Assembly: GCA_963719505.1 (NCBI GenBank)
Contig: CAVRCF010000001.1
Location: 288,001-352,000, forward strand
Length of the DNA: 64,000 bases
Source of the DNA: Halobacteriovoraceae bacterium
Lineage (GTDB): Bacteria; Bdellovibrionota; Bacteriovoracia; Bacteriovoracales; Bacteriovoracaceae
Reading direction: 5' to 3'
Below, piece after piece: positions 1 to 64,000 of the stretch (positions within the stretch are counted from its first letter, which is position 1; the number at the start of each line of letters is the position of its first letter). The translations under genes and the position numbers were made by a program. The notes below the pieces were generated by a model. It was not told the DNA's origin and did no database searches. It saw nothing but the letters and a program-made list of their open reading frames with translations.

Positions 1-189
1 GATAAAGTCTTTTCTATGAAAGAGATTGATAAAGATCTCTTTAGGGTTAAACTGATTGGCATAGGCTATCTCTAGCTCGAGAAGTGTTTTTTCAAAAATA
101 GGCCATAAAACTTTTGGGATACTTCGTCCAACCTCTCCCATCCGAGTCCCCTTGCCAGCGGCAAGAATCAATACATAATCAACTTGCAT
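1..189 (-). CDS. Nucleotidyltransferase, MurU-like, N-terminal part only (runs off the window start)
   Basis: Manual translation from ATG at 189 gives MQVDYVLILAAGKGTRMGEVGRSIPKVLWPI, the LAAGxGTRM...PK motif of sugar-phosphate nucleotidyltransferases. It overlaps the stop of the amgK-like gene. Not in the ORF track. Confidence 0.85.
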   Translation of the reverse strand, partial: MQVDYVLILAAGKGTRMGEVGRSIPKVLWPIFEKTLLELEIAYANQFNPKEIFINLFHRKDFI

Positions 190-1201
190 AGTAGCTTCCG
201 AACAGTGTCTTTCTTAGTTCGTTATAGTCAGGGTTTGCCAGCATAATCTTTTTAATCTTCTCCATAGCGAATCCGATATATTTTACGTATCGTTCGTCTT
301 TTCTATGCTCAAAGATATAAGAAAAGCTTCCAATGGCTTTAAAAACTCTTTGAATTGCGACAAGATCGTAGAGTCTTTTGAATTCCTCAAAGCTTGATTG
401 ATCCTCAAGTTTGTCTTTCATTTCGTCGTAGTAATAAAGGAGCAGTTTCTCTTTGTTCTCCATATTAAGTTCATAGTAACAATCGTCTAAAAGTGAAGCT
501 AAGTCATACTGCGGAATACCCATTCTAGCGTCCTGGAAGTCTATAATTATTAACTCTCCATTTTTCACCATTATATTTCGCGAGTGAAAATCTCTATGAG
601 TAAGAACCATGCTTCGAGATGAAATTTCTCGACAAATCTTTTCAAACTCAGTATTAAGTTTTGAGATAGGTGCAAGCTCTTTAATCTTTAAAAATTTTTT
701 ATAAAAGTATCTCAAACTAAAATCGATTTCTTCCATATATTTTGTAAAGTCAAATTTCAAATTAAACAGCTGACTATCCTCAATCTTTTGAGGGCTTGTT
801 TTGTGAATTTTTATGAGTTCATCAATTATTTTCTTATAGATATCGAACTCTTGGGACAGGCTTTCTATATTGACCATCTCTTGAATTAAAGTTTGGTCGC
901 CAAGATCTTCCTCAAGAATATATCCTTTAGAAGGATTGCTATCTAGGACAAGGGGGACTCTTATTTTCTCACGATGAAAGAAGTTTTGTTTTTTTACAAA
1001 ATCATTATCATCTTGGCTTGGATTATCAAGACAAACCACATAACTAATCTTTGTACAGAAGACTCTATAATACCTTCTTGTTGAGGCATCTCCCGTTAAC
1101 CTTTCAATGGATTCTATTTTTTCAATCTCTATTTTATTGTCTTTAACTGACTGTCTAAACAGATCTTCGATGAATAGGCGCTCTGACATTTCTGGCTTCA
1201 T
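179..1201 (-). CDS. amgK: Aminoglycoside-phosphotransferase-fold kinase, AmgK-like anomeric MurNAc/GlcNAc kinase
   Basis: GDASTRRYYR, HRDFHSRN, IIDFQDA and YDLASLL motifs; immediately upstream of a nucleotidyltransferase, as in amgK-murU. Confidence 0.8.
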   Translation of the reverse strand: MKPEMSERLFIEDLFRQSVKDNKIEIEKIESIERLTGDASTRRYYRVFCTKISYVVCLDNPSQDDNDFVKKQNFFHREKIRVPLVLDSNPSKGYILEEDLGDQTLIQEMVNIESLSQEFDIYKKIIDELIKIHKTSPQKIEDSQLFNLKFDFTKYMEEIDFSLRYFYKKFLKIKELAPISKLNTEFEKICREISSRSMVLTHRDFHSRNIMVKNGELIIIDFQDARMGIPQYDLASLLDDCYYELNMENKEKLLLYYYDEMKDKLEDQSSFEEFKRLYDLVAIQRVFKAIGSFSYIFEHRKDERYVKYIGFAMEKIKKIMLANPDYNELRKTLFGSYYAS

Positions 1202-1203
1202 AC

Positions 1204-1980
1204 TTACCTTTTAATATTTCTAATAAATCTATAAAATCCGCGAGAGGATCCTGCGTGATATTTTACAGATTTCTTATCTGTATTTTTAATAATAAATGCT
1301 TTAAATAATGCTTCTTCTCGCGAAATAACGCTTAGGTCTCCCAGTTGCATTGAAAAATCTACTGAGTTTCTGTTTTGTATTTGGAGCCAAGATAGATAGT
1401 TATCTGTATCGATCCCAATTCTTTTTAACAGATAGAAAGCCCACTTATGAATCTCTACTTTATCGCTAATACCAAGCCTCATTGTAGACAACATCCTCTG
1501 CGTTGAATAATGTCCAGTAGGAATAACGATCTGCTTTCTATAGATACCTTTTTCTGCTCTTATGAGTTCATAGATTACTAGGCAGTAAAGGAGTTTTTCA
1601 CTTTTAATATATTTATTAACAAGCCCACTTGAGACAAAAATACTTTTACCTGGCAAAGAAAAATGAAAAGGGACCTCGCTGTCAATAACTGTGAGACTTG
1701 GTTCAATTTGGTCGTTAAAGAATAGTTCATTATTTTTTTGAATTTGATTTATAATACTTTTGAAATAAGAAGTACTTTGATTTGAGAGATCAACAGTTTT
1801 AATTTCATCTGTTTTGAGATAAGACTTCTTCAATGACTTCATCTGGTCGAGATAATCTTTTTTTAAATATTGAGCCTTATCCGACAGGTCGACGAGTTCG
1901 AGTTCTTCTTGATCAGAACTTTTCCAAAGGCTGCATCCACTCAGGATGATAAAAAATAGGGTTACAATAATTGCTTTCAT
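1204..1980 (-). CDS. Lipoprotein with a degenerate M48-peptidase-like domain
   Basis: Lipobox LSGC; FSLPGKSIFVSSGL resembles the M48 AFALPGG.I.V..GL motif, but the HExxH position reads YELIR. Confidence 0.55.
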   Translation of the reverse strand: MKAIIVTLFFIILSGCSLWKSSDQEELELVDLSDKAQYLKKDYLDQMKSLKKSYLKTDEIKTVDLSNQSTSYFKSIINQIQKNNELFFNDQIEPSLTVIDSEVPFHFSLPGKSIFVSSGLVNKYIKSEKLLYCLVIYELIRAEKGIYRKQIVIPTGHYSTQRMLSTMRLGISDKVEIHKWAFYLLKRIGIDTDNYLSWLQIQNRNSVDFSMQLGDLSVISREEALFKAFIIKNTDKKSVKYHAGSSRGFYRFIRNIKR

Positions 1981-1991
1981 TGATCCTGAAT

Positions 1992-2015
1992 AAAAAACAG
2001 GCCTAAAAAGGCCTG
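1992..2015 (-). terminator. Putative intrinsic terminator after the LysM gene
   Basis: CAGGCCT-aaaa-AGGCCTG hairpin (1998-2015) followed on the minus strand by a T6 run. Confidence 0.6.
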
Positions 2016-2041
2016 CTCTTCTCTATATGTTCTTCTTTTAT

Positions 2042-2728
2042 TTAAAGATCATTTGTGTTGTTGGCAACATCTCTTCCCTCAATAATTGGAGTGAAAATAG
2101 TAAAGCCTGCGAAAATTTTATTTGGATTTTTTATCAATGGCTTATTGTTATTCCAAATATCTTTCCAATATTTAACAGTTCCGTACGATGTATCAGATAT
2201 TGATCCAAGTGTGTCGCCGTTTTTAATTAAGTATTTATTTCCCTCAGGAGCCCAAGTAAATACTTCAAGAGGTCTTTCATATTTTAATACGGTCCCCTCT
2301 TTAATCATTTTTACTCCACCATTTTGAGCTGAGATTTTTCTCCACATAGAATAGTCTCCATAGATTTTAAATGCGACCATCATAAGTGTTTCATTCTTTT
2401 CAACTGTGTACTCACCCATACCACCAACTTCGTCGATCATTGGCGCAGATGCAGCTGTGTCCATCATCATTGGATCAGTCATCATCGGTTCAGTTTTCAT
2501 TCCCATAGGTGCAGGCGGTGCATCGCTTGAAGCCAAGCTTTCATCGAACGACTCCATCGTTAAATCAGTGTTATCACCAACCACATCAGAAGAGCCAGTG
2601 TCCTCTGTAAATTCATTTGAATCTGTTAATTCAATTCCTGCATCAACTTCATCTAAGTCTGAAGATGACTTTGATCCAGAACATGAGACAAGCCCCATCA
2701 ATAACGACATTAGTACTAATAATTTCAT
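2042..2728 (-). CDS. LysM peptidoglycan-binding lipoprotein with two LysM-like domains
   Basis: Lipobox LVSC, acidic/Met-rich linker, YTVEKNETLMMVAFKIYGD and YLIKNGDTLGSIS...YG...W..IWNNN...NPNKI. Confidence 0.85.
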   Translation of the reverse strand: MKLLVLMSLLMGLVSCSGSKSSSDLDEVDAGIELTDSNEFTEDTGSSDVVGDNTDLTMESFDESLASSDAPPAPMGMKTEPMMTDPMMMDTAASAPMIDEVGGMGEYTVEKNETLMMVAFKIYGDYSMWRKISAQNGGVKMIKEGTVLKYERPLEVFTWAPEGNKYLIKNGDTLGSISDTSYGTVKYWKDIWNNNKPLIKNPNKIFAGFTIFTPIIEGRDVANNTNDL

Positions 2729-2819
2729 TTCTATCTCCTCAATATGATTTTGAAAATGATTTTAAGAAATTATAACATGTCTTTTAAAAATGTGAGCATC
2801 GGAAAAAATTTATTAGTAA

Positions 2820-3494
2820 TTAGTATTGAAAAAACATTTCCTGTTGATCAATTGACTCATGTATTCTCTTCACCAGCTTATCAAAGTGATCTTCATTTTC
2901 GAGAAAATCTAGATCATCGGTGTCAACTATTAGAGACTTTCCAAGGTCGTAATTGTCATACCACTCATCGTAATACTGATTTAGCTTAGTGAGGTAGTCT
3001 ACTGGTATAGCTTGTTCGTAATCTCTCCCACGCAGTTTTATTCTCTCGCATAGCTTTGGTACTGATCTCTTTAAAAAGATCATCAATGTTGGGGGTGAAA
3101 GGTACTGAATCATTGATTCATAAAGGTTGCAGTAATTTTCGTAATCTCGAGCATCGAGGTCACCTTGTTCAAACAAAGATTTTGCAAAAATATTTGCATC
3201 TTCGTAAATAGATCGATCTTGAATGGAGCTTCCCATTCCTGACTCAATCATTTTATGAGTATTAAATCTGTGGGTAAGAAAATAAACCTGCAGAGGAAAA
3301 CTCCAGCGACTCATATTTTCGTAAAAATCGGCAAGGTATGGATTATCTTGAACAGACTCAAAGTAAGGTTTCCAGTTTAATTTTTCTGATAGCTTATTTG
3401 TTAAGGTCGTTTTACCGCTTCCGATATTTCCAGCGACAACAACAAACATTTTATTGTTACCACTAGATAGCTCCTTATATGCGTGCTCAGACAT
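2820..3494 (-). CDS. Deoxynucleoside kinase (dAK/dGK/dCK family)
   Basis: P-loop AGNIGSGKTT, DRSIYED and RGRDYE motifs; start moved to MSEHAY, which follows a GGAGG RBS. Confidence 0.9.
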   Translation of the reverse strand: MSEHAYKELSSGNNKMFVVVAGNIGSGKTTLTNKLSEKLNWKPYFESVQDNPYLADFYENMSRWSFPLQVYFLTHRFNTHKMIESGMGSSIQDRSIYEDANIFAKSLFEQGDLDARDYENYCNLYESMIQYLSPPTLMIFLKRSVPKLCERIKLRGRDYEQAIPVDYLTKLNQYYDEWYDNYDLGKSLIVDTDDLDFLENEDHFDKLVKRIHESIDQQEMFFQY

Positions 3495-3581
3495 GCTTCC
3501 TCCCCAATATGTTGTGTTCTTCATAGATAGCAAAAACTTAGTGAAAGAGTCAATCAATGCTATATTTTTTTAGAAAGTCTC

Positions 3582-4646
3582 TTGATTGATTTATTTACGG
3601 AGGCCTATAAGTTCTATAAAATAGGCAGATATATGTTATTGCACAAAGTTAGATCCATTAAAGTTTTCATGCTCCTGCTTCTTTGCGCGGCGAGTATAAA
3701 TAATTCTTACTCACAGGATCTTGTTAACGATATTAGCTCCGGAGTCACCCTGGGAGACTCCCAAGAGATGTTCACAGAGACTATTAGGATCATCGGTCGC
3801 TCAAGAAAAGTTTTCGTTATCACTAATACCAATCAAATGCTTTTCAAAGGCGACTTCATTACAATTGTTCTCGACGAAAGGGAAGCTGTTGCAAGAGCCG
3901 TCGTAGCAAAAAACCAAAATGATTTAGTTGGAATAAAAATTCTAAGAATTTATTCTTTGAAAAACTGGAAGAGAATTCGCAAAGACCTCGATGTAAAAAT
4001 TTTAAAAGGTGACGATAGTTGGCTCTTTAAAAAAGAAGAACCAAAAGTTGAGACAAACCCTGATGCGGGTATAAAAATCAATAGCGAAGAAGACTTGTAT
4101 GACGAAGACACTCTCCTCAATCAAGACTTAGATTCTTTTGGCAAGGATACAAGACTCATCAAGCCCGATAATATTGTCAGTGCCGCTTATGCCCGTTACA
4201 GTTTAGATAATCCTTTTGCCAATGGTGGTGAGGGTGAAGTTGAGGCTTTTAACGAGTTCAATGGTTCGTGGGCTTACCAATTTGCTGATAATATTTGGGT
4301 CGAAGGGACAGTGGGATTTGTCACCATGGACAATGTTCCAGCAAACTCTACTCAAACAGTTCTCACTGACCTGATTGTGAGACTTAAGTATACTTTTCAA
4401 GCCCCTCTCTACTCTTACTTTCAACCTTATATCGGTTACCAATACCAAACTGTTTCCAGCCCTAATGCAGGGAAAGCAGAAAATAACGAAGCTTTAAATG
4501 AGAGGGAACTAGATTTTATTGATCAACTTCCAGAGAGTCGAGTTGTTGTGGGCGTTACCGTACTTCGACGTCTTGTTCCGGGCTGGTTTCTCAAAGGAGA
4601 CCTTGGTACTGATATTTTAGCAATAGGATTTGGTATTGAATTTTAA
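3582..4646 (+). CDS. Exported protein with a C-terminal outer-membrane beta-barrel-like domain; start uncertain
   Basis: Hydrophobic signal-like segment, alternating aromatic strands and terminal Phe (GFGIEF). Confidence 0.6.
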   Translation: MIDLFTEAYKFYKIGRYMLLHKVRSIKVFMLLLLCAASINNSYSQDLVNDISSGVTLGDSQEMFTETIRIIGRSRKVFVITNTNQMLFKGDFITIVLDEREAVARAVVAKNQNDLVGIKILRIYSLKNWKRIRKDLDVKILKGDDSWLFKKEEPKVETNPDAGIKINSEEDLYDEDTLLNQDLDSFGKDTRLIKPDNIVSAAYARYSLDNPFANGGEGEVEAFNEFNGSWAYQFADNIWVEGTVGFVTMDNVPANSTQTVLTDLIVRLKYTFQAPLYSYFQPYIGYQYQTVSSPNAGKAENNEALNERELDFIDQLPESRVVVGVTVLRRLVPGWFLKGDLGTDILAIGFGIEF

Positions 4647-4773
4647 AATTATTTTTCTCATATTTTCTCTTATCTTTTTTATCGGTTGTGGCTTAAAAAA
4701 TAAGCCAAAAGCTAAAAAAGGAAAATCTCTACCGTCGGTTTCTTCTAAGTATATTAAAAAGATTAGTAAGTAG
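4636..4773 (+). CDS. Small 45-aa lipoprotein, LptM/LppL-like
   Basis: Manual translation from TTG 4636 gives MNFKIIFLIFSLIFFIGCGLKNKPKAKKGKSLPSVSSKYIKKISK*; lipobox FIGC followed by CGxK..P. It fills the gap before folK and is below the ORF-track size cutoff. Confidence 0.65.
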   Translation: MNFKIIFLIFSLIFFIGCGLKNKPKAKKGKSLPSVSSKYIKKISK

Positions 4774-4775
4774 TA

Positions 4776-5252
4776 ATGAGCTTAGTCCTTGCAACAGGAA
4801 GTAATCTCCACGATAAGCTTCAAAATCTAATAGACGCCAAAAATGTTTTACAAGAAATGTTTGACCTCAAAGCTGAAAGTGATGTGTTTGAGTCAGTCGC
4901 GGTTGACTACACTAACCAACCCGACTTTTATAATCAAGTGCTAGAGTTCACCATACCCGAGGATTTTTCACCGCAAGAAGTCATGCTAAAACTTTTAGAA
5001 ATTGAAAAGCTAATGGGAAGAACGAGAGATATCGATAAGGGACCCAGAACTGTCGATATTGATATTATTTTCTGGGATTTAGCGGCAATAAGGGAAGAAA
5101 ACTTGATCATTCCCCACCCTCGTTGGCAAGATAGAAGCTTTGTTGTCCGACCGTTGCAACAGTTACCGTTCTTTAAAAAAATTGAGAAATGTTTTAAAAT
5201 ACCCCATGGATTTGAAGTAGATGCAAAACCCATACAAAGGATAGATAAATGA
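4776..5252 (+). CDS. folK: 2-amino-4-hydroxy-6-hydroxymethyldihydropteridine diphosphokinase
   Basis: GSN, QPDFYNQV, GPRTVDIDI and IPHPR...RSFV motifs. Confidence 0.95.
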   Translation: MSLVLATGSNLHDKLQNLIDAKNVLQEMFDLKAESDVFESVAVDYTNQPDFYNQVLEFTIPEDFSPQEVMLKLLEIEKLMGRTRDIDKGPRTVDIDIIFWDLAAIREENLIIPHPRWQDRSFVVRPLQQLPFFKKIEKCFKIPHGFEVDAKPIQRIDK

Positions 5253-6388
5253 ATTTTGAATTAACTCAGGATCAAAAAGACATGCAAGAGATGGCGTTAA
5301 AGTTTGCTAAAAACGAACTTATCCCCGTTGCAGCAAAATATGACGAAGAGGGAATTTTTCCTATGGAAGAATTCAAAAAAGCTTGGGAGCTTGGACTCAT
5401 CAATACATGTATTCCAGCTGAATATGGTGGGGCTGGGTTTTCTGAAGTTGAAGCAGTCATGATCGGCGAAACTATGGCTTATGGTTGCATGGGGATAAAC
5501 ACTTCTTTTATGGCCAATGACCTCGCACTTTTACCGATAAAAATTGCTGGTACCCACGAGCAAAAAGAAAAATTTCTAAGACCCTTCACAGAAGAATTTA
5601 AGATCGCTTCGTTTTGCTTGACTGAACCAAGCAATGGATCTGATGCTGCAGGAATTCAAACCACAATTAAAGAAGATGGTGACCACTGGGTTATCAACGG
5701 AGAGAAAATGTGGATTACAAATGCAGGTCATGCCGACCAGTTTGTCGTGTACGGAACAATAGATCCCGCACTAAAGCATAAAGGAATTTCAGCTGTTGTT
5801 GTTCCCGCTGGTACGGAAGGAATTATTCTTGGAAAAAAAGAAGATAAAATGGGTCATCGTTCAAGCGATACCCGTGGAGTTAGATTTGAAAATGTAAGAG
5901 TGCCAAAAGAAAATATGTTAGGCGCACCTGGAGAAGGATGGCTCATTGCCATGAAAACTCTAGATTATTCTAGACCATTAGTTGCCTCTGCAGCACTCGG
6001 TGGTTCTCAAAGAGCTCTTGACGAGTCTTTAAAATACGCGAAAGAGAGAAAGCAATTCGGCGTTGAAATCGCAAAGCATCAAATGATTCAACAAATATTA
6101 GCTGATATGGCCATGAAAGTTGAAGCTTCTAGACTCCTCGTCTACAAAGCGGCGTGGCAAGTTGACAAAGGAATTAGAAACACTGAAGTTGCAAGTTATG
6201 CCAAAGCTTTCGCCAGTGATTCGTGTATGCAAATCACCACCGATGCGGTACAACTATTTGGCGGATACGGCTACAGTAAAGAGTACCCTGTGGAAAAGTT
6301 AATGCGGGATGCAAAACTTATTCAGATTTATGAAGGCACAAGTCAAATCCAAAGACTAGTAATAGCAAGAGAAATACTAAAGAGATAA
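5249..6388 (+). CDS. Acyl-CoA dehydrogenase
   Basis: FCLTEPSNGSD, NGEKMWITN, RKQFG, GGYGY and IYEGTSQIQ; adjacent to etfBA. Confidence 0.95.
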   Translation: MNFELTQDQKDMQEMALKFAKNELIPVAAKYDEEGIFPMEEFKKAWELGLINTCIPAEYGGAGFSEVEAVMIGETMAYGCMGINTSFMANDLALLPIKIAGTHEQKEKFLRPFTEEFKIASFCLTEPSNGSDAAGIQTTIKEDGDHWVINGEKMWITNAGHADQFVVYGTIDPALKHKGISAVVVPAGTEGIILGKKEDKMGHRSSDTRGVRFENVRVPKENMLGAPGEGWLIAMKTLDYSRPLVASAALGGSQRALDESLKYAKERKQFGVEIAKHQMIQQILADMAMKVEASRLLVYKAAWQVDKGIRNTEVASYAKAFASDSCMQITTDAVQLFGGYGYSKEYPVEKLMRDAKLIQIYEGTSQIQRLVIAREILKR

Positions 6389-6411
6389 TTAACTAACTTA
6401 AAGGAGTATGT

Positions 6412-7206
6412 ATGAACATTTTTGTCTGTGTAAAACAAGTTCCGGATACGGAAACAAAAGTTCAGCCAAATGGTGATGGAACTTTTATCGAAACAAGCTC
6501 AATAAAATGGATTATGAATCCCTATGATGAATTTGCTGTTGAACAAGCTCTTCTTGTAAAAGCTGCGAATGCTGGATCAACTGTTACTGTCGTTAGAGTC
6601 GGTGGTGTTAAAGATACTGAAGCCCTTAGAACAGCAATGGCGATGGGTGCTGATGAAGCGATCTTAGTTGAAGCTGAAGATAACCTTAGACTCTTATTCA
6701 ATCGCAAAAGCACTTAAAGGTGCTATTGAAAAGTCTGGAAAGTCTGCAGATCTTATTCTTTGTGGTAAACAAGCAATCGATGATGACTGTCTTCAAGTTC
6801 CACAGATTCTAGCGCAGATGATGAGTCTTCCTTCTGTTGCTGTTATTGTCGGATTTGAGCAAAACGGCGAAGCAATTACAGTAAAAAGAGAGATCGAAGG
6901 TGGAGCACTTGAAGTTTATGAGTTAAACACTCCGTGTGTTCTAGCGACGAATAAAGGAATAAATACTCCAAGATACGCTTCACTTCCTGGAATCATGAAA
7001 GCAAAAAGAAAACCACTTCAACAATTAAGTCTATCATGATGTTGGTGTTGAAGCTGATGATAGAAGAGTTGCTTATTCAGATTTTACATTTACCTCCTGA
7101 GAAACCAGCAGGTAAAACATTTGATGCAATGGATGAGGCAAATCAAGCAAGTGTAGTTGCAGAGGTTGTTGGACTATTAAGAAACGAAGCGAAAGTTAAG
7201 ATATAA
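6412..7206 (+). CDS. etfB: Electron transfer flavoprotein beta subunit, with three apparent +1 frameshifts
   Basis: CVKQVPD, NPYDEFAVE, GKQAID and PRYASLPGIMKAK. Removing single extra bases near 6685, 7037 and 7090 gives a continuous frame ending LRNEAKVKI* (TAA 7204-7206, overlapping the etfA ATG). Confidence 0.9.
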
Positions 7207-8169
7207 TGGCAAAAGTATTAGTTTATTCAGAATTAAATAAAGGGAAAGTAAAACCCGTTACTCTAGAGATTCTTGGAAGATTAAGTGGTCAAGATGCTGA
7301 CGTGGTTTTTGTTGGCGAAGAAGTAGCAGCTGATCAGATAACTGTTCTTGGCGAGTATGGAGCAAATAAAATCCATGATTTAAAAGGTGATAAGTTAGAT
7401 AAATATACTCCTGAGGGTTATTCAAATGCTCTTCACGGTTTTATCTCAAGTGCAGTCTTATGACTATGTTCTTGCAGGTGCTACAAGTGCAGCTAAGGAT
7501 TTTATACCAAGACTTGCGACAAAGTTTGATGCAGGACTTGCAAGTGATTGTACAAACTTTCTTTTTGAAGGAGACACATTTCACGGAACAAGACCGCTGT
7601 TTGCTGGTAAGTGTTTAGCCAAAGTAAATCTTCAAGGACCAAAACCACATTTTGCAACTGTTAGACCAAATGCTCTTGGTATGCCAGAGACAAAGTCTGC
7701 TGGTGCAGGTGAAAAGAATGAAGTTTCAGCAGATGCTGGTGAAATAAAAGCTATGATCAAAGAGATCGTTGCTGCTGCAAGTGAAAAAGTTGATCTTACA
7801 GAGGCAAATATTATTATCTCCGGTGGACGTGCGATGAAAAACTCTGAGAACTTTGCGATTCTTGATGAGTGTGCAGCTGTTCTTGGAGCAACTGTTGGTG
7901 CAAGTCGTGCTGCTGTTGACTCAGGTTATGCCCCAGCAAATATGCAAGTCGGTCAAACAGGTAAAACTGTTTCTCCTTCACTTTATATTGCTTGTGGTAT
8001 TTCAGGAGCTATTCAGCATCTAGCTGGGATGAGAACATCAAAAGTTATTGTTGCTATCAACACTGACCCAGATGCTCCAATCTTCACAAAAGCTGACTAC
8101 GGTATCGTTGGTGACCTTTATAAAATTGTTCCTCTACTTACTGAAGAATTTAAAAAAGTAATGGATTAA
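7206..8169 (+). CDS. etfA: Electron transfer flavoprotein alpha subunit, with one apparent frameshift near 7452
   Basis: GASRAAVD, QVGQTGKTV, GISGAIQHLAGM and AINTDPDAPIF; the N-terminus is in ORF 7206..7463 and the rest in 7426..8169. Confidence 0.92.
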
Positions 8170-8182
8170 ATTAAATAGATAC

Positions 8183-8209
8183 GGGGGAGTTGTCATACTC
8201 CCCCTTTTT
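8183..8209 (+). terminator. Intrinsic terminator after etfA
   Basis: GGGGGAGT-tgtcat-ACTCCCCC followed by TTTTT. Confidence 0.9.
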
Positions 8210-8214
8210 ATGTC

Positions 8215-8814
8215 ATGAAAACTCGTCTCATTTCTTTTCTCGCTTCCCTATTATTTCGAATACTGAAGTTAACCTATACATATAAGCTCGATTTTCAAGA
8301 TGAAGATCAAACCTCACTTTTAAAAAGTAAATCTCCTGATCCAAACCTTCAATACTTAATCGCATTTTTTCATCAAGACGAATTAGCACTCATTCCATAC
8401 TTTATCGATTCTAATCATGCAGCTTTAGTTTCCCTTTCAAAAGATGGAGAGATCATGAGTCGCGCTATCAAGAATCTTGGACTCACACCCATAAGGGGGT
8501 CTTCATCCCGCGGAGCTGTGTCGGGTTTAATTGCGGCCATAAGAAAAGTGAAAGAGGGTTATACCCTGGCCTTTGCTGTCGATGGTCCCCGTGGGCCAAT
8601 TTATAAAGTGAAAGAGGGATTATCAAAAGTTTCTCAAAAGACTGAAGTTAAAATTCTTCCCCTCAGGGCCAATGTCGACAAAGAATATATTTTCGAAAAA
8701 GCTTGGAACAAAGCTAAGCTGGCAAAGCCTTTTGCAACCATAACCATTAAGGTTGGCAAACTTGACTTTTATACTCCAGAACAATTGGAGCAAAAGCTCC
8801 TAAACTTAAACTAA
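8215..8814 (+). CDS. DUF374 / lysophospholipid acyltransferase family protein
   Basis: VSLSKDGEI, IRGSSSRGA and VDGPRGP motifs. Confidence 0.85.
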   Translation: MKTRLISFLASLLFRILKLTYTYKLDFQDEDQTSLLKSKSPDPNLQYLIAFFHQDELALIPYFIDSNHAALVSLSKDGEIMSRAIKNLGLTPIRGSSSRGAVSGLIAAIRKVKEGYTLAFAVDGPRGPIYKVKEGLSKVSQKTEVKILPLRANVDKEYIFEKAWNKAKLAKPFATITIKVGKLDFYTPEQLEQKLLNLN

Positions 8815-8834
8815 AGCTGATTATTTTCCGATAA
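8807..8834 (+). promoter_or_regulatory. Putative sigma-28 (FliA)-type promoter
   Basis: TAAA-N16-TCCGATAA, against the consensus TAAA-N15-GCCGATAA, 18 nt upstream of ORF 8853. Confidence 0.45.
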
Positions 8835-8852
8835 GTTCTCAAAGGATTAAAA

Positions 8853-9575
8853 ATGGAACCAATTAACTACTCATGGGATGAAGGTGAAGAATCATTTAGC
8901 GATGAAGAATCCTTCATCAACGAATCCTCCCTAGAAAGTGAGGTGGAACTTCCCAGTAGAAAAAACCTGCAACTTGCAAGAAGACTCTTTCACGTTGGAA
9001 ATGGTGTGGCCGTTGCAACACTTTACTGGATATCATTTTCTCACTCTCAGATGGTTCATGCTCTTGGGATGATTGCCTGTTTACTCTACGTTTTTGAGCA
9101 AATTAGAATTAGCTATCCTGAAGCTCAAAGCAAGTTTCTTCCTATGACACGTTTTATTATGCGGGCTGAAGAACAACTTAAAGAATCAGCAATGGTTCCT
9201 TATGCTTTTGCCGTTTTACTTACCATTATAACTTTTCCAAAACCTATTGCTCTTATTGCAATTTATACACTCGCTATTTCAGATCCGCTTTCAGCGATTA
9301 TTGGAATTCAATTTGGAAAAAGAAGAATAGTTCCGCACAAAAGTTTAGAAGGTTCTGCGGCATTTTTTGTATCTTCTTTCATCATCTGTGTTTTTGTCTT
9401 AGGTGTAACGACAGGAGAGGTAAGCGGACTCGTGCTGATTGTCTCATTACTGGTATCTTTTATGACCAGTGCTTTTGAAATGCTACCACTTCGTATTGAC
9501 GACAATTTAACAATACCACTTTTCTCAGCAATTATGCTTTGGATATTTTGTGAAACATTCGGGATTTATCTTTAA
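8853..9575 (+). CDS. CTP-dependent diacylglycerol/polyprenol (phytol/dolichol) kinase family membrane protein
   Basis: [24 protein letters not shown] and DDNLTIP motifs; multiple TM helices. Confidence 0.85.
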
Positions 9576-9577
9576 TT

Positions 9578-10966
9578 ATGTCTATTAGTGTATTTGATAT
9601 TTACTCCATCGGAATCGGCCCTTCAAGCTCTCACACAGTGGGACCTATGAAAGCTGCCTTTGATTTTTTACAGAGCCTCTCTCAAGAAGAACTTGAAAAA
9701 GTAAAGACGATCAAGGCTGACCTCTATGGCTCTTTAGCTTTAACAGGAAAAGGACACGGAACTGACAAAGCTATTATCTTGGGTTTCATGGGTTATATTC
9801 CAGAGACTATTGATTCAAACAAAACAGAAGACTATATAGCAAGTTGCAAAAAAGATAAAATAATTTTAGTTCAAGCTTTTAATAAAGAGTACAAGATCGC
9901 CTTTAAAGTCAGAGATGATATAAAATTTCACAGACGTGTCTCTTTGCCTTTTCATCCAAATGGGATGGCGTTTGCGGTTTTCGCTTCTGATAACTCACAA
10001 ATTAAAAAGGAAGTTTACTACTCAATTGGTGGTGGATTCATTCTTACAGAAGATGAAGCAAAGATGAGTACAACTACTCAACAGCACACAGAAAAAGTTG
10101 AATTTCCATTTAACTCTGCTGACGAGCTTTTAAAAATTTGTAAAAAGAATAACCTCACTATTCCACAACTTATGATGAGAAATGAACTAACCTGGAGAAA
10201 AGAGGAAGATGTAAAAGAAGGAATCTTAAAATTTTGGAATATCATGGAGGCATGTGTTCAACGTGGCTTTATGAACGAAGGTATACTGCCTGGCGGACTC
10301 AAAGTAAAAAGAAGAGCACCTGCTGTCTATCAAAGCCTAATAACGAACCCAGAAAAAAATCTCTCAGATGTTTTATCCACCATGGACTGGGTTAACCTTT
10401 ATGCTCTTTCGGTAAACGAAGAAAATGCAGCGGGTGGGCAGGTCGTAACCGCTCCCACAAATGGAGCGGCAGGAATAATTCCAGCAGTTCTCCACTACTA
10501 CGTTCGGTTTTCTAACAAATATACTGAACAAGGAGTCATAGACTTTCTTTTAACGGCAGGTGCGATTGCGATGCTTTATAAAAAGAATGCTTCTATAAGT
10601 GGAGCCGAGGTTGGGTGCCAAGGTGAAGTTGGTGTCGCCTGCTCAATGGCTGCAGGAGCTCTCACCCAAGTCCTTGGAGGAACTATTGATCAAGTTGAGA
10701 ATGCTGCTGAAATAGCAATGGAGCACAATCTAGGTCTTACCTGTGACCCCATCGGAGGACTCGTTCAAATTCCTTGTATAGAGAGAAATGCAATGGGTGC
10801 TATAAAAGCTATAAACGCCACAAGAATTGCACTCAAAGGCGATGGAACTCATTTTGTTTCACTGGACAAAGTGATAAGAACGATGAAAAAAACCGGCATG
10901 GATATGAAGAAACATTATAAAGAAACAAGCAAAGGTGGATTAGCAGTCAATATCACGGAGTGCTAA
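9578..10966 (+). CDS. sdaA: L-serine ammonia-lyase (Fe-S dependent)
   Basis: [27 protein letters not shown] and [20 protein letters not shown]. Confidence 0.97.
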
Positions 10967-11151
10967 ACGTATTGTGAAATAACCCTAAGACATATGTAAC
11001 AAACTAAAATTCCAAAAAGACTATAACCTATCTTTGACCAAATCCCCATATCAGGGCTAGGAGTTAAAATCTTTGGAAAGACTCCCCTTCTGGCAAGGAA
11101 GACAAATGCAATATAGAGAATGATCGTAATAGCAAAAAATAGTAATTTCAT
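10963..11151 (-). CDS. Small two-TM membrane protein
   Basis: 62 aa with two hydrophobic segments; last gene of the minus-strand run 13005-10963. Confidence 0.55.
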
Positions 11152-11158
11152 AGATCTA

Positions 11159-11761
11159 TTATGACTTTACTTTCACCCAGTGTCTATTATCGACTTGAAT
11201 AATTCTTCCTTCTCCACCAAAATGTTCTGAAGTTTCTGGCTTTTTATAAATAGCCACAATTCTTTCGGGAAAGTCCCTCTTCTCTTCGAGAGTTATCTCT
11301 GTTAGATCACCGTTTTCGTTATTTGTCAGTGGCGTCCCTGAAGGATATTTTTTATCAACGTAAGCTAAAACCCAACCGGAAACGGCGATGGGAACTTCTC
11401 TTTCAAAACGCCCACTTCCTACGACCATGCCAAAGGTATCGGAGGCAATTCCTATCACACTGAGCTGGCAACGAGAAGAACAGATTTCAGCCCCCTCATA
11501 AGTATCCACATAACACTTACCTGGAATGAGTTCTCCTTTAAGTTGTTGGAAATCTGCATAGTCATTCCAAAGAGCATTCCAGACACCATCTTGAACATGG
11601 AGTTGGGCTGTCCCAGCTGCATTCCAGATACCGAGGTGGTTTCCCGTATCAGATGGGGACCAGTTTCCCGTTCCAGCGGTATAAGTCCCCTTCTCGATCG
11701 CTATCTCTGAGGCACCAGTACCAAAAGTTATCTTATTTAATTTATCAGATAAAATACCCAT
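11159..11761 (-). CDS. Phage tail-fibre-like protein with a peptidase G2-type intramolecular chaperone domain
   Basis: NALWNDYADF followed by VIGIASDTFG...VPIAVSGWVLAYV...GTPL resembles the DYAE-initiated autocleaving chaperone of phi29 gp12-type fibres. Recognised by eye. Confidence 0.6.
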   Translation of the reverse strand: MGILSDKLNKITFGTGASEIAIEKGTYTAGTGNWSPSDTGNHLGIWNAAGTAQLHVQDGVWNALWNDYADFQQLKGELIPGKCYVDTYEGAEICSSRCQLSVIGIASDTFGMVVGSGRFEREVPIAVSGWVLAYVDKKYPSGTPLTNNENGDLTEITLEEKRDFPERIVAIYKKPETSEHFGGEGRIIQVDNRHWVKVKS

Positions 11762-11763
11762 AT

Positions 11764-12990
11764 CTATTTCTCCGCCTTTTTCTCAAGTTCAAGAAGTCTT
11801 TTTTCAAGATCATCTTGTCTTTTATTAAGCTCTTTAATCTGAGTGGACTTTGATTGATTTTCTTTATCTACTTCTTTTAAAGCCTGAAGTAAGACCGCAG
11901 TCAACTGAGGGTACTTCACTACCAGGTAACCATCACTGGCAATACTTACCAGAGATGGAAACTGCTTTTTTATCTCTTGGGCAATAACACCAATATCATC
12001 TTGATCATTTGATCTCCATTTATAAGAGACACCTCGAAGCTTCTTAACCTTAGCAAGAACACCTTTTAAAGTGTGAACATCCCACTTCAAACGTCTGTCT
12101 GACTTAAGCTCCACAGTGTGTGTGTCCTCGATGACTAAGTCGCCATCAATTGTTGTTCCCCCAAATATATTTGTCACTCCATTAATGGTCGTCTGTCCAT
12201 TGACAGCAAAGGTGCCGTCTATTTGAACGGGACCATATAATTCAGCCCCCGTATTATTTGTTGGTGGAGGAAGAACAGGAGTTATAAAAGGCTTCGATAA
12301 GACAGCTCGCCCATTGGGAGCCAAGTCATAGCAGTCACCACCACCATCTCTTCCCGAAGGCAGGAAGGTTCCACCAATACTTTTACATACGTAATCTGCA
12401 ATTGTAGGAAGACTATTACCAGTTGCAGCTGTTGAACACTCAACAATAACGGGATCACCTGAGCCATCATCAATCGTTCTTACATTTAAAAGAATCTTTT
12501 TTGTAATTTCCTTAGCTCCAAAGACATCATCAGTTCTATCGAGGGTGACTTCGAAGTGTGTCCTACCTGTATCACCGGCATTAATATTGGCTGCTGGTGC
12601 CACAGAAGAATCAAGGGCAAAGCTTAAAATTTTCACTCTTGTACTGCCAATCATAGAGGTTGTACCAGCTGTAAAAACTGGTGTTCCATCAGCATTTAAG
12701 ATTTCTGTGATTACTCCCGCTGGAACATTATTTGGGTTGTGAACACCTGATGTTGGAATACTCGCGGGTAAAATTGGACCAAAAGTTTGTCGACAAGCTT
12801 CTTTGTCTCCAAGGACACTTCTAATATTATTGATGATCTCTATTGAATCAAATTTAACTTCTGTGGTTTTGGCACTTTTATTTTGAGTTTCTGACATCTT
12901 CATCATTGCAAGTTGGGCAATTGCCATAATTGCAAGGCTAATCATAACTTGAACAAGTGAAATCCCGGCCTGTGAGAGCTCTTTTTTCAT
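11764..12990 (-). CDS. Type IV prepilin-like protein fused to a C-terminal peptidase S74 tail-fibre chaperone
   Basis: N-terminus MKKELSQAG|ISLVQVMISLAIMAIA is a class III signal. C-terminus SDRRLKWDV...LRGVSYKW...IGVIAQE...FPSLV...VKYPQLTAVLLQALKE plus a coiled coil is a canonical S74 domain. Confidence 0.85.
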   Translation of the reverse strand: MKKELSQAGISLVQVMISLAIMAIAQLAMMKMSETQNKSAKTTEVKFDSIEIINNIRSVLGDKEACRQTFGPILPASIPTSGVHNPNNVPAGVITEILNADGTPVFTAGTTSMIGSTRVKILSFALDSSVAPAANINAGDTGRTHFEVTLDRTDDVFGAKEITKKILLNVRTIDDGSGDPVIVECSTAATGNSLPTIADYVCKSIGGTFLPSGRDGGGDCYDLAPNGRAVLSKPFITPVLPPPTNNTGAELYGPVQIDGTFAVNGQTTINGVTNIFGGTTIDGDLVIEDTHTVELKSDRRLKWDVHTLKGVLAKVKKLRGVSYKWRSNDQDDIGVIAQEIKKQFPSLVSIASDGYLVVKYPQLTAVLLQALKEVDKENQSKSTQIKELNKRQDDLEKRLLELEKKAEK

Positions 12991-13029
12991 AGTTTTAAAC
13001 CTCAATTAATTTTATGGTACAATAATAAC

Positions 13030-13368
13030 ATGGATCATTATAGAAGAAAGTTTTTATTTAAGTCGTTGGTTTTATTAGTAACGCCGACGTTGGCATTTTC
13101 CAAAAAGAAAAAACCTCGCCCAATAAAAGGCTCACTTTTAGAGACTGAAAACATAGTTTCTGACTCAGGCATTTACACATTTCCGTCAAATCCTACTACC
13201 AATCAGGTGGTTCACATAAAAATTGAAAATATTCAAAACAGTAAATTTGCAAAGATTAAGTATCAAGGTGTTCCTATTCTCAACGAAAGAGAAGACTTAG
13301 AACTGGATACCCTCTCAATAGTAAAGTTTGTCTACAAAGACAAAAACCAAGGATGGGTTCTTGCATAA
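13030..13368 (+). CDS. Putative Tat-exported small protein resembling a phage tail-fibre repeat domain
   Basis: YRRKFL twin-arginine motif with a hydrophobic stretch and AFS; the mature part (TFPSNPTTNQVVHI...EDLELDT...KFVYKDKNQGWVL) resembles the TLP..P..GD...DL.LD...LVY....GW fibre repeats. Confidence 0.55.
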   Translation: MDHYRRKFLFKSLVLLVTPTLAFSKKKKPRPIKGSLLETENIVSDSGIYTFPSNPTTNQVVHIKIENIQNSKFAKIKYQGVPILNEREDLELDTLSIVKFVYKDKNQGWVLA

Positions 13369-14895
13369 TTAATTGAGATAGTTTTCTTCAATTAATTCTT
13401 TGAGACTCTTTAATTCTTCATACTGGTTTTCTAAAAGAGTAGAGAAAAATTGCTTTTCTTCTTGAGTATAGAAGTCTTGATCTTGGATAGTCTCTAAAAC
13501 CTTAGGTCGATCTATATCGTTTATAAACTCTAACGCACAAAGAAGAGTACCTCTCTCTTTCAAAAATATGAAGAGCTCCATAACGCTCTGGCATCGATTT
13601 CGAGTGTTACTTATCAAAACTCCACTTCCAAAGTTATTCTCAATAAGCACATCACAACACAGTTCAATCTTTCCCTCTTTATTCCTCTGTCCATTATCAA
13701 AGACTATTCTTATGGACTGTGCATCTCGAAATGAGTTCGCAATCAGATGATCAAAAAGAAGCATTTTTGTGAAAAACGTTGACTCATTCCTTTCAACATA
13801 AAGGTTTAATTCATCAAGAAGAATGTCCATGCTCTTTTCTTGTTTTTCAATTCTGTTTTCACTGAGATAGGCCAGAGGGTCCATCTTATAGATTCTGTCT
13901 ATCCCTCGAATATCATCCGTTAATAAAAATAAAGTCTCATTAAATTTAACCAATTCACTCTTTTGAGTTATAAGACCAAGTTGTGTGGCAATTAAACTTC
14001 CTAAATGTTGGCATTTTATATATTCAATCTTTTGAGTAAAGTCCCTAAAAGGTGTACCAATTTTTTTCAAATGATAGACTCTGTTTGAGGTAGACTCTAC
14101 GACTTGTATATAATCTGTTTCAGCATCAATAGTGTTCTTGAAAAGGGGGGGAATACGAACATAATCTTTCTCTTGTATTCTAATAACAGCTGGAAATTCA
14201 TCATGATAATTTCCAGTTATTGCTTTATGTTTTGGTAGGTTAAGTTTACAGTCCTGATAGTACTCAAGCCATAACTGCGCAAAACGAGGCTCTACCCGAT
14301 TCGTTAGACAAATTCCATTTGTGTAGTGAATACCTACAGGTGGCTCTAGTTGGTTTTGTTCGCCAACAAGATAATTCCAGTTTTTAGGAAGACATCCAAT
14401 ACTTTCAAGGCTTGGAAGCCAAACGAATTGGTGGAGATCTAAACCACTTGCTTCATTAATATATTTAGGGGTTAGACTTTTGCATTCTCCGCAGTTGAAA
14501 AGCATGAGGCTTGACCAATTTTTAAATTGATAATCTTCCTGTAAACAAGCATCTTTTTTCACTTTCTGAAGTGGGACATAGTCGTGCTTACAGACCATTA
14601 AGCTGAATTTTTCATCAGCGAAATCAAAGATTTTAGTTATATCTTGCGTGAAGATAAAGTCACAGTCGCAATAAAGACTCCAACCTTCATAATTTGACAG
14701 GTATGGGACCAAAAAGCGAGTTAATGAAAAATCCGAGGATTCATGCTTCGTCTTTGGTCTAGAATATTCAGGCAACTGTTTCTTCAAAATTGGTGTGATA
14801 GACAACGGTTCTTTTGAGTTTTGAAGAAGGCTCTGTATCAAAGCATGTAATGCTGGTGCTTCAGATTCATCATACCCTATAAAAATTTTTTTCAT
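13369..14895 (-). CDS. GT-A (GT8-like) glycosyltransferase fused to a HipA/PI3-4-kinase-like C-terminal domain
   Basis: KIFIGYD, FSLTRFLVPYL, DCD (DxD), KNWSSLMLFN, WNYLVG and HYT in the N-terminal ~225 aa; LLFDHLIANSFRD in the C-terminal half resembles HipA-like FD..I.N.DR. Confidence 0.7.
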   Translation of the reverse strand: MKKIFIGYDESEAPALHALIQSLLQNSKEPLSITPILKKQLPEYSRPKTKHESSDFSLTRFLVPYLSNYEGWSLYCDCDFIFTQDITKIFDFADEKFSLMVCKHDYVPLQKVKKDACLQEDYQFKNWSSLMLFNCGECKSLTPKYINEASGLDLHQFVWLPSLESIGCLPKNWNYLVGEQNQLEPPVGIHYTNGICLTNRVEPRFAQLWLEYYQDCKLNLPKHKAITGNYHDEFPAVIRIQEKDYVRIPPLFKNTIDAETDYIQVVESTSNRVYHLKKIGTPFRDFTQKIEYIKCQHLGSLIATQLGLITQKSELVKFNETLFLLTDDIRGIDRIYKMDPLAYLSENRIEKQEKSMDILLDELNLYVERNESTFFTKMLLFDHLIANSFRDAQSIRIVFDNGQRNKEGKIELCCDVLIENNFGSGVLISNTRNRCQSVMELFIFLKERGTLLCALEFINDIDRPKVLETIQDQDFYTQEEKQFFSTLLENQYEELKSLKELIEENYLN

Positions 14896-14908
14896 CCTTC
14901 CCTCCATC

Positions 14909-15829
14909 TCAAAGCACTGTATTGTCTATAAGATTTCGATAGCCATTACATGAATAATCAACAGATTTTACCTCCCGGTAATGCTCTGTTAAGCAGTGAC
15001 CCAAGTAATCACAATTCGAACAAAATTGATTAGAACGCACACGATTTTTTTCTTTTTCACACCAAGTTTCATAGTCTTTAAATTTATCTAACTCTAAAAA
15101 GAATTCTTTATCTGAATTATCAAATTCTAAAACTGCGAATTTTCCTCTGGGTGTAATATAAATATGATTATCAGAAAAAGAATTATTAGCTTTTTGTTTA
15201 GCCTGACGAATTAAATCTAAATTTACAAACTGAAAGTTCTTTTTTACTGGGCACTCAATCCACTTTGTGACAAATTTTTCAAATTCTAAATCGCTTACAC
15301 TGAAAGCATTGGCTTGATTAGTAGAATAAGGTTTTATTTCAACTGAGCTGATATTTCCTATGGAGTTAAAGGTTCGAATCATTTGCTCAACATCCTTTTG
15401 TATGAGCTTCTCTGAGGCCAGCATAAGAATAGATACATTTTTGTCGAGACTCAAAATATTTGAAAGAACTTTTTCGGATTTCTCCCTTGCATCAAAGTCA
15501 AACGAAACCGAGAGGCTAACATGCTTGTTTAGAAAAAATGGATTTATGATTGAGAGATTTGTAATAATATTAACGGCAGGGTCTCCAAACTCCAATAAAA
15601 TGTTATCAATTTTCTGAAGATACTCATTTTTTAACAAGGCAATTTCACCGCCGTATAGATCAACTTGTTCTATCTCATAGCCTGCACTTACAATCTCATG
15701 AAACATTCCTGAGAGTAAATTTATATCAAGCTTTTCTTTATCTGCTAGCTCGCTTGTGGTCAAGTAACAGAACTCACAACGAAAATTACACAAATAAGTA
15801 GGATTAAGAGAGACAAAAATTTTCTTCAT
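14909..15829 (-). CDS. Radical SAM enzyme #1 with a C-terminal Cys-rich auxiliary-cluster motif
   Basis: CNFRCEFC (CxxxCxxC), YGGE, and C-terminal CSNCDYLGHC...C; start taken at MKKIFVS. Confidence 0.93.
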   Translation of the reverse strand: MKKIFVSLNPTYLCNFRCEFCYLTTSELADKEKLDINLLSGMFHEIVSAGYEIEQVDLYGGEIALLKNEYLQKIDNILLEFGDPAVNIITNLSIINPFFLNKHVSLSVSFDFDAREKSEKVLSNILSLDKNVSILMLASEKLIQKDVEQMIRTFNSIGNISSVEIKPYSTNQANAFSVSDLEFEKFVTKWIECPVKKNFQFVNLDLIRQAKQKANNSFSDNHIYITPRGKFAVLEFDNSDKEFFLELDKFKDYETWCEKEKNRVRSNQFCSNCDYLGHCLTEHYREVKSVDYSCNGYRNLIDNTVL

Positions 15830-16829
15830 TACTCTCTCTTTGTGCAAGTTTTAATATTTGTGGCTCTAAGGTTTTCATAAGTGAACAGTGCTGTTCGACC
15901 ATATTGTGATTTTTGTGATCACTGATTGTCTTTTTACATCCGTTACAGATATCAAACATTGGGCAGCTTAGGCACTCATTTTTCATACTAAAAATACTTG
16001 GTTCATTTTTAAGGGGCGTGACGAGGTCTCCGCTCATTTCATTTTCAAAGTCAATAGAATACTCTTTATCGTCCCCGAAGGCGCCACAACTATAGTAGTC
16101 CCCGTCCGGTTGCAGGCACCTAATACCAGAGTCACAACTTCTATTTCTTGGACAAACTGTTTTTTTATTTTTGACTGTTTTCATTAACTCTTTACTATTG
16201 AATTCCCAATTAAATAAATTTAAATCTATAATCTCAAGGTATGTTTTATATATTTTCGAAAGTTGATAAGGTTTAGACTCTCTTCCACTAGCCATTGAGT
16301 AATTTAATTTGCACTCAATATTTAAACTCTTAGCCAGTCTTACATTATTAATGGCAAGGTGTTCATCCTCATCCGTAACAACACTTATAAAGTCAGGGTA
16401 GTAGCCAAGATAAGATTTAAATTTTTTCATAACATCGAGAAAAATTTCTTCAGTATAGATTTTTTTCTTACTAATCCTCCTCCCATTTCCGTAGTTAAAG
16501 GATGTAGCAATATTCACTCTTGGGTGACGAAAGAGATCTATCCATTTTTCAGGTTTTTTATAAAAGTCCCACAAGTTACTGGTAAAACTTATAGACGTTC
16601 TCATTTCTTTTTTATCTAAAAAATTGATAATCTTCCAATAATAGTCAGGGGAAACCATAAGCGGCTCTCCTCCGTTAACTATAATGGTATTGGTTTGCGG
16701 AAACCGATCTAAAAACTGATTTATTCTGCTTAAATCAAGTAAAGTTTTTTTGTCCTCGGCCAGCGTCGGTGAGCTACAAAAGGTGCAGGCAAAATCACAA
16801 ATGTCGGTTGGCTTTATAATTAAATCCAT
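15804..16829 (-). CDS. Radical SAM enzyme #2 with a SPASM-like domain
   Basis: IKPTDICDFACTFC, GGEPL, and CPRNRSC...YYSCG...CLSCPMFDICNGC...C. Confidence 0.95.
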   Translation of the reverse strand: MDLIIKPTDICDFACTFCSSPTLAEDKKTLLDLSRINQFLDRFPQTNTIIVNGGEPLMVSPDYYWKIINFLDKKEMRTSISFTSNLWDFYKKPEKWIDLFRHPRVNIATSFNYGNGRRISKKKIYTEEIFLDVMKKFKSYLGYYPDFISVVTDEDEHLAINNVRLAKSLNIECKLNYSMASGRESKPYQLSKIYKTYLEIIDLNLFNWEFNSKELMKTVKNKKTVCPRNRSCDSGIRCLQPDGDYYSCGAFGDDKEYSIDFENEMSGDLVTPLKNEPSIFSMKNECLSCPMFDICNGCKKTISDHKNHNMVEQHCSLMKTLEPQILKLAQRESNEENFCLS

Positions 16830-16833
16830 AGCA

Positions 16834-17451
16834 TTACTCTACTTTTATTTTAATATCAATTCCAATGGATATTCTATCAGTTCTTGACGCAAGTGGGTGA
16901 ACCCAGTGATTTAGATAGGATGGAAAGATTAATAGCATTCTCTCCTCTGGCTTTATATTTACTTTCTCCATATTCCCAAAAGGAAGAGACATCCCCATGC
17001 CGGGAACTGGATTAAGGAATTCTATGGTCCCACCTATCCCCTTTGTTTGTGGAATTTGGCAGAAATATGTACAAGTAAAAGTTGATTGGGGATGAACATG
17101 AGGCACAACATAGTCTCTATCTTTTTGTACAAGGGCCCATCCTGTCTTTTTTATCTCAGTATTATTTACCATCGAATCATCGATCACTGGGTCTTCATGA
17201 GCTGAGAATTCATCTTCCTTTGTCCAAAAAGAGTAGAGTACATTAAAGTGCTCATTAATGATTGCATTAAGTTTTTCTATACACTTTGGTGGTTTAACAA
17301 GAAGATCGTGTTTTGAGATCCAAGCTTTAGACTTATCCTTCGACTCAAGAGCCTCTTTCATCAAAAGGTACTCCTTAATCTCTTCGTTTAAATAAGCTGG
17401 CACAATCTCTTTTTCAATAAGAATAGCAGTCGGAAAAAAAGTTTTAATCAT
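16834..17451 (-). CDS. Putative Fe(II)/2-oxoglutarate oxygenase, TIGR02466-like
   Basis: FPTAI, W...PHVHP, GGTIEF.NP and LLIFPSYLNHWV.P...RISI. Confidence 0.8.
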   Translation of the reverse strand: MIKTFFPTAILIEKEIVPAYLNEEIKEYLLMKEALESKDKSKAWISKHDLLVKPPKCIEKLNAIINEHFNVLYSFWTKEDEFSAHEDPVIDDSMVNNTEIKKTGWALVQKDRDYVVPHVHPQSTFTCTYFCQIPQTKGIGGTIEFLNPVPGMGMSLPFGNMEKVNIKPEERMLLIFPSYLNHWVHPLASRTDRISIGIDIKIKVE

Positions 17452-17452
17452 C

Positions 17453-18478
17453 TCAAGTGACCTCGTTATAAAATTCTTTCAGAAAACAATCTACCGTATT
17501 CCTCTGCCTAGAGGCAAAGTCAGCTGCTACGAAGCAATACAATCCACATCGGTCTAGGTTTTCACAAGATAAGCAACCTTGTGAACTTAGGAACCGTTCA
17601 GCCATCTCACCAACTGTATCTTTATTTGGTAAACCAAGGAAACTCTTAGGGTTGTAATCTAGATACTGACAATTAGAGATAGAGTTGTCAGCAGCGATTA
17701 ATATCCTATTTTCTGAACAGCATTGAATATCATTCGTCTCGTTTTCTAAATATCCTTTTATAGGGTGAGATTCAGGATAATATTTTGCCAGATAAAGTAG
17801 GGCTTGCTTACAGTCTAAATCGCTTGGATGAAAAATATTACTATTTTTTAAGTCCGGAACATACCAATCAAAATTAACCGGAAAGTTTTCATAACAATAG
17901 TCAAAAAGGTGATCCCTTTTTTTGAGCATCGATTGAATCGATAATTTGTGAAGTGTTACAGATATTGAGGCTATATAGTCTGAAAAAATATCTAAGTTAT
18001 CTCGAAAAACAGCTTTTTGTCTTTCGTCCCAACTCCTACCTGCAAAGTCAAAAGATGTTTGCAAGGTTATATTAATTTTATGTTCTCGAAATCCATCGAG
18101 GAACGCAAGAACCCTATCTGTTTTTTCGAATATTAAATTCGATGTGAAACTAAATACAACTTTTTTATTTTCTAGTAATGAATTTATTTTAAAAACAAAT
18201 CTTTTATATTCATTGAACCAACTGTCACCATACTGGTCTTGAAAAAGCTCTCCCCCCATCAAGTTAACAGAAAAACTGTCCCAAGCGTTTCTCTTTTTTG
18301 CTATGAATCTTTCAACAAGTAGATATTTTTCATCAATCGTTACTCCTTCAACCCCTTTCATGCTGTGGTCTTGACAACAGAAAGAGCATGAAAGATTACA
18401 GTCTTCAAACAAGTGAATTTCTATCTCAATTGTACTTGAGTGTTTCTTTGATAGAATTTTATTTGTTACATATGACAT
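17453..18478 (-). CDS. Radical SAM enzyme #3, paralog of #4
   Basis: LFEDCNLSCSFCCQDH, NLMGGELF, TSFDFAGR and CLSCENLDRCGLYCF...C; start taken at MSYVTNK. Confidence 0.93.
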   Translation of the reverse strand: MSYVTNKILSKKHSSTIEIEIHLFEDCNLSCSFCCQDHSMKGVEGVTIDEKYLLVERFIAKKRNAWDSFSVNLMGGELFQDQYGDSWFNEYKRFVFKINSLLENKKVVFSFTSNLIFEKTDRVLAFLDGFREHKINITLQTSFDFAGRSWDERQKAVFRDNLDIFSDYIASISVTLHKLSIQSMLKKRDHLFDYCYENFPVNFDWYVPDLKNSNIFHPSDLDCKQALLYLAKYYPESHPIKGYLENETNDIQCCSENRILIAADNSISNCQYLDYNPKSFLGLPNKDTVGEMAERFLSSQGCLSCENLDRCGLYCFVAADFASRQRNTVDCFLKEFYNEVT

Positions 18479-18479
18479 A

Positions 18480-18998
18480 TTATTTTTCCAACTCAGGTGC
18501 AAAGAAGTCAAAGCTCAATAATCTTCTCTCCTGACTTGTCGCAACAACTCGATGTTCAAAGTTTTTCGACTGATTTAAGAGAACTAACATTTCTGGCTTT
18601 GGATAAACCTCACAAAAAGTGTCAAGACTTCTCACTTGCAAAGATCCGCCGCTATCTTTGTCCATATCATCTAAATAGAAAAGGCATGTTAAGTTAAACT
18701 TTTTGCTTTTTAAGTAATCGTTATGCCAGTTGTGTGAGTTTTGATCAATGCCTTTCCAAAGGCCAAAAGAATGGGGCTTTATATCCTTGAAATGTAATTT
18801 TAAATAGTTATCAAGTAAATAATCTTGAACTTTTTCAAGGCCAGATCTTTCAAGAGCACTTATATTTTTCTGAGAAAAACTTTCGCGTGCATTTGTAAAG
18901 ACACAACTTTTTAAATCGATCAATTGTGAAATTGAACTATCTTGAGCACAGTAGAGTCCCTCTATAATAAATTGGTTAAAATTTTCTATAAAGTTCAT
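18480..18998 (-). CDS. Fe(II)/2-oxoglutarate oxygenase, prolyl-hydroxylase-like
   Basis: WHND (HxD), LFYLDD...GGSL and FEHRV...RRLLSF. Confidence 0.85.
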   Translation of the reverse strand: MNFIENFNQFIIEGLYCAQDSSISQLIDLKSCVFTNARESFSQKNISALERSGLEKVQDYLLDNYLKLHFKDIKPHSFGLWKGIDQNSHNWHNDYLKSKKFNLTCLFYLDDMDKDSGGSLQVRSLDTFCEVYPKPEMLVLLNQSKNFEHRVVATSQERRLLSFDFFAPELEK

Positions 18999-19020
18999 AA
19001 ATCCGCATCAATCCTTTTAC

Positions 19021-19048
19021 TTGTAAATGCTGTTATCTTGCCTATAAT
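19021..19048 (+). promoter_or_regulatory. Putative sigma-70 promoter for the Cys-His repeat gene
   Basis: TTGTAA-N16-TATAAT in the divergent intergenic region. Confidence 0.45.
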
Positions 19049-19097
19049 AATAGTATTAACCAGTTCTTAATGTAAATAAAAGTAAGGAATGAACCAT

Positions 19098-19646
19098 ATG
19101 CCAGCTCCTACGAAAGCTTATATCATTAGTCGCTTCAACTCAGTGGTAGCTTCACTACCTTCACGTAACAACGCAACCTATCATGCAGGAAACTTTCCCA
19201 ATATCGCACAACGGACAAGACTTGGAGCTTTTCCACTTGGCTCGAGAACAGAGCCAAATAAAACTGTTGCTGATATAGGTGTTACTGGAATGATGGCGAC
19301 AAATATATTTGAAATACTACACAACCTTGCGATGGAACTAACACGCGTCAGAAAAGCGAGGAATGTGCACTTAGTTGACAACAGATCTGACAATGGGGCT
19401 GTTCATGCAGTTGTAGGCTCACCCACACTAACGGCTCTACATCCAAGGCATGCTCAGTACTTTGACTTTCCAGGAAGTCATAAAAACGTCGGAGACCAAA
19501 TAAATCTTTCAGAAATTGAATCTTTTCTAAGTAGTCTTAGAACACGAGTACAGTACATAAGAAGCAGTGATGATCATTTATTTGAAATCGTCTCTTGCCA
19601 CTCAAGTTGTCACTCTAGTTGCCACGGTTCAAGAGCGAGAAGGTAG
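19098..19646 (+). CDS. Candidate modified substrate/precursor protein with a C-terminal triple Cys-His repeat (SCHSSCHSSCHGSRARR)
   Basis: Repeat encoded at 19593-19643; these are the only three Cys in the protein. AGGA at 19085-19088 favours the ATG at 19098. It is the first gene of the rightward operon in the middle of the radical SAM cluster. Confidence 0.7.
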   Translation: MPAPTKAYIISRFNSVVASLPSRNNATYHAGNFPNIAQRTRLGAFPLGSRTEPNKTVADIGVTGMMATNIFEILHNLAMELTRVRKARNVHLVDNRSDNGAVHAVVGSPTLTALHPRHAQYFDFPGSHKNVGDQINLSEIESFLSSLRTRVQYIRSSDDHLFEIVSCHSSCHSSCHGSRARR

Positions 19647-19649
19647 AAA

Positions 19650-20378
19650 ATGCAAATGACTCACACAACAGCACCTTTATCAATGGAGCTTGTAAAAGAA
19701 CAATTTGAAAACAAAGAAATGACTTTTGTTATCAACTACAAAGAAAGTGAGCTTCAAGGAAAAAACCTTCTTGTCTATATTTCAAATCTTGAGCTCAATT
19801 GTGAAATTGATTTTCATTCGTGCTCTTTTGACAAAAGAGAAGAACTTATAAAAGAGTTTCTAAATGTTAATTGTATCAATAATATTAATTCACTTCGCCT
19901 CAATGCGGCTCATATTATTTTAGAGTTTATGGGTGTTGATTTCTCTGAAGAGATTCTCAACCCAGCTTTCTCAAAAAGTGAGATTCAAATTTTTATAAAA
20001 AATAATAAAGAAACTCTAGAAAAATGGAAAACATTTCTCCAATCAACTATGGTTTATAACCTTACATCTGTTAGTGCCGTTAATGAGGAATACAAGTTCG
20101 ATCAGATTTTCGAGACAGTTGATGACCCTTTTTATATCGGAAGAAATGTCGTCACACTCCTCTCTATTCCGACTTTTATGGAAAGGGTATACTCGATACC
20201 AGTGGAACAGGAGCTTTTTTATTTCAAGCAACAGTTTGAGGAGTGTATGTTTAAAGGCGAAAGTCTCTTTTATTATTTTTGTAACGAAGCAAACACTCCC
20301 TTTCTCATCTACAATATGCTCTTGACGGGTGATATGAGCATAGAAGAGCTTGAAGCAATTAAAACCCTAAAAGGCTAA
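19650..20378 (+). CDS. Hypothetical protein of the radical SAM cluster
   Basis: 242-aa ORF 3 nt after the Cys-His repeat gene; no recognisable motif. Confidence 0.75.
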   Translation: MQMTHTTAPLSMELVKEQFENKEMTFVINYKESELQGKNLLVYISNLELNCEIDFHSCSFDKREELIKEFLNVNCINNINSLRLNAAHIILEFMGVDFSEEILNPAFSKSEIQIFIKNNKETLEKWKTFLQSTMVYNLTSVSAVNEEYKFDQIFETVDDPFYIGRNVVTLLSIPTFMERVYSIPVEQELFYFKQQFEECMFKGESLFYYFCNEANTPFLIYNMLLTGDMSIEELEAIKTLKG

Positions 20379-20379
20379 A

Positions 20380-21474
20380 ATGTTCAATCTTTTTAACGGT
20401 ATCTATCTAGATCTGGCAGATCGGTTTACATCTAAATACGACTACCTAACTGTTTCGACGACCAAAACCTTTCACCCCGCTGCAAAATACATAGAACAAG
20501 ACTTTGGTGAATCTCCCGCTTTTGATGACTATCTTGAAGAGAATTTTGATGCAGATGAAGATCGCTTTTGGCAATCACTTATAAACAAAGAAAAAAAGAA
20601 AAGCTTTGTCATCTATACTGACAGTGAGCTCTACCACCGGCTTCAACTTACCTTTTTTAAGAATATCTTTCCAAAAAGTGAAATAGATCAACTGCATAGA
20701 CTCTACAATTTCTATGTTTACAACGAACATATTCGCTCTAAGTTACAAGAAAAAAGAGGGGGAGAAAACCTAAGAGTCGATACGAAACACCTTCCTCACT
20801 ATACAGAAGAGGAATTTGAGCAGAAGTTGAAACAGCTTCCGAAACATAAATCTCTCTACTCCATGGATAAAGCATCACTTTGTTTTGAATTTTTGTTCTT
20901 ACAATATGTCATAGAAAGAGACTGCGTTTATTCTGCATATTTTTTAAAAAGAGTAAAAGACTTGTCTTGGAAAAATTGGTTCGAAGAAATTGGAGAGATC
21001 AGAACAGAAATCATTAACGGATTCTATCAACTCGACAAGATTTTAGATGATTCAAAGTTTAGTCTCGATGAAAACCTAGACTCTTTTCTTGCTAAAAATA
21101 ATCTAGAATGGATCTCTGACCTGAATCTTTACGGAGTTAACCCCGATTACTTCAAAAGAACATACAAGCCCGATGACTTTCTTAAGATTATCAATGCAAA
21201 AGATAAAATTGAATTTTCTTCAGATCAAGACTTCTCGGATCGCCTCACTAATAACTTCAAGACGAAAATGGAATACCTTTTCAGCGAGCGCTATGAAGAT
21301 CTTCTTTTGCTAGATGTGAAAGATTCTATTGGATGCTCCTTTACCAAAGGACAAATGCAAGCCAAAGTTAACACCTTACTTTTAAGTTACTTGTATTCAG
21401 TGGTCGATGGAAGGAATAGTTTTTTTGGTGAGACTCTCACTCTATCTGAAACAAAGTTGAGTCAAGATGAGTAA
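20380..21474 (+). CDS. Hypothetical protein of the radical SAM cluster
   Basis: 364-aa ORF tightly coupled to both neighbours; no recognisable motif. Confidence 0.75.
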   Translation: MFNLFNGIYLDLADRFTSKYDYLTVSTTKTFHPAAKYIEQDFGESPAFDDYLEENFDADEDRFWQSLINKEKKKSFVIYTDSELYHRLQLTFFKNIFPKSEIDQLHRLYNFYVYNEHIRSKLQEKRGGENLRVDTKHLPHYTEEEFEQKLKQLPKHKSLYSMDKASLCFEFLFLQYVIERDCVYSAYFLKRVKDLSWKNWFEEIGEIRTEIINGFYQLDKILDDSKFSLDENLDSFLAKNNLEWISDLNLYGVNPDYFKRTYKPDDFLKIINAKDKIEFSSDQDFSDRLTNNFKTKMEYLFSERYEDLLLLDVKDSIGCSFTKGQMQAKVNTLLLSYLYSVVDGRNSFFGETLTLSETKLSQDE

Positions 21475-22471
21475 TCCTGTTATCCTACAAAAAAAATCTG
21501 GAGATGGTGAGCTATTCGTCAATCTTTTTGAATGGTGCAACTTGAATTGCGATTTTTGTTGGCAGGATCATAATGACTGGAGTGGAATTGAAACCATTGT
21601 AGAAAGAAGCGTTGATATATTAAGCGCTATACGCAGTAGCAAAGAACCTCATTTTATTGTTAACCTTATGGGCGGCGAGCTTTTTGCCGATAAAATCCCA
21701 GATCAAACAATTTATGATTATTACAATATGGTTGAGGCTGTCTTCACGCAGTTGCCACCGAAAAAAACTATTGAAGTAAACTGGGTCACGAACCTTGTCT
21801 TCACAAAACTAGAAAGACTACAAGAGCTAGTCAATAAAACTCGAGCACTTGGCATTCAAAGCCGTATAACCACCAGCTTTGATTTTACTGGTAGATTTAG
21901 AAAAGCTTCGCGTCTTCTTTTTGAAAATAATATTAGAAAACTTGGATCAGAGGTGGGGACTATTTCCGTTGTCCTTACAAAACCTAATATAGAGAAGATG
22001 ATAAAAAACGATGATTCTTTATTCAAGGAACTTTACGCCCAAGGATTCTATTTTTATTTTGATTACTACTCACCAGAGAATAATTTCAAAGAGATGCTTC
22101 CCACCGATACACAACTTCAAGAGGGCTTATTATTTCTTCTTAGAAACTATCCAAATGTGAATCCCATTCAATCTTGGATTAAAAATGAATCAAACCCCAT
22201 GAGTTGTCAGTCCTCTATCGTCATAGACAAAGATGGTGTTAAAGGCAAATGTAAATCACTCGTTCCAGAAAGCATTAAAGTTGTATTAAAAAGTGAAAGT
22301 CACGACAATACCAATGCTGTTATGGAAGATCGTTTTAGTAACAAATACGACTGCATTAGTTGTGAATTCTACAAACGCTGTGGCATGGGATGTTTTTTGC
22401 AGCATGACTTCGATGGTTTTGAAACTCTTAGTGAATGTCTTTATAAAGAAATTTTTAGGAATATAACTTAA
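21467..22471 (+). CDS. Radical SAM enzyme #4, paralog of #3
   Basis: LFEWCNLNCDFCWQDH, NLMGGELF, TSFDFTGR and CISCEFYKRCGMGCF...C. Confidence 0.93.
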   Translation: MSNPVILQKKSGDGELFVNLFEWCNLNCDFCWQDHNDWSGIETIVERSVDILSAIRSSKEPHFIVNLMGGELFADKIPDQTIYDYYNMVEAVFTQLPPKKTIEVNWVTNLVFTKLERLQELVNKTRALGIQSRITTSFDFTGRFRKASRLLFENNIRKLGSEVGTISVVLTKPNIEKMIKNDDSLFKELYAQGFYFYFDYYSPENNFKEMLPTDTQLQEGLLFLLRNYPNVNPIQSWIKNESNPMSCQSSIVIDKDGVKGKCKSLVPESIKVVLKSESHDNTNAVMEDRFSNKYDCISCEFYKRCGMGCFLQHDFDGFETLSECLYKEIFRNIT

Positions 22472-23073
22472 TGTTTAATAAAGAGGCCGTCGAAATTCAA
22501 TATAACTCAAATGGCACCGTCGAAGAATCCTTTCGAACTCGTTCAAAAGTTGGAGAAGAGCTCTTAACACAGGCTCTAGCTCGCTGCTGTCAATTCGCGA
22601 TAGATAAAAAAGAAATAGAACTTATCTCCTATGCACCAAATGATGATTTGTCCGTCAAAGACCAAGCAATAGCACTCGTTTTTAACTCCGCAATTAGACA
22701 GAGTTCCCACCTAAGTGACTACCACGTCATAAAAGTAATGAATAATAATGAGAGTGTCTTAAAATGCTATGACAATGATTTTTGGAGACACCCAAACATA
22801 CCTCTACCAGTAAACGCCAGGCTTGCCCAACAGTTCGGCATTGGATTTTATCCTGATAACGAGGAGATTGACATCTATGACATGTACTTTTTTCATCACT
22901 CCCTTGAGGCGGTAGAAGATCACTTTAACCTTAATCTTAACCTACCAGATTTTGTTAAGGCTTATGGCTTCGGCCTCTATGGTGTTAGTTACAACTCAAA
23001 TTTAGAGGCTTTAAAATTGAAGAGATATTTTTACCCAAGTGACCCGCAGCTCAATAATCCTCAAGACCTATAG
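22471..23073 (+). CDS. Hypothetical protein of the radical SAM cluster
   Basis: 200-aa ORF with a TAATG stop/start overlap with radical SAM #4. Confidence 0.7.
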   Translation: MFNKEAVEIQYNSNGTVEESFRTRSKVGEELLTQALARCCQFAIDKKEIELISYAPNDDLSVKDQAIALVFNSAIRQSSHLSDYHVIKVMNNNESVLKCYDNDFWRHPNIPLPVNARLAQQFGIGFYPDNEEIDIYDMYFFHHSLEAVEDHFNLNLNLPDFVKAYGFGLYGVSYNSNLEALKLKRYFYPSDPQLNNPQDL

Positions 23074-23673
23074 CAATCGAACTCCGACACTAAGTGTATA
23101 TCGATCTTTTTCAAAAGAATGAAAAGGTGTAGTTTTATGTTGAATATTCGATTTGCTTAAGTCCATCACGATAACATCAAAGTCAGCTGGAAGAAAACTA
23201 ACCTCTAGTCCTGTTGATTTGTCTCTAAAGGAAATGATGCCACCATCCTTTTTTTCGAGTGCAATTGGAATATGATAAATTAAAATCGTAAAGTCATCAG
23301 TAAATCTATCCCTACCATCGTTATCTGAATGCCACTCATTTCCAGCAGAACCATTCCAAACAGTTACACCCGATATTGTGTATCTTTTTAGGCCTATAAA
23401 TGTTGACGCATGTTTCTTTAAAAATTCCTCTACCCACCCTATAAAAGATGCATCTAGGTTTTTATCCTGAATAGAATCTAAGTCTGATTTATCCATTAGC
23501 GCTGCTAACTCAAAAGTTGATACAGGCACAGACTTCAGGTTAAACAAAGGAGATGATATCCACACGGAGGGATTAAAGAGTCCCCTAAATTTGCCTCTAT
23601 CCTCCAAGGGTAACCTGTAACGTGAATGTGCTAAATTTTTTACATCTTCAATAAGTTCCATCTTGTTTCCCAT
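23068..23673 (-). CDS. Fe(II)/2-oxoglutarate oxygenase
   Basis: WHSD (HxD), ILIY...DGGIISF and IQHKTTP...RYTLS; start shortened to MGNKMEL to avoid overlap with the divergent gene. Confidence 0.8.
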   Translation of the reverse strand: MGNKMELIEDVKNLAHSRYRLPLEDRGKFRGLFNPSVWISSPLFNLKSVPVSTFELAALMDKSDLDSIQDKNLDASFIGWVEEFLKKHASTFIGLKRYTISGVTVWNGSAGNEWHSDNDGRDRFTDDFTILIYHIPIALEKKDGGIISFRDKSTGLEVSFLPADFDVIVMDLSKSNIQHKTTPFHSFEKDRYTLSVGVRLL

Positions 23674-23729
23674 GTGTCCTATTATTGCATGAATTAGGGA
23701 ATATTGATATATTCTAAAAAAAGAGGGAT

Positions 23730-24806
23730 ATGCGCTTAGCCAAAGATATACAAATTTATTTAAAAACAACTGAGACCTGTAATCTTAACTGTAGTCATTG
23801 TTTCACAAGTGGAAGCAAAGGAAAAAAGATTTTCTTTAACCCCATAAAAACAGCGTCCTTTATTAAAAGTTTAAATAAGTCTGAGAATCTAAATTCGATG
23901 AGGATACTCTTTCATGGGGGAGAGCCTCTTTTAGCTCCAATAAAAGATCTTTATAATTTCTACGAAGAACTTCAAGACATCAAAAATATATCATTTGGTA
24001 TTCAAACAAACTTAGTATACAAGCTTAATCCCAAGAGGTTAAATTTTTTTAAAGATGTTTTAAAGCTAGAGGGGATTGGAACTTCATGGGATCCCAATAT
24101 TCGTTTTGGTTCAAATGGGTTAACAACAAAGGAACATGACCTTCACCTTTGGGAAACAAATATTAAAACTCTGGTAGATCTGGGTGCAGAAATAACCCTA
24201 ATGGTATCTCTATCAAGAGACGTAGTTGAATATTATGAGCCCAAGCAAATAATTGATTATGCTATTGAGCTTGGAATAAAGTATATACTTTTTGAAAGAA
24301 TAACGTTCGATGGGAATTCACAGGATAATGAAAATGTTCTTCCTTCCAACAAGAATTTAGACTTATGGATGCTTACTATGTACAAGCAAACACTAGAAGA
24401 TGATCGATTCTTAAAAATTGGAAATATGTTCCTAGACGAAATTGCTAGAAGCTATCTTCACGGAAACCACGTAGCGAATAGATGTAGAGGGTGTGAGCAA
24501 AAACTTATCACCATCAACGCCGATGGCACCCTCTCTGGTTGCCCCAACTCTGCCCCAACAAGTATTTGGGGTAGAATAGAAAAAGACCCAACCACCTTTA
24601 TTGCTTCACCTAAACGCACAGAGGCAATATGCAAAGAACAAATACGAAATTCCGTTTGCCTTACTTGTGAAGTAAATGACTTATGCAATGGCGACTGTTA
24701 CAAATTAAAATGGGATAAAGATATTTGTTCAGCTCCAAAAAGCTTATTTCAATTTCTCAAGACAACCGAAGGCTCTAAAAATTGCTCTAAGGTTCTCCTA
24801 ATATGA
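23730..24806 (+). CDS. Radical SAM enzyme #5 with a SPASM domain
   Basis: LKTTETCNLNCSHC, FHGGEPLL, QTN, and C..C...INADGTLSGC...CLTCEVNDLCNGDC...C. Confidence 0.95.
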   Translation: MRLAKDIQIYLKTTETCNLNCSHCFTSGSKGKKIFFNPIKTASFIKSLNKSENLNSMRILFHGGEPLLAPIKDLYNFYEELQDIKNISFGIQTNLVYKLNPKRLNFFKDVLKLEGIGTSWDPNIRFGSNGLTTKEHDLHLWETNIKTLVDLGAEITLMVSLSRDVVEYYEPKQIIDYAIELGIKYILFERITFDGNSQDNENVLPSNKNLDLWMLTMYKQTLEDDRFLKIGNMFLDEIARSYLHGNHVANRCRGCEQKLITINADGTLSGCPNSAPTSIWGRIEKDPTTFIASPKRTEAICKEQIRNSVCLTCEVNDLCNGDCYKLKWDKDICSAPKSLFQFLKTTEGSKNCSKVLLI

Positions 24807-25255
24807 AAGAGTGGAAGTTAAGACAACAAATTTTTTCTCGTATTTTTTCAGATAAAAACCTAGGGGATAATCTCGACGAACAAGTTATCATTGAAGAGTT
24901 TGACCAGGAATCTATTCTTAAAAGAGCTTTAGAATATCCTTTTTCGAACAATGCGATTTGCCACTATCCAGGCAAGTCTTTTGCTATTGCTATTATCTTT
25001 TCTCTTTTGCTAGAAAAGCACTTCGGCGATTCTAGATTTAGCTATCTCTCAGACCCTAACCTTTTTATGGGAGAGGACCCTTACTTCATACCCTATACTG
25101 ATAGTAGGGATCTTTACGATAAGATCCTGGAAAGTTTTCCGGTAGAGTCGATAGATAGACCTGAGTCTTATGGACAAGACTTCCAAAAGACAGTGAATTA
25201 TTTTATGATGGAGTACTTGTTTCATGATGACACAAAAATGTTCGCCCCTTCTTAG
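24803..25255 (+). CDS. Hypothetical protein of the radical SAM cluster
   Basis: 150 aa; ATGA overlap with radical SAM #5. Confidence 0.7.
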   Translation: MKEWKLRQQIFSRIFSDKNLGDNLDEQVIIEEFDQESILKRALEYPFSNNAICHYPGKSFAIAIIFSLLLEKHFGDSRFSYLSDPNLFMGEDPYFIPYTDSRDLYDKILESFPVESIDRPESYGQDFQKTVNYFMMEYLFHDDTKMFAPS

Positions 25256-25784
25256 TCCTAACCTCATTGATCAAATATTTTCTGATTCATGGCTCTATTC
25301 TGTTAATAGTTTTTTTATAATTGAGCCTCAGACAGGTTCTTATGATGAAAGGTTATTGAATGATAAAACTATGGTAGAGCAGGCTCAGCTGATCAAAGCA
25401 CAGTTTCTCTTAGGCTCAACGATAATAGTTAAAAACATCGAATCTTTTACTACCGAATTGAAGCGAAAATGTGAAGTCCTCGGCAAGGGGTCTATGGTTG
25501 ATGCACATATGTATTTGAATAAATTTAAAGAGTCTCTGTCTTTTGATTTCCACACTGACGAGACCGACGTTATCATCCACTTGGCTTATGGATTCAAAAA
25601 AATTGAAATTATCAAAGATGACATTGTTTCAACCCATACTCTTGCAGCTGGGGATGAATTATTCATTCCTAAAGGCTTAAAACACCGAGCGATTAATCTA
25701 GCACCATCTTGCTCTTTTAGTTTCGGTATCAAGGAAGATTCATTTTTTATTCCGGGAGGAATCACAAAGGATGACTTTTTTTAG
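25224..25784 (+). CDS. Cupin/JmjC-like oxygenase
   Basis: AHMY...SFDFHTDETDVII....GFK and LAAGDELFIPKGLKHRA, giving an HxD...H facial triad as in Cupin_4/ROX-type proteins. Confidence 0.8.
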   Translation: MMTQKCSPLLSPNLIDQIFSDSWLYSVNSFFIIEPQTGSYDERLLNDKTMVEQAQLIKAQFLLGSTIIVKNIESFTTELKRKCEVLGKGSMVDAHMYLNKFKESLSFDFHTDETDVIIHLAYGFKKIEIIKDDIVSTHTLAAGDELFIPKGLKHRAINLAPSCSFSFGIKEDSFFIPGGITKDDFF

Positions 25785-25788
25785 GTAT

Positions 25789-25820
25789 TAAAAAGCTTCT
25801 CCTAAAAGAGAAGCTTTTTA
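25789..25820. terminator. Bidirectional intrinsic terminator closing the radical SAM block
   Basis: TAAAAAGCTTCTC-ctaaaa-GAGAAGCTTTTTA, a perfect 13-bp inverted repeat between convergent genes. Confidence 0.85.
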
Positions 25821-26720
25821 TTAAAATTGATATTCAGATTCTGTCGGTATTTGCTCAGATTCATTTCTAGCAAACTCTTCAGCAACCATGTCATCTTGAA
25901 AGTCCGCTTGGTTCTCAACCTGTACCTGGTCAAGCCTAACTTCTGGTGCAATATTCTGCACTGGCTGCGCTTGAGAGTATTCATCTTGAGATTGTTGCTG
26001 ATTCTGCTTGTCCATCTCCCAACTCTCCTGTGCTGTATAATAGTCATCACTATAAGCAACAGCTGTTTCACCGGCTTTAAACTCAAGTCTTGCTCCTGAG
26101 AATTGAGAATCATTTGTCAGTGTAATCATGTATGTTCCTTTTTTTACTTCATAGAACATTCCACTTTTCATCTCTCTTGTTTGTGGGTCTTCGTATTTAA
26201 AAACGTTACCAGCCATTCTCTCACGAGTATTAATCTCAATCGTTTTTCCACCTGGAAGATTGACATAGATTTCTTCAATTACTCCATCAACAGTTTTAGC
26301 TGATCCAGAGAAAGATCCCTTCTTCAGTGGTTTCTTATGGAAGACATTAGATAATTCAAGATCCATGTCACCTTTAATCGCTGGCTCAGGCATAATAGTC
26401 GTTTGTGCAACAGCCTTTACAGCTTTCTTCATTTTTCTTTCTGCTTTTTTAAACTTACCAGCAGCGATCGCTTTATTAGCTTTTACAATTTTCTTTTCAG
26501 CTTTCTTATTAAAGTTCGTCCAAGGAATACTAGATGCAGCCATCCTTCCTATAACGATCTCACCTCTTATCTCATCAAGTCTTTTTGTAAAGCTGATGCC
26601 CGAAGAGTCGGCCATGAAAGTATCATCTCCCATAATCATAGAATTATAACTCCCCATCGCTATCGCAGCAATAAGACTCAATGTTACAGTCCCTAGACTT
26701 AGTTTGTTTAATGCTCTCAT
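25821..26720 (-). CDS. Exported hypothetical protein with a Gln/Glu-rich tail
   Basis: N-terminal hydrophobic segment, GAGGAG RBS and codon usage typical of highly expressed genes. Confidence 0.75.
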   Translation of the reverse strand: MRALNKLSLGTVTLSLIAAIAMGSYNSMIMGDDTFMADSSGISFTKRLDEIRGEIVIGRMAASSIPWTNFNKKAEKKIVKANKAIAAGKFKKAERKMKKAVKAVAQTTIMPEPAIKGDMDLELSNVFHKKPLKKGSFSGSAKTVDGVIEEIYVNLPGGKTIEINTRERMAGNVFKYEDPQTREMKSGMFYEVKKGTYMITLTNDSQFSGARLEFKAGETAVAYSDDYYTAQESWEMDKQNQQQSQDEYSQAQPVQNIAPEVRLDQVQVENQADFQDDMVAEEFARNESEQIPTESEYQF

Positions 26721-26746
26721 TTTTCTCTCCTCGTTGCTTTATATGA

Positions 26747-26762
26747 TGCAACGAGCATGCCA
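26747..26762 (-). promoter_or_regulatory. Sigma-54 (-24/-12) promoter
   Basis: Minus strand reads TGGCATGCTCGTTGCA, matching TGGCAC-N5-TTGCW with one mismatch and exact GG/GC spacing. Confidence 0.8.
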
Positions 26763-26842
26763 AGAAATATGATATTTTTTTGAGGTGTAAGTTACTGGAT
26801 TTATATAGTTTTCAGTAGCTAGAGTGTAAATTTTCTAGCTAC

Positions 26843-26859
26843 TGTCTATTTTTTAGACA
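26843..26859. promoter_or_regulatory. Palindromic upstream activator site, a candidate bacterial enhancer-binding-protein site
   Basis: TGTCTA-TTTTT-TAGACA perfect palindrome about 80-100 bp upstream of the sigma-54 promoter. Confidence 0.6.
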
Positions 26860-26900
26860 AATTTGGGGTGGTCAGTTTTAGTTAAAAATAAGGCTCGGTC

Positions 26901-27092
26901 TTAAGGAAAATCGAGTTTAATTTTCATATAGTCTGCATGACTTGCTCTAAATCTCTTGATGGCTACGGCCACTAGATCTTCAACTTTGATCCCACTGTTG
27001 TCCGACATAAGTTGTAAATCTTCAACTAACTTCTTTTCAATTTTAACATTCAGGTCTGTTAATTCACCCTCATTGTGCGTTTGATCTTTCAT
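26901..27092 (-). CDS. Small protein, possibly ribbon-helix-helix
   Basis: 63 aa with LNVKIEKKLVEDL...SGIKVEDLVAVAIKRF, an RHH-like pattern. Confidence 0.5.
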   Translation of the reverse strand: MKDQTHNEGELTDLNVKIEKKLVEDLQLMSDNSGIKVEDLVAVAIKRFRASHADYMKIKLDFP

Positions 27093-27094
27093 CT

Positions 27095-27643
27095 CTATTC
27101 CTTATTTTTTAGCACTCTTAGTGCTTTCTTTTTCCGCAAACTTACTAATGCATTAGTAATCTCATAATCGATGAGAGTACTTTTTGAATACACATCTTCA
27201 ACTCTATTAACATCTGAGAGAGTTTTCAAGAGTGAAAATTCTGTTGCATCGACTTTTTCACCATTTGCAATAAAGCCGGGCTCTATAAGAATTTTTAAAT
27301 TCCCTGGTGGCTTTTGCTCTTTAGCAGACCTGTACTTTTCAACAACCTCAACAATCTTTCTTTTGAGGACACTATAAGGATAGTGAATAGTCTCAAGTCT
27401 TTGGTCTATCACTTCAGGCTCTACAATATATTTTAGGTTTTTGACATCGAACTCATCTATACACAGGTTAAAAAAACCTTTCAATGATTGAGATCCCTTA
27501 TAAGAGCAGTCAATAATCTTGCCATCTTTCAAAAATATCGAGCCTAAGATTTGAGATGTTTTAGAGTCTAAAGCGTTGACCTTTCCGGTAAACCCAACTG
27601 AGACCTGTTCATCTAAAATATAAATCAAATGCTCTTTACTCAA
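27095..27643 (-). CDS. Hypothetical protein with a DUF4388/PATAN-like N-terminus
   Basis: FTGKV...GSIFLKDGKII pattern; in an operon with mrp. Confidence 0.5.
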   Translation of the reverse strand: MSKEHLIYILDEQVSVGFTGKVNALDSKTSQILGSIFLKDGKIIDCSYKGSQSLKGFFNLCIDEFDVKNLKYIVEPEVIDQRLETIHYPYSVLKRKIVEVVEKYRSAKEQKPPGNLKILIEPGFIANGEKVDATEFSLLKTLSDVNRVEDVYSKSTLIDYEITNALVSLRKKKALRVLKNKE

Positions 27644-27645
27644 GT

Positions 27646-28800
27646 TTATTTATCCTTTTTAAATATTTTTGAAAGTAAACTCTTCTTCTTAGTATCTGAT
27701 GGGTTGAAATAACTGTCTACCTTGGAAGCAATTTCCTGATAGGCATTCCAAACTGTTTTACCTTCGAACTTATTTTGAGACATATAAGGAGTACCAAAGT
27801 CAGCTCCTTTTCTAAGTGCTAACTCTATTGGAATTTTTCCTAAATAACCAACACCCAACTCACTTGAAGCCGCCAAAACACCATTTGTTCCATAGATAAA
27901 ATGTTCTTTATCGCAGTTATCACAAATAAAAGAACTCATGTTCTCAACCATTCCCATGACATGGAGACCTAGTTTATCAAACATATGAAGTGCTTTTCTT
28001 GCATCCAAAAGGGCTATATCCTGAGGCGTTGATACAATAATAGCAGTATCAACTTCTAAGTTTTGCATCATTGAAAGTTGAACATCACCTGTACCAGGAG
28101 GAAGATCTAACAGAAGGTAGTCAAGTTCTCCCCAGTGAGTTTCAAAGAAAAATTGATTAAGGACTCCCCCAAGCATAGGCCCACGCCAAACGACAGGCTC
28201 ATCCTCATGGATAAAATTTCCAAAACTAATAAACTTAACCCCATAGTTCTCTAGAGGAATTATCTTTTTATCTTCAGTAGCCTCAGGCTTCTCTTTTCGT
28301 TTATCAAATAGCATAGGAATTGACGGTCCATAGATGTCAGCATCAATAACTCCAACTTTATGTCCAGCATTTGCAAGTGTCACAGCAAGGTTAGAGGTAA
28401 AAGAAGACTTACCAACTCCACCTTTTCCAGAGCCTATAGCAATGATATTTTTAACACCAGAGATAGGCTTTTTATCCATAACTTGTCCGTGGCCAACTTT
28501 TATTTGAGCTGGATTTTTTGCTTCCGGAACTGGTTTAGAGCCAATAGATCCATAGACCTCAGCACTTGCTTTGGACTCAGAGAGAATATAAAGATTGTCT
28601 TCATTTACGACACCCTTTAAGGCCTCTGTCATGTAGTCTTCCAGATGTTTTTTATCTGCCGGTGAAATCCCCTCTCTATTATATTTAATGTGGACGTCAT
28701 CACCTTTTTTATCAATATCTATGATTCTGTTTGATGAGCCTAGAGTCGTACCATCTTCATCAATTTTTATTGCTGATAGAATCTCTTTAATTTCGTTCAT
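27646..28800 (-). CDS. mrp: Mrp/ApbC (NBP35) Fe-S cluster carrier ATPase
   Basis: SGKGGVGKS, DADIYGPS, WRGPM, DLPPGTGD and ENMS..ICDNC. Confidence 0.95.
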   Translation of the reverse strand: MNEIKEILSAIKIDEDGTTLGSSNRIIDIDKKGDDVHIKYNREGISPADKKHLEDYMTEALKGVVNEDNLYILSESKASAEVYGSIGSKPVPEAKNPAQIKVGHGQVMDKKPISGVKNIIAIGSGKGGVGKSSFTSNLAVTLANAGHKVGVIDADIYGPSIPMLFDKRKEKPEATEDKKIIPLENYGVKFISFGNFIHEDEPVVWRGPMLGGVLNQFFFETHWGELDYLLLDLPPGTGDVQLSMMQNLEVDTAIIVSTPQDIALLDARKALHMFDKLGLHVMGMVENMSSFICDNCDKEHFIYGTNGVLAASSELGVGYLGKIPIELALRKGADFGTPYMSQNKFEGKTVWNAYQEIASKVDSYFNPSDTKKKSLLSKIFKKDK

Positions 28801-28969
28801 TTTATTCGCCTTTGATTAAATTTGCCCTTTTATACCAAAGCTCTTCTAACTTGATAATTGAAAAGGAGTGAGATTAGGTTTAAAAAGAGGACTTTTTTTC
28901 CTTATCTGGTAACAGGCTGCAACGTATATCATAATGATTTTAGTACATTAGGAACATTAGGGGTTTATT

Positions 28970-29521
28970 TTGGCCGTTTATAAAAGAACTATTTTCGTAA
29001 TTAATCCGAAATTTCAATATTACTTTGCATTTGTTATATGCTCATTGGTCTTTATCGCATCGTTGATCTACCCCATCACCATTTACGATATCTATGCAAA
29101 GGTCATCTCACAGCAGCCTGGGCAAGCCGAACAACTTACTCAAAACAGAGAAGATCTCCTTATGCTTTTGTTTGCTTTGCAAGCCGCTTTTATAGGTGTT
29201 GTTTTTGTTGTCTGTATATTTCTCTCCCACAAAATTGCCGGTCCTTTATATAAGTTAAAAAACTATCTTATCAATATTCGCTCTGGTGGAGATATCACCC
29301 CCCTCTATTTTCGAAAAGGCGACAACTTTCACGATGTGGCTGAGGAAGTTACCGAAACTATGGAATTTCTTAATACTCAAAGGGCACAGGATTTTGAATA
29401 TTTAGATGAAGTTTCATCATACATAGCAAATTTGTCCCTAGTCGTTCCAGAGGATAAGAAGCCCGTACTCAATGAAATACAGCGTAAGTTATCGGAAATT
29501 CAAAACAGGTACCAAAACTGA
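28970..29521 (+). CDS. Two-TM membrane protein with a HAMP-like region
   Basis: INPKFQ, two TM helices and SHKIAGPLYKL...FRKGD. Confidence 0.7.
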   Translation: MAVYKRTIFVINPKFQYYFAFVICSLVFIASLIYPITIYDIYAKVISQQPGQAEQLTQNREDLLMLLFALQAAFIGVVFVVCIFLSHKIAGPLYKLKNYLINIRSGGDITPLYFRKGDNFHDVAEEVTETMEFLNTQRAQDFEYLDEVSSYIANLSLVVPEDKKPVLNEIQRKLSEIQNRYQN

Positions 29522-29597
29522 CAAAGGGCTTGGCTTTTTCTATGAGAATGATACACTAAGTTACTAAGTTATTTCGATCAGTTAGCATGGAGGCTAT

Positions 29598-31541
29598 TTG
29601 ATAAAAAGATTTTTTCTTACATTTCTCATAGCAACAAGCCTGTGTTATTCGCAAGGCACTACTACGAGCACAAAAGAAGACTCTCCATACTCTACTAGTA
29701 TTAATTTAAACATTAAAAAACAAGATCTTGATGCTGCTAAAGAGTTGGCCAAGTTGAAATATCAGGTCAATAGTAATTCTGCCAAGCTTGAGCTTGCAAA
29801 ATCAACGTTAAAGGCGATTAAGAGTAGAAAGATATTTAGCCATTTCATCCCTTGGAACGAATCCGTTATCAAGGTTCTTTCAGAAAATAAAGCGGCTAAG
29901 CACTTTAAGCTTTGCCAAGTTATAGACTCAGAGCTTACGAGATTTTGTCTTGAAACCTTTTTTGATAAATATAGTAAAACAGATCTGAGCCACTATTTTG
30001 ACAGCAGCACGAGCTTTATCTTATCAAACATGAAAGCGAAAACACTTTCAAACTTTCTTAAAAATGCAAAAGAGATTAAAAAGATATCTCAGTCTTTTTT
30101 GAATGAGTTTAAAAGTGACCCTAAGTTAATGAACAGGTTAATTATTCAAAACCTTTACCATAGTAAAGAGTTAACTCTTTTAGTACAAAAGTCTAAGTTC
30201 TTTGAGTCAAACTATATTTTTAAAAAGCTCGTAAGAACCAAGATTAATGACATTTACTTGCGCCTGGATGAAAATAAAGAGTACAAAGAAAAGTTAACTG
30301 AGCTTCTTCAATACACAAAAGATATCCATCAAGACGTAAACACTCAAATTATTTACAAGTCTCTTTTTGTTATGGGTAAAACATTTAGCCAAAAGAAGGA
30401 TTTTAAATCCGCTAGGATCGTTTTCTCAACGCTAATGGATCTGGGGCTTGGAAGTCGCTCATCTTTGTATTTCGAAAGTATGTGGAGCTATATCCTTGAA
30501 GGTAAACTTGACGACGCATTTGAAATCTATGCAGAAGACGAAGCAATCCTAAGCGAGATGAAAAGTTTTGAAGATGATCGAATTAATTTTTGGCTTGCAC
30601 ACTTATATGGAGAAAATGGAAAAGAGAGTAAAGCTCACGAGCTCTATAAGAAAATTATCTACGACTCTCCTCTTTCCTACTATTCAATCATGAGTGCTAA
30701 AAAGCTAAGTAAATCAAAAGACGTCGACTTTACTGACTCATACCTCAGTAACCTAAAGAACAAAGAGTTAAAGACCAACCCTATTATTACCTATCATGAG
30801 GATGAAACTGACAAGCTCCTCAGAATAAAGATTTGGGATAAAATTCGGGCAAGACAACTTTTGAGAAAAGAGAAGAACCTCTATCTAAAGGGCGGGTTTA
30901 CGAATCCGTATTTAAAAATATCAAAATTTTTCTATGATGATGGAAACTACCTGGAAGGCTTCAAATCTATATACAGAGGAATCAATGTCAATGTAGAGAC
31001 ACTCAATCCTTTAAGCTTGACCTATTTATATCCAACGCAGTACCTCGATCGTTTACAAAAAGTTTCCTCGGATTTTGATCCTATTATTGCCCTCTCGCTC
31101 ATCAGGCAGGAGTCGGCTTTTAATGAACGGGCTAGAAGTCATGTGGGAGCGAGAGGTTTAATGCAAATCATGCCCAACACCGGTAAGAGATTTCACCGCT
31201 CTCTTAGAACACACCAGTTGTACAATCCAAAAGTTAATATCAAAATTGGAACTAAATATTTAAAAAAGTTACTCAATCGGTACGACGATAACTTAGTCTA
31301 CACTCTTGCCGCTTACAATGCTGGAGAATCAAGAGTTAAGCGCTGGAAGAGAGATTTATTTAACGATGATTCAATTCTAGAGAATATTGAAAAAATTCCA
31401 TTTCTTGAAACGAGAAAGTACGTAAAGTTGATTTTTAGAAATATATTCTTCTATAAACTTTTGAATAAAAATCAAAAAGCCAGCAGAGCGCTGGCTTCAA
31501 ATGATCAAAATTATCTCTACGATGTGTACTTGGGTTTTTAA
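29598..31541 (+). CDS. Soluble lytic murein transglycosylase, Slt family
   Basis: IRQESAF, GARGLMQIMP, AAYNAG and IPFLETRKYV. Confidence 0.92.
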   Translation: MIKRFFLTFLIATSLCYSQGTTTSTKEDSPYSTSINLNIKKQDLDAAKELAKLKYQVNSNSAKLELAKSTLKAIKSRKIFSHFIPWNESVIKVLSENKAAKHFKLCQVIDSELTRFCLETFFDKYSKTDLSHYFDSSTSFILSNMKAKTLSNFLKNAKEIKKISQSFLNEFKSDPKLMNRLIIQNLYHSKELTLLVQKSKFFESNYIFKKLVRTKINDIYLRLDENKEYKEKLTELLQYTKDIHQDVNTQIIYKSLFVMGKTFSQKKDFKSARIVFSTLMDLGLGSRSSLYFESMWSYILEGKLDDAFEIYAEDEAILSEMKSFEDDRINFWLAHLYGENGKESKAHELYKKIIYDSPLSYYSIMSAKKLSKSKDVDFTDSYLSNLKNKELKTNPIITYHEDETDKLLRIKIWDKIRARQLLRKEKNLYLKGGFTNPYLKISKFFYDDGNYLEGFKSIYRGINVNVETLNPLSLTYLYPTQYLDRLQKVSSDFDPIIALSLIRQESAFNERARSHVGARGLMQIMPNTGKRFHRSLRTHQLYNPKVNIKIGTKYLKKLLNRYDDNLVYTLAAYNAGESRVKRWKRDLFNDDSILENIEKIPFLETRKYVKLIFRNIFFYKLLNKNQKASRALASNDQNYLYDVYLGF

Positions 31542-32651
31542 TTAAACATTAAACCTAAAGTGCATAACATCGCCATCTTTTACAACGTATTCTTTTCCTT
31601 CCATCTTAAGCTTTCCAGCCTCTTTTAACTTTGCTTCTGTCTTTAATTCAAACAGATCATCACAATGATAAACATCAGCTTTAATAAATCCTTTTTCAAA
31701 GTCAGTGTGGATTACACCCGCACATTGAGGAGCCTTCATTCCCTGGGTAAATGTCCAAGCTCTGACTTCTTTTTCACCGGCTGTGAAATAAGTTTTTAAG
31801 CCTAAAATTTTATAACCAGCTTTAATAAGGAGATTAAGACCAGACTCTTTTAACCCCATATCGGCCAAAAATTCTTTTTTCTCTTCATCGCTTTCAAGTT
31901 GAGCAATTTCTGATTCTATCTTTCCGCAAATTTTTACAACACTTGCGCCTTCTTTTTGAGCAACTTCTCTTACAGCTTTAACATGATCGTTATCTTCGTG
32001 TATCCCATCTTCGTCTACATTACACACATAGAGCATCTCTTTTAAAGTGATGAGGTGAAGGTCTTTAACAAGGTCTTTTTCCTCATCGGAGAGATCTAAC
32101 TCTCTTGCTGCTGTTCCGTTTTCAAGAGCTGCTTTTAATCTATCAAGCACAGGAGCTGCAGCTTGAGCATCAGCTTTTACTTTTTTATCATTTGATTTTA
32201 AAAACCTACTAAGGTTGCTAATTCTTTTCTCTACACTCTCCAAGTCGGCAAATGCTAATTCGATATTGATAACTTCTATATCTGAAGCAGGATCAATCTT
32301 TCCATCTACATGAATAATATCTGTGTCATCAAAACATCTTACAACATGTGCAATCGCTGCCACTTGACGAATATGTCCTAAGAACTGATTTCCAAGTCCC
32401 TCACCTTTTGAGGCACCCTTTACCAGTCCTGCAATATCCTTAAACTCCATGGCTGCAGGTATTATACTCTTTGGCTTAACAAGTTCAGTAATCTTATTCA
32501 TTCTCTCATCAGGAACATTGACGATTCCGATATTGGGCTCGATAGTACAAAACGGGTAGTTTGCCGCTTCTGCTGGAGCACTCGTTATTGCTTGAAATAT
32601 AGTTGATTTTCCAACGTTGGGTAATCCAACGATTCCTACATTTAATGCCAT
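31542..32651 (-). CDS. ychF: Redox-regulated ATPase YchF
   Basis: GIVGLPNVGKST, ANYPFCTIEPN and GDVMHFRFNV. Confidence 0.98.
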   Translation of the reverse strand: MALNVGIVGLPNVGKSTIFQAITSAPAEAANYPFCTIEPNIGIVNVPDERMNKITELVKPKSIIPAAMEFKDIAGLVKGASKGEGLGNQFLGHIRQVAAIAHVVRCFDDTDIIHVDGKIDPASDIEVINIELAFADLESVEKRISNLSRFLKSNDKKVKADAQAAAPVLDRLKAALENGTAARELDLSDEEKDLVKDLHLITLKEMLYVCNVDEDGIHEDNDHVKAVREVAQKEGASVVKICGKIESEIAQLESDEEKKEFLADMGLKESGLNLLIKAGYKILGLKTYFTAGEKEVRAWTFTQGMKAPQCAGVIHTDFEKGFIKADVYHCDDLFELKTEAKLKEAGKLKMEGKEYVVKDGDVMHFRFNV

Positions 32652-32662
32652 TATTTTCTCCG

Positions 32663-33238
32663 TTACTTTATTTCTAAAAAGTTTTTCTTATTATATTTTG
32701 TTGCGGCTTTCATGCCGTCTTTTAAAAATGCGCTTAAGGCTTCATCGCAGTTTTTCATAACGATATCAAGTTCTGTCTGCTGATCACCACTAAATTTTCC
32801 CAATACCCAACTCGAGACACTTCCATGGACTGGTCTTCCGATACCAATTCTCATTCTAAAAAAATCCTGAGACCCCATATGAGAAGTAATAGACTTTAGA
32901 CCATTGTGTCCGGCAAGTCCTCCACCTTTTTTAAATTGTATCTGCCCAAAGGGAAGATCTAGCTCATCTTGTAAAACTAAGATTTCAGAGGCTTCTATTT
33001 TAAAAAACTTGCACAGTGGGCCAACACTCTCTCCGCTCAAATTCATGTATGTATTTGGTTTTAAAAAATAGACTTTTTCACCAGCAATGGTCTTTTCAGT
33101 GTAATGCCCTTTGAACTTGGCTTTCCAAAAGGTTCCATCCAAAAGGCTACACGTGTCCAGTAGAATCCAACCAATATTGTGGCGAGTATTCTCGTATTCA
33201 ATTCCTGGATTTCCGACACCAACTACAAGTTTAATCAT
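32663..33238 (-). CDS. pth: Peptidyl-tRNA hydrolase
   Basis: GNPG..Y..TRHNIG, YMNLSG, GHNGLKS and RIGIGRP. Confidence 0.97.
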   Translation of the reverse strand: MIKLVVGVGNPGIEYENTRHNIGWILLDTCSLLDGTFWKAKFKGHYTEKTIAGEKVYFLKPNTYMNLSGESVGPLCKFFKIEASEILVLQDELDLPFGQIQFKKGGGLAGHNGLKSITSHMGSQDFFRMRIGIGRPVHGSVSSWVLGKFSGDQQTELDIVMKNCDEALSAFLKDGMKAATKYNKKNFLEIK

Positions 33239-34179
33239 ACGAATAGGGAACTTACCGAGTCGTGGTTGAAAGTGCGCTGAATGGCTTTAGATAAGATATC
33301 TGCAGTCGATAGAACGTGGATTTTTGAAACTGTTTTACACTGTTCACAAAGAGGGATTGTATCCGTCACAATAACAGCTTCGAGTTCAACGCAAGAATTT
33401 ATTCTCTCAGCTGCTGGACCACTAAAAATACCATGTGTTGCAAAAGCATAAATTTTATTTGCACCATGCTCTCTCAAAGTTTTTGCAGCTTCTACTAGAG
33501 TGCCTGAAGTATCAATTATATCGTCAATAATACAAACATTCTTACCCTTTACATCACCAACAATATTCATCGCCTTGGCAACATTTGGACTTGTTCGTCT
33601 TTTATCAATCATGGCGATATCAGTATGCAGTCTTTTCGCGTACCATCTCACTCTCTCAACACCACCAGCATCAGGCGAGACCATCATAAGATTTTCTGGA
33701 TCCACTTCATTTTGAATATAGTCTAGAAAAACAGGTGACGCATAAATATTATCAAAAGGAATATTAAAGAACCCTTGAATTTGCCCTGCGTGAAGATCCA
33801 TTGTAATGACACGAGTAGCACCAGCTGCAGTGAGCATATCGGCTACAAGTTTTGCCGTTATAGGTGTTCTTGGGCTGGCTTTTCTATCTTGTCTGGCATA
33901 ACCGTAATGAGGAATTACAGCTGTAATTGATTCGGCCGATGCTCTTTTCAAAGCATCGATCATAATTAGCAACTCCATTAGGTTGTCATTGACTGGAGAA
34001 GAAAGTGTTTGAATTAAGAAAACGTCCGCACCTCTAACATTTTTTTCAATCTCACAATAAATTTCTCCATTAGCAAACTTTAACAGTTGTGGATCAACGA
34101 GTGGAACTTCTAAAAATGATGAAATTTTATTAGACAACGAGGGATTTGATGAACCAGACACTAGAACTAAACGTCGCAA
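33235..34179 (-). CDS. prs: Ribose-phosphate pyrophosphokinase
   Basis: YARQDRK, DLHAGQIQGFF, SPDAGGVER and DDIIDTSGTL. Confidence 0.98.
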   Translation of the reverse strand: MRRLVLVSGSSNPSLSNKISSFLEVPLVDPQLLKFANGEIYCEIEKNVRGADVFLIQTLSSPVNDNLMELLIMIDALKRASAESITAVIPHYGYARQDRKASPRTPITAKLVADMLTAAGATRVITMDLHAGQIQGFFNIPFDNIYASPVFLDYIQNEVDPENLMMVSPDAGGVERVRWYAKRLHTDIAMIDKRRTSPNVAKAMNIVGDVKGKNVCIIDDIIDTSGTLVEAAKTLREHGANKIYAFATHGIFSGPAAERINSCVELEAVIVTDTIPLCEQCKTVSKIHVLSTADILSKAIQRTFNHDSVSSLFV

Positions 34180-34201
34180 AGTCGTTCTCCTCTATAGAAA
34201 G

Positions 34202-34276
34202 TGGCAGGGGTAGCTGGGATCGAACCAGCGCATATCAGGATCAAAACCTGATGTCTTACCACTTGACGATACCCCT
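34202..34276 (-). tRNA. tRNA-Gln (TTG)
   Basis: Minus strand AGGGGTA...TCAGG-TTTTGAT-CCTGA...GGTTCGATCC...TACCCCT-G-CCA; canonical position upstream of prs. Confidence 0.96.
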
Positions 34277-34402
34277 ACAAACGTTTCTAAAAATATACGG
34301 ATTCGACCTAAAAATGGCAAGAGATAACTTTAGGAAATTGTTAAATTGGTGCTATAATATTTCAGTTATAAATTTTATGGCGCAAAGCTAAAAGAAGAGA
34401 CT

Positions 34403-35191
34403 ATGATCGTTTGGGACATTGATCCAGAAATATTTAGAATAGGGCCTATAGCCATTAGATACTATAGTCTCGGATTTGTGCTCGCATTTATTTTAGGTGA
34501 AAAGTACGTCTATAGTATTACAAAAGTGAAATTCAACTGGTCAGAAAAAGAAATGTCCTCATATTTAGCTTATCTTATTGGTGGGACATTTATTGGGGCA
34601 AGGCTTGGCCATGTTTTATTTTACCAACCAGAATACTATCTCTCTAACCCTCTAGAAATATTTCAAGTTTGGAAAGGTGGGCTCGCAAGTCACGGTGGCT
34701 ATGTTGGAGTACTCATCGCAGTATGGCTTTATATAAAGAAATTTAAAAACATTACCTATCTTCAGAGTATGGATATTGTTGTCGCTCCATGTTTATTTGC
34801 AGGTTCGCTTATTCGTCTAGGCAATCTAATGAACTCTGAAATTGTTGGTCACAAAACAGACGTTGCTTGGGCTTTTGTCTTCAAGCGCGTTGACCTCATT
34901 CCAAGGCATCCTTCGCAGATCTATGAGTTTCTTGGCTATTTCACAATCTCAGTCATCCTTTGGCAACTTTACAAGCGCTTTGGTGACACATGGAAAAGTG
35001 GAAGAATTTTAGGATTTGCCATGTGGCTGAGTTTTTCATTTAGAATCTTCGTAGAAACATTTAAAGAGAATCAAGTCATGTTTGAAAATGAAATGTTTCT
35101 TAATATGGGCCAACTTCTCTCAATTCCCTTTATCATCGTGGGACTAATCATGGCTTTTGATCTGGGTGGAAAGCTTAAACATCAGTCGTGA
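34403..35191 (+). CDS. lgt: Prolipoprotein diacylglyceryl transferase
   Basis: GARLGHVLFY, GGLASHGG, RLGNLMNSE and RHPSQIYE. Confidence 0.96.
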   Translation: MIVWDIDPEIFRIGPIAIRYYSLGFVLAFILGEKYVYSITKVKFNWSEKEMSSYLAYLIGGTFIGARLGHVLFYQPEYYLSNPLEIFQVWKGGLASHGGYVGVLIAVWLYIKKFKNITYLQSMDIVVAPCLFAGSLIRLGNLMNSEIVGHKTDVAWAFVFKRVDLIPRHPSQIYEFLGYFTISVILWQLYKRFGDTWKSGRILGFAMWLSFSFRIFVETFKENQVMFENEMFLNMGQLLSIPFIIVGLIMAFDLGGKLKHQS

Positions 35192-37074
35192 CAATAAAGC
35201 TCGTAGAGCTGCTTTCCCCGATAAAGTTGGAAGTTTTGAAAGATTCTAAAAGCACTGGTGGCACCTGCTAAACGAAGTGTTTTTCCCGCTCTTTGTGAGT
35301 CTACGCCATACCAAATCGCATAAAAAACCTTACCATCAAATGCAACATACCAATTATCGAGTCCCTTATTAGTTGTTCCCGTCTTTCCAAACATCATAAT
35401 CTCTTTAATAGCACCCAGTGAAACTCTAGAAATAGTTGTCTCTTTTGCATTAGACATTTCAAAAAGGATTGAGTCTTCAAATGTATACTTTCCAGATTTT
35501 ATATTTTCACATGTTTTTTTAAAGTACTTTAAATAGGAGAAAGACAAGTCTCCCAAGGACATCTCTATCGCCCCTAGTAGTTGTGCTGGATACTCAGCCA
35601 GTGGAGTTAAAAGTTCGGGAAAGTAATTCAACAGCTTTGGCTCTAATTTTTCAAAGCCCACTTCGGCCGCGGTCCTAATGAGGGGAATATTTTTTGATTT
35701 TTTAACTGCGTAACGAAGGTCTACCTGGGGCTCATGAACGGCAGAGCCATCTTTTGGAGTCCAGTTACCTGAGACCAACTTTAAAGTGATAGGGCTAGTC
35801 GAAACCTTGTCATTCAAACTCTTTCCAAGTTCAATTAATTGTTCGTAAATGATCGGCTTTAAAACACTTCCAACTTGATGTTTCTCTTCAAATATCGCCC
35901 TCTCCAAATCTCTTTCATTTTTGGAGTAATAGTAAAAGCTATTAGGACAAGTTTTATCAATACAATTAATATCAATAGCAATGAACTTAGTTGCGACATC
36001 TAAGTCTTTCGTTTGCTTGACCAAAAGATCATTTATTTTTTTAACGGACTGATAAAAAACATATTTTTCAAAGGGCTCTAAATAATTATTTAAAGTTTTG
36101 CTTAAAAAATAATATGACTTTAAAGAAGAGCCTTCATTTTTTAAGGTGAGAGACTTAATCCACTCTGCCCAAGAGGTTTCATCCCAACGACTTGAGCTTT
36201 TATCGCCGACCAATGAGAGTTCTGATAATCGCTTGTAAACGATTCCAGTTCTTCCCTGAAGTCTTTCAAAGTGTCGAAAAGGACTATAAAAATAAGGTCC
36301 CTTTAACATTCCGATTAACATTGAAGCCTCAAAGTCAGTAAGGTTCTTGGGCGACTTATTAAAGTAGGCCATTGATGCGGCTTTAATGCCCTTGATATAA
36401 ACTCCATCAACGACACCCCAAAAGATCTCATTAAAGTAAGTTGTTATGATCTCCTCTTTGGAAAGCTTATACTCAATATAAAAGGCATAAACCATCTCTC
36501 TAAGCTTGCGTTCAAATCTCTTTTCATTTGTCAGAAAGAGGTTTTTCGCCAACTGCATAGTCAGTGTTGATCCCCCTTGAACTTTTTTCATCGCTTTGAC
36601 ATCAGCAACAAAGGCTCTCAGAAGGGACCTATAGTCGACTCCATCATGCTCTAGAAAACGATAGTCCTCTATACCGATGAGGCCCTTCCATAGAAGTGGA
36701 GAAATATCATCGAAGCTTGTGTTGAACTTTATACAATTATATCTTTTGCAATCATTCTTTATAAGCTTTGGAAGGATGATTTCTTTATTCACTAAATAAT
36801 TAGAACCTTGGCCCTTTAAGGAGTCATCGGCAAACAGACCATCAAGGAAATTCTTCTTTGATTTTATATTTGTGAAATTGAGATAGTCTTGTAGATCAGT
36901 CTTTTTGACTAAAGTACCTGACTCAAGAGTGGACTCCCCTTTTGTTTGTTCTGAGTAAGTGACTTCAACTTCTGTAAGTTTTTGGTGGACTTCGCTGATA
37001 ACGACGCTGACATAGACAACGCCTATCAGCACAAAAAGTCCAACACACCACAGAATAATTTTAATTGCCTTCAT
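35182..37074 (-). CDS. Class A penicillin-binding protein (transglycosylase/transpeptidase)
   Basis: EDYRF.EH.G, QGGSTLTMQLAKN and RKLRE; transpeptidase motifs SVLK, SKN and KTG. Start taken at MKAIKII. Confidence 0.9.
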   Translation of the reverse strand: MKAIKIILWCVGLFVLIGVVYVSVVISEVHQKLTEVEVTYSEQTKGESTLESGTLVKKTDLQDYLNFTNIKSKKNFLDGLFADDSLKGQGSNYLVNKEIILPKLIKNDCKRYNCIKFNTSFDDISPLLWKGLIGIEDYRFLEHDGVDYRSLLRAFVADVKAMKKVQGGSTLTMQLAKNLFLTNEKRFERKLREMVYAFYIEYKLSKEEIITTYFNEIFWGVVDGVYIKGIKAASMAYFNKSPKNLTDFEASMLIGMLKGPYFYSPFRHFERLQGRTGIVYKRLSELSLVGDKSSSRWDETSWAEWIKSLTLKNEGSSLKSYYFLSKTLNNYLEPFEKYVFYQSVKKINDLLVKQTKDLDVATKFIAIDINCIDKTCPNSFYYYSKNERDLERAIFEEKHQVGSVLKPIIYEQLIELGKSLNDKVSTSPITLKLVSGNWTPKDGSAVHEPQVDLRYAVKKSKNIPLIRTAAEVGFEKLEPKLLNYFPELLTPLAEYPAQLLGAIEMSLGDLSFSYLKYFKKTCENIKSGKYTFEDSILFEMSNAKETTISRVSLGAIKEIMMFGKTGTTNKGLDNWYVAFDGKVFYAIWYGVDSQRAGKTLRLAGATSAFRIFQNFQLYRGKQLYELYCHD

Positions 37075-37154
37075 ATCATTGCCAGTGTTTAAGGAATTGA
37101 ATATTATTTCCTTCAACTTTATACAATACAACTTAAAATATACAGGAGCTTTTT

Positions 37155-38552
37155 GTGAAAAGAACATTAAAGAAACTGGGTGCAGCGATCATCCTTCTAG
37201 GATCTGCAAATTCATACGCCCTTCCCATTGATTGGAGTGGAAATATTGGGTTTGATCAAAATATTATTCGCGATGGACGAGGAATTAAGGGCGACTGTAC
37301 AAAAACAGATGGTTCGGAGTGTATAACTAAAGATAATCAAAACGTAAGATACCAAAGTCTTCTTTTAAAGCTTAAACCTTCAATTATTGTTAACGACTCT
37401 GTAACAGTAAAGGGTGAAGTTACAACAGGGACTTTTAGAGGTGCTTTCCTTGGGGAAGATGGAACTGGAGACAGCTCTTATTATGCTCAAACAAATAGTG
37501 GATCTAGCTTAAACTTCACTCAACTCTATGCAGAGATGTATGCAGATACAGCTTTATTTAGAGTTGGTAAGTATGCGAGAAACTACGGCCTTGGTGCAGT
37601 CATTAATAGCGGATCTAATTCTTGGGATAGATTCTTCTCTAGTTATGAAGGTGTAGAAGCTGAATTTAAACTTGGAAGCTTTAAACTTATTCCAGCTCTT
37701 TCCAAATTTAAATCCGATGCAACTCTTCCAAACGGTAAGTACGATGCCAACGAGCAATCTGTTATTGCTATGTATGACAACAGTAATAAAAATTTAAAAG
37801 TTGGCGTTTTTTATGGCGTTCGTGATGTTGAGTCTAATTCCGACCTTTATACAACAGACACAACCTCCCAAGAGACAACTCTTATTGATATTTTCTTTGA
37901 AAAGTCATGGGGAGATTTTAAGCTCGCTGTAGAAATACCTCTCATTTCTGGAGAAGCGGGTACAGCTTTTACCAATACGACAGATGATCAAGACTTTGAT
38001 GCCAGAGCTTATATCGTTGAAACAAGTTACCAATTAAACCCAAGATGGAAAGTGGGTTTAAACTTTGGTTCAGTGACCGGTTCAGACGGAGAAGACGATT
38101 CACATGAAGCTATGTACCTTCACCCAAACTATCAAATTGCTGAAATTATGTTTCGATACAACCGCCAAGGCTTTCAAGATGCAAATGAAAATGCTTTGCG
38201 ATCAAGTATCGTAAATACAAACTATGCGAAAGTTTTTGCTTATTATGAAAACGATGCTTGGGGCTGGAGAATGGACCTTATTATGGCCAAAGCTCTTGAG
38301 TTCGCAAGTAATGGAGATCAATTTTACGATCACAAATCTCAAACATACCAAGTTGCTAATGCCGACCAAAATGAAGATCTGGGAATGGAGTTTGATGCAG
38401 CTTTTGACTATAAGTGGAGTCCAGCTGTTGTTGTGACTGGCTATGCAGCTTACTATCAAGTGGGTGAGTTTTATGAATTCACTAATGGTGCTGAAGATGT
38501 TGAAGCAGCATCTATCATTGCTACAGGTTTTAAAGTTAATATAGGGTTCTAA
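37155..38552 (+). CDS. Outer-membrane beta-barrel protein, porin/alginate-export-like
   Basis: Signal peptide ending SYA, amphipathic strands, DLGMEFD near the C-terminus and terminal Phe. Confidence 0.7.
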   Translation: MKRTLKKLGAAIILLGSANSYALPIDWSGNIGFDQNIIRDGRGIKGDCTKTDGSECITKDNQNVRYQSLLLKLKPSIIVNDSVTVKGEVTTGTFRGAFLGEDGTGDSSYYAQTNSGSSLNFTQLYAEMYADTALFRVGKYARNYGLGAVINSGSNSWDRFFSSYEGVEAEFKLGSFKLIPALSKFKSDATLPNGKYDANEQSVIAMYDNSNKNLKVGVFYGVRDVESNSDLYTTDTTSQETTLIDIFFEKSWGDFKLAVEIPLISGEAGTAFTNTTDDQDFDARAYIVETSYQLNPRWKVGLNFGSVTGSDGEDDSHEAMYLHPNYQIAEIMFRYNRQGFQDANENALRSSIVNTNYAKVFAYYENDAWGWRMDLIMAKALEFASNGDQFYDHKSQTYQVANADQNEDLGMEFDAAFDYKWSPAVVVTGYAAYYQVGEFYEFTNGAEDVEAASIIATGFKVNIGF

Positions 38553-38565
38553 AAAGTAGAACCCT
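38543..38565. terminator. Hairpin between convergent genes, a probable terminator
   Basis: AGGGTTCTA-aaaag-TAGAACCCT. Confidence 0.55.
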
Positions 38566-38591
38566 TATTTCTAATCTATTGATTAATAAAT

Positions 38592-40868
38592 TTATCTAAA
38601 GAAGTTAAATCCACCCATAGGGCTCGTTTGGTTACCCATGTAACTATTCATGAGTCCTGGGTATTGTGCCCCCCCTGAATATCCACCAGTATAACCACCG
38701 CCATACATTGGTTGCTGGCCACCGTAGTAGCCACCTTGGAATTGATTATAACTTGGGTACCTGCCCTGATTCATTCCAACTCCGAGGCCTAGATTCAATC
38801 CAAGTCCAGATGAAAAGCCTTGTTGTTGGTATTGGTTATTCATCATATAAGGATTCATATTGTAATTGCCTGGGCTCATCATCGGACTTGCAAACTGGCT
38901 GCTTAGTCCAGGCTGAGAGAACTGATTAAACGATTGAGTCATCATTGGGTTTTGTGCCCCTTGCATCATCATCGGATTCATCATTGGATTCATCATCGGT
39001 GGCGTGTATCTCATCGGTAATTGAGCAGCCGGACTCTGTGGCGTTGTAACTGGAACTTCAGGAGTCTTTGATGGCTTACTGGCATAGTACTCATCTCTGT
39101 ATCCTTCAAGCTTTTGCCATTCTGCATATTTAGATTTATACAGATCAATTTGTGCATCACAAATTTCAATTTGTTGAGAGCTCACAGTGTATTTAGACTG
39201 AGCGATGAGCATTTCGTCTTCGACACACTCTTGAAGTTTTGTCATATATCTTCCGCCGTACTGTTGAGCATACGGATTCTTTTTAGCACATTGACCCATG
39301 ACCGATTGATAAACCTGGCCCTTTATTCTTAACCACATCTGATCACCTTGAGATTTTTTAACATAGAGCTGCTCACACTGAGCTAGCTTTTGTGCATAAA
39401 ATTCTGATTTATTTTCGTCTGGATTGGTTAAGACAGATTCTCTTTTTGTATACTGGTCGTAGGCAACTTCTCTGTAGTCAGCAATAACATCATTTAAATC
39501 CTCTACCGGCATCATATCTGTAATATCTTTTGAGAACCGGCACGAGCTATTATCAATAGCATAGGCTTGACAAGAAGCCTTAAGACTTATGACGGACTTA
39601 TGCATATTAAGTGTTGCTCTTTTCCATAAAGGATCTTTTATAGGAGCTTTCTTTTTCATTGATAAGAAATGAGCGTAGTCAGCTGAAGAAAAATAAGGGG
39701 CTTGCATATACTGAGAAAGCTCTTTAGAGATATCTCTCATCTTTTTTTCTAACCTTTCTTTTTCTTCTGGAGAGGTAGCGACGTCAAGTTTTGCCTGTAA
39801 ATTAACTAATAGATTTTCGTTTTGTTCGTCTGCTGTATTATGTGAAGAGGAGTCAAAGTGTTTTTGCACGATCAACTTATAAAAATCCTCAAACAACTCA
39901 GCATATTTTTTGGTATCTAATTTACTCATGTCACCTTTTTCAACGGCGGCATCAAATTCTTTTTTTGCTTTTGCCACCTTCGCTAAAAGGTCTTTTTTCA
40001 TAATCGCTTCTAATTGAGAATATGTACCAGAGAGGCTTGTGAAGGCTTCAAGGTTTTGATAAATACTTTGGTAGTTAGCCTCATTACAAAGCTTAGCTGC
40101 TTTATCTTCAAGAACTTGATTTCCAATATCAATCTTCGAATATATTTTGTAGCCACCTTTTTGAATGTCTTCGTAAAAGTAACATTGGTCATTTTTAATT
40201 AATGTTTTATTGGAGAAGACCTTATTCATATTATTAAAAGCTGGGCCTTTTGATACAAAAATTAGTTTACCTGTATCAGTTACTCCTGACTTATCAACAT
40301 CAAGGTTGGCTTTAACTATTTTTGATTTATTAATTTTTCCATCGTCGTAGACACCTGTCTCTTTTAAACAAGAGATAAAACCATCCATCGTTGGAGCGAA
40401 TGATTTCGTTTCGGTCGAGATTGACTCTCCGTTGAGCACTTGTACCTTATATTCACATTCATCCTTTCCACATGACTTGACCCTCGTCTCAAAACTATGA
40501 GGGATCCCATTACCTGCTGGATGAAAAACAAAATCAAGGAGGGAGTTACAATTGGCAATCATTTCGCCACCAAAAATATTTAGTTCTCCCGTAGAAGGAT
40601 TATGTGTTGGAGTTAGTGTTGCACCTTTTCCTCTAAGTAGCCCCATAACAAAGCTTAAAGGCAAGGAGCTTTGGTCTGTAGAGTCACAACTAACTGTTGA
40701 TTCCATAGACTGGCCTTGAGTTAAGTCTGTCGGTGTCACAGTTGTGACCGTTGTTGACTGTATCTCCTCTTGAGAGTCCGAAAGTGCTCCAAGTAAGGTT
40801 CCATTTAGCTGTGCCATTGAATTAAAAGACAGACACAGAACAGAAAAACCAAATAATACTTTATTCAT
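38592..40868 (-). CDS. Large secreted protein with a Met/Gln/Gly/Tyr-rich low-complexity C-terminal tail
   Basis: Signal peptide ending SMA, multiple Cys, and a tail with PMMNPMMNPMMM and GGYYGGQQPMYGGGYTGGY. Confidence 0.8.
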   Translation of the reverse strand: MNKVLFGFSVLCLSFNSMAQLNGTLLGALSDSQEEIQSTTVTTVTPTDLTQGQSMESTVSCDSTDQSSLPLSFVMGLLRGKGATLTPTHNPSTGELNIFGGEMIANCNSLLDFVFHPAGNGIPHSFETRVKSCGKDECEYKVQVLNGESISTETKSFAPTMDGFISCLKETGVYDDGKINKSKIVKANLDVDKSGVTDTGKLIFVSKGPAFNNMNKVFSNKTLIKNDQCYFYEDIQKGGYKIYSKIDIGNQVLEDKAAKLCNEANYQSIYQNLEAFTSLSGTYSQLEAIMKKDLLAKVAKAKKEFDAAVEKGDMSKLDTKKYAELFEDFYKLIVQKHFDSSSHNTADEQNENLLVNLQAKLDVATSPEEKERLEKKMRDISKELSQYMQAPYFSSADYAHFLSMKKKAPIKDPLWKRATLNMHKSVISLKASCQAYAIDNSSCRFSKDITDMMPVEDLNDVIADYREVAYDQYTKRESVLTNPDENKSEFYAQKLAQCEQLYVKKSQGDQMWLRIKGQVYQSVMGQCAKKNPYAQQYGGRYMTKLQECVEDEMLIAQSKYTVSSQQIEICDAQIDLYKSKYAEWQKLEGYRDEYYASKPSKTPEVPVTTPQSPAAQLPMRYTPPMMNPMMNPMMMQGAQNPMMTQSFNQFSQPGLSSQFASPMMSPGNYNMNPYMMNNQYQQQGFSSGLGLNLGLGVGMNQGRYPSYNQFQGGYYGGQQPMYGGGYTGGYSGGAQYPGLMNSYMGNQTSPMGGFNFFR

Positions 40869-40900
40869 ATAAACCCCAAAGTTTTAGTACTCGTCTACTC

Positions 40901-40927
40901 TGATCGGTAATTTATGAATTAAGTTTA
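40901..40927 (-). promoter_or_regulatory. Putative sigma-28 (FliA)-type promoter
   Basis: Minus strand TAAA-N15-ACCGATCA upstream of 40868. Confidence 0.5.
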
Positions 40928-40950
40928 GTTTTTAATCTAAGATGTTGATT

Positions 40951-41925
40951 TTACAGTATAAAGGAAGGTTTAATTTGGGTAATGACCTGATCCGAAACCT
41001 CTTCAACAGATTTTTGATAACGCTCTACTCTGTTATACGAATCACTGGGGTCATCTGTTAAAACTTGAATCTTTCGAACATTGATTTCGTAGTTTTTTTG
41101 ATCACTAATTCTCATATAGATCGTTTCTGGAAAATCAAAATCTTTTGATAAAAGGACGTAGTTGTGAAGCTGGAATTCTACTTCATAACTATCACCGACT
41201 AATCTCATCATGAGAAGTCTATGTGTATCATTATCGAATCTTAAAGTGACCTTATCGCTTTCGTAGACAAGATAGAACTTTTTATTTTCAAAGACTCTTT
41301 TTAAAGCATTATTTTCATCTATAAAGCTTGACTCCAAAGTCTCATTTACTTCTGCAAGTTTTTTTGGGTCACTTGGTTTAAGTGGGTTTTCACCAGCATC
41401 CTCGTTATTATTTACCTTGCCTAAATAGGTTCTATAGCGGCTTAGAAGCCATTGTAGTTTTTTATTAAACTTATTTTTATTTGGCTGAATTTTAGGATCT
41501 AAACTTCCCAGTAAAGAGACAAGCATGTCTGACTTGTTAACCATTAAGCTTCTCATCAGAGAATAAAAAGCCTTTGTCTCAAGGTTACTCGACTTTAAGC
41601 TTTGAAAATCAAATTTCTTAAACGTATTTACTTTATTAATTGTTTGATTAGAAATAACGCCATCTCTATAGTCCACTTGTACAAGATCGATAACACCTTT
41701 AACATCTGAGTTGAAAAGGAACTTGTAAGTCGACTTTGCAGGTTCTGCTGATTTTATTTCCTCGTCTTCACTTTTAATTCTATTGATGACAACTGAGCCA
41801 TAGGTTACCTTATCTGTAGTATCCACATTATTTCCGTTACGAAGCATTGAATCCACTGTCGGGATGTAGGCAAAGCTGTTCAAACAGAATGTTAATAGGA
41901 TAAATGCAATCTTCTTGTTGTTCAT
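40951..41925 (-). CDS. Exported hypothetical protein
   Basis: Signal peptide ending SFA; 324 aa. Confidence 0.7.
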   Translation of the reverse strand: MNNKKIAFILLTFCLNSFAYIPTVDSMLRNGNNVDTTDKVTYGSVVINRIKSEDEEIKSAEPAKSTYKFLFNSDVKGVIDLVQVDYRDGVISNQTINKVNTFKKFDFQSLKSSNLETKAFYSLMRSLMVNKSDMLVSLLGSLDPKIQPNKNKFNKKLQWLLSRYRTYLGKVNNNEDAGENPLKPSDPKKLAEVNETLESSFIDENNALKRVFENKKFYLVYESDKVTLRFDNDTHRLLMMRLVGDSYEVEFQLHNYVLLSKDFDFPETIYMRISDQKNYEINVRKIQVLTDDPSDSYNRVERYQKSVEEVSDQVITQIKPSFIL

Positions 41926-41973
41926 ATAATTCTCATTGTCTATAATAGCTAAAATCTTATTATAAGGCAGTAA

Positions 41974-42858
41974 ATGAACAAGTCACATTTTTTTATAATT
42001 TTTTTATCTCTTTTGGGATTACAAGCATCGGCTTCTATTCGTGACCTTGAAACGACTAGGCTGCAATCTACTGCTGGGGCTGGCGTGGCGTCAGTTTTGG
42101 TCAATGAAGCGTCGTTTTTAAATCCAGCCTCTATCGTCTTTGTGCCGACTTCAGCTTTTTATTATCAAAGAGGAAGCTCAACTCTAAATGGAGATTCCGA
42201 CCAAAGAACTTCAGATTTTTCTGATGGCTCCAACGAGGTTTACCTGTTGTCGGACTCATCTGGTCAACTAAAGGGAACGTTCAGTTACCAAAGGCAAGCT
42301 GAAAATCAATATAGAAGACTGCGGTTTACAAGCTCTCTTGCTGCAAATTATGGTAAAAGGTCATCTTTTGGTCTTCTTTACCGTTACACGACGGACGAGG
42401 ACATTAGGGAAGATGAAGAAGAGAAGTATCATCAAGTCGTTCTAGGAATGACCCATATATTTTCAGAGCAGTTTTCTTTTGGTGCCACGCTAGTTGATCC
42501 TTTTCTCGCCAATAAAGAAGATGCAAGGTTTACTGCAGGTATTCAGTATACACTAATTAGTAATTTAATTCTTATCTTGGACTACGGAGTTAACTTCAAC
42601 GATGATCCCAATAAAAATTCAGTGACTAAAGGTGCTCTTCAGATCAACTTCTTTAGAGACTTTTTTCTTCGCGGTGGGAGATTCCATGACAATATAACAG
42701 GTTTATCTGGGAATGCATGGGGACTATCTTGGATTGGTCCAAGGCTCGCTTTGGAATATGCTGTTAAGTCATCGGAAGTGACTCAAGAGAAGTCCGACTA
42801 TTTCTACGAAGAAGAAAAGTTAATCGAAAGTTCACTCTCACTCGCTCTTATTTTTTAA
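41974..42858 (+). CDS. Putative outer-membrane beta-barrel protein
   Basis: Signal peptide, AGAGVA...FLNPA motif as in FadL/PorV-like barrel N-termini, and terminal Phe. Confidence 0.6.
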   Translation: MNKSHFFIIFLSLLGLQASASIRDLETTRLQSTAGAGVASVLVNEASFLNPASIVFVPTSAFYYQRGSSTLNGDSDQRTSDFSDGSNEVYLLSDSSGQLKGTFSYQRQAENQYRRLRFTSSLAANYGKRSSFGLLYRYTTDEDIREDEEEKYHQVVLGMTHIFSEQFSFGATLVDPFLANKEDARFTAGIQYTLISNLILILDYGVNFNDDPNKNSVTKGALQINFFRDFFLRGGRFHDNITGLSGNAWGLSWIGPRLALEYAVKSSEVTQEKSDYFYEEEKLIESSLSLALIF

Positions 42859-42861
42859 ATC

Positions 42862-43629
42862 ATGACGACAAAAGAAGAAGATAAAAAAGAACAACAGCGC
42901 CGAGTTCTCCTCCAGAGAAAATTTGGTCAACGAATAACAATTGCCAGGCAAGGACGCGAAGCCTTTTTGGCGAAAGAATATGTTATTTGCATGCATAAAT
43001 ATCTTGAATATTTAACAATCGTCTCTGACTCCAGAGATGTTGAAGATATCTATGCACTTTCGCCTTCTGATTTCGATGATAAAACTCAGCTCTCTGAACT
43101 TCTGCTTATCAGCCATATCTATTGGGAGATGGCGAGAATCAATGAAATGACACCCAAGCTTCAAGCAAACTTTCAAAAGTGCTTATCCCAGTTTGTTAAA
43201 TTTACTATAAATCAACCCTACCAAGTTCTTAATGCTGAGATGCTTAGAAAATATAATAAAATGAACGCCAAGCGCTCAAGGTTTGCTACAAAGTACTCGG
43301 AGGCCTATTCTGAAATTTTTGTGCAGTCTAAAAAGTGTTTTATCGCTACTGAATGTTTTGGCTACGACCACCCTCACACAAATAATCTCAGGGTTTTTAA
43401 AAACGAACTTCTCCAGTGGCCTTTTGGCGAAGTCTTAGTTGCCACCTATTATAAATCATCCCCTTTAATGATAAAGAAACTTCACCAGATCGCACTTTTA
43501 GAGACCTTAAAAAAATATCTGGTTGTGCCGTTTTTAACCTTCTTTTCATTATTTACAGAAACGAGTATATTTAAAAGATGTTCCTATTATCTAAAATTAT
43601 TGCAAAAGAATGGTTCAAATCGCTCTTAG
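42862..43629 (+). CDS. Protein with a CFI-box-CTERM-like domain
   Basis: KKCFIATECFG...LRVFKNE.L.WPFG...VATYYKSSP. Confidence 0.7.
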   Translation: MTTKEEDKKEQQRRVLLQRKFGQRITIARQGREAFLAKEYVICMHKYLEYLTIVSDSRDVEDIYALSPSDFDDKTQLSELLLISHIYWEMARINEMTPKLQANFQKCLSQFVKFTINQPYQVLNAEMLRKYNKMNAKRSRFATKYSEAYSEIFVQSKKCFIATECFGYDHPHTNNLRVFKNELLQWPFGEVLVATYYKSSPLMIKKLHQIALLETLKKYLVVPFLTFFSLFTETSIFKRCSYYLKLLQKNGSNRS

Positions 43630-44669
43630 GAGCAGTCATCGTTCTTTTCATTCTCATCACTGTAGGAGACATCGTTAATGGTTTTCTAAGAAGCTATACA
43701 GCGAGACGGGTCTTGATTGAGTATATTCTCAAGATGCCAGAGTTGATGGGAAAGATGCTTCCCATTAGTGCCTTACTCGCGACTCTTTTTTCCATCAATA
43801 AGCTCAAAGGTCACAGCGAACTCATCGCCATTCTTGCTGGGGGTTACTCAGCCTTTAGAATATATATATTGGTGCTTCTTTGTTCGTTAACAGTCGCTGC
43901 TGCTCAGTTTGTAAACCTAGGCTTTTTAATGCCTCAAGCCAACAAGACTAAAAGGCTTGAGTTTGAAAAATCTAGAAAAAATGAAAGTAAATACCTTGCT
44001 CGATCACAGATCGGAGGAACGGGACTTCTTTGGTATAAGTCGGACAACTACTTTACCTCTTTCAAAGCTTATGACCGTGAGAACAGAATTCTCAAAGGGG
44101 TTACCTTTTACTTCTATTCGCAAGAGGGAAAAACGACGAGTGTTTATAAGGCTGAATACGCCAAATTTATAAAAGACTACAAGTGGGAATTTAACAATCT
44201 CAAGGTAATGCAATTTCTGGATAATAACGATTTCCCAAAGGTGAGCCCTCTTGGGAAGCTGATGGTCACTCTCAAAGAAGACCCTAGTGATTTTGGACAA
44301 TTTGAATCAGATATTACAACTTTGGGTTTCTTTAATCTTTATCAGTTCATCTCCAGACTCAAAAACACAGGAATTAATTCTTCTGAGTATGAAATAATGC
44401 TTTACGAGAAAGTCTCTCTATCTGTTATTTGCGTTATTTTTTCTCTTTTTCCACTCGCTGGTATTTTTACCCCCAATAGAAGAGGTGGATCCTTTGGAAA
44501 GAGTGTTGTTTTGACTCTGATCTTTACCATCGGCTTTTGGCTCGTCTACTCCTCAGTTATCGCAATGGGTAATAATGGTAGTTTAAACCCAATTGTAGCA
44601 ACCATGGGTATTCCAGCCTTGTTCGTCCTCTACATCTTAGGCGTAATTCGTAAAAATCGCTCCCTCTAA
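43578..44669 (+). CDS. LptF/LptG family LPS export permease
   Basis: Three N-terminal TMs, PISALLATL...SELIAILAGGYS, a periplasmic domain and three C-terminal TMs. Confidence 0.88.
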   Translation: MFLLSKIIAKEWFKSLLGAVIVLFILITVGDIVNGFLRSYTARRVLIEYILKMPELMGKMLPISALLATLFSINKLKGHSELIAILAGGYSAFRIYILVLLCSLTVAAAQFVNLGFLMPQANKTKRLEFEKSRKNESKYLARSQIGGTGLLWYKSDNYFTSFKAYDRENRILKGVTFYFYSQEGKTTSVYKAEYAKFIKDYKWEFNNLKVMQFLDNNDFPKVSPLGKLMVTLKEDPSDFGQFESDITTLGFFNLYQFISRLKNTGINSSEYEIMLYEKVSLSVICVIFSLFPLAGIFTPNRRGGSFGKSVVLTLIFTIGFWLVYSSVIAMGNNGSLNPIVATMGIPALFVLYILGVIRKNRSL

Positions 44670-44707
44670 GCTATTCGCAAATGCTTATAAATATGCTATA
44701 AATTCTT

Positions 44708-45283
44708 ATGGAAAAGATACTTGAAAATTACGAATTAAAAGGGAAAGAGCTTCCAATAGTGACCTACCCAGACCCTGTTCTCACTCAAATTGCACAGCCT
44801 GTGACAGAGTTTAATAAAGAGCTTCAAACTCTTTGTATAGATATGCTTTATACGATGTACCACGCACCAGGTATTGGCTTGGCAGCGCCTCAAATCGGTT
44901 TAAGCAAAAGACTATTTGTCATCGACGTGGACTTTTCTAGAGAAGAAACTTCAGAGGGTTCAGAAGAATATTTAATGAGTGATTTTAACCCCAGAATATT
45001 TATCAACCCTGTGATAAAAAAAACAGAAGGTGAAACAGTTTATCAAGAGGGCTGTCTCTCTTTGCCTGGTATTTATGAAGATGTTAAAAGGTTTGATAAA
45101 GTCGAGATTGAATATCAAGATACCGAAGGCAATAGTCACACCCTTGAGGCGGAAGAACTTCTCTCTATATGCATTCAACATGAGAACGACCATTTAGAAG
45201 GTAAAGTATTTATAGACCGTCTCAGTAACTTGAAGAAAGCTTTTTTTAAAAAGAAACTAACAAAAGCAAAAAAACAGCAATGA
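44708..45283 (+). CDS. def: Peptide deformylase
   Basis: GIGLAAPQIG, EGCLS and QHENDHL. Confidence 0.97.
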   Translation: MEKILENYELKGKELPIVTYPDPVLTQIAQPVTEFNKELQTLCIDMLYTMYHAPGIGLAAPQIGLSKRLFVIDVDFSREETSEGSEEYLMSDFNPRIFINPVIKKTEGETVYQEGCLSLPGIYEDVKRFDKVEIEYQDTEGNSHTLEAEELLSICIQHENDHLEGKVFIDRLSNLKKAFFKKKLTKAKKQQ

Positions 45284-46224
45284 AACAGCATAAAAAGCTT
45301 AAGACTGTCTTCTTTGGAACACCTGATTTTTCGGTTCCCTCACTGGAGCTTTTGGCAAACCACTCAAATATTGAGCTGGTCAGTGTAGTCTCTATGCCGG
45401 ATAGACCATCCGGTAGAGGTCAGAATGTTAAATCTCCAGAAGTCATTCAATTCGCAAAGCAAGCTAAAATAAATTTTTTTCAAACTGAAAATATCAATAA
45501 AGAAAAAGAGTTTATTGAAACTCTCAAAAATCAACAAATCGATCTTTTCATTGTTTTAGCATTTGCCCAGTTTTTAGGTGAAGAGCTTTTAGAACTACCA
45601 ACATTGGGATGCTTTAATATTCATACATCTCTTTTGCCTAAATACAGAGGTGCTGCACCTATTCAGTACGCATTATTAAATGGTGATACTTCTACAGGTG
45701 TGTCCATTCAAAAAATGGTAAAGAAAATGGATGCCGGTGATCTCGCCTTAAGTAGCCCCATTGAAATCTCACCCACAGAAAGTGGAGGTCAGCTCTACAC
45801 TAGACTAAAGTTTCAAGCTGCTCTATCGCTAAATGATTTTATTCTTAATACTGTTGAAGAAAAGATAGAGTTTGTCCCTCAAGATGAAAGTAAGGTGACT
45901 TTTGCACCAACATTAAAAAAAGAAGATGGCTTTTTGAGTTTCAAAGATGAAACGTATGAAAATATTTTTAATAAGTTGAGAGCTTTTGATCCTTGGCCTG
46001 GGATTTATTTCTTTCTCGATAAAAAAAGAGTAAAGGTTTTTGAAATAGAAAAGTCCCTTGAGAACTTACAACCTGGACAGATGAAACTGACAAGTACATC
46101 TATTTTAATTGGCTGCCAAGACTCTACACTTTCACTTTTAACGATACAGATTGAAGGCAAGAAAAAGTCAAAAGCCAGTGCAATTGTTAATGGCCTTGAC
46201 AAGAACACAAGAGTTAACCCATAG
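45280..46224 (+). CDS. fmt: Methionyl-tRNA formyltransferase
   Basis: FFGTPDF, NIHTSLLPKYRGAAPIQ and MDAGD. Confidence 0.97.
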   Translation: MKQHKKLKTVFFGTPDFSVPSLELLANHSNIELVSVVSMPDRPSGRGQNVKSPEVIQFAKQAKINFFQTENINKEKEFIETLKNQQIDLFIVLAFAQFLGEELLELPTLGCFNIHTSLLPKYRGAAPIQYALLNGDTSTGVSIQKMVKKMDAGDLALSSPIEISPTESGGQLYTRLKFQAALSLNDFILNTVEEKIEFVPQDESKVTFAPTLKKEDGFLSFKDETYENIFNKLRAFDPWPGIYFFLDKKRVKVFEIEKSLENLQPGQMKLTSTSILIGCQDSTLSLLTIQIEGKKKSKASAIVNGLDKNTRVNP

Positions 46225-46231
46225 GAATCAA

Positions 46232-46876
46232 ATGACAATAATCGCACCAAGTATACTTGCTAGTAATTTTTTAAAACTACAACAAGAAATAGAATCATTT
46301 AATGAGTTAAGTGATATCTGGTTTCACTTGGATGTAATGGATGGTCACTATGTCCCCAATCTCACTTTTGGAGCTTGTGTCTTAAAAGATATATCCTCTG
46401 TTACCAAACACCCCTTAGATGTACACCTTATGGTGACAAATCCGCTGGACTATATTGAGCCATTTAAAAAGCTAAACCTTACGAACTTTACTTTTCATTG
46501 GGAGGCGGTGACTCATCATGACAGTGCTGTCAATCAGTTAAAAGATCACTTTAGTTCTGTGGGCATCTCTTTAAACCCAGCAACTCCAGTCCACTTAGTG
46601 CCGGATTATATTTATAAAAAGATAGACCTTGTTTTGATCATGTCTGTAAATCCAGGCTTTGGGGGACAATCTTTTATTGAAAGCACGACTGAAAAGCTTC
46701 GTGAACTTAAAAAAATGAGAGATAAACTAGGGGCAAGTTTTAAAATCCAAGTGGACGGTGGAGTCACTGATAAAAATGCAAAGAACTTAGTAGAAGCAGG
46801 TGCAGATATACTTGTGGCAGGCTCATTCATCTTCGGCTCCCAGTCGTATAAAGATGCAGTAAATAAATTAAGATAG
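46232..46876 (+). CDS. rpe: Ribulose-phosphate 3-epimerase
   Basis: IAPSIL, HLDVMDGHYVPNLTFG, MSVNPGFGGQ and VDGG; start taken at MTIIAPS. Confidence 0.96.
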   Translation: MTIIAPSILASNFLKLQQEIESFNELSDIWFHLDVMDGHYVPNLTFGACVLKDISSVTKHPLDVHLMVTNPLDYIEPFKKLNLTNFTFHWEAVTHHDSAVNQLKDHFSSVGISLNPATPVHLVPDYIYKKIDLVLIMSVNPGFGGQSFIESTTEKLRELKKMRDKLGASFKIQVDGGVTDKNAKNLVEAGADILVAGSFIFGSQSYKDAVNKLR

Positions 46877-46884
46877 GAAATGAT

Positions 46885-48447
46885 ATGAATGTAGATTTTA
46901 GTAAAGCAAAAACATATATACTCGATGGTAAAAGTCTAACCATTGATCAAATTTATGAAATTAGTAATGCAAAGGTTGGTGATGTCCACGTAAAATTAAG
47001 TGACGACGCTTTGGCCCTTATGCAAAAGTCACGGGACTATGTCGATCAAATTGTTGAAGAAGGAAAAGCTGTCTACGGAATTAATACCGGTTTTGGTGCA
47101 CTATCATCTAAACACATACCAAAAGCTGACCTTTCAACCTTACAATATAATTTGATACGTTCTCACTGCACAGGTGTAGGTAATCCCTTTCCGAAGCTTA
47201 CAACGAGAGCGATTATGATTCTTAGAGCGAATTGTCTTGCCTCTGGTTTTTCAGGAGTAAGTCTTGAATGTGTGCAACTCATTCTAGACTTTCTTAATTA
47301 TGGTATAACTCCTGTTGTACCAGAAAAAGGATCTGTCGGAGCATCAGGTGACCTTGCCCCTCTTTCACACATAGCCCTAGCGCTAATTGGTGAAGGAGAT
47401 GTCGACTTTCAAGACAAAACGATCAAGTCTGACTTTGCTATCGATTATATTAAAAAAGTTCCTGCGAAGCTTCGAGCTAAGGACGGACTTGCCCTAATTA
47501 ATGGAACTGCCGTTATGGCCGCCCTAGGTGCACTAGCTCTCTATGAGGCTAAGCGCATGATTAAAATCGCTGATATTGCGACTGCTCTTACCCTTGAAGC
47601 TGTTAGAGGAACCAAGCAGGCTTACGACGAAGACATCTCCGCTTTAAAGCCACAGCCTGGCCAAGTGCTAGTCTCAAAGAATTTAACAAGACTTTTAAAA
47701 GAAGAATCCGAAGTTTCAAAATCACATATTGATTGCGGCAAAGTCCAAGATCCATACTCACTAAGATGTGTTCCACAAGTTCACGGCGCTATTAGACAAA
47801 CGATCAGCCACGCAGAAGATGTTTTAACTGTTGAACTAAACTCTGTGACGGATAATCCTTTAATTTTTGTCGATAAGAAAAAAGTTGTCTCCGGAGGAAA
47901 CTTTCACGGTGAAGCCCTAGCTCTTTGTATGGATTATTTAGCAATGGGCATGGCCGAAGTTGCAAGTATTTCAGAAAGAAGAGTCGAGAAGATGATGAAC
48001 CCAACCTTTTCAGATCTCCCAGCCTTTTTGGTAAAGGAATCAGGTTTAAATTCAGGGCTTATGATCGCTCATGTTACGATGGCTGCACTAGCTTCAGAAA
48101 ACAAATATCTCTGTCACCCTGCAAGTGTCGATTCAATTCCTACATCAACGGACAAAGAAGACCACGTATCCATGGGTGTAACGTCGGGACGAAAACTTCA
48201 CGAAGTTATCAGAAATGTAAAAATCTGTCTTGCCATCGAGTTTTTATGTAACACTCAAGGTTTAGACCTCCTGAGACCTCTACGATCTAATAAAGCTCTT
48301 GAGGAAGTTTATAAACTCATAAGAAAACATGTTAAGCCCATTGAAAAAGATAGAGTTTTTCATATTGATATTAAAAATATAACGGCTCTTGTTTCAAATT
48401 TTGAAATTTTATCTGTGGTTGAAAACGTTGTAGGCGAACTCGATTAA
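46885..48447 (+). CDS. hutH: Histidine ammonia-lyase
   Basis: VYGINTGFG, MIO-forming GASGDL, QDPYSLRC and GGNFHG. Confidence 0.96.
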   Translation: MNVDFSKAKTYILDGKSLTIDQIYEISNAKVGDVHVKLSDDALALMQKSRDYVDQIVEEGKAVYGINTGFGALSSKHIPKADLSTLQYNLIRSHCTGVGNPFPKLTTRAIMILRANCLASGFSGVSLECVQLILDFLNYGITPVVPEKGSVGASGDLAPLSHIALALIGEGDVDFQDKTIKSDFAIDYIKKVPAKLRAKDGLALINGTAVMAALGALALYEAKRMIKIADIATALTLEAVRGTKQAYDEDISALKPQPGQVLVSKNLTRLLKEESEVSKSHIDCGKVQDPYSLRCVPQVHGAIRQTISHAEDVLTVELNSVTDNPLIFVDKKKVVSGGNFHGEALALCMDYLAMGMAEVASISERRVEKMMNPTFSDLPAFLVKESGLNSGLMIAHVTMAALASENKYLCHPASVDSIPTSTDKEDHVSMGVTSGRKLHEVIRNVKICLAIEFLCNTQGLDLLRPLRSNKALEEVYKLIRKHVKPIEKDRVFHIDIKNITALVSNFEILSVVENVVGELD

Positions 48448-49673
48448 TGCAAAACAATGAGACGATAAACCATCTGTTTTTGCCTGAGCACGGAAAAGAG
48501 CTAATCTCTGGGATTCCCTGGGCTTTTCCAAAACCAGAAGAGCAATTAGCTAAGTGGTCTTTTCTAACTCAAAACTATTTTTCGTTCGAACAAAATAATA
48601 TAAAGGCATTACAAGCGAGTCTTAATAATAATGAATTTCAATCTCCGACAAAAGAGAAGATTCAAAAATTTATTAAGGATAAAAGCGCCCATTTAAAAAG
48701 CTTAAGTAAAGTCCTAGACCCATTTTTAAAAAAAGAACAAAAGGTAAAGATAGACTCCTTTCAAAATATCTTGGCCTACCAAGATCTAATCTTTAGAGAT
48801 TGGTCTTGGGGAAAGCACGAGAATAAAGTCTACTTAGACTACATACTAAAGAGCTTAAAAGGTGATGAAAAAAATATTTTAGTTCTTGGAGCAGGGGCTT
48901 GTGGTCTTAGTCATCAATTAGCTCAGAACTCAAAAGCTAATATCATCGCCACCGATATTAATCCCTATCTCTTTCTTTCCTCTCAAAAGCTTTTTAATGG
49001 AAAAACATTGAAGCTGGGTGAATTTAACGATTATCCATCATCAATTGAGCACTACTCCTACATGCACGAGTTCGATAAGATTGAATCATGTAGAAATCAT
49101 TTTCAAGTTTTTTGTGACTTTGGACAACTCCCCTTTAAGCCGGGCTCTTTTGATGCTGTTGTTAGTCCTTGGTTTTACGATATCGTTGATCATGAACTAC
49201 CCTCTTCTCTTGGGCTAACGAATGATCAGCTCAACGACGCCGGCATCAATATTTTTATCGGTCCAAGTAATTTTCACAAAGGTAAGATTTCAAAAAGCAA
49301 AACGACAGAGGAGATTTTAGAAAATTTTGGTGCGCACTATGAAGTTGTTTCTAGTGAAAAAAGATTTTGTCCTTATTTAGACAATCCAAAAGTCAGCCAA
49401 AAGAGGACTGAAGAAGTTCTTTTTATAACGGCTTCTAAAAAAATAAAAACTGAAACCAAACAGCCCATAGACAATCATCAGATAAAGCTCACTCCAAGTC
49501 TCATCGCTTACAGACAAAAGGTTGAGGTTTTTTCAAAAATTTTAAAGCATGTCGGTGATAATCAAAGCTATGAACAGTTAGCTCTTAAATTGGAATCTGA
49601 ATTTAACTTTTCCCACGATGAAGCCCTCTATTACGCTAAGAGCTTCATGCAAAAAATCTATCAAGAACTTTAG
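48447..49673 (+). CDS. Class I SAM-dependent methyltransferase, N2227/carnosine N-methyltransferase-like
   Basis: IFRDWSW, ILVLGAGAC and FDAVVSPWFYD resemble the N2227 motifs RDWS, VLVPGAG.G and D.VVT.FFID. Confidence 0.6.
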   Translation: MQNNETINHLFLPEHGKELISGIPWAFPKPEEQLAKWSFLTQNYFSFEQNNIKALQASLNNNEFQSPTKEKIQKFIKDKSAHLKSLSKVLDPFLKKEQKVKIDSFQNILAYQDLIFRDWSWGKHENKVYLDYILKSLKGDEKNILVLGAGACGLSHQLAQNSKANIIATDINPYLFLSSQKLFNGKTLKLGEFNDYPSSIEHYSYMHEFDKIESCRNHFQVFCDFGQLPFKPGSFDAVVSPWFYDIVDHELPSSLGLTNDQLNDAGINIFIGPSNFHKGKISKSKTTEEILENFGAHYEVVSSEKRFCPYLDNPKVSQKRTEEVLFITASKKIKTETKQPIDNHQIKLTPSLIAYRQKVEVFSKILKHVGDNQSYEQLALKLESEFNFSHDEALYYAKSFMQKIYQEL

Positions 49674-50866
49674 TTCCCAACTTCTATAATCTCAAATTGA
49701 AACGAGAACTTGTCTAAGTTTACGCCCTGATCTTTTAAGGCCAAAAGGTAGTAGCTCGAAAGACTTCTCATTTGTGGTGTCGTTGTTGTATCGACAACCG
49801 TATACACGGAGTGCTGTGGATTGTAGTATCCATTTATTAGAGTCTTCATCCCTTTAACTCGAACACTTACTGAAGATGAGATAATTTCAGGATCCCAAAT
49901 TTGATAACTAAACTCATCAAATTCCTTAATTTTCAATCTTAAAGTCACTTCCTCATTTACATCGAGAAGGCCTGATAAATCATATTCTAAATAACCTGTC
50001 TCAGCTTGATTATTAACTGGGTTATTTGCGATGACCTGAGCCACGCTTAAAGAAAGAGTTGTGGTTTTTCCATCGTTACTTGTTTCAACAACGGTGTCTT
50101 CCTGAAGTGCTTTCCAGCTTTCAATTGCGGCTTTCATCTCCATCGCATCATCGTTACAGTTACTCCAACAGTAATGTCCATCATTTTGTAGTCTTTGAAC
50201 GAGGCGTGAGTTGAAAATATTGTTAAAATCGACAGCACCATTTCCTACCACACCGCTATGAGCAGTCATTGGATTGGGGTCCGCATGGAAAGGTCTCCTA
50301 TCTATATGACAGGTTGTACATCTTACTTTCGTAATCTGATGAACTGTTTGGGTAAAGGCTTCTACAGAACTAATACCTTCAGTAACAACAGTTGTTCCAC
50401 CACCTTGATCTCCACCAGTATTATCCTCTTCTTCAACTTCAGCTTGAGCGTTGACAACGACTGCCCACTCCTCAATAGCCTCTTGTATCTCCAAGGCGTT
50501 TTCACTACAGTCTGACCAACAGTTGTGGGCTTCATCTCTGAGCTTTGCTACTAGTCTTGAATTAGGAATATTTGAAAAGTTTACTTTAAATTGATTAACA
50601 ACAATATCGTGTGCTTCTTTTACATCATCAGATGCGTGAACCGGATTTTGGCTACTGTGACATCCAATACAATTCTTTCTTGTCACTCTATAGACTGATT
50701 TCTCAAAAGAATCTAATGACGCATTAGTTGAAAGAACGCCGGCATCGCCGCCACCGTTAAACTTTAATTCTGTTGGCCTAGGAGTGTAGGGATTTCCGCA
50801 CTGGTTATATGCGAACATCACCAAACCTAGCATCAAGATAATTTTTACTTGGATTATTCTTTTCAT
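49670..50866 (-). CDS. Exported protein with two repeated CxxCH (c-type heme) domains
   Basis: CIGCH and CTTCH, each followed by P.HA..D...AH...V.F.NI.NSRLV..L...H.CWS.C...A.E...AIE.W; N-terminal YNQC. Confidence 0.75.
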   Translation of the reverse strand: MKRIIQVKIILMLGLVMFAYNQCGNPYTPRPTELKFNGGGDAGVLSTNASLDSFEKSVYRVTRKNCIGCHSSQNPVHASDDVKEAHDIVVNQFKVNFSNIPNSRLVAKLRDEAHNCWSDCSENALEIQEAIEEWAVVVNAQAEVEEEDNTGGDQGGGTTVVTEGISSVEAFTQTVHQITKVRCTTCHIDRRPFHADPNPMTAHSGVVGNGAVDFNNIFNSRLVQRLQNDGHYCWSNCNDDAMEMKAAIESWKALQEDTVVETSNDGKTTTLSLSVAQVIANNPVNNQAETGYLEYDLSGLLDVNEEVTLRLKIKEFDEFSYQIWDPEIISSSVSVRVKGMKTLINGYYNPQHSVYTVVDTTTTPQMRSLSSYYLLALKDQGVNLDKFSFQFEIIEVGN

Positions 50867-50873
50867 TACATTC

Positions 50874-52364
50874 CTAAAAAATTAGATAGTCATTTAAATT
50901 GCTTCCAAAAGGATTATCACCAACGATCTCTTCGAGTCTTCCCTCTTCTCCATGTCTGGCGAGATAATTAGCGACCACAGCTTTGGCCAAGTTTGTAACG
51001 TTATTACTAATGACGTTGGCTGATTTTTCAACATTTGAATCTGCCTTCACATGTCCAACTTGCCTCTTTGCTGTATTAGAACCACTGGTACCGTGACGAA
51101 GAGTTGGTCGTCCTCCCTGATGCTGATAATTCAGCATAAAGGTAGCAGCTCTTTGCCCATCGTCATTGGTGAACTTATATTTTCCGCCTGCATTTTCATC
51201 GACCATTGATTTATTACTCGATATTCCACCGTCAGTGAAAACATAAACCATAACATCTTTCTGCTTTGCTGCAGCGAGGGCCAAGATTCTTCCGATAGCT
51301 TCGCCAGCTTCACGGTCTTTGTTCTCTTGCTCTACTCTGGTTCCTCTACCGTGATAGTCAAAACCACCAAGCTCGATTGTTCCCGTTCCAATGTATCCGT
51401 CTAAAACAAGCTTTGCTATTGATGCTTGTTTTCTTTGTTCGTTATTGTTTAAATTATCATAGATACCTGTTACAGCTGAGTCTTCTCTTGGGTCGATTGA
51501 AGCTGAGGTGTATCTTTGAGCATTATTATGAACTCTTTGATCAATATTATCTTTTGAAAATCCACATGCTGCGACTTCTCTTACCTGTTCAGGTAAACTT
51601 TTTTGCGAGAAAGAATTTAACTTTGACTCACTCATATATTGAATTGTTTGCAGAACTCTTTTAGCTTTTACGTCATCAAATAGATTATGCACTCTACCCA
51701 GTGAGATAAGTTGAACACAGTCATCAGGTGAATTTACTGCAACTGGTGCAATTGTTGGATCGTAACTCATTGTTGGGATGATTGATCGTCCCCCACTTCT
51801 TCCATTTCTCGTTCCAGCCGTTTGAGCGATATCTCCAAATGATCCGGCTTTGTTTAGCCAGTACATTGGGTTATGAGGGTTGTTAGCAGTGTCATCGTTT
51901 GAAACAGCACAAAAAACTGCTCCTTCACATTTTTGGCGAATAGACATACTCGTATTATTTCTTATTCCTTCAAGCATCGCTGATTGAGAGTGAAATTTTA
52001 GACCCAATTCCGTATTAATCATTCCACTATTCGAGGGGTTCATACTTGTTGGTAAACCAAGTCTTCCATAGTCGTTTATATAACTATGCTGTCCACCGGC
52101 GTCACCGACCATAACATTACTTCCAGGGATACTTCCACCGCCTGAAAGATCGATGATGATAATAGGTGTTTTTCTTTGGGATAGATCAAGTGGCTCGAAG
52201 CAATTCTCAGCGCCATAAGCTGACTTCATATTGAGTGCACCCAATAACGTAGGTGCCATAACAAAGCCCGTTCCTGAAATTAACCCTTGAGAGAGAAAGT
52301 CTCTTCTGGTCACTAATTTGTGATCTTTTGGAACAATGATTTTTTTAGTTTCGTCTTTTTTCAT
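50874..52364 (-). CDS. Tat-exported protein, DUF1501-like
   Basis: TRRDFL twin-arginine signal; LSGG, GGFDYH and TDG motifs as in DUF1501-type proteins. Confidence 0.65.
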   Translation of the reverse strand: MKKDETKKIIVPKDHKLVTRRDFLSQGLISGTGFVMAPTLLGALNMKSAYGAENCFEPLDLSQRKTPIIIIDLSGGGSIPGSNVMVGDAGGQHSYINDYGRLGLPTSMNPSNSGMINTELGLKFHSQSAMLEGIRNNTSMSIRQKCEGAVFCAVSNDDTANNPHNPMYWLNKAGSFGDIAQTAGTRNGRSGGRSIIPTMSYDPTIAPVAVNSPDDCVQLISLGRVHNLFDDVKAKRVLQTIQYMSESKLNSFSQKSLPEQVREVAACGFSKDNIDQRVHNNAQRYTSASIDPREDSAVTGIYDNLNNNEQRKQASIAKLVLDGYIGTGTIELGGFDYHGRGTRVEQENKDREAGEAIGRILALAAAKQKDVMVYVFTDGGISSNKSMVDENAGGKYKFTNDDGQRAATFMLNYQHQGGRPTLRHGTSGSNTAKRQVGHVKADSNVEKSANVISNNVTNLAKAVVANYLARHGEEGRLEEIVGDNPFGSNLNDYLIF

Positions 52365-52372
52365 TACAATCC

Positions 52373-53119
52373 CTATAATGTCGTTACTGGAGCTGAAGCG
52401 AGTAAAGCCGTACAGACTCCCTTAGCTACATCTCTTGTTGTGTTTGGTGAATTTAGGTTTATGTTGTCACCCTGTACAAGGTCGTCAATGAGCAAACTCA
52501 TCTGTGTTATCGCTACCTGCTCAACCTCAAGGGGTTGAACATTTCTTCCCCAAAATCTGTCAATAAAATCTCTTATCATTACCAACTTTCCGTTTGGTCC
52601 AAGAGCCTGATTAGGAGATTGAGAAATATTAAAATTTGTAAAGAATGAATTATAAAGTGCAGATCTATTAAATAATGAATGACAAAATTCAGCTGCAAGT
52701 TTTATTGTTGCAATTTGGTGAGCGGTTCCAAAGTTTTTAATACTGGCATCAAACGGTAGCTGAGTTTTTAAATCCTCGTATGTTCCTCTTAATGTATTGT
52801 CTTCAAGTGGGTCTACACTTGTTAAGACTTGATATGTAACATAGATAGCTTCAAAGTCTTTCACCCCAACGTCTGTTACTAATCTTGCTACTTCTGTTGC
52901 TCCAGCTTCTTGAAATTCACCCGATCCTCCTGGAGGAAGTGTTCCACCAGAATTAATTGGAGTATCGTGATATTCGTCAACGTCGCCACCACCGTTACTC
53001 TTTACAACCGGTGCATCGTATTGTTGGACAACACATTGGTTAAAAGTAAAAAACATCGTGCAAAGAAGACCTAATGAAATTAGCTTCCATACATTTTTAT
53101 TATGAAAATTAATCTTCAT
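52373..53119 (-). CDS. Exported hypothetical protein, possibly a lipoprotein
   Basis: Hydrophobic N-terminus ending FNQC; KLAAEFC and VCTALLAS at the C-terminus. Confidence 0.65.
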   Translation of the reverse strand: MKINFHNKNVWKLISLGLLCTMFFTFNQCVVQQYDAPVVKSNGGGDVDEYHDTPINSGGTLPPGGSGEFQEAGATEVARLVTDVGVKDFEAIYVTYQVLTSVDPLEDNTLRGTYEDLKTQLPFDASIKNFGTAHQIATIKLAAEFCHSLFNRSALYNSFFTNFNISQSPNQALGPNGKLVMIRDFIDRFWGRNVQPLEVEQVAITQMSLLIDDLVQGDNINLNSPNTTRDVAKGVCTALLASAPVTTL

Positions 53120-54326
53120 GCTTATCTCCTACACATTTCGCAACCGTTTTAACGAAAAGGTTTTTCATATTGTATTGATCGTTGCTCTCAAACTCGCTGG
53201 CCATTTGTTCGATGAAAGATTCATCTTCATCACCAGGAGATTTCACACAAACTAATTTAAAAACTTTTTTAGACATACAAACTGAGAACTGCCTAGACAT
53301 TGTTAGCATTTTTCCAAAATCGCTAGCACCATTTCCGGTTTGAGGACCTCTAAAACCTAGGTTTGAATTTTGTCCATCAGCCCAAAGGTTGATCCAGCTA
53401 TCATCCGTTGTTACGTAGCCTCCAGGAAATTCAGGCTCGTGGTTCATTTTACTATTCACACCATTATCATAGCGAAGTCTTCCACCTCTGAAGTCATAGT
53501 GTGCAAAAGCGCCACCTAGAGCATCTTGTCCAGCATGGCATCCAACGCAAGTATTCTTGTAGGTTCTTGAGTCTCCACCCGGATTTCTAGGAACATCTCT
53601 TCGTACTCTATAGTCTGGAGTGGTTGTGTCATGCAGGTCTTCAAAGTCCTTACACATAAAATTCATAAACGCATATCTAGTCATTCTTCTATTGGTACCA
53701 GCAGTGTAAAATGCCTCAGCACCAGCTCTTGAAGAAAAGATACCAGCACTTCCGTCTCGACCACCGGCCATTACGTTTACCTCATCTCTTCTATTATTAT
53801 CTTGTATATTATTTTCTGTTTGAATAACTTGTGTCTGTCTTCTTTCAACGAGGTTATCTTTTAATGAAAGATTTCTCCTCTCCATTTCTCTGTAATGATC
53901 ATTACTTGTTCTTCTAAAGTTGAAGTTTTGATTCCCCATACTTGGACCAACGTAAACAAGATCGTCATAAAGAGCTCTGGTAAAAGGTTTACCTGGCTGA
54001 TCACTATCTCGAATCGCTCCAATAAGTGTCGCCACCATATCATTGAGATCAACAGCCTTTGCTCTTTCTTGATTCGAAAAGGGTTTAAGCCAATTTTTAA
54101 GTTGTACGTCATAAAAGTAGCGACTCTGAATCGCTATCTTAGCGGCTTCTTCTAAACCTCTATCACCTGGGAACTGATTAATTTGGCTCTCCATTTGATT
54201 TAAGGTGGTACTTCCTGGCATAGGAGGTACACCTGTTAGGCGATTGTGAATATCCCAAGCTTTAAGTCTCGACTCTGTCGCCATAGCACTTGATGATAGT
54301 AAAATTAATAGCATTATTTTTTTCAT
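53109..54326 (-). CDS. Secreted CxxCH protein, DUF1585/DUF1588-like
   Basis: Signal peptide ending AMA, RLTGVPP, TNRR and CVGCH, with F..C..KKVF..VC near the C-terminus. Confidence 0.65.
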   Translation of the reverse strand: MKKIMLLILLSSSAMATESRLKAWDIHNRLTGVPPMPGSTTLNQMESQINQFPGDRGLEEAAKIAIQSRYFYDVQLKNWLKPFSNQERAKAVDLNDMVATLIGAIRDSDQPGKPFTRALYDDLVYVGPSMGNQNFNFRRTSNDHYREMERRNLSLKDNLVERRQTQVIQTENNIQDNNRRDEVNVMAGGRDGSAGIFSSRAGAEAFYTAGTNRRMTRYAFMNFMCKDFEDLHDTTTPDYRVRRDVPRNPGGDSRTYKNTCVGCHAGQDALGGAFAHYDFRGGRLRYDNGVNSKMNHEPEFPGGYVTTDDSWINLWADGQNSNLGFRGPQTGNGASDFGKMLTMSRQFSVCMSKKVFKLVCVKSPGDEDESFIEQMASEFESNDQYNMKNLFVKTVAKCVGDKHED

Positions 54327-54347
54327 ATTTTAGTCTCCAACATCTAC

Positions 54348-54375
54348 CTGTCGGAGAAATTTTAAGAAATCTTTA
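54348..54375 (-). promoter_or_regulatory. Putative sigma-28-type promoter for the CxxCH operon
   Basis: Minus strand TAAA-N16-TCCGACAG; a second TCCGATAA lies on the plus strand at 54402-54409 before the divergent gene. Confidence 0.4.
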
Positions 54376-54415
54376 TTGAACTTTATATAAGTGAATAATT
54401 TTCCGATAACTTTCC

Positions 54416-55240
54416 ATGAGAAAAATTTTTGCTGTTAATCTTTTATTATTTTCATTGGTTGTTTTAGTTGATCAATTAACTAAGACATATATCGGTGGCA
54501 TTGTCGGTATTCATCAGAATCATGGCTTATTCCTAGGTAGTTTTTCAAATTCACCGATAGCCTTTCGAGTTATAACCCTTGTTACATTTTCAGGTTTTCT
54601 GTTTTTTCTTTATTTTGTCTCTCTCTATCTCTTTCCTAATAAAATCAAAACTCTCAAGTACTCACTCAGTCTTATTCTCGGTGGAATTGTTGGTAATGTC
54701 TTAGATAGACTGCTTTTAGGCTACACTCGAGACTTCATTCCCTTTAAGCTTTATAGCTTTCAATCATTTTTCAATGCTTCAGATGTTTTTTTGGCCTTTG
54801 GATGCTTGGGTGTTATCTTTATTATTTTCAAGTACGATAATCTCATATGGATCCCGGATAATAATAGAGCAAATTATTTGGTTAATCCCAAAGAGCAGCT
54901 GAGACTTGCTTTTAAGTTTTTTATGGCTTCAATTTTAACGTCAGTATTTTTTGGGATTTTCTCTTTTTCCTTTCTAAGCGTCTATTTGAATGCTCCCTCA
55001 TCAGTTATTAGAGACTTTATAACCATCTTCTGTATCCTCTCAATTATTTTTGCGCTGAGCACATTTGTCTTGGGAATTTTTGTCTCTCACCGTTCTCAAG
55101 GACCTCTGTATGCCTTTGAGTCTTATGTAGAGAAGCTAATCGAAGGAAAGAGCTATAAGCTCAAACTTAGAGAGGGAGATAACAATAAGCATTTAGAAAA
55201 AGTCGCTCTCAAACTATATAATCATTTTATTAAGAAATAA
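54416..55240 (+). CDS. Signal peptidase II (LspA)-like domain fused to a two-TM HAMP-like domain
   Basis: DQLTK, N.G..., GGIVGNVLDR...G..RDFI and FNASD; the C-terminal half has VNPKEQ...SHRSQGPLYAF...LREGD. Confidence 0.8.
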   Translation: MRKIFAVNLLLFSLVVLVDQLTKTYIGGIVGIHQNHGLFLGSFSNSPIAFRVITLVTFSGFLFFLYFVSLYLFPNKIKTLKYSLSLILGGIVGNVLDRLLLGYTRDFIPFKLYSFQSFFNASDVFLAFGCLGVIFIIFKYDNLIWIPDNNRANYLVNPKEQLRLAFKFFMASILTSVFFGIFSFSFLSVYLNAPSSVIRDFITIFCILSIIFALSTFVLGIFVSHRSQGPLYAFESYVEKLIEGKSYKLKLREGDNNKHLEKVALKLYNHFIKK

Positions 55241-55276
55241 TTGGTTTTTTAGTCCACCTTTAATTACAATTATTTC

Positions 55277-56440
55277 ATGCATTTTATCATTTTTCTCATC
55301 ATTCTCTTTTCGGGAAGCGCACAGGCCTACCCCAACTTTATTTCTAAGGGTTATCACGCTTGTTTAACATGCCATTATAACCCATTTGGAAATGGACCTT
55401 TAAATGACTATGGTCGTGCACTTGGAGCTAGTGCGATTGCAGATAGATTATTTATTCCTGACTCGGTAACGGATGAGAAGCTAGCAGAAAACTCAGGGTT
55501 TTTCTTTTCTAAACCTTCTCAGAAATATATTCGCCCTTCAATAGATTACAGAGGAATGCAATTAAACAGAGGAATTGATCAGGATGATCCAGATCGCCGC
55601 TATATTAATATGCAAATAGATCTCTCCCTTACGGCTAAATTTGGAAAAACTGACAACTATATCGCAACCTTTACTCACGGAATTGTTCCAGATAACTCAG
55701 CAAGGCCTATAGATGGCAAAACGCAAGAGTTAAACTACACTCGTGAGGCTTACGTTGGATACAGGCCTGTCCCTTCTCTAGGGTTTTATGTCGGTAAAAT
55801 GGATAAGGTTTTTGGTATTCGTATTCCGGATCATAATGCCTACTCGCGCCTTTCAACAAACCTCAATCAATACTCAGCATCCACTGGTGTTATGGTTCAT
55901 TACGGTGAGGAGAAGTTTGATTTTGGAATACAATACTTCAATGGTGAAGGTGATATCGAAAAGAGAGATAATGAGCAAACTAGAGGTTTTACGACACTTT
56001 TTGAGTATTCTATCTTTACGGACTATCGAATAGGAGCCTCCCTTTTAACAGAAGAGGACATTAATAATAATAAAAAAGATATAGCCGCTTTTATCTTTAA
56101 AGCCAGAGTTGGAAAGGCTTCCTCTTTAATGCTTGAGACTGGGCAGATCAATAATGAACTTGTCTCTTCTGGCGAGAGCTCTTCCCGTTATATATTTATG
56201 CAAAACCACTTAAATCTAAAAAGAGGGATGAATTTTCTTTTTACTTATCAATACCTACAAGCAGATATAGATAAAGAATCTGAGATTTTTATTTATGCAC
56301 CGGGTTTTCAGTACTACCCTTGGCAAAGGGTGGAATTAAGAGCTGAAATTCAAAACCAAAGAGTAGTGGATGAAGACTCCAACACTCCGGTTGCGAGTGA
56401 TTCGTGGTCATTTCTAGGACAGGTTCACTTATGGTTTTAA
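55277..56440 (+). CDS. Outer-membrane beta-barrel with an N-terminal CxxCH motif
   Basis: Signal ending AQA, YP.F...GY..CLTCH.NP.G.G.LNDYGR, barrel strands and terminal QVHLWF. Confidence 0.75.
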   Translation: MHFIIFLIILFSGSAQAYPNFISKGYHACLTCHYNPFGNGPLNDYGRALGASAIADRLFIPDSVTDEKLAENSGFFFSKPSQKYIRPSIDYRGMQLNRGIDQDDPDRRYINMQIDLSLTAKFGKTDNYIATFTHGIVPDNSARPIDGKTQELNYTREAYVGYRPVPSLGFYVGKMDKVFGIRIPDHNAYSRLSTNLNQYSASTGVMVHYGEEKFDFGIQYFNGEGDIEKRDNEQTRGFTTLFEYSIFTDYRIGASLLTEEDINNNKKDIAAFIFKARVGKASSLMLETGQINNELVSSGESSSRYIFMQNHLNLKRGMNFLFTYQYLQADIDKESEIFIYAPGFQYYPWQRVELRAEIQNQRVVDEDSNTPVASDSWSFLGQVHLWF

Positions 56441-57465
56441 AATTTTTACTTATTTTCTTTATTTGTAGCTCTACTCTTCTAGCAAGACCTTCTGGTCGCT
56501 CAATGCAATTACAGTTGGCGCAAAAATACTATAAGAAAAAAATGTATCGTAAAAGTATCATCAGCTTGAAGAAATCTTTTAACTTGAAAAGAACTAAAAG
56601 TACCCCAACACCAGTGATCCAATTATTGGCGCTCAATTATCTTAAATTAAAAAAGCATAAAGTAGCTTCTCGATTTTTCCATATTGTCATAAGAAGAAAC
56701 TACAGAGAAAAGCACATCCAAGTTTTAAGATCTTTGAGTACTGGTGGACTAGGTGATATCGATATTCCCCAGAAGCTTTTACGTATTTATTATCATTTAG
56801 GTCAGATCTATTACAAAATATTCTTCAAAACAAAATCGATTCCTTACTACCGAGCCAGTGAGAAATATTTTAAGATTTGTGAGGAGAAAGAACATCTCGA
56901 TGATAACGCTACTGAATATATCGACAGCCTTGCTGCGATCAAGACACTTATCGACAAGAAGGAATTTACAAGTAAATGGTTTGCCACGATTGGAGCTTTA
57001 AATTGGCAAGAGAAACTTGAACTTGTTAACTCTACAAATGGCAATACAACCAAGCTTTTATCAAACGCCAAAGCACTTTGTGTCGGTGGTGGTTACCGCT
57101 ATACCAACGCCTATCATGGTGTTGAGATTTCGTCTTGCTTCTACTCCGGAGCCGCTAACATCAGTGCCGACAACACTGCAACCTACTCTCAAGATGGCGT
57201 AGCAGTCTCCGGGTTTCTCATCGATAGTGGATACGTTTTTAAACCTTACTCAGAAAAAGTTGCTATGATTTTCTCGATTCCACTTTTTTACAGAGATGGA
57301 GATTATACGCAGCCGGACAATTTTTCTATCCCCGGAAAAGGTCAACTAAGTGCTGGTTTATTCGTTAAAGCACGCTATGAAATGCCAATTATCGATCTCA
57401 TTTTTAGTATTGGAAATATGGGTAGTACAAACGTTTTAATGCTGCAAACTGGTTATACATTTTAG
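56404..57465 (+). CDS. Exported TPR-like plus beta-barrel protein; the start is probably 56431
   Basis: Signal peptide, helical YYHLGQIYY repeat-like region and C-terminal strands ending GYTF. Confidence 0.6.
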   Translation: MVISRTGSLMVLKFLLIFFICSSTLLARPSGRSMQLQLAQKYYKKKMYRKSIISLKKSFNLKRTKSTPTPVIQLLALNYLKLKKHKVASRFFHIVIRRNYREKHIQVLRSLSTGGLGDIDIPQKLLRIYYHLGQIYYKIFFKTKSIPYYRASEKYFKICEEKEHLDDNATEYIDSLAAIKTLIDKKEFTSKWFATIGALNWQEKLELVNSTNGNTTKLLSNAKALCVGGGYRYTNAYHGVEISSCFYSGAANISADNTATYSQDGVAVSGFLIDSGYVFKPYSEKVAMIFSIPLFYRDGDYTQPDNFSIPGKGQLSAGLFVKARYEMPIIDLIFSIGNMGSTNVLMLQTGYTF

Positions 57466-57507
57466 AGTTCTCGTTGTATAAAATTCCTATATAACGAGGA
57501 GCAAAAT

Positions 57508-59165
57508 ATGAGTAATATTCCACTACCACCAACTGGATCAAAGCTAACCTGTAAAGGATGGCATCAAGAAGCCGCTTTACGCTGCCTATTAAACAATCTT
57601 CACCCTGAAGTTGCTGAGGATCGAGAGAATTTGATTGTCTATGGCGGTAATGGTCAAGCTGCTAGAAATCATAAGGCACTTGCAGATATTATATCAACCT
57701 TAAAAAGTTTAGAAAATGACGAAACATTGCTCGTTCAATCGGGAAAACCTGTTGCCGTTTTTCCAAGTAATCCTCAATGGCCCCAGAGTTCTTAATTGCC
57801 AATTCTAACTTAGTTCCAGAATGGGCGAACTGGGATCACTTTAATAAACTCAAAGATGAAAATAAAATGATGTACGGTCAAATGACTGCTGGATCTTGGA
57901 TATATATTGGCTCACAGGGAATTCTTCAAGGAACCTACGAGACATTTATGGCCGCTGCCAAAAAGCATTGGAATAAAGAAGATATGAAAGGAATCTTAGC
58001 TCTCTCGGCTGGAATAGGTGGTATGGGCGGAGCCCAGCCTCTAGCAGTTAAGATGGCCGGTGGAGTTTTTCTAGGCTGTGATGCCGAAATGTGGAGAATC
58101 AAAAAGAGACTCGATACCAAATACGTTGATGAGTTCTTCGAGGATTGGGATAAAGCTATAGAGAGATCTCTTGAAGCAAAGAAAAATGAAGAATCAGTCT
58201 CAATTTGTGTTGAAGGAAATGCTGCCGACTTTTTTAAATACGTCTACGATAAAAAAATAGTGCCTGACCTTGTTACAGATCAGACATCTGCTCATGACCC
58301 TTTAAATGGATATATTCCAAATGGAATGCCTATTGAAGAAGCAAATAAGCTCAGAAAAACTAATCCAGCGAAATATACTGAACTGTCTTATCAAACGATG
58401 AGAGCTCATGTTGAGGCGATGCTCCTTTTCCAAAAAGCAGGATCTCATGTTTTTGACTATGGGAATAACCTCAGAGCAGGGGCAAAGAAGGTTGGGCTAG
58501 AAAATGCTTTTGATTTTCCAGGCTTTGTTCCCGCTTATATTAGACCTCTTTTCTGCGAAGGAAGTGGCCCCTTTAGATGGATCGCTCTGTCTGGAGACCC
58601 AGAAGATATTTATGAAACAGATAGAGCTTTGATGGAACTCTTTCCAGATAATAAACCCCTTCACAATTGGCTCACCAAAGCTAAAGAGATGATTCAATTT
58701 CAGGGTCTTCCTTCAAGAATTTGTTGGTTAAAATATGGAGACAGAGAAAAAGCGGCTCTTTTATTTAACAAACTGGTGAAAGAGGGAAAAGTAAAAGCTC
58801 CAATCGTGATTGGCCGAGATCACCTAGACTGTGGAAGTGTCGCGAGTCCTAATCGCGAAACAGAAGCAATGAAAGATGGAACAGATGCTGTTTCTGATTG
58901 GCCTCTTCTTAACGCTTTTATCAATATCAATAATGGAGCCTCTTGGATAAGCTTTCACCACGGTGGTGGTGTAGGAATGGGCTTTTCTCAGCACTCCGGA
59001 ATGGTTATTGTCGCAGACGGATCAGAAGAAATGGACAGAAGACTCTCTCTTGTTCTAAACAGTGATCCCGGGATGGGAATTGTTCGCCACGCTGATGCTG
59101 GGTACGAAACCTCAATAGAAGTAGCCAAAGACAAAAGCACAAAGATAAAGTTTCCAAGTTTATGA
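57508..59165 (+). CDS. hutU: Urocanate hydratase, with an apparent frameshift near 57770-57800
   Basis: [19 protein letters not shown] and QSGKPV in the first frame; [17 protein letters not shown] and GRDHLD in the second. Confidence 0.93.
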
Positions 59166-60376
59166 ATATCATAAGAAACATAAATCAGATTCTTACTTTA
59201 GAAAGTGCAGCAAAAAAAGAAGGAAGAAATCTTCAACCTAGTGACCTTGATCTTATCTCAGACGGGGCAATTGTTTTTGACGATAAAACGATTCACTGGG
59301 TGGGTAAAGATAAAGACCTTCCCTCATCATATCAAAACCTTCCATCCAAAGACGGATCTGGCTTAGTTATAACTCCTGGCTTAGTAGACTCGCACACCCA
59401 TTTAGTCTTTGGAGGTGATCGAGCATTCGAATACACCATGAGATTGAATGGAGATGACTATCAAGATATAGCAAATGCAGGCGGTGGAATTTTATCCACT
59501 ATGGAAAAAACAAAGAACACCTCTAGGGAGAAGCTTTTCCAAGATGCTTGTGAAAGAATAGAGCGAATCTCTACCTATGGCGTTCGTGGGATCGAAGTAA
59601 AAAGTGGGTACGCACTCACCTATGAAAAAGAGAAAGAATTATCCTTAATAATCAACGATCTTAAAAATCATTTTAAAGGCAAAATGATTATTCACAATAC
59701 CTTTATGGCCGCACATGCTGTCCCGAAAAATTTTTCCTCGTCGAAAGATTACATGGAGAGCGTTGTCATTCCCCTTCTCGAAGATGAAGATATCAACGGG
59801 GTAATTGACTCTGTAGATATTTTTCACGAAGAGGGTTATTTTTCTTCCGAAGATGTTGAATTACTTTTTGAAAAATGCAAAGAACATAAAATCAATACTC
59901 GAATTCATGCTGATGAATTTAACGACAATAAAGGAGCCGTTCTTGCTAGTCGCTTTAATTCTTTAAGTGCAGACCATTTACTTGCTACTAATCTTGAAGG
60001 TGCCAAAGCGCTTTCAAAGTCCAAGACTATTGCAACTATTTTACCCGGTACTGCATTTTTTCTTGGGAAACCACTTGCAAACGCTCGAATGTTTCTCGAT
60101 GAGGGATGTGCCGTAGCAATCGCATCAGATTACAATCCAGGCTCATGCCACTGCGATAATCTTTTAATGGTTGCCTCTATTAGTGCAAAATCTCTAGGGT
60201 TAAATATTGCAGAACTTTGGGCCGCAATGACTTTAAATGCATCAAAGTCTATTGCAAGAGAAGATATAGGAAGCATTCAAGTTGGGAAAACTCCCCTTTT
60301 TAGCTTTTTTAAAACTGAAAATATTGATCAGATAACTTACAGTTGGGGACGGAATTTTTCAGTGACTAACTTTTAG
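59162..60376 (+). CDS. hutI: Imidazolonepropionase
   Basis: [36 protein letters not shown] and ASDYNPGS. Confidence 0.95.
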
Positions 60377-60941
60377 ATTCTAAAGCTTTTTTGATTTTGT
60401 AGACAAATTTTTCTTCAACAAAGTCAAATTCCTCATTGGTAAAAAATATAACCTTTCCATTTTTGAAAACAATAGATGCTGGTATTTTTTGAATTCTAAA
60501 TTTATTTGTTACTTGATATTTCATATCGTTAACCGACTCAAATTTTAACTCATATTTTTTTTCAATTTTTACAATTTCCTTCTCTGGTGATTCATCGTCA
60601 TTATTGATACCGATAACGACCAAGTCTTTATTATCAATTTGCTTTATCAATTTATTCAAAGCAGCAAACTCAGAGACACATGGCCTACACCAACTGGCCC
60701 AAAAATTTAAAATTACAACCTTATCTTTTAAAGCACTTGCTGAGACCTCTGTCCCCTTTGTTGTTTTTAAATCTAGGTTTTCATAGACCTTTTCAAAACT
60801 TGAGTATTTCGCTTCTTTATCAGAAACCTTCTGTGCCGTTGATTTTGGTCCATTGAATATCATTTGAAGCACTAGCATCATGCCAAATAGACTTGTGAGA
60901 GCGATTGCTGGAAAAAATTTCTTCATATCTATAACCTTCAA
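60366..60941 (-). CDS. TlpA/ResA-like thiol-disulfide oxidoreductase
   Basis: LNFWASWCRPC and an N-terminal membrane anchor. Confidence 0.9.
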   Translation of the reverse strand: MKVIDMKKFFPAIALTSLFGMMLVLQMIFNGPKSTAQKVSDKEAKYSSFEKVYENLDLKTTKGTEVSASALKDKVVILNFWASWCRPCVSEFAALNKLIKQIDNKDLVVIGINNDDESPEKEIVKIEKKYELKFESVNDMKYQVTNKFRIQKIPASIVFKNGKVIFFTNEEFDFVEEKFVYKIKKALESKS

Positions 60942-60998
60942 TTAACGAGAAAATTGTATAATAATTCCCATAACTTTAAAATACGGATTTAATTACCT

Positions 60999-61220
60999 AT
61001 GGAAATAAAAGAGACTATACACGATGAAATCGAACATGAAAAACTGTTAGATGAAAGCGGACAAACACTCGTGGAATTCGTTCTTCTCCTTCTCATTGTC
61101 ATGTCTATCTCTTTTGTTTACATGAGTGTCGTTAACAGAGGCATTGCTGACTATTGGCAAGCAATGGGCAATATCCTTTTAAAAGACGTTCCACAAAAAC
61201 AATCTCTTAAGCTAAGGTAA
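60999..61220 (+). CDS. Flp/TadE-like pilin or pseudopilin
   Basis: ESG|QTLVEFVLL prepilin motif followed by a hydrophobic helix; 73 aa. Confidence 0.75.
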   Translation: MEIKETIHDEIEHEKLLDESGQTLVEFVLLLLIVMSISFVYMSVVNRGIADYWQAMGNILLKDVPQKQSLKLR

Positions 61221-61223
61221 AAG

Positions 61224-62699
61224 ATGAAAAAGTATATACTCTCGCTGGATCAGGGAACAACAGGGTCTACAGCACTAATAGTCGATTCCAATTCACTAAA
61301 AGTAGTCGCTCAATGCAACCATGAATTCCCGCAGATCTTTCCTAAACCAGGACTAGTTGAACATGACTTAGATGAAATTTGGAAAAGCCTCAAAAATGCG
61401 GTGATAGATGTTTTGAAACAGACTGGTATTGATCCTAAAGATATTGAATCAATAGGAATAACAAATCAAAGAGAGACGACATGCGCCTATAGAAAAGACG
61501 GAACCGCTTTAGCAAATGCGATAGTCTGGCAAGATCGAAGAACAAGAGACTTCTGCGAGGAGAACTCTGGAGCCTATCAGGACTTGAAGAAAAAAACTGG
61601 TCTACCACTAGACTCTTACTTCAGTGGAACAAAGATGCGTTGGCTTTTGGAACACAATAAAGAGGTGCAACAGGCAGCTAAAGAAAATGATCTTTTATTT
61701 TCAACAATTGATACTTATATTTTATATCGACTCACAAATGGTGAATCCTTTCTAACTGAGCCAAGTAACGCTTCTAGAACCTTATTAATGGATCTTTCTT
61801 CTACCGATTGGGATGAGAAGCTTCTAAGTTTTTTTAATGTTAAAGATTCGTTTCTTCCAAAGATTGTCGACTCTTTTTCTTTATTCGGAAAGACGAAAGA
61901 CCTAGATTTTTTGCCAGATAATATTTCAATTTCTTGCCTCTTAGGTGATCAACAATCAGCCCTTTTTGGCCAAGGCGGTAGTGAAAAGGGTGACCTCAAG
62001 TGTACTTACGGAACTGGTGCTTTCATCCTCTTAAATACAGGTTCGGAAATTAAATTCTCAAACAATAATTTGATCACGACAGTTGCTTTTCGACATAAGG
62101 GACAAACAACTTATGCCCTCGAAGGCTCAACCTATATAGCTGGGGCGGCTGTTCAGTGGCTAAGAGATAATTTGAAAATTATTGAGACTTCTGCCGATAT
62201 TGAACAACTCGCAAGACAAGCAAAAGATGAAAAGATGGAAGAAATATTTTTCTTTCCCTTTTTCACCGGCATTGGATCTCCGTATTGGAATTCTGACGCT
62301 ACCGCTTCAATCATTGGATTAACTCGTGGGACTACCGACTCTGAAATAGCTCGCGCTGCTTTAGAGGGTATCGCCTTGTCAATAAATGACTCTGTTCGGG
62401 CCCTTGTGTCTGATGTAGAAATGGATGTTGAAGAAATTTTTGTCGATGGTGGAGCCTCGCTAAATGACTATCTTATGCAAATGCAGGCGAACTTTTCAAG
62501 TTGTACAATATCAAGACCAGAGGTTTTCGAGACAACCGCATACGGTGTTGCTCTTGGGGCTCTTTTAGGTTTAGGTAAACTCAATTTTGATCAAATAAAA
62601 AGCATAAGAAAAATTGATAAGTCCTTTCAACCTATTTCTTCGCAATATGTGACAAAGAAGAAAGTTGATTGGACTCGACTCATTAAAAAGATATATTAG
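61224..62699 (+). CDS. glpK: Glycerol kinase
   Basis: LDQGTT, GITNQRET, IVWQDRRT, GDQQSALFG and KCTYGTG. Confidence 0.93.
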   Translation: MKKYILSLDQGTTGSTALIVDSNSLKVVAQCNHEFPQIFPKPGLVEHDLDEIWKSLKNAVIDVLKQTGIDPKDIESIGITNQRETTCAYRKDGTALANAIVWQDRRTRDFCEENSGAYQDLKKKTGLPLDSYFSGTKMRWLLEHNKEVQQAAKENDLLFSTIDTYILYRLTNGESFLTEPSNASRTLLMDLSSTDWDEKLLSFFNVKDSFLPKIVDSFSLFGKTKDLDFLPDNISISCLLGDQQSALFGQGGSEKGDLKCTYGTGAFILLNTGSEIKFSNNNLITTVAFRHKGQTTYALEGSTYIAGAAVQWLRDNLKIIETSADIEQLARQAKDEKMEEIFFFPFFTGIGSPYWNSDATASIIGLTRGTTDSEIARAALEGIALSINDSVRALVSDVEMDVEEIFVDGGASLNDYLMQMQANFSSCTISRPEVFETTAYGVALGALLGLGKLNFDQIKSIRKIDKSFQPISSQYVTKKKVDWTRLIKKIY

Positions 62700-63394
62700 T
62701 CATTCATAACGATGTATTTATCTTTTCTGAATTCTTGCCGTTTATAGAAAAGCCTTTTTTTCAATTCGAAAAGTGCAACCTCAGTATTATCTTGAATCTG
62801 TTTCATTTTTTCAATTCCTGAGCTATTTGTCAGATCCAGTGCATTTATTGCAATCTTTTCTTCCATCTTTAGTTTTTCTTTTTCCCTTTGGTAAAGCTTT
62901 TGGTGCTTAAAAAGAAGCACTTCTTCGTTAACATTATTAAAGGGAACAACTTTTTTACCGGCTGAAATGACGCTCGCAGGTTCGCGAGCTGAAACAGCAC
63001 TTATGACCGATGTATATTTTTTCTTATTCGATTCGATAATATCTAAATACTTGAGATTGATTCGATTAACCTCATCAATAATTTCAGCTCTCATTTTTTC
63101 CATATCATTCTTTGCGCTTACATCATTGACAATGACGGGAGCTTTAGACTTTCTAATTTCATCAAGAAGTTCATTTCTAATATCAGAAAGCTTTTCTGCA
63201 GAGCTATAGTCTTCCGTTTTGCTGTCAATTAAAAATGACGTACCAAACGCGATGAAAACCGTGTAGGAGACAATAAAGAATGAAGCCCAAACTGGATTAA
63301 TAGTCTTTTTCAAGTATAGGTAATTTCCAGTAAACGGTTCAACCTCAGCTGATGATTTTTTTACATCTTTGTTCATTTTTGACAATTGATTCAT
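62696..63394 (-). CDS. Hypothetical single-TM coiled-coil protein
   Basis: One TM helix and a REPAS motif; 232 aa. Confidence 0.65.
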   Translation of the reverse strand: MNQLSKMNKDVKKSSAEVEPFTGNYLYLKKTINPVWASFFIVSYTVFIAFGTSFLIDSKTEDYSSAEKLSDIRNELLDEIRKSKAPVIVNDVSAKNDMEKMRAEIIDEVNRINLKYLDIIESNKKKYTSVISAVSAREPASVISAGKKVVPFNNVNEEVLLFKHQKLYQREKEKLKMEEKIAINALDLTNSSGIEKMKQIQDNTEVALFELKKRLFYKRQEFRKDKYIVMND

Positions 63395-63516
63395 AGCGAC
63401 CTCTTTTTGATCATTATATAGTTAAACACCCTAGCATTTCATTGCGATCGTAAATTCAAGGACTTAGTTATATTAAACGATTTGGGGAGTACCAATTTTT
63501 CTTGGCAAAGTCGCCT

Positions 63517-63999
63517 TTAACCAAAAAGTGTAAAGAGATCTTCGATTCTTCGGACGTTATGAATTTTAGAGTTTTTAATTTTGGTATTACAGACGATTTT
63601 TTCAACAAAGCTATTTTCAAGCATTGACTCGATCTGTTTATCTTCTGGGAATTTTAAAACTCTTCCTGTTAAACTCAACTCCCCTAAAAAGATGAAGTTT
63701 TGTTGGATTTTTTTACCTTTAGCTCTTCCTAAAATTGAGGCAATGACAGCAAGATCTAATTTATTTGGTATAGTTTTAGATTTTGTTATTAAGTTCAGAT
63801 AAAGTTCTTTGTTCTTTAGGATTCCAGGAAATGAGCTTTCCAGAATCGCCAACAAGATATTCATTCTCGAAAATTCGTAATTGTAAGCTATGTTTTTCGG
63901 GCTTGATGAGCCTCGCACGAGGCATTCAACCTCTACCAGTGAAACTTCATGAGATGTATTAATAACAGAACACACGCAGCCAATCAGTTCCGTTGAAGA
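63517..63999 (-). CDS. radA: RadA/Sms C-terminal Lon-like domain, partial (runs off the window end)
   Basis: LVEVECLV, LLAILE, DLAVIASI and GELSLTGRV; the frame is open to the window edge. Confidence 0.65.
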   Translation of the reverse strand, partial: SSTELIGCVCSVINTSHEVSLVEVECLVRGSSSPKNIAYNYEFSRMNILLAILESSFPGILKNKELYLNLITKSKTIPNKLDLAVIASILGRAKGKKIQQNFIFLGELSLTGRVLKFPEDKQIESMLENSFVEKIVCNTKIKNSKIHNVRRIEDLFTLFG

Positions 64000-64000
64000 T

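Follow-up and report, generated by a model that had tools for sequence, protein, structure and literature searches.

A genomic island of a Bacteriovoracaceae bacterium carries a gene set common to large phages, including radical SAM enzymes and a candidate Cys-His-tailed substrate

[quoted passage not shown] In the HXS system (HxsABCD), radical SAM enzymes act in the cytoplasm on HxsA, a whole protein with His-x-Ser repeats, which is then exported (PMC13128918). The CrpA/CrpC system of Methanococcus voltae is an example of thioether cross-linking of a large protein by SPASM radical SAM chemistry (PMC13692751). The radical SAM gene sets of large phages have long been unexplained and have been taken as metabolic (PMC2853527), and published accounts of jumbo phages list the genes of the cluster discussed here only as genes without an assigned role. 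A literature search, conducted mostly outside subscription journals, found no description of the enzyme cassette or of the three-gene fibre kit reported below.

The window analysed here, i.e. the whole 64-kb stretch of DNA, belongs to a genome designated G000 and includes a block that is an island, inserted at an otherwise empty site and carrying a gene set common to large phages. The first-pass annotation had called for a comparison of the site in relatives with and without the block, which shows the site to be empty in three relatives and the island to be an insertion. The proposed start of the block at 10963 is not borne out, since the 62-aa ORF 10963-11151 is also present at the empty site of relative G002, and the left edge therefore lies near 11152. 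The right edge is marked by a 13-bp hairpin (25789-25820, no strand assigned) that is preceded by an A run, followed by a U run and likely to be a bidirectional terminator; the hairpin itself is real (z -5.6), but the adjective 'strong' used earlier is weakened by its having only four G-C pairs and being absent from the terminator scan list. Profiling of GC content and codon usage did not mark the island as foreign by either measure, and its composition resembles that of the host, with a GC of 0.360 vs 0.368 and a tetranucleotide distance that falls at the 42nd percentile. Predicted promoters were at chance level (46 vs 49.8). The reported lack of capsid, terminase, portal and integrase genes was upheld by family searches, which returned zero matches in the block or in the 44 other ORFs of the window and likewise detected no tube or sheath genes in the 64 kb. 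Terminase_6N was also not found in G000 (84 % complete). On these searches of the window, and of the genome for Terminase_6N, classification as a prophage, tailocin or gene transfer agent (GTA) was rejected.

The three genes flanking the enzymes had been described as fibre-derived, which is confirmed for all of them, and as carrying pilin and Tat signals, which is true of two. The exception is the 200-aa beta-tulip protein (11159-11761, minus strand), in which no export signal was found and which consists of a beta-rich N-terminus of approximately 65 aa and a beta-tulip domain recognized by its fold. Residues 68-199 of its model match the C-terminal fragment of phi29 gp12 (3gqh; Z 10.3, rmsd 3.1, 104 aligned residues) and, equally well, capsid cement or head-fibre base proteins (Z 8-10.6), while Foldseek returned rows at E>0.01 only. 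The domain is C-terminal in 120/120 longer homologues among those listed, and in viral contigs it forms the end of proteins of 279-2157 aa, with radical SAM genes flanking in 7/11. With tblastn, none of 50,697 phage records was matched by the protein, nor did the beta-tulip profile match any of the 84 viral loci with this type of cassette; by eye, gp176 of phage Atu_ph07 ends in a distant beta-tulip look-alike. The motif WNDxAD aligns weakly (E 0.34) with gp12 residues ~690-695 and ends in Asp in 101 of the 102 homologues with a scorable motif. The cleavage motif of gp12 is Asp-x-Ala-Glu, with a catalytic Glu at position 695, and the Asp in its place makes self-cleavage of the beta-tulip protein uncertain.

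The neighbouring 408-aa protein (11764-12990, minus strand, probable start ATG at 12990) combines a pilin-like N-terminus with a C-terminal S74 autocleaving chaperone (PF13884, E 9e-14, above the cut-off; tail-fibre PHROGs), the cleavage motif of which, SDxxxK, is intact (SDRRLK). Its N-terminus gives weak GspI/PilV matches and has the sequence G/ISLVQ, with Gln at +5 instead of the usual Glu; two of three relatives' proteins tested pass the PF07963 (N_methyl) cut-off. It is the sole S74 protein found in G000, and its N-terminus resembles a non-S74 pilin-like protein of the same genome (E 9e-9). The third gene (13030-13368, plus strand) encodes a 112-aa protein assigned, from its motif and repeat homologues, a twin-arginine (Tat-type) signal and one phage tail-fibre proximal subunit repeat. 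The predicted signal comprises RRKFL followed by an h-region; RRx[FLIV][LIVFM] is found within the first 25 aa of 101 of 112 short homologues, 98 of which also have the h-region. The repeat is carried 2-10 times by 38 long homologues, and 9/12 of those scanned match phrog_972. Comparison of the Tat-protein profile with PDB sequences yielded nothing meaningful, and in the Atlas the domain occurs in unnamed viral clusters only. Genes encoding TatC and an A24 peptidase are present in G000, and no receptor-binding domain was identified.

The Tat gene abuts the first gene of the enzyme cluster with zero bases between 13368 and 13369, as reported earlier, but the two are arranged tail-to-tail (13030-13368 plus, 13369-14907 minus), so that the junction does not show co-transcription. 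This adjoining gene encodes a GT8-like glycosyltransferase (PF01501, E 0.005; phrog_28018, E 2e-35), which had been taken for a small enzyme belonging to the module; it is 512 aa long, its C-terminal half lacks an assignment, and it is accessory, being present in 5/24 relatives' regions and 1/84 viral loci. The annotation of radical SAM genes together with TIGR02466-like and other 2OG oxygenases proved correct, as five of the former and three oxygenases with family matches were identified. The radical SAM genes are enzyme 1 (14909-15847, minus; phrog_1802, E 2e-38), enzyme 2 (15804-16829, minus), which is the most conserved gene, with 43-63 % identity across phages and predators, enzyme 3 (17453-18511, minus), its paralogue enzyme 4 (21467-22471, plus; 33 % identical) and enzyme 5 (23730-24806, plus), with enzymes 2, 4 and 5 being of the SPASM type. 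All five have phrog_1802 as their best phage family and contain CxxxCxxC and 5-10 C-terminal Cys residues, including a SPASM-like Cys run in four, which assigns them to the radical SAM/SPASM superfamily, with TIGR04085 (SPASM) scores near or under the cut-off.

The oxygenases comprise a TIGR02466-like 2OG-Fe(II) enzyme (16834-17451, minus; PF13759, E 3e-15; TIGR02466 below cut-off), a second 2OG-Fe(II) enzyme (18480-18998, minus; PF13640, E 3e-7), a JmjC/cupin oxygenase (25224-25784, plus; PF08007, E 8e-8; 70/84 viral loci) and a fourth, probable 2OG-Fe(II) oxygenase with an HxD motif and no family match (23068-23769, minus), the true start of which is probably downstream of that listed. The conserved accessory proteins are encoded at 19650-20378 (plus; phrog_20767, E 7e-58), 20380-21474 (plus; phrog_36207, E 3e-9) and 24803-25255 (plus; phrog_20737, E 2e-27; 67/84 viral loci). 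The phrog_20767-type gene is present in 56/84 viral loci, usually close behind the gene described next; no function and no Atlas lead were found for its product, and a single-sequence viral scan gave no match. The protein encoded at 22471-23073 (plus) has no assigned function; Atu_ph07, Phosso and some relatives encode homologues of it. The cassette enzymes have close phage homologues, in line with the phage association proposed previously.

The likely substrate of these enzymes is a 185-aa protein (19089-19646, plus strand) with a folded body of approximately 168 aa and the C-terminal tail CHSSCHSSCHGSRARR, which consists of three Cys-His-x-x repeats and RxRR and contains three H-x-S triplets and basic residues. 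In an alignment of 38 homologues from phages and bacteria, the tail is near-invariant and sits on a conserved body. The first-pass annotation did not mention this gene. Neither a Pfam domain nor a matching solved fold was found for the protein, and it has no export signal; its model (pLDDT 80) matches the fold of uncharacterized phage proteins only. Against the PDB, Foldseek found nothing at E<=0.001 and the best VIA score (Z 4.1) is no clear match, which does not imply a new fold. As tblastn matched none of 50,697 phage records, the phage homologues were located via neighbouring enzymes, and in the four named phages examined the gene for enzyme 5 directly precedes that of the substrate. The protein was detected in 48/84 viral loci and 20/237 Bacteriovoracaceae genomes.

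Its homologue in Atu_ph07 is gp170, for which we calculated a mass of 31.89 kDa. In fibres, resistance to SDS is possible without covalent links. Published proteomics identified gp170 as a virion protein with eight peptides and 35 % coverage, whereas the enzymes of the cluster are absent from the virion peptide table (PMC6102473 Table S5). After treatment with SDS at 95 °C gp170, of 32 kDa, peaked in band 1, the top band of the gel; band 1 also contained two other proteins of 32-36 kDa, with few peptides each (PMC6102473 Table S5).

The distribution of these genes was surveyed in 237 Bacteriovoracaceae genomes and in 84 viral loci bearing the cassette. The cassette is present in 25/237 genomes, as well as in many large phages, and the beta-tulip gene in 31/237. 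The Tat gene was found in 32/237, namely the same 31 and one extra among the other 206, with 16 of its matches being circular because the profile was seeded from genes adjoining beta-tulip genes. The condition named earlier for refutation, that the fibre genes would be unlinked from the radical SAM genes elsewhere, does not hold, since most relatives keep them together: the beta-tulip gene neighbours the cassette in 19/24, in shuffled gene order, at 0.45-7.8 kb from a cassette enzyme in 17/24 regions and, beyond these, on other contigs in G209 and G233. A pilin-type S74 gene accompanies the beta-tulip gene in 17/24 relatives' regions, and in G096 and G097 the Tat and pilin/S74 pair stands apart from the cassette. 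Among ten genomes with the beta-tulip gene and without this cassette, eight have a different radical SAM cluster nearby, in seven of which a Cys-rich protein was seen; six genomes with this second cluster type have no adjacent pilin/S74 gene. Within the family, S74 genes are frequent even in the absence of the cassette (158/237), and an S74 match occurs in only 10/84 viral loci. The export kit is kept across 14 genera and is absent from ~87 % of the family genomes searched, which indicates that it is not needed for predation. For enzyme 2, a single predator origin was rejected (p-AU 0.005; 26 vs 29 rows in a quick LG+G4 tree with long branches, unrooted, with the best 80 of 263 viral rows thinned at 88 % identity); the predator copies are not one clade, and a single domestication in predators is rejected by this test. 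The earlier observation is partly confirmed, and its interpretation as a phage module partly supported.

These data suggest, with a probability that we estimate at about 0.55, that the island is shared with large phages, that its radical SAM enzymes cross-link the Cys-His tail and that the fibre trio exports the product and mounts it either as a surface fibre or as the tip of a pilus. Evidence for this model includes the conserved tail, the presence of gp170 in virions and the linkage that survives shuffled gene order. The first step would take place in the cytoplasm, where the radical SAM/SPASM enzymes, helped by oxygenases and accessory proteins, would act on the (CHxx)3 tail; the most likely products are Cys thioether and/or His links, which may join separate chains. 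The beta-tulip protein may trimerize and form the base of the modified protein or help it to fold, in the way that the end domain of a phage fibre would. Since neither the substrate nor the beta-tulip protein has a signal peptide, the route of export is assumed: the Tat-signal protein would cross the inner membrane and may carry folded, signal-less partners, while the pilin/S74 protein would be cut by prepilin peptidase, trimerize, shed its S74 chaperone and enter a type IV pilus or pseudopilus for display. Its most likely role would be to attach the cell to prey or surfaces. More tentatively, and at what we judge to be rather less than even odds, predatory Bdellovibrionota may build a new kind of appendage, namely a type IV pilus bearing at its tip a phage virion protein covalently stapled or polymerized by radical SAM chemistry on its Cys-His tail, in which case the three-gene kit would accept at least two interchangeable phage cassettes and the same hardened fibre would grip bacteria for phage and predator alike.

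Several other explanations should be considered. The matured protein may be an HxsA-like anti-phage device that blocks DNA entry at the periplasm or surface, or that acts as a decoy for large phages with the same module. The His-x-Ser triplets and basic residues of the tail, the patchy, island-like distribution and the fact that the HXS effector is itself radical-SAM-matured and exported are consistent with such a role, which nevertheless seems unlikely given that the module is chiefly phage-borne and virion-associated, that PADLOC returned only generic viperin and 2OG superfamily matches and that the HXS models fail as detailed below. Slightly harder to sustain is the idea of a RiPP or metallophore, in which the tail, rich in His and Cys, would be modified, cleaved from the 170-aa body as from a large leader and secreted as a peptide that binds metal or acts against bacteria, with the fibre genes merely co-inherited. 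A C-terminal Cys/His core, several oxygenases and SPASM-type enzymes whose best, sub-threshold matches are peptide maturases would fit this idea; the conserved and folded body, the recovery of the phage homologue from virions at 35 % coverage, the lack of a protease or ABC exporter in the block and a linkage to the fibre kit that outlasts both shuffling and cassette exchange do not.

The first-pass annotation favoured decoration of the fibre by the enzymes, a claim that is not supported: the glycosyltransferase is not core, and the most likely target of the cluster enzymes is the Cys-His-tail protein and not the S74 fibre. The GT8-like gene, the four oxygenases and the usual adjacency of the pilin/S74 gene could still point to modification of that fibre or of a surface glycan, with the Cys-His protein as a cofactor or carrier. 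However, the glycosyltransferase is rare in relatives and nearly absent from viral loci, where S74 is also far less frequent than the Cys-His protein (10/84 vs 48/84), and the second cluster type often lacks pilin/S74, making this explanation distinctly improbable. Finally, phage-type genes at a site empty in relatives might represent a decaying prophage remnant devoid of host function, yet all frames are intact, phage N-termini have been replaced by host-type signals, the composition is that of the host and the kit persists across genera with other phage genes absent nearby, which leaves this possibility with very little credit. Cross-linking of the Cys-His tail followed by display as a fibre or pilus tip is the preferred explanation.

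The block offers a candidate substrate for phage radical SAM sets, one that is tied to virions via published proteomics, and shows that bacteria retain the module with host export signals. It provides testable proposals for a new chemistry that would cross-link Cys and His residues of a full-length protein, for a possible export route of a folded modified fibre and for a structure outside the MAT family with which the little-studied Bacteriovoracaceae may recognize prey or surfaces.

As with the MAT fibres, a predatory lineage here encodes a protein that resembles phage fibres and ends in an S74 chaperone with SDxxxK; the present protein, however, has 408 aa and a pilin-type N-terminus and travels with Tat and beta-tulip proteins and radical SAM enzymes. 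This pilin-like N-terminus and its resemblance to a non-S74 pilin-like protein of G000 argue against MAT membership of 11764-12990. With HXS, it shares a His-x-Ser protein beside radical SAM enzymes, but it differs in having no peptidoglycan-binding domain, a Cys before each His, five enzymes and a module found mostly on phages. HXS membership was rejected, as the best HxsC score was 37.5 bits against a cut-off of 267.9 and HxsA, HxsB and HxsD were unmatched at E<=0.05 among the matches listed. The fold of the phi29 gp12 C-terminal chaperone and of the beta-tulip cement or head-fibre base (3gqh, 6qyy) recurs here, in residues 66-200, as a stand-alone gene. The core genes, including that of the Cys-His-tail protein, are the same in the jumbo phages Atu_ph07, Phosso, RSL2/RSF1/FLC6/S13 and DT01, whose enzymes are 36-58 % identical to those of the island; the phage clusters follow large virion genes and are without the pilin and Tat genes. 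As in CrpA/CrpC, ranthipeptide and CXXX-repeat systems (NF047865, TIGR04115), SPASM enzymes adjoin a protein with regularly spaced Cys residues; the present protein has only three, each followed by His, in a phage and fibre context, and membership of the ranthipeptide or CXXX-repeat maturases was rejected (PapB 57 vs 340 bits; TIGR04115 18 vs 350 bits). By analogy, thioether cross-linking of the CrpA/CrpC type is the nearest chemical precedent for the putative reaction on the Cys-His tail.

The block between sdaA (9578-10966) and the gene at 25821-26720 comprises 18 genes and one 62-aa ORF and represents an island: the two neighbours lie 84-230 bp apart without the block in three relatives (G002, G003 and G110) out of four inspected, as found in the synteny check proposed with the first-pass annotation, and the fourth (G001) carries different genes there. 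The start of the island was placed near 11152 because the gap in G002 contains the same 62-aa ORF. In G110 the site is empty, yet the most similar cassette is found at another locus in nearly the same gene order. The composition of the island is host-like. Phage head, packaging and integrase families have no match within the window and no terminase (Terminase_6N) was found in the genome, which is 84% complete, in agreement with the earlier remark that capsid, terminase, portal and integrase are absent. The organism is presumed to be predatory from its family, the Bacteriovoracaceae. At 27646-28800, 1.9 kb beyond the right edge of the island, there is an Mrp/NUBPL Fe-S carrier gene, relevant to Fe-S supply and probably resident. 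The ETF beta gene is broken into two ORFs, the N-termini of ETF alpha and urocanase are missing (6412-8169 and 57777-59165), and a prepilin peptidase match (G000:C1:495505-495813) contains internal stops; these frame defects probably stem from indels in the assembly, which calls for caution with single-base details of this genome.

The island encodes five radical SAM enzymes, each with CxxxCxxC and C-terminal Cys clusters, whose best match is in every case the phage family phrog_1802 and none of which reaches curated maturase cut-offs. They are accompanied by three oxygenases with family matches and a putative fourth that is recognisable just by its HxD motif, by a GT8-like protein of 512 aa and by four uncharacterized proteins, three with PHROG matches. 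At the centre, a gene left out of the first-pass annotation (19089-19646) encodes a 185-aa protein with the C-terminal end CHSSCHSSCHGSRARR, and this protein replaces the substrate assumed there as the candidate. Its body of about 170 aa and near-invariant Cys-His tail are common to 38 homologues; in one genus (L044, L060, L062, L064 and L066) the tail consists of two Cys-His units with a proline run between them, and in G010 (L005) a lone Cys precedes His-Ser-Ser repeats. The model, predicted with good confidence (pLDDT 80), matches only uncharacterised phage proteins, including one of jumbo phage Atu_ph07 equal in length to gp170, the counterpart there.

The tail protein looks structural. 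In Atu_ph07 virions, gp170 (31.89 kDa, confirmed by our calculation) was detected with 8 unique peptides and 35% coverage, and the virion table, in the accessible part of that report, lacks the neighbouring enzymes gp164, gp165, gp168 and gp171 as well as gp169 (PMC6102473). After heating in SDS, gp170 peaks in gel band 1, and 117-139 kDa virion proteins peak in bands 1-2; gp170 is also smeared over bands 1-9, and band 1 is the peak of two other small proteins (PMC6102473). This position fits, without proving, a cross-linked or very stable oligomer.

By sequence, the cassette is common to large phages and the island. Enzyme 5 (23730..24806) has homologues of 36-43% identity in 15 jumbo-phage records, and in the four phages examined, Atu_ph07, RSL2, DT01 and Phosso, JmjC is followed by enzyme 5 and then by a protein of 178-306 aa bearing the Cys-His tail described above. 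Large genes come before them; for three of these phages the annotation calls those genes virion proteins. A profile scan placed enzyme 2 (15804..16829) in 263 viral stretches. The 84 mapped viral loci, many of them incomplete, include the tail protein in 48, phrog_20767 (19650..20378 here) in 56 and JmjC (25224..25784) in 70. Among the 237 family genomes, 25 carry enzyme 2 and 20 the tail protein.

The fibre origin proposed for the three left-hand genes holds up. The pilin/S74 gene (11764-12990, minus strand) combines an intact S74 motif with a pilin-type start. The beta-tulip gene (11159-11761, minus strand) has a predicted fold like that of the phi29 gp12 chaperone fragment, of proteins at the base of head fibres and of cement proteins (Z 8-10.6); among the matches listed, its domain is the C-terminal end in 120/120 longer homologues, some of which bear collagen or tail-collar domains. 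It closes a longer protein in 11 viral contigs, seven with flanking radical SAM genes, a twelfth locus (L206) being left out as a copy of a chromosomal one. Since the gene content of this IMG/VR 'viral' record matches that of the G135 chromosomal island, islands of this kind can end up catalogued as viruses. The Tat gene (13030-13368, plus strand) encodes a twin-arginine signal and a single unit of a repeat. Long proteins contain this repeat in 2-10 copies, and of 12 such proteins tested, 9 match a family of tail-fibre proximal subunits; the repeat is also seen in longer proteins at L221:215-1096, L220:10065-12350 and L195:10357-11025, among them a pilin-like protein of G069 that carries it at its C-terminus. 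The Tat gene does abut the glycosyltransferase gene with zero bases between, as first described, but the two are arranged tail to tail.

The beta-tulip gene is present in 20 of 24 relatives with enzyme 2 and beside the cassette in 19, descriptive counts since these kin are not independent. The gene is missing from four: a phage-like contig of 9.5 kb and three assemblies that are split into 170-420 contigs. In 17 relatives the pilin/S74 gene accompanies both, in many different gene orders. The same 31 genomes carry the beta-tulip and Tat genes, and ten of these lack the cassette, with another radical SAM cluster nearby in eight and a contig end in two. This pairing of the three genes with either of two unrelated sets of enzymes and substrate, the second in eight of these ten, is the best indication that they serve the matured protein. 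Counting against such linkage, the adjacent pilin/S74 gene is missing in six of the eight second-type genomes, the Tat and pilin pair is located elsewhere in G096 and G097, and S74 occurs widely in the absence of the cassette (158/237 family genomes). The second, unrelated cluster (L188, L190-L194, L197 and L222, in G016, G018, G142, G143, G144, G148, G260 and G208) includes a Cys-rich protein of 150-199 aa and likewise has the beta-tulip and Tat genes next to it; an M(A/S)CSG start and Cys-rich tail were seen in seven of eight. In G208 (L222:10964-11838) this protein closes with SDKRLK, an S74-type cleavage motif, and the remainder of the S74-like domain lies in the next small ORF, a split chaperone that, on sequence grounds, marks the second-type substrate as a fibre part.

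We favour, at a probability of roughly 0.55, a scheme in which the enzymes would act in the cytoplasm to modify the Cys-His tail, a beta-tulip trimer would provide a base or chaperone, folded partners would be exported by the Tat protein, and the pilin/S74 protein would mount the assembly on a pilus-type structure. The genome has TatC and prepilin-peptidase-family genes. Export is the weak step because no signal was found on the substrate or beta-tulip proteins. This scheme keeps the outline of the first-pass reading, a co-opted phage fibre and modification module, with a different substrate and with prey attachment as a putative purpose. A defence or decoy function like that of HXS is unlikely, and release of a peptide from the protein slightly more so. 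Decoration of the S74 fibre or of a glycan is somewhat less probable again; the 84 mapped viral loci, many incomplete, contain an S74 domain in ten and a glycosyltransferase in one. That the island is a relic appears very improbable.

In the trees, the window enzymes cluster with predator copies, G110 being the sister, and most phage sequences are separate. A single predator clade for enzyme 2 was rejected (p-AU 0.005), and two other genes require four label changes. This pattern fits repeated phage-predator exchange, in either direction, and movement among predators. For the three fibre-derived genes a phage origin is the simpler reading, because their domains sit within long phage proteins.

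The block is real and conserved, and no description of the cassette or of the three fibre-derived genes was found in the literature searched. In the accessible parts of phage papers these enzymes are listed without a role (PMC11898562, PMC8066314 and, for putative counterparts in RP12/RP31, PMC5468394), Campylobacter phage radical SAMs are read as metabolic (PMC2853527), and the word 'radical' is absent from PMC7824862. MAT adhesins are alike in having S74 fibres in a predator but, as far as the available text describes them, lack the pilin start and the enzymes of this island (PMC10769870). Tests for membership in known radical SAM maturation systems, with HXS and CrpA/CrpC as comparison, failed; the likeness to HXS (PMC13128918) and CrpA/CrpC (PMC13692751), as described in the accessible parts of those papers, lies in the maturation of a whole protein by radical SAM enzymes.

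What the first reader, a model, noticed from the sequence alone, without database searches (positions are those of the whole stretch)
13369..25784. Five radical SAM enzymes and four oxygenases clustered around a protein with a triple Cys-His tail: a candidate new protein-modification system
Seen in sequence: about 12.4 kb of tightly packed genes encode five CxxxCxxC radical SAM enzymes, all with C-terminal Cys clusters (14909, 15804, 17453, 21467, 23730). They also encode three 2OG-Fe(II)-type oxygenases (16834, 18480, 23068), a cupin/JmjC protein (25224), a glycosyltransferase fusion (13369) and four unknown proteins. Two divergent operons start at the gene for a 182-aa protein ending SCHSSCHSSCHGSRARR. 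Established: radical SAM-SPASM/twitch enzymes crosslink Cys and His in ribosomal peptides (sactipeptides, ranthipeptides, cyclophanes), and 2OG/JmjC oxygenases hydroxylate residues including His. Inference: the cluster heavily modifies the Cys-His tail. It fits no RiPP class I can name, because it has no visible leader peptidase, ABC exporter or stand-alone PqqD/RRE, and the substrate is protein-sized. The product may be a modified protein, such as a fibre tip or metal-binding module, rather than a released peptide.
Basis: partly seen in the sequence, partly recalled or inferred. Interest (0 to 1): 0.95.

Follow-up and report, generated by a model that had tools for sequence, protein, structure and literature searches.

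The report
Radical-SAM kit for Cys-His-tailed fibre-module protein
A predatory-type bacterium carries, beside its only phage-like fibre gene, a phage-derived set of radical-SAM and iron-oxygenase enzymes that most likely rebuild the invariant Cys-His tail of one small protein, a kind of protein finishing that no paper I could search describes.

Summary
Window 13369-25784 has 15 tightly packed genes: five CxxxCxxC radical-SAM enzymes, three 2OG-type oxygenases (one weak), a JmjC cupin, a weak GT8-like fusion and four unknowns. They form two divergent operons around a 182-aa protein ending CHSSCHSSCHGSRARR.

This scan met the same cassette at least 15 times before on phage DNA; this is a chromosomal copy. 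The tail family has 845 representative clusters. It lies with the same enzymes in IMG/VR contigs, cultured jumbo phages and Bdellovibrionota genomes. In 401 genomes of the phylum, 17 have the tail protein, 18 the key enzyme and 16 both.

Here the cassette is a roughly 14.6-kb island missing from the three same-genus genomes. It abuts the genome's only S74 fibre gene and a Peptidase_G2-like gene. In phages it follows tail-fibre-like genes.

Best reading (0.55): the enzymes covalently modify the (CHxS)3 tail of a protein that stays protein-sized and works with fibres. The chemistry is untested. The closest known system is HXS, but this is not a member.

The parts
11159..11761 (-). Stand-alone Peptidase_G2 (intramolecular-chaperone)-like protein, 200 aa. 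Residues about 57-199 are conserved; the N-terminus varies.
   Evidence: Atlas scores 0.94-0.96 to viral clusters, one of them 69% PF11962. Weak hit to the phi29 pre-neck appendage protein, E 0.019. Single copy in this genome. On the same contig, 3-16 kb from the tail gene, in 10 of 10 cassette genomes checked. No Pfam or PHROG hit.
11764..13005 (-). Fibre protein, 413 aa: pilin-like hydrophobic N-terminus and C-terminal Peptidase_S74 chaperone/protease domain with SDRRLK.
   Evidence: PF13884 at 51.9 bits. Tail-fibre PHROGs. The only S74 gene in the 3.69-Mb genome. Homologues beside the cassette in other bacteria carry the N_methyl prepilin motif, 3 of 9 above cut-off.
13030..13368 (+). Small protein, 112 aa, with an RR-containing signal-like N-terminus.
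   Evidence: ORFs of like size, start and end lie beside the G2-like gene in L169-L172 and L177. This was judged by eye on N- and C-termini only. No Pfam hit.
13369..14907 (-). 512-aa protein: weak GT8-like N-terminal half and unknown C-terminal half.
   Evidence: PF01501 at 17 bits, below its cut-off. phrog_28018. Homologues in 3 of 68 loci, all bacterial.
14909..15847 (-). Radical SAM enzyme g02 with a C-terminal Cys cluster.
   Evidence: CxxxCxxC. Weak hit to the viperin model, 41.5 bits against a cut-off of 180. Present in 36 of 68 loci.
15804..16829 (-). Radical SAM/SPASM-like enzyme g03, part of the minimal core.
   Evidence: PF04055 at 39 bits. SPASM model at 26.4 bits. Present in 44 of 44 type-A and 7 of 7 type-B loci with room on both sides. 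55-63% identical across phages and bacteria.
16834..17451 (-). 2OG-Fe(II) oxygenase g04.
   Evidence: PF13759 at 56.9 bits.
17453..18511 (-). Radical SAM enzyme g05, paralogue of g10.
   Evidence: CxxxCxxC and C-terminal Cys cluster. Present in 41 of 68 loci.
18480..18998 (-). 2OG-Fe(II) oxygenase g06.
   Evidence: PF13640 at 31.8 bits. Present in 22 of 68 loci.
19098..19646 (+). Cys-His-tailed protein, 182 aa: folded alpha/beta body (residues 1-166) and disordered tail.
   Evidence: AlphaFold pLDDT 87.2, pTM 0.82, tail pLDDT about 50. No solved fold matched. The family has 845 representatives. phrog_35144.
19596..19643 (+). The tail CHSSCHSSCHGSRARR, proposed site of modification.
   Evidence: Translation. 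All three Cys and all three His are invariant in 73 of 73 aligned sequences.
19650..20378 (+). Unknown protein g08, part of the minimal core.
   Evidence: phrog_20767, E 7e-58. Present in 61 of 68 loci. Model pLDDT 93, no known fold.
20380..21474 (+). Unknown protein g09.
   Evidence: phrog_36207. Present in 14 of 68 loci by tblastn. ORFs with a g09-like start follow g08 in type-B phages.
21467..22471 (+). Radical SAM enzyme g10.
   Evidence: CxxxCxxC. SPASM model at 20.8 bits. Present in 43 of 68 loci.
22471..23073 (+). Unknown protein g11.
   Evidence: No family found. Homologues in L002 and L069 and in L178.
23068..23769 (-). 2OG-oxygenase-like protein g12, on the opposite strand to its neighbours.
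   Evidence: BLASTP to g06, E 4e-4. Present in 0 of 68 loci. One weak homologue in L178.
23730..24806 (+). Radical SAM/SPASM enzyme g13, the most constant enzyme of the cassette.
   Evidence: SPASM model at 29.9 bits against a cut-off of 27; sulfatase-maturase model at 71 bits against 349. Present in 65 of 68 loci. It directly precedes the tail gene in phages.
24803..25255 (+). Unknown protein g14.
   Evidence: phrog_20737, E 2e-27. Present in 31 of 68 loci.
25224..25784 (+). JmjC-type cupin oxygenase g15.
   Evidence: PF08007 at 32.3 bits against a cut-off of 22. Present in 36 of 68 loci.

Best explanation
This is a chromosomal copy of a phage-borne protein-maturation cassette.

Substrate (inferred). 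The 182-aa protein has a folded body of unrecognised fold and a flexible C-terminal tail, (Cys-His-x-Ser)x3-Gly-Ser-Arg-x-Arg-Arg. That tail is the proposed substrate.

Chemistry (inferred). Two core radical SAM/SPASM enzymes, g13 and g03, would install covalent changes on the Cys and His-x-Ser units. By analogy with their nearest relatives these would be thioether or carbon-carbon cross-links. Two unknown proteins, g08 and g09, would help. The extra radical SAM enzymes (g02, g05/g10), the JmjC cupin, g14 and the 2OG oxygenases would add further steps, such as hydroxylation of His or Arg. These extra enzymes occur only where the tail carries the RxRR extension.

Fate and role (inferred). The product is not cut off and exported. 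It stays a protein and works with receptor-binding fibres. In phages it would act as a late, probably particle-associated protein encoded behind the tail-fibre genes. Here it would act with the pilin-headed S74 fibre and the G2-chaperone-like protein that came in on the same island.

Shown: gene content, co-occurrence, invariance of the tail, the fibre neighbourhood and the island status.
For: 1. Forward co-occurrence. Among the 68 loci found through the tail motif, the window's enzymes recur: g13 in 65, g08 in 61, g03 in 46, g10 in 43, g05 in 41, g02 in 36, JmjC in 36 and g14 in 31. Many loci are cut by contig ends. With at least 7 kb on both sides, the 44 type-A loci hold g13 in 44, g03 in 44, g05/g10 in 44 and g08 in 43.

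2. Reverse co-occurrence. Of the 80 best IMG/VR loci found through g13, 42 hold a strict (CHxx)3 tail within 8 kb. Four more hold variant tails. Of the 38 loci without a strict tail I searched 5 whole records; 3 have tandem tail genes further off, and the other 2 are 16% and 32% complete.

3. In 401 genomes of the phylum, the tail family is in 17, g13 in 18 and both in 16.

4. All Cys and His of the tail are invariant in 73 of 73 sequences, while the bodies fall to about 20% identity.

5. The same tail ends bodies of 130, 533 and 541 aa, one of them unrelated to the others.

6. The tail is predicted to be disordered on a confident body.

7. g13's nearest solved relatives are peptide-modifying enzymes: 8vpo, ChlB 9gm3 and CteB 5wgg. 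Its best NCBIfam partial hits are peptide or protein maturases.

8. Fibre link. The genome's single S74 gene abuts the cassette. S74 fibres lie next to the cassette in L002, L004, L006, L170, L176, L177 and L178. In 9 of 9 sampled phage loci the ORF just upstream carries phrog_22593, and in 8 of 9 also phrog_19602 'tail fiber protein'.

9. The cassette sits among virion and baseplate genes in two cultured jumbo phages.

10. Tail type tracks enzyme set.
Against: - No mass, cross-link or binding has been measured for any member.
- Four of the five radical SAM genes here are below Pfam's cut-off, and none reaches any curated NCBIfam family.
- 38 of 80 g13 loci lack a strict tail within 8 kb. I searched only 5 of those records whole.
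- Two bacterial genomes have g13 and partner enzymes but no tail protein: G347 and G164.
- The protein has no signal peptide, so how it would meet an exported pilin-like fibre in a bacterium is unexplained.
- Virion association rests on one paper's statement about a gene cluster (PMC6102473, section 29). Its per-protein table was not viewable, and the paper's gene numbers may be shifted by one against RefSeq.
- The seven type-B loci form one phage clade, so the match between tail type and enzyme set is a single evolutionary event.
- The G2-like gene also occurs in 8 genomes without this cassette.
Confidence: 0.55

Rival explanations
1. Released peptide or cofactor. The folded body is only a large leader. 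The 16-residue tail is processed into a small fixed product, such as a metal-binding or redox cofactor in the manner of PQQ or mycofactocin, and is cut off by a protease encoded elsewhere.
For: An invariant core on divergent 'leaders' is typical of cofactor-type ribosomal products (my recall). Many tailoring enzymes serve one short core. Tandem duplicated precursor genes occur in some phages and bacteria.
Against: No peptidase, exporter or RRE/PqqD was found in the 15 genes. The body is confidently folded and conserved as a domain. The tail also sits on bodies of 533 and 541 aa. The cassette lies in late fibre modules of lytic phages, where a diffusible cofactor has no obvious use.
Confidence: 0.15
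2. The enzymes act on something else, such as a sugar, nucleotide or fibre glycan. The Cys-His tail only binds a metal or an iron-sulfur cluster, making the protein a scaffold or donor for the enzymes or a metal-dependent structural part.
For: Cys-His repeats are good metal ligands (general chemistry). The bacterial versions carry a GT8-like gene. g02's best partial hit is the viperin model.
Against: The GT-like gene is in only 3 of 68 loci. The minimal cassette has no sugar enzyme that I could recognise. g13 overlaps or abuts the tail gene in phages. SPASM-type partial hits point to peptide substrates. A plain metal site would not need strict invariance together with two to five radical SAM enzymes.
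Confidence: 0.15
3. An HXS-like barrier. The matured protein blocks incoming DNA, serving as superinfection exclusion in phages and as defence in the bacterium, as the radical-SAM-matured HxS-repeat effector HxsA does.
For: There are three His-x-Ser units beside basic residues. Radical SAM maturation of a protein-sized effector is known for HXS (PMC13128918, sections 9 and 10 read). g03 hits the HxsC model over its N-terminal core at 37.5 bits.
Against: No NCBIfam Hxs model is reached. The protein has no peptidoglycan-binding domain and no signal peptide (the sequence). Serine at the fourth position is not invariant: 74, 84 and 92 of 102 in the three repeats. The gene lies in late structural modules next to fibres. 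The padloc library was not searched.
Confidence: 0.05

Closest known systems
HXS antiphage system (HxsA/B/C/D; Li et al., Nat Commun 2026, PMC13128918; abstract and sections 9 and 10 read)
   Same: A protein-sized substrate with His-x-Ser repeats is matured by dedicated radical SAM enzymes, helped by a small or unknown partner protein. There is no leader peptidase or exporter of the RiPP type.
   Different: HxsA has five HxS repeats, a peptidoglycan-binding domain and N-terminal processing, and acts in the periplasm. HXS has two radical SAM enzymes and lies almost entirely in Pseudomonadota. The present system has a C-terminal (CHxS)3 with invariant Cys, two to five radical SAM enzymes plus oxygenases, a body of unrecognised fold, and a phage or fibre context. 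No Hxs model is matched.
SPASM/twitch radical SAM peptide maturases (sactipeptide, ranthipeptide and three-residue cyclophane formers such as CteB, PapB, YhhB, FxsB, AmcB, ChlB)
   Same: CxxxCxxC plus C-terminal auxiliary Cys clusters. The best partial hits of g13 and g03 are to these families. Their known targets are Cys and aromatic-x-x motifs (recalled).
   Different: Scores are 40-70 bits against curated cut-offs of 300-650, so these are not members. No RRE was found. The substrate is a folded protein, and several such enzymes act on one 16-residue tail together with oxygenases.
Anaerobic sulfatase maturase (anSME, TIGR03942)
   Same: It gives the top NCBIfam partial hit of g13 (71 bits). 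It is a SPASM enzyme that oxidises a Cys or Ser of a folded protein rather than of a leader peptide (recalled).
   Different: The cut-off of 349 bits is not reached. There is no sulfatase, and no C/S-x-P/A-x-R motif (motif recalled).
JmjC ribosomal oxygenases (YcfD, NO66, MINA53; PF08007) - function recalled, not checked in a paper here
   Same: g15 passes PF08007's cut-off. That family hydroxylates His or Arg side chains of proteins (recalled), and the tail offers both.
   Different: Only the C-terminal 40 residues of g15 align to the model. g15 is absent from the minimal cassette.
MAT fibre adhesins of Bdellovibrio (Caulton et al. 2024, PMC10769870; passages read)
   Same: These are phage-like trimeric fibres with a self-cleaving S74 chaperone (SDxxxK) in a predatory bacterium. 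The neighbouring gene 11764-13005 has the same domain and motif.
   Different: MATs are about 1000 aa, with a signal peptide and a conserved beta-rich domain. The fibre here is 413 aa with a prepilin-like head. The paper's text never uses the word 'pilin' and, in the passages I read, mentions no radical SAM cassette.

Membership tests
HXS system | HxsA-type effector recognised by the NCBIfam model | tested here: not met
   The tail protein matches 0 NCBIfam families at E <= 0.01.
HXS system | HxsB and HxsC equivalog radical SAM enzymes | tested here: not met
   g03 scores 37.5 bits and g02 15.3 bits against HxsC's cut-off of 267.9. HxsB is not listed for any gene, though the lists for g03 and g13 show only the best 25 families.
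HXS system | Tandem His-Xaa-Ser repeats in the substrate | tested here: met
   Three H-x-S units lie inside (CHxS)3. Ser at that position is found in 74, 84 and 92 of 102 tails for the three repeats.
HXS system | Peptidoglycan-binding domain and export of the effector | tested here: not met
   No Pfam domain on the protein. No signal peptide is visible in MPAPTKAYIISRF... (by eye).
Radical SAM / SPASM superfamily | CxxxCxxC cluster motif | tested here: met
   Seen in all 5 translations. Pfam PF04055 is above its cut-off in 1 of 5.
Radical SAM / SPASM superfamily | SPASM auxiliary-cluster domain (TIGR04085, cut-off 27) | tested here: inconclusive
   g13 scores 29.9 (met), g03 26.4 and g10 20.8. 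The model is not listed for g02 or g05.
Classical RiPP pathway | Leader peptidase, exporter, or RRE/PqqD domain | tested here: not met
   None found among the 15 genes with Pfam or NCBIfam. Remote RRE folds in g08, g09 and g14 were not excluded: g08 has no clear fold match, and g09 and g14 were not folded.
CXXX-repeat peptide maturase system (TIGR04115) | Equivalog maturase | tested here: not met
   g05 scores 18.1 bits against a cut-off of 350.
Three-residue cyclophane formers (YhhB, FxsB, AmcB models) | Equivalog score | tested here: not met
   g13 scores 51.3, 43.7 and 44.7 bits against cut-offs of 445, 370 and 425.
2OG-Fe(II) and JmjC oxygenases | Pfam domain above cut-off | tested here: met
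   g04 56.9, g06 31.8 and g15 32.3 bits. g12 is assigned only through its similarity to g06.
Prophage | Integrase, capsid, tail or terminase genes, or attachment repeats around the cassette | tested here: not met
   The flanks encode serine dehydratase, ETF, acyl-CoA dehydrogenase, Mrp/NUBPL, SLT, YchF, Pth and Prs. There are no flanking direct repeats at the borders.
MAT fibre family | S74 domain with SDxxxK | tested here: met
   PF13884 at 51.9 bits. SDRRLK is in the translation.
MAT fibre family | Conserved beta-rich domain of about 130 aa after a signal peptide | not tested
   No MAT sequence was compared. The protein here is 413 aa, against about 1000 aa for MATs.

The most novel reading that the evidence does not exclude
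The enzymes weld the three Cys-His units into a covalently cross-linked, metal-holding centre. This would be a cofactor built after translation on a protein that sits on receptor-binding fibres, giving phage fibres and the pilin-headed fibres of predatory bacteria a catalytic or metal-dependent way of gripping or breaching the prey envelope. It would be the first radical-SAM-made modification of a virion or adhesin protein, and a device shared by viruses and bacterial predators.
Probability: 0.2. Interest if true: 0.92.

Novelty: new variant of a known kind. Interest (0 to 1): 0.78.

Why it matters
Radical SAM maturation is known for small peptides and for a few proteins, such as sulfatases and HxsA. 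It is not known for phage particle or fibre proteins. This cassette takes up roughly a fifth to a quarter of the recovered length of some 35-45-kb phage contigs whose completeness is unknown. Its tail family has 845 representative clusters, and it has been kept by predatory bacteria next to their fibre genes, so it must pay its way.

Working out the chemistry could reveal new cross-links or a new protein-derived cofactor. It could also explain an unknown step in how phages and bacterial predators recognise or enter cells.

The bacterial copy matters in practice. It shows that the cassette works outside a virion, and it offers a complete gene set of about 12 kb from a harmless organism for expression.

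Tried and rejected
- **Complex prediction.** Tail protein with g08: 'no answer', score 0.01 against a mark of 0.32. This says nothing either way.
- **Sequencing runs.** None was listed for window 16000-25784, and no RNA holder was listed.
- **Fold of the tail protein's body.** Foldseek PDB gave nothing at E <= 0.001. VIA wide gave a best Z of 3.8. BFVD returned only the protein's own family.
- **Fold of g08.** Foldseek PDB gave nothing at E <= 0.001; several of the weak rows are enzymes I recognise as TIM barrels (my reading of the titles, a lead only). VIA wide gave a best Z of 4.2 over residues 1-58 only. The Atlas gave 0.83, which is uninformative.
- **Solved-structure sequence searches.** Nothing useful for the GT-like protein, g09, g14 or the g08 profile.
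- **tblastn of the tail protein against the phage collection.** No match. The cassette is nevertheless there, found through g13 and by reading ORFs. The tool's low-complexity filter and the divergence of the bodies are the likely reasons.
- **The G2-like protein in IMG/VR.** A single-protein scan found no relative.
- **Attachment-site repeats at the island borders.** None was convincing.
- **Prophage reading.** Rejected.
- **Literature.**
  - The motif strings CHSSCH, SCHSSCH, CHSSCHSSCH and CHSSCHGS returned only unrelated text.
  - 'radical SAM / jumbo phage / RSL2' and 'radical SAM / phage / RiPP / cupin / 2OG' returned papers that merely list the genes: PMC8066314 and PMC11898562, passages read.
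  - Iyer et al. 2010 (PMC2938197, passages read) describes cyanophage dioxygenase arrays but not this cassette.
- **Gene tree.** The careful tree search did not finish. Only the quick tree is reported.
- **padloc library.** Not searched.

Full report
**What is in the window**

Between 13369 and 25784 lie 15 ORFs with gaps or overlaps of a few bases. They form a leftward operon (18998 down to 13369) and a rightward operon (19098 to 25784). One gene, 23068-23769, lies on the opposite strand inside the rightward operon.

Five proteins show CxxxCxxC and C-terminal Cys clusters. Only 15804 passes Pfam's Radical_SAM cut-off. The other four score 19.6-28.6 bits against 29.5. The SPASM domain model is passed by 23730 (29.9 against 27). 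It is narrowly missed by 15804 (26.4) and missed by 21467 (20.8). No gene reaches the curated cut-off of any NCBIfam family. The best partial hits are to peptide and protein maturases: the sulfatase maturase (71 bits against 349), PapB, DarE, YhhB and DynA.

Two 2OG oxygenases and a JmjC cupin pass Pfam. The third '2OG' gene, 23068, is supported only by a 26% alignment to 18480 (E 4e-4). The 'glycosyltransferase fusion' is weak (17 bits against 24.3).

The central protein starts at 19098, 182 aa. It ends CHSSCHSSCHGSRARR, encoded at 19596-19643.

**The tail protein is a family, and the tail is its fixed part**

A word-indexed search found 20 relatives. A full profile search of 1.84 billion representatives found 845 at E <= 0.001, 602 at <= 1e-10 and 125 at <= 1e-30.

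In a 73-sequence alignment the three Cys, the three His and one Gly are invariant, while the bodies fall to about 20% identity.

I collected 102 distinct tails from all fetched loci.
- Ser fills the fourth position of the three repeats in 74, 84 and 92 of 102. Asn is the usual alternative.
- 83 of 102 end in R-x-R-R (type A). Two of these carry a fourth CHxS repeat before it.
- 19 of 102 end in a single Leu or Ile after CHGS (type B).

AlphaFold gives a confident alpha/beta body (pLDDT 87.2, pTM 0.82) and a disordered tail. The body matches no solved structure: Foldseek found none at E <= 0.001 and VIA wide gave a best Z of 3.8. Among predicted viral structures it matches only its own family, including a 296-aa protein of Agrobacterium phage Atu_ph07.

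The same tail also ends proteins of about 130 aa in tandem pairs. It ends a 533-aa protein with a long Gly/Thr/Ser/Asn-rich insert, and a 541-aa protein with an unrelated body. The tail therefore behaves as a portable module on proteins, not as the core of one leader.

**Do the enzymes travel with it?**

*Forward test.* A scan for the tail motif gave 9 loci in species-representative genomes and 59 in IMG/VR. The 9 genome loci comprise 7 whose record titles name Bdellovibrionota lineages, one titled Flavobacteriaceae and one titled only 'bacterium'. tblastn of the window's proteins against these 68 loci found:
- g13 (23730) in 65
- g08 (19650) in 61
- g03 (15804) in 46
- g10 in 43
- g05 in 41
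- g02 in 36
- the JmjC cupin in 36
- g14 in 31
- g06 in 22
- g09 in 14
- the GT-like gene in 3
- g12 in 0.

Many loci end at contig ends, so these are lower bounds.

*Reverse test.* A scan with a g13 profile found 391 IMG/VR stretches, of which the best 80 were kept.
- 42 of the 80 hold a strict (CHxx)3 tail within 8 kb, a median of 573 bases after g13.
- I looked at 28 of the 38 others. Four have variant tails right after g13, such as CHSSCHSSHSSRNRR. Most of the rest have g03 there instead.
- I searched 5 of the 38 whole records with the tail profile. Three hold two tandem tail genes about 10 kb away. The two without are 16% and 32% complete.

*In bacteria.* In a sample of 401 genomes of the window's phylum, the tail family is in 17 and g13 (E <= 1e-30) in 18, with both in 16. 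The exceptions are G103 (a 53-aa frame with a stop), G347 (a partial cassette without a tail) and G164 (g13 fused in a 641-aa ORF, no tail within 20 kb).

**Cultured phages carry it**

g13 homologues at 36-43% identity occur in 15 phage records: Atu_ph07, Sinorhizobium phage Phosso, the RSL2/RSF1/FLC group, Burkholderia phage SURPRISE13 and pPa_SNUABM_DT01.

In SURPRISE13 the gene order is cupin, g13, a 186-aa protein ending CHSSCHTSCHGSRGRR, a g09-like protein, a g08-like protein and then further radical SAM and 2OG genes. This block follows a 'virion structural protein' gene, and a baseplate gene lies about 5 kb upstream.

The papers on these phages only list the genes (PMC8066314 and PMC11898562, passages read).

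For Atu_ph07, the text says most virion proteins found by mass spectrometry lie in clusters that include 'CDS 170-215' (PMC6102473, section 29). RefSeq gp170 is the tail homologue. I could not see the per-protein table S5, and the paper's numbering may be shifted by one against RefSeq. This is a hint only.

**Minimal core, and a match between tail and enzymes**

I compared loci that have at least 7 kb on both sides of the tail gene.

| Gene | Type-A loci (n = 44) | Type-B loci (n = 7) |
|---|---|---|
| g13 | 44 | 7 |
| g03 | 44 | 7 |
| g08 | 43 | 7 |
| g05/g10 | 44 | 0 |
| g02 | 39 | 0 |
| JmjC cupin | 30 | 0 |
| g14 | 27 | 0 |
| g06 | 19 | 0 |

Reading one type-B locus shows this order: fibre-like gene, g13, tail gene, g08, two ORFs with g09-like starts, g03, three unknowns, S74 fibre.

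The core is therefore the tail protein plus g13, g03, g08 and probably g09. The extra enzymes go with the RxRR extension. The seven type-B loci are one tight phage clade, so this counts as one event.

**Fibre neighbourhood**

*In phages.* In 9 of 9 sampled loci the ORF just upstream of the cassette (366-1086 aa) ends in the same domain of about 120 aa, phrog_22593. In 8 of 9 it also matches phrog_19602, 'tail fiber protein'. Further upstream, 13 of 16 loci have an ORF of 1592-2188 aa.

*In this genome.* The gene next to the left operon, 11764-13005, has a Peptidase_S74 chaperone domain (51.9 bits) with the catalytic SDRRLK motif. It is the only S74 gene in 3.69 Mb.

*In other bacteria.* Nine cassette-adjacent fibres all pass S74. 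Three pass the prepilin N_methyl motif and two more fall just below it. These are short fibres with pilin heads. They differ from the roughly 1000-aa MAT fibres of Bdellovibrio (PMC10769870, passages read).

*The G2-like gene.* The next gene, 11159-11761, resembles the Peptidase_G2 intramolecular chaperone of phage appendages (Atlas 0.94-0.96; phi29 gp12 E 0.019).
- It is single-copy here.
- It lies on the same contig, 3-16 kb from the tail gene, in 10 of 10 cassette genomes checked.
- It occurs in 22 of 401 genomes, and 14 of those carry the cassette.

**Island status**

The flanks are housekeeping genes. Serine dehydratase and the Mrp/NUBPL gene are 16.7 kb apart here. In the three same-genus genomes they are 2.4, about 1.8 and 6 kb apart, and none of the three holds the tail protein. 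There is no integrase and no border repeat.

In a quick maximum-likelihood tree of g13, rooted by a paralogue, the six bacterial copies form one group (SH-aLRT 90). That group lies inside a 14-row clade (97) with type-B phages and Atu_ph07. The careful search did not finish, and the direction of transfer is not shown.

**How it most likely works**

*Shown.* The genes, their co-inheritance, the invariance and flexibility of the tail, and the fibre context.

*Inferred.* g13 and g03 act on the tail. Their nearest solved relatives are peptide cross-linkers: 8vpo, ChlB and CteB at 33-37 bits. Thioether links from Cys, or carbon-carbon links on His-x-Ser, are the natural guesses. The JmjC cupin belongs to the Pfam family of protein His/Arg hydroxylases (function recalled), and it appears only with RxRR tails. 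g08 folds confidently (pLDDT 93) but matches nothing known, so its role as a helper is a guess.

I put 0.55 on 'tail modified, product stays a protein and serves fibres'. I put 0.15 on a released peptide or cofactor, 0.15 on a metal or cluster scaffold with the enzymes acting elsewhere, and 0.05 on an HXS-like DNA barrier.

**Comparison and novelty**

The closest characterised system is HXS, in which two radical SAM enzymes and HxsD mature the HxS-repeat effector HxsA, adding +8 Da on SHRSS (PMC13128918, sections 9 and 10). The present system works like it in outline but fails its membership tests.

This scan has already reported the cassette at least 15 times on phage DNA. What this window adds:
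- the bacterial island and its borders;
- the sole-S74, pilin-headed fibre and the G2-like partner;
- phylum-wide co-occurrence counts;
- the minimal core;
- the match between tail type and enzyme set.

None of my searches found a paper that describes the motif or the cassette's function.

Noticed in passing
window 11764-13005 (-); also L170:14956-16143, L177:17506-18543, L004:18137-19183: These are short fibres (320-413 aa) that join a type IV prepilin-like N-terminus to a phage S74 self-cleaving chaperone. N_methyl PF07963 is above its cut-off in 3 of 9. They may be phage-type fibre tips mounted as minor pilins in predatory bacteria. The window's copy has Gln where pilins have Glu5 and gives no N_methyl hit.
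   Followed up: partly
L169:9768-20000, L171:1-10145, L172:1-10268: In cassette-less relatives the G2-like gene abuts a different cluster. It has two radical SAM genes, a 169-187-aa Cys/His-rich protein (starting MACSGGHC..., ending ...CNCHNNCGCHY) and further ORFs with TGTCN-type starts. Four radical SAM proteins pass Pfam in L169. This may be a second, unrelated radical SAM system for a Cys/His-rich protein.
   Followed up: partly
window 11159-11761 (-): Only residues about 57-199 of the G2-like protein are conserved between genomes; the first 56 or so vary. If the chaperone part cuts itself off as in phi29 gp12, the variable N-terminal piece would be the mature product.
   Followed up: no
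window 13030-13368 (+): This 112-aa ORF has an RR-containing signal-like start and ends ...GWVLA. ORFs of like size and ends lie beside the G2-like gene in other genomes (L169-L172, L177), so it is probably a real gene. This was judged by eye only.
   Followed up: partly
window 23068-23769 (-): A 2OG-like gene sits in reverse orientation between g11 and g13, overlapping both. It is absent from 68 of 68 related loci by tblastn, with one weak homologue in L178. It looks like a late insertion into the operon.
   Followed up: partly
L180:9624-11549 (-): One bacterial variant has g13 fused behind an N-terminal extension of about 290 aa. The 20 kb fetched holds no (CHxx)3 protein, although g08, g10, g05, g03 and g02 homologues are present.
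   Followed up: partly
L002 (record titled Flavobacteriaceae MAG): Its cassette is fully syntenic with the window's, with the proteins between the GT-like gene and the JmjC cupin 29-63% identical. Its g13 groups with the Bdellovibrionota copies. Whether this reflects a binning label or a real transfer was not resolved.
   Followed up: no
window 6668-7039 and 7426-8169 (+): The two electron-transfer-flavoprotein ORFs are short (123 and 247 aa) and match only the later part of the Pfam ETF domain, with unassigned gaps before each. The cause could be start-codon calling, frameshifts or decay.
   Followed up: no
P0023 (533 aa) and P0024 (541 aa): Two long metagenomic proteins end in the same 16-residue tail. 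One has a Gly/Thr/Ser/Asn-rich insert that looks like a fibre or beta-helix; the other has an unrelated body. Neither has a Pfam domain.
   Followed up: partly
window 27646-28800 (-): The Mrp/NUBPL iron-sulfur carrier ATPase about 2 kb downstream of the cassette's last gene is native. It holds the same position relative to sdaA in same-genus genomes that lack the cassette, so it is not part of the island.
   Followed up: yes
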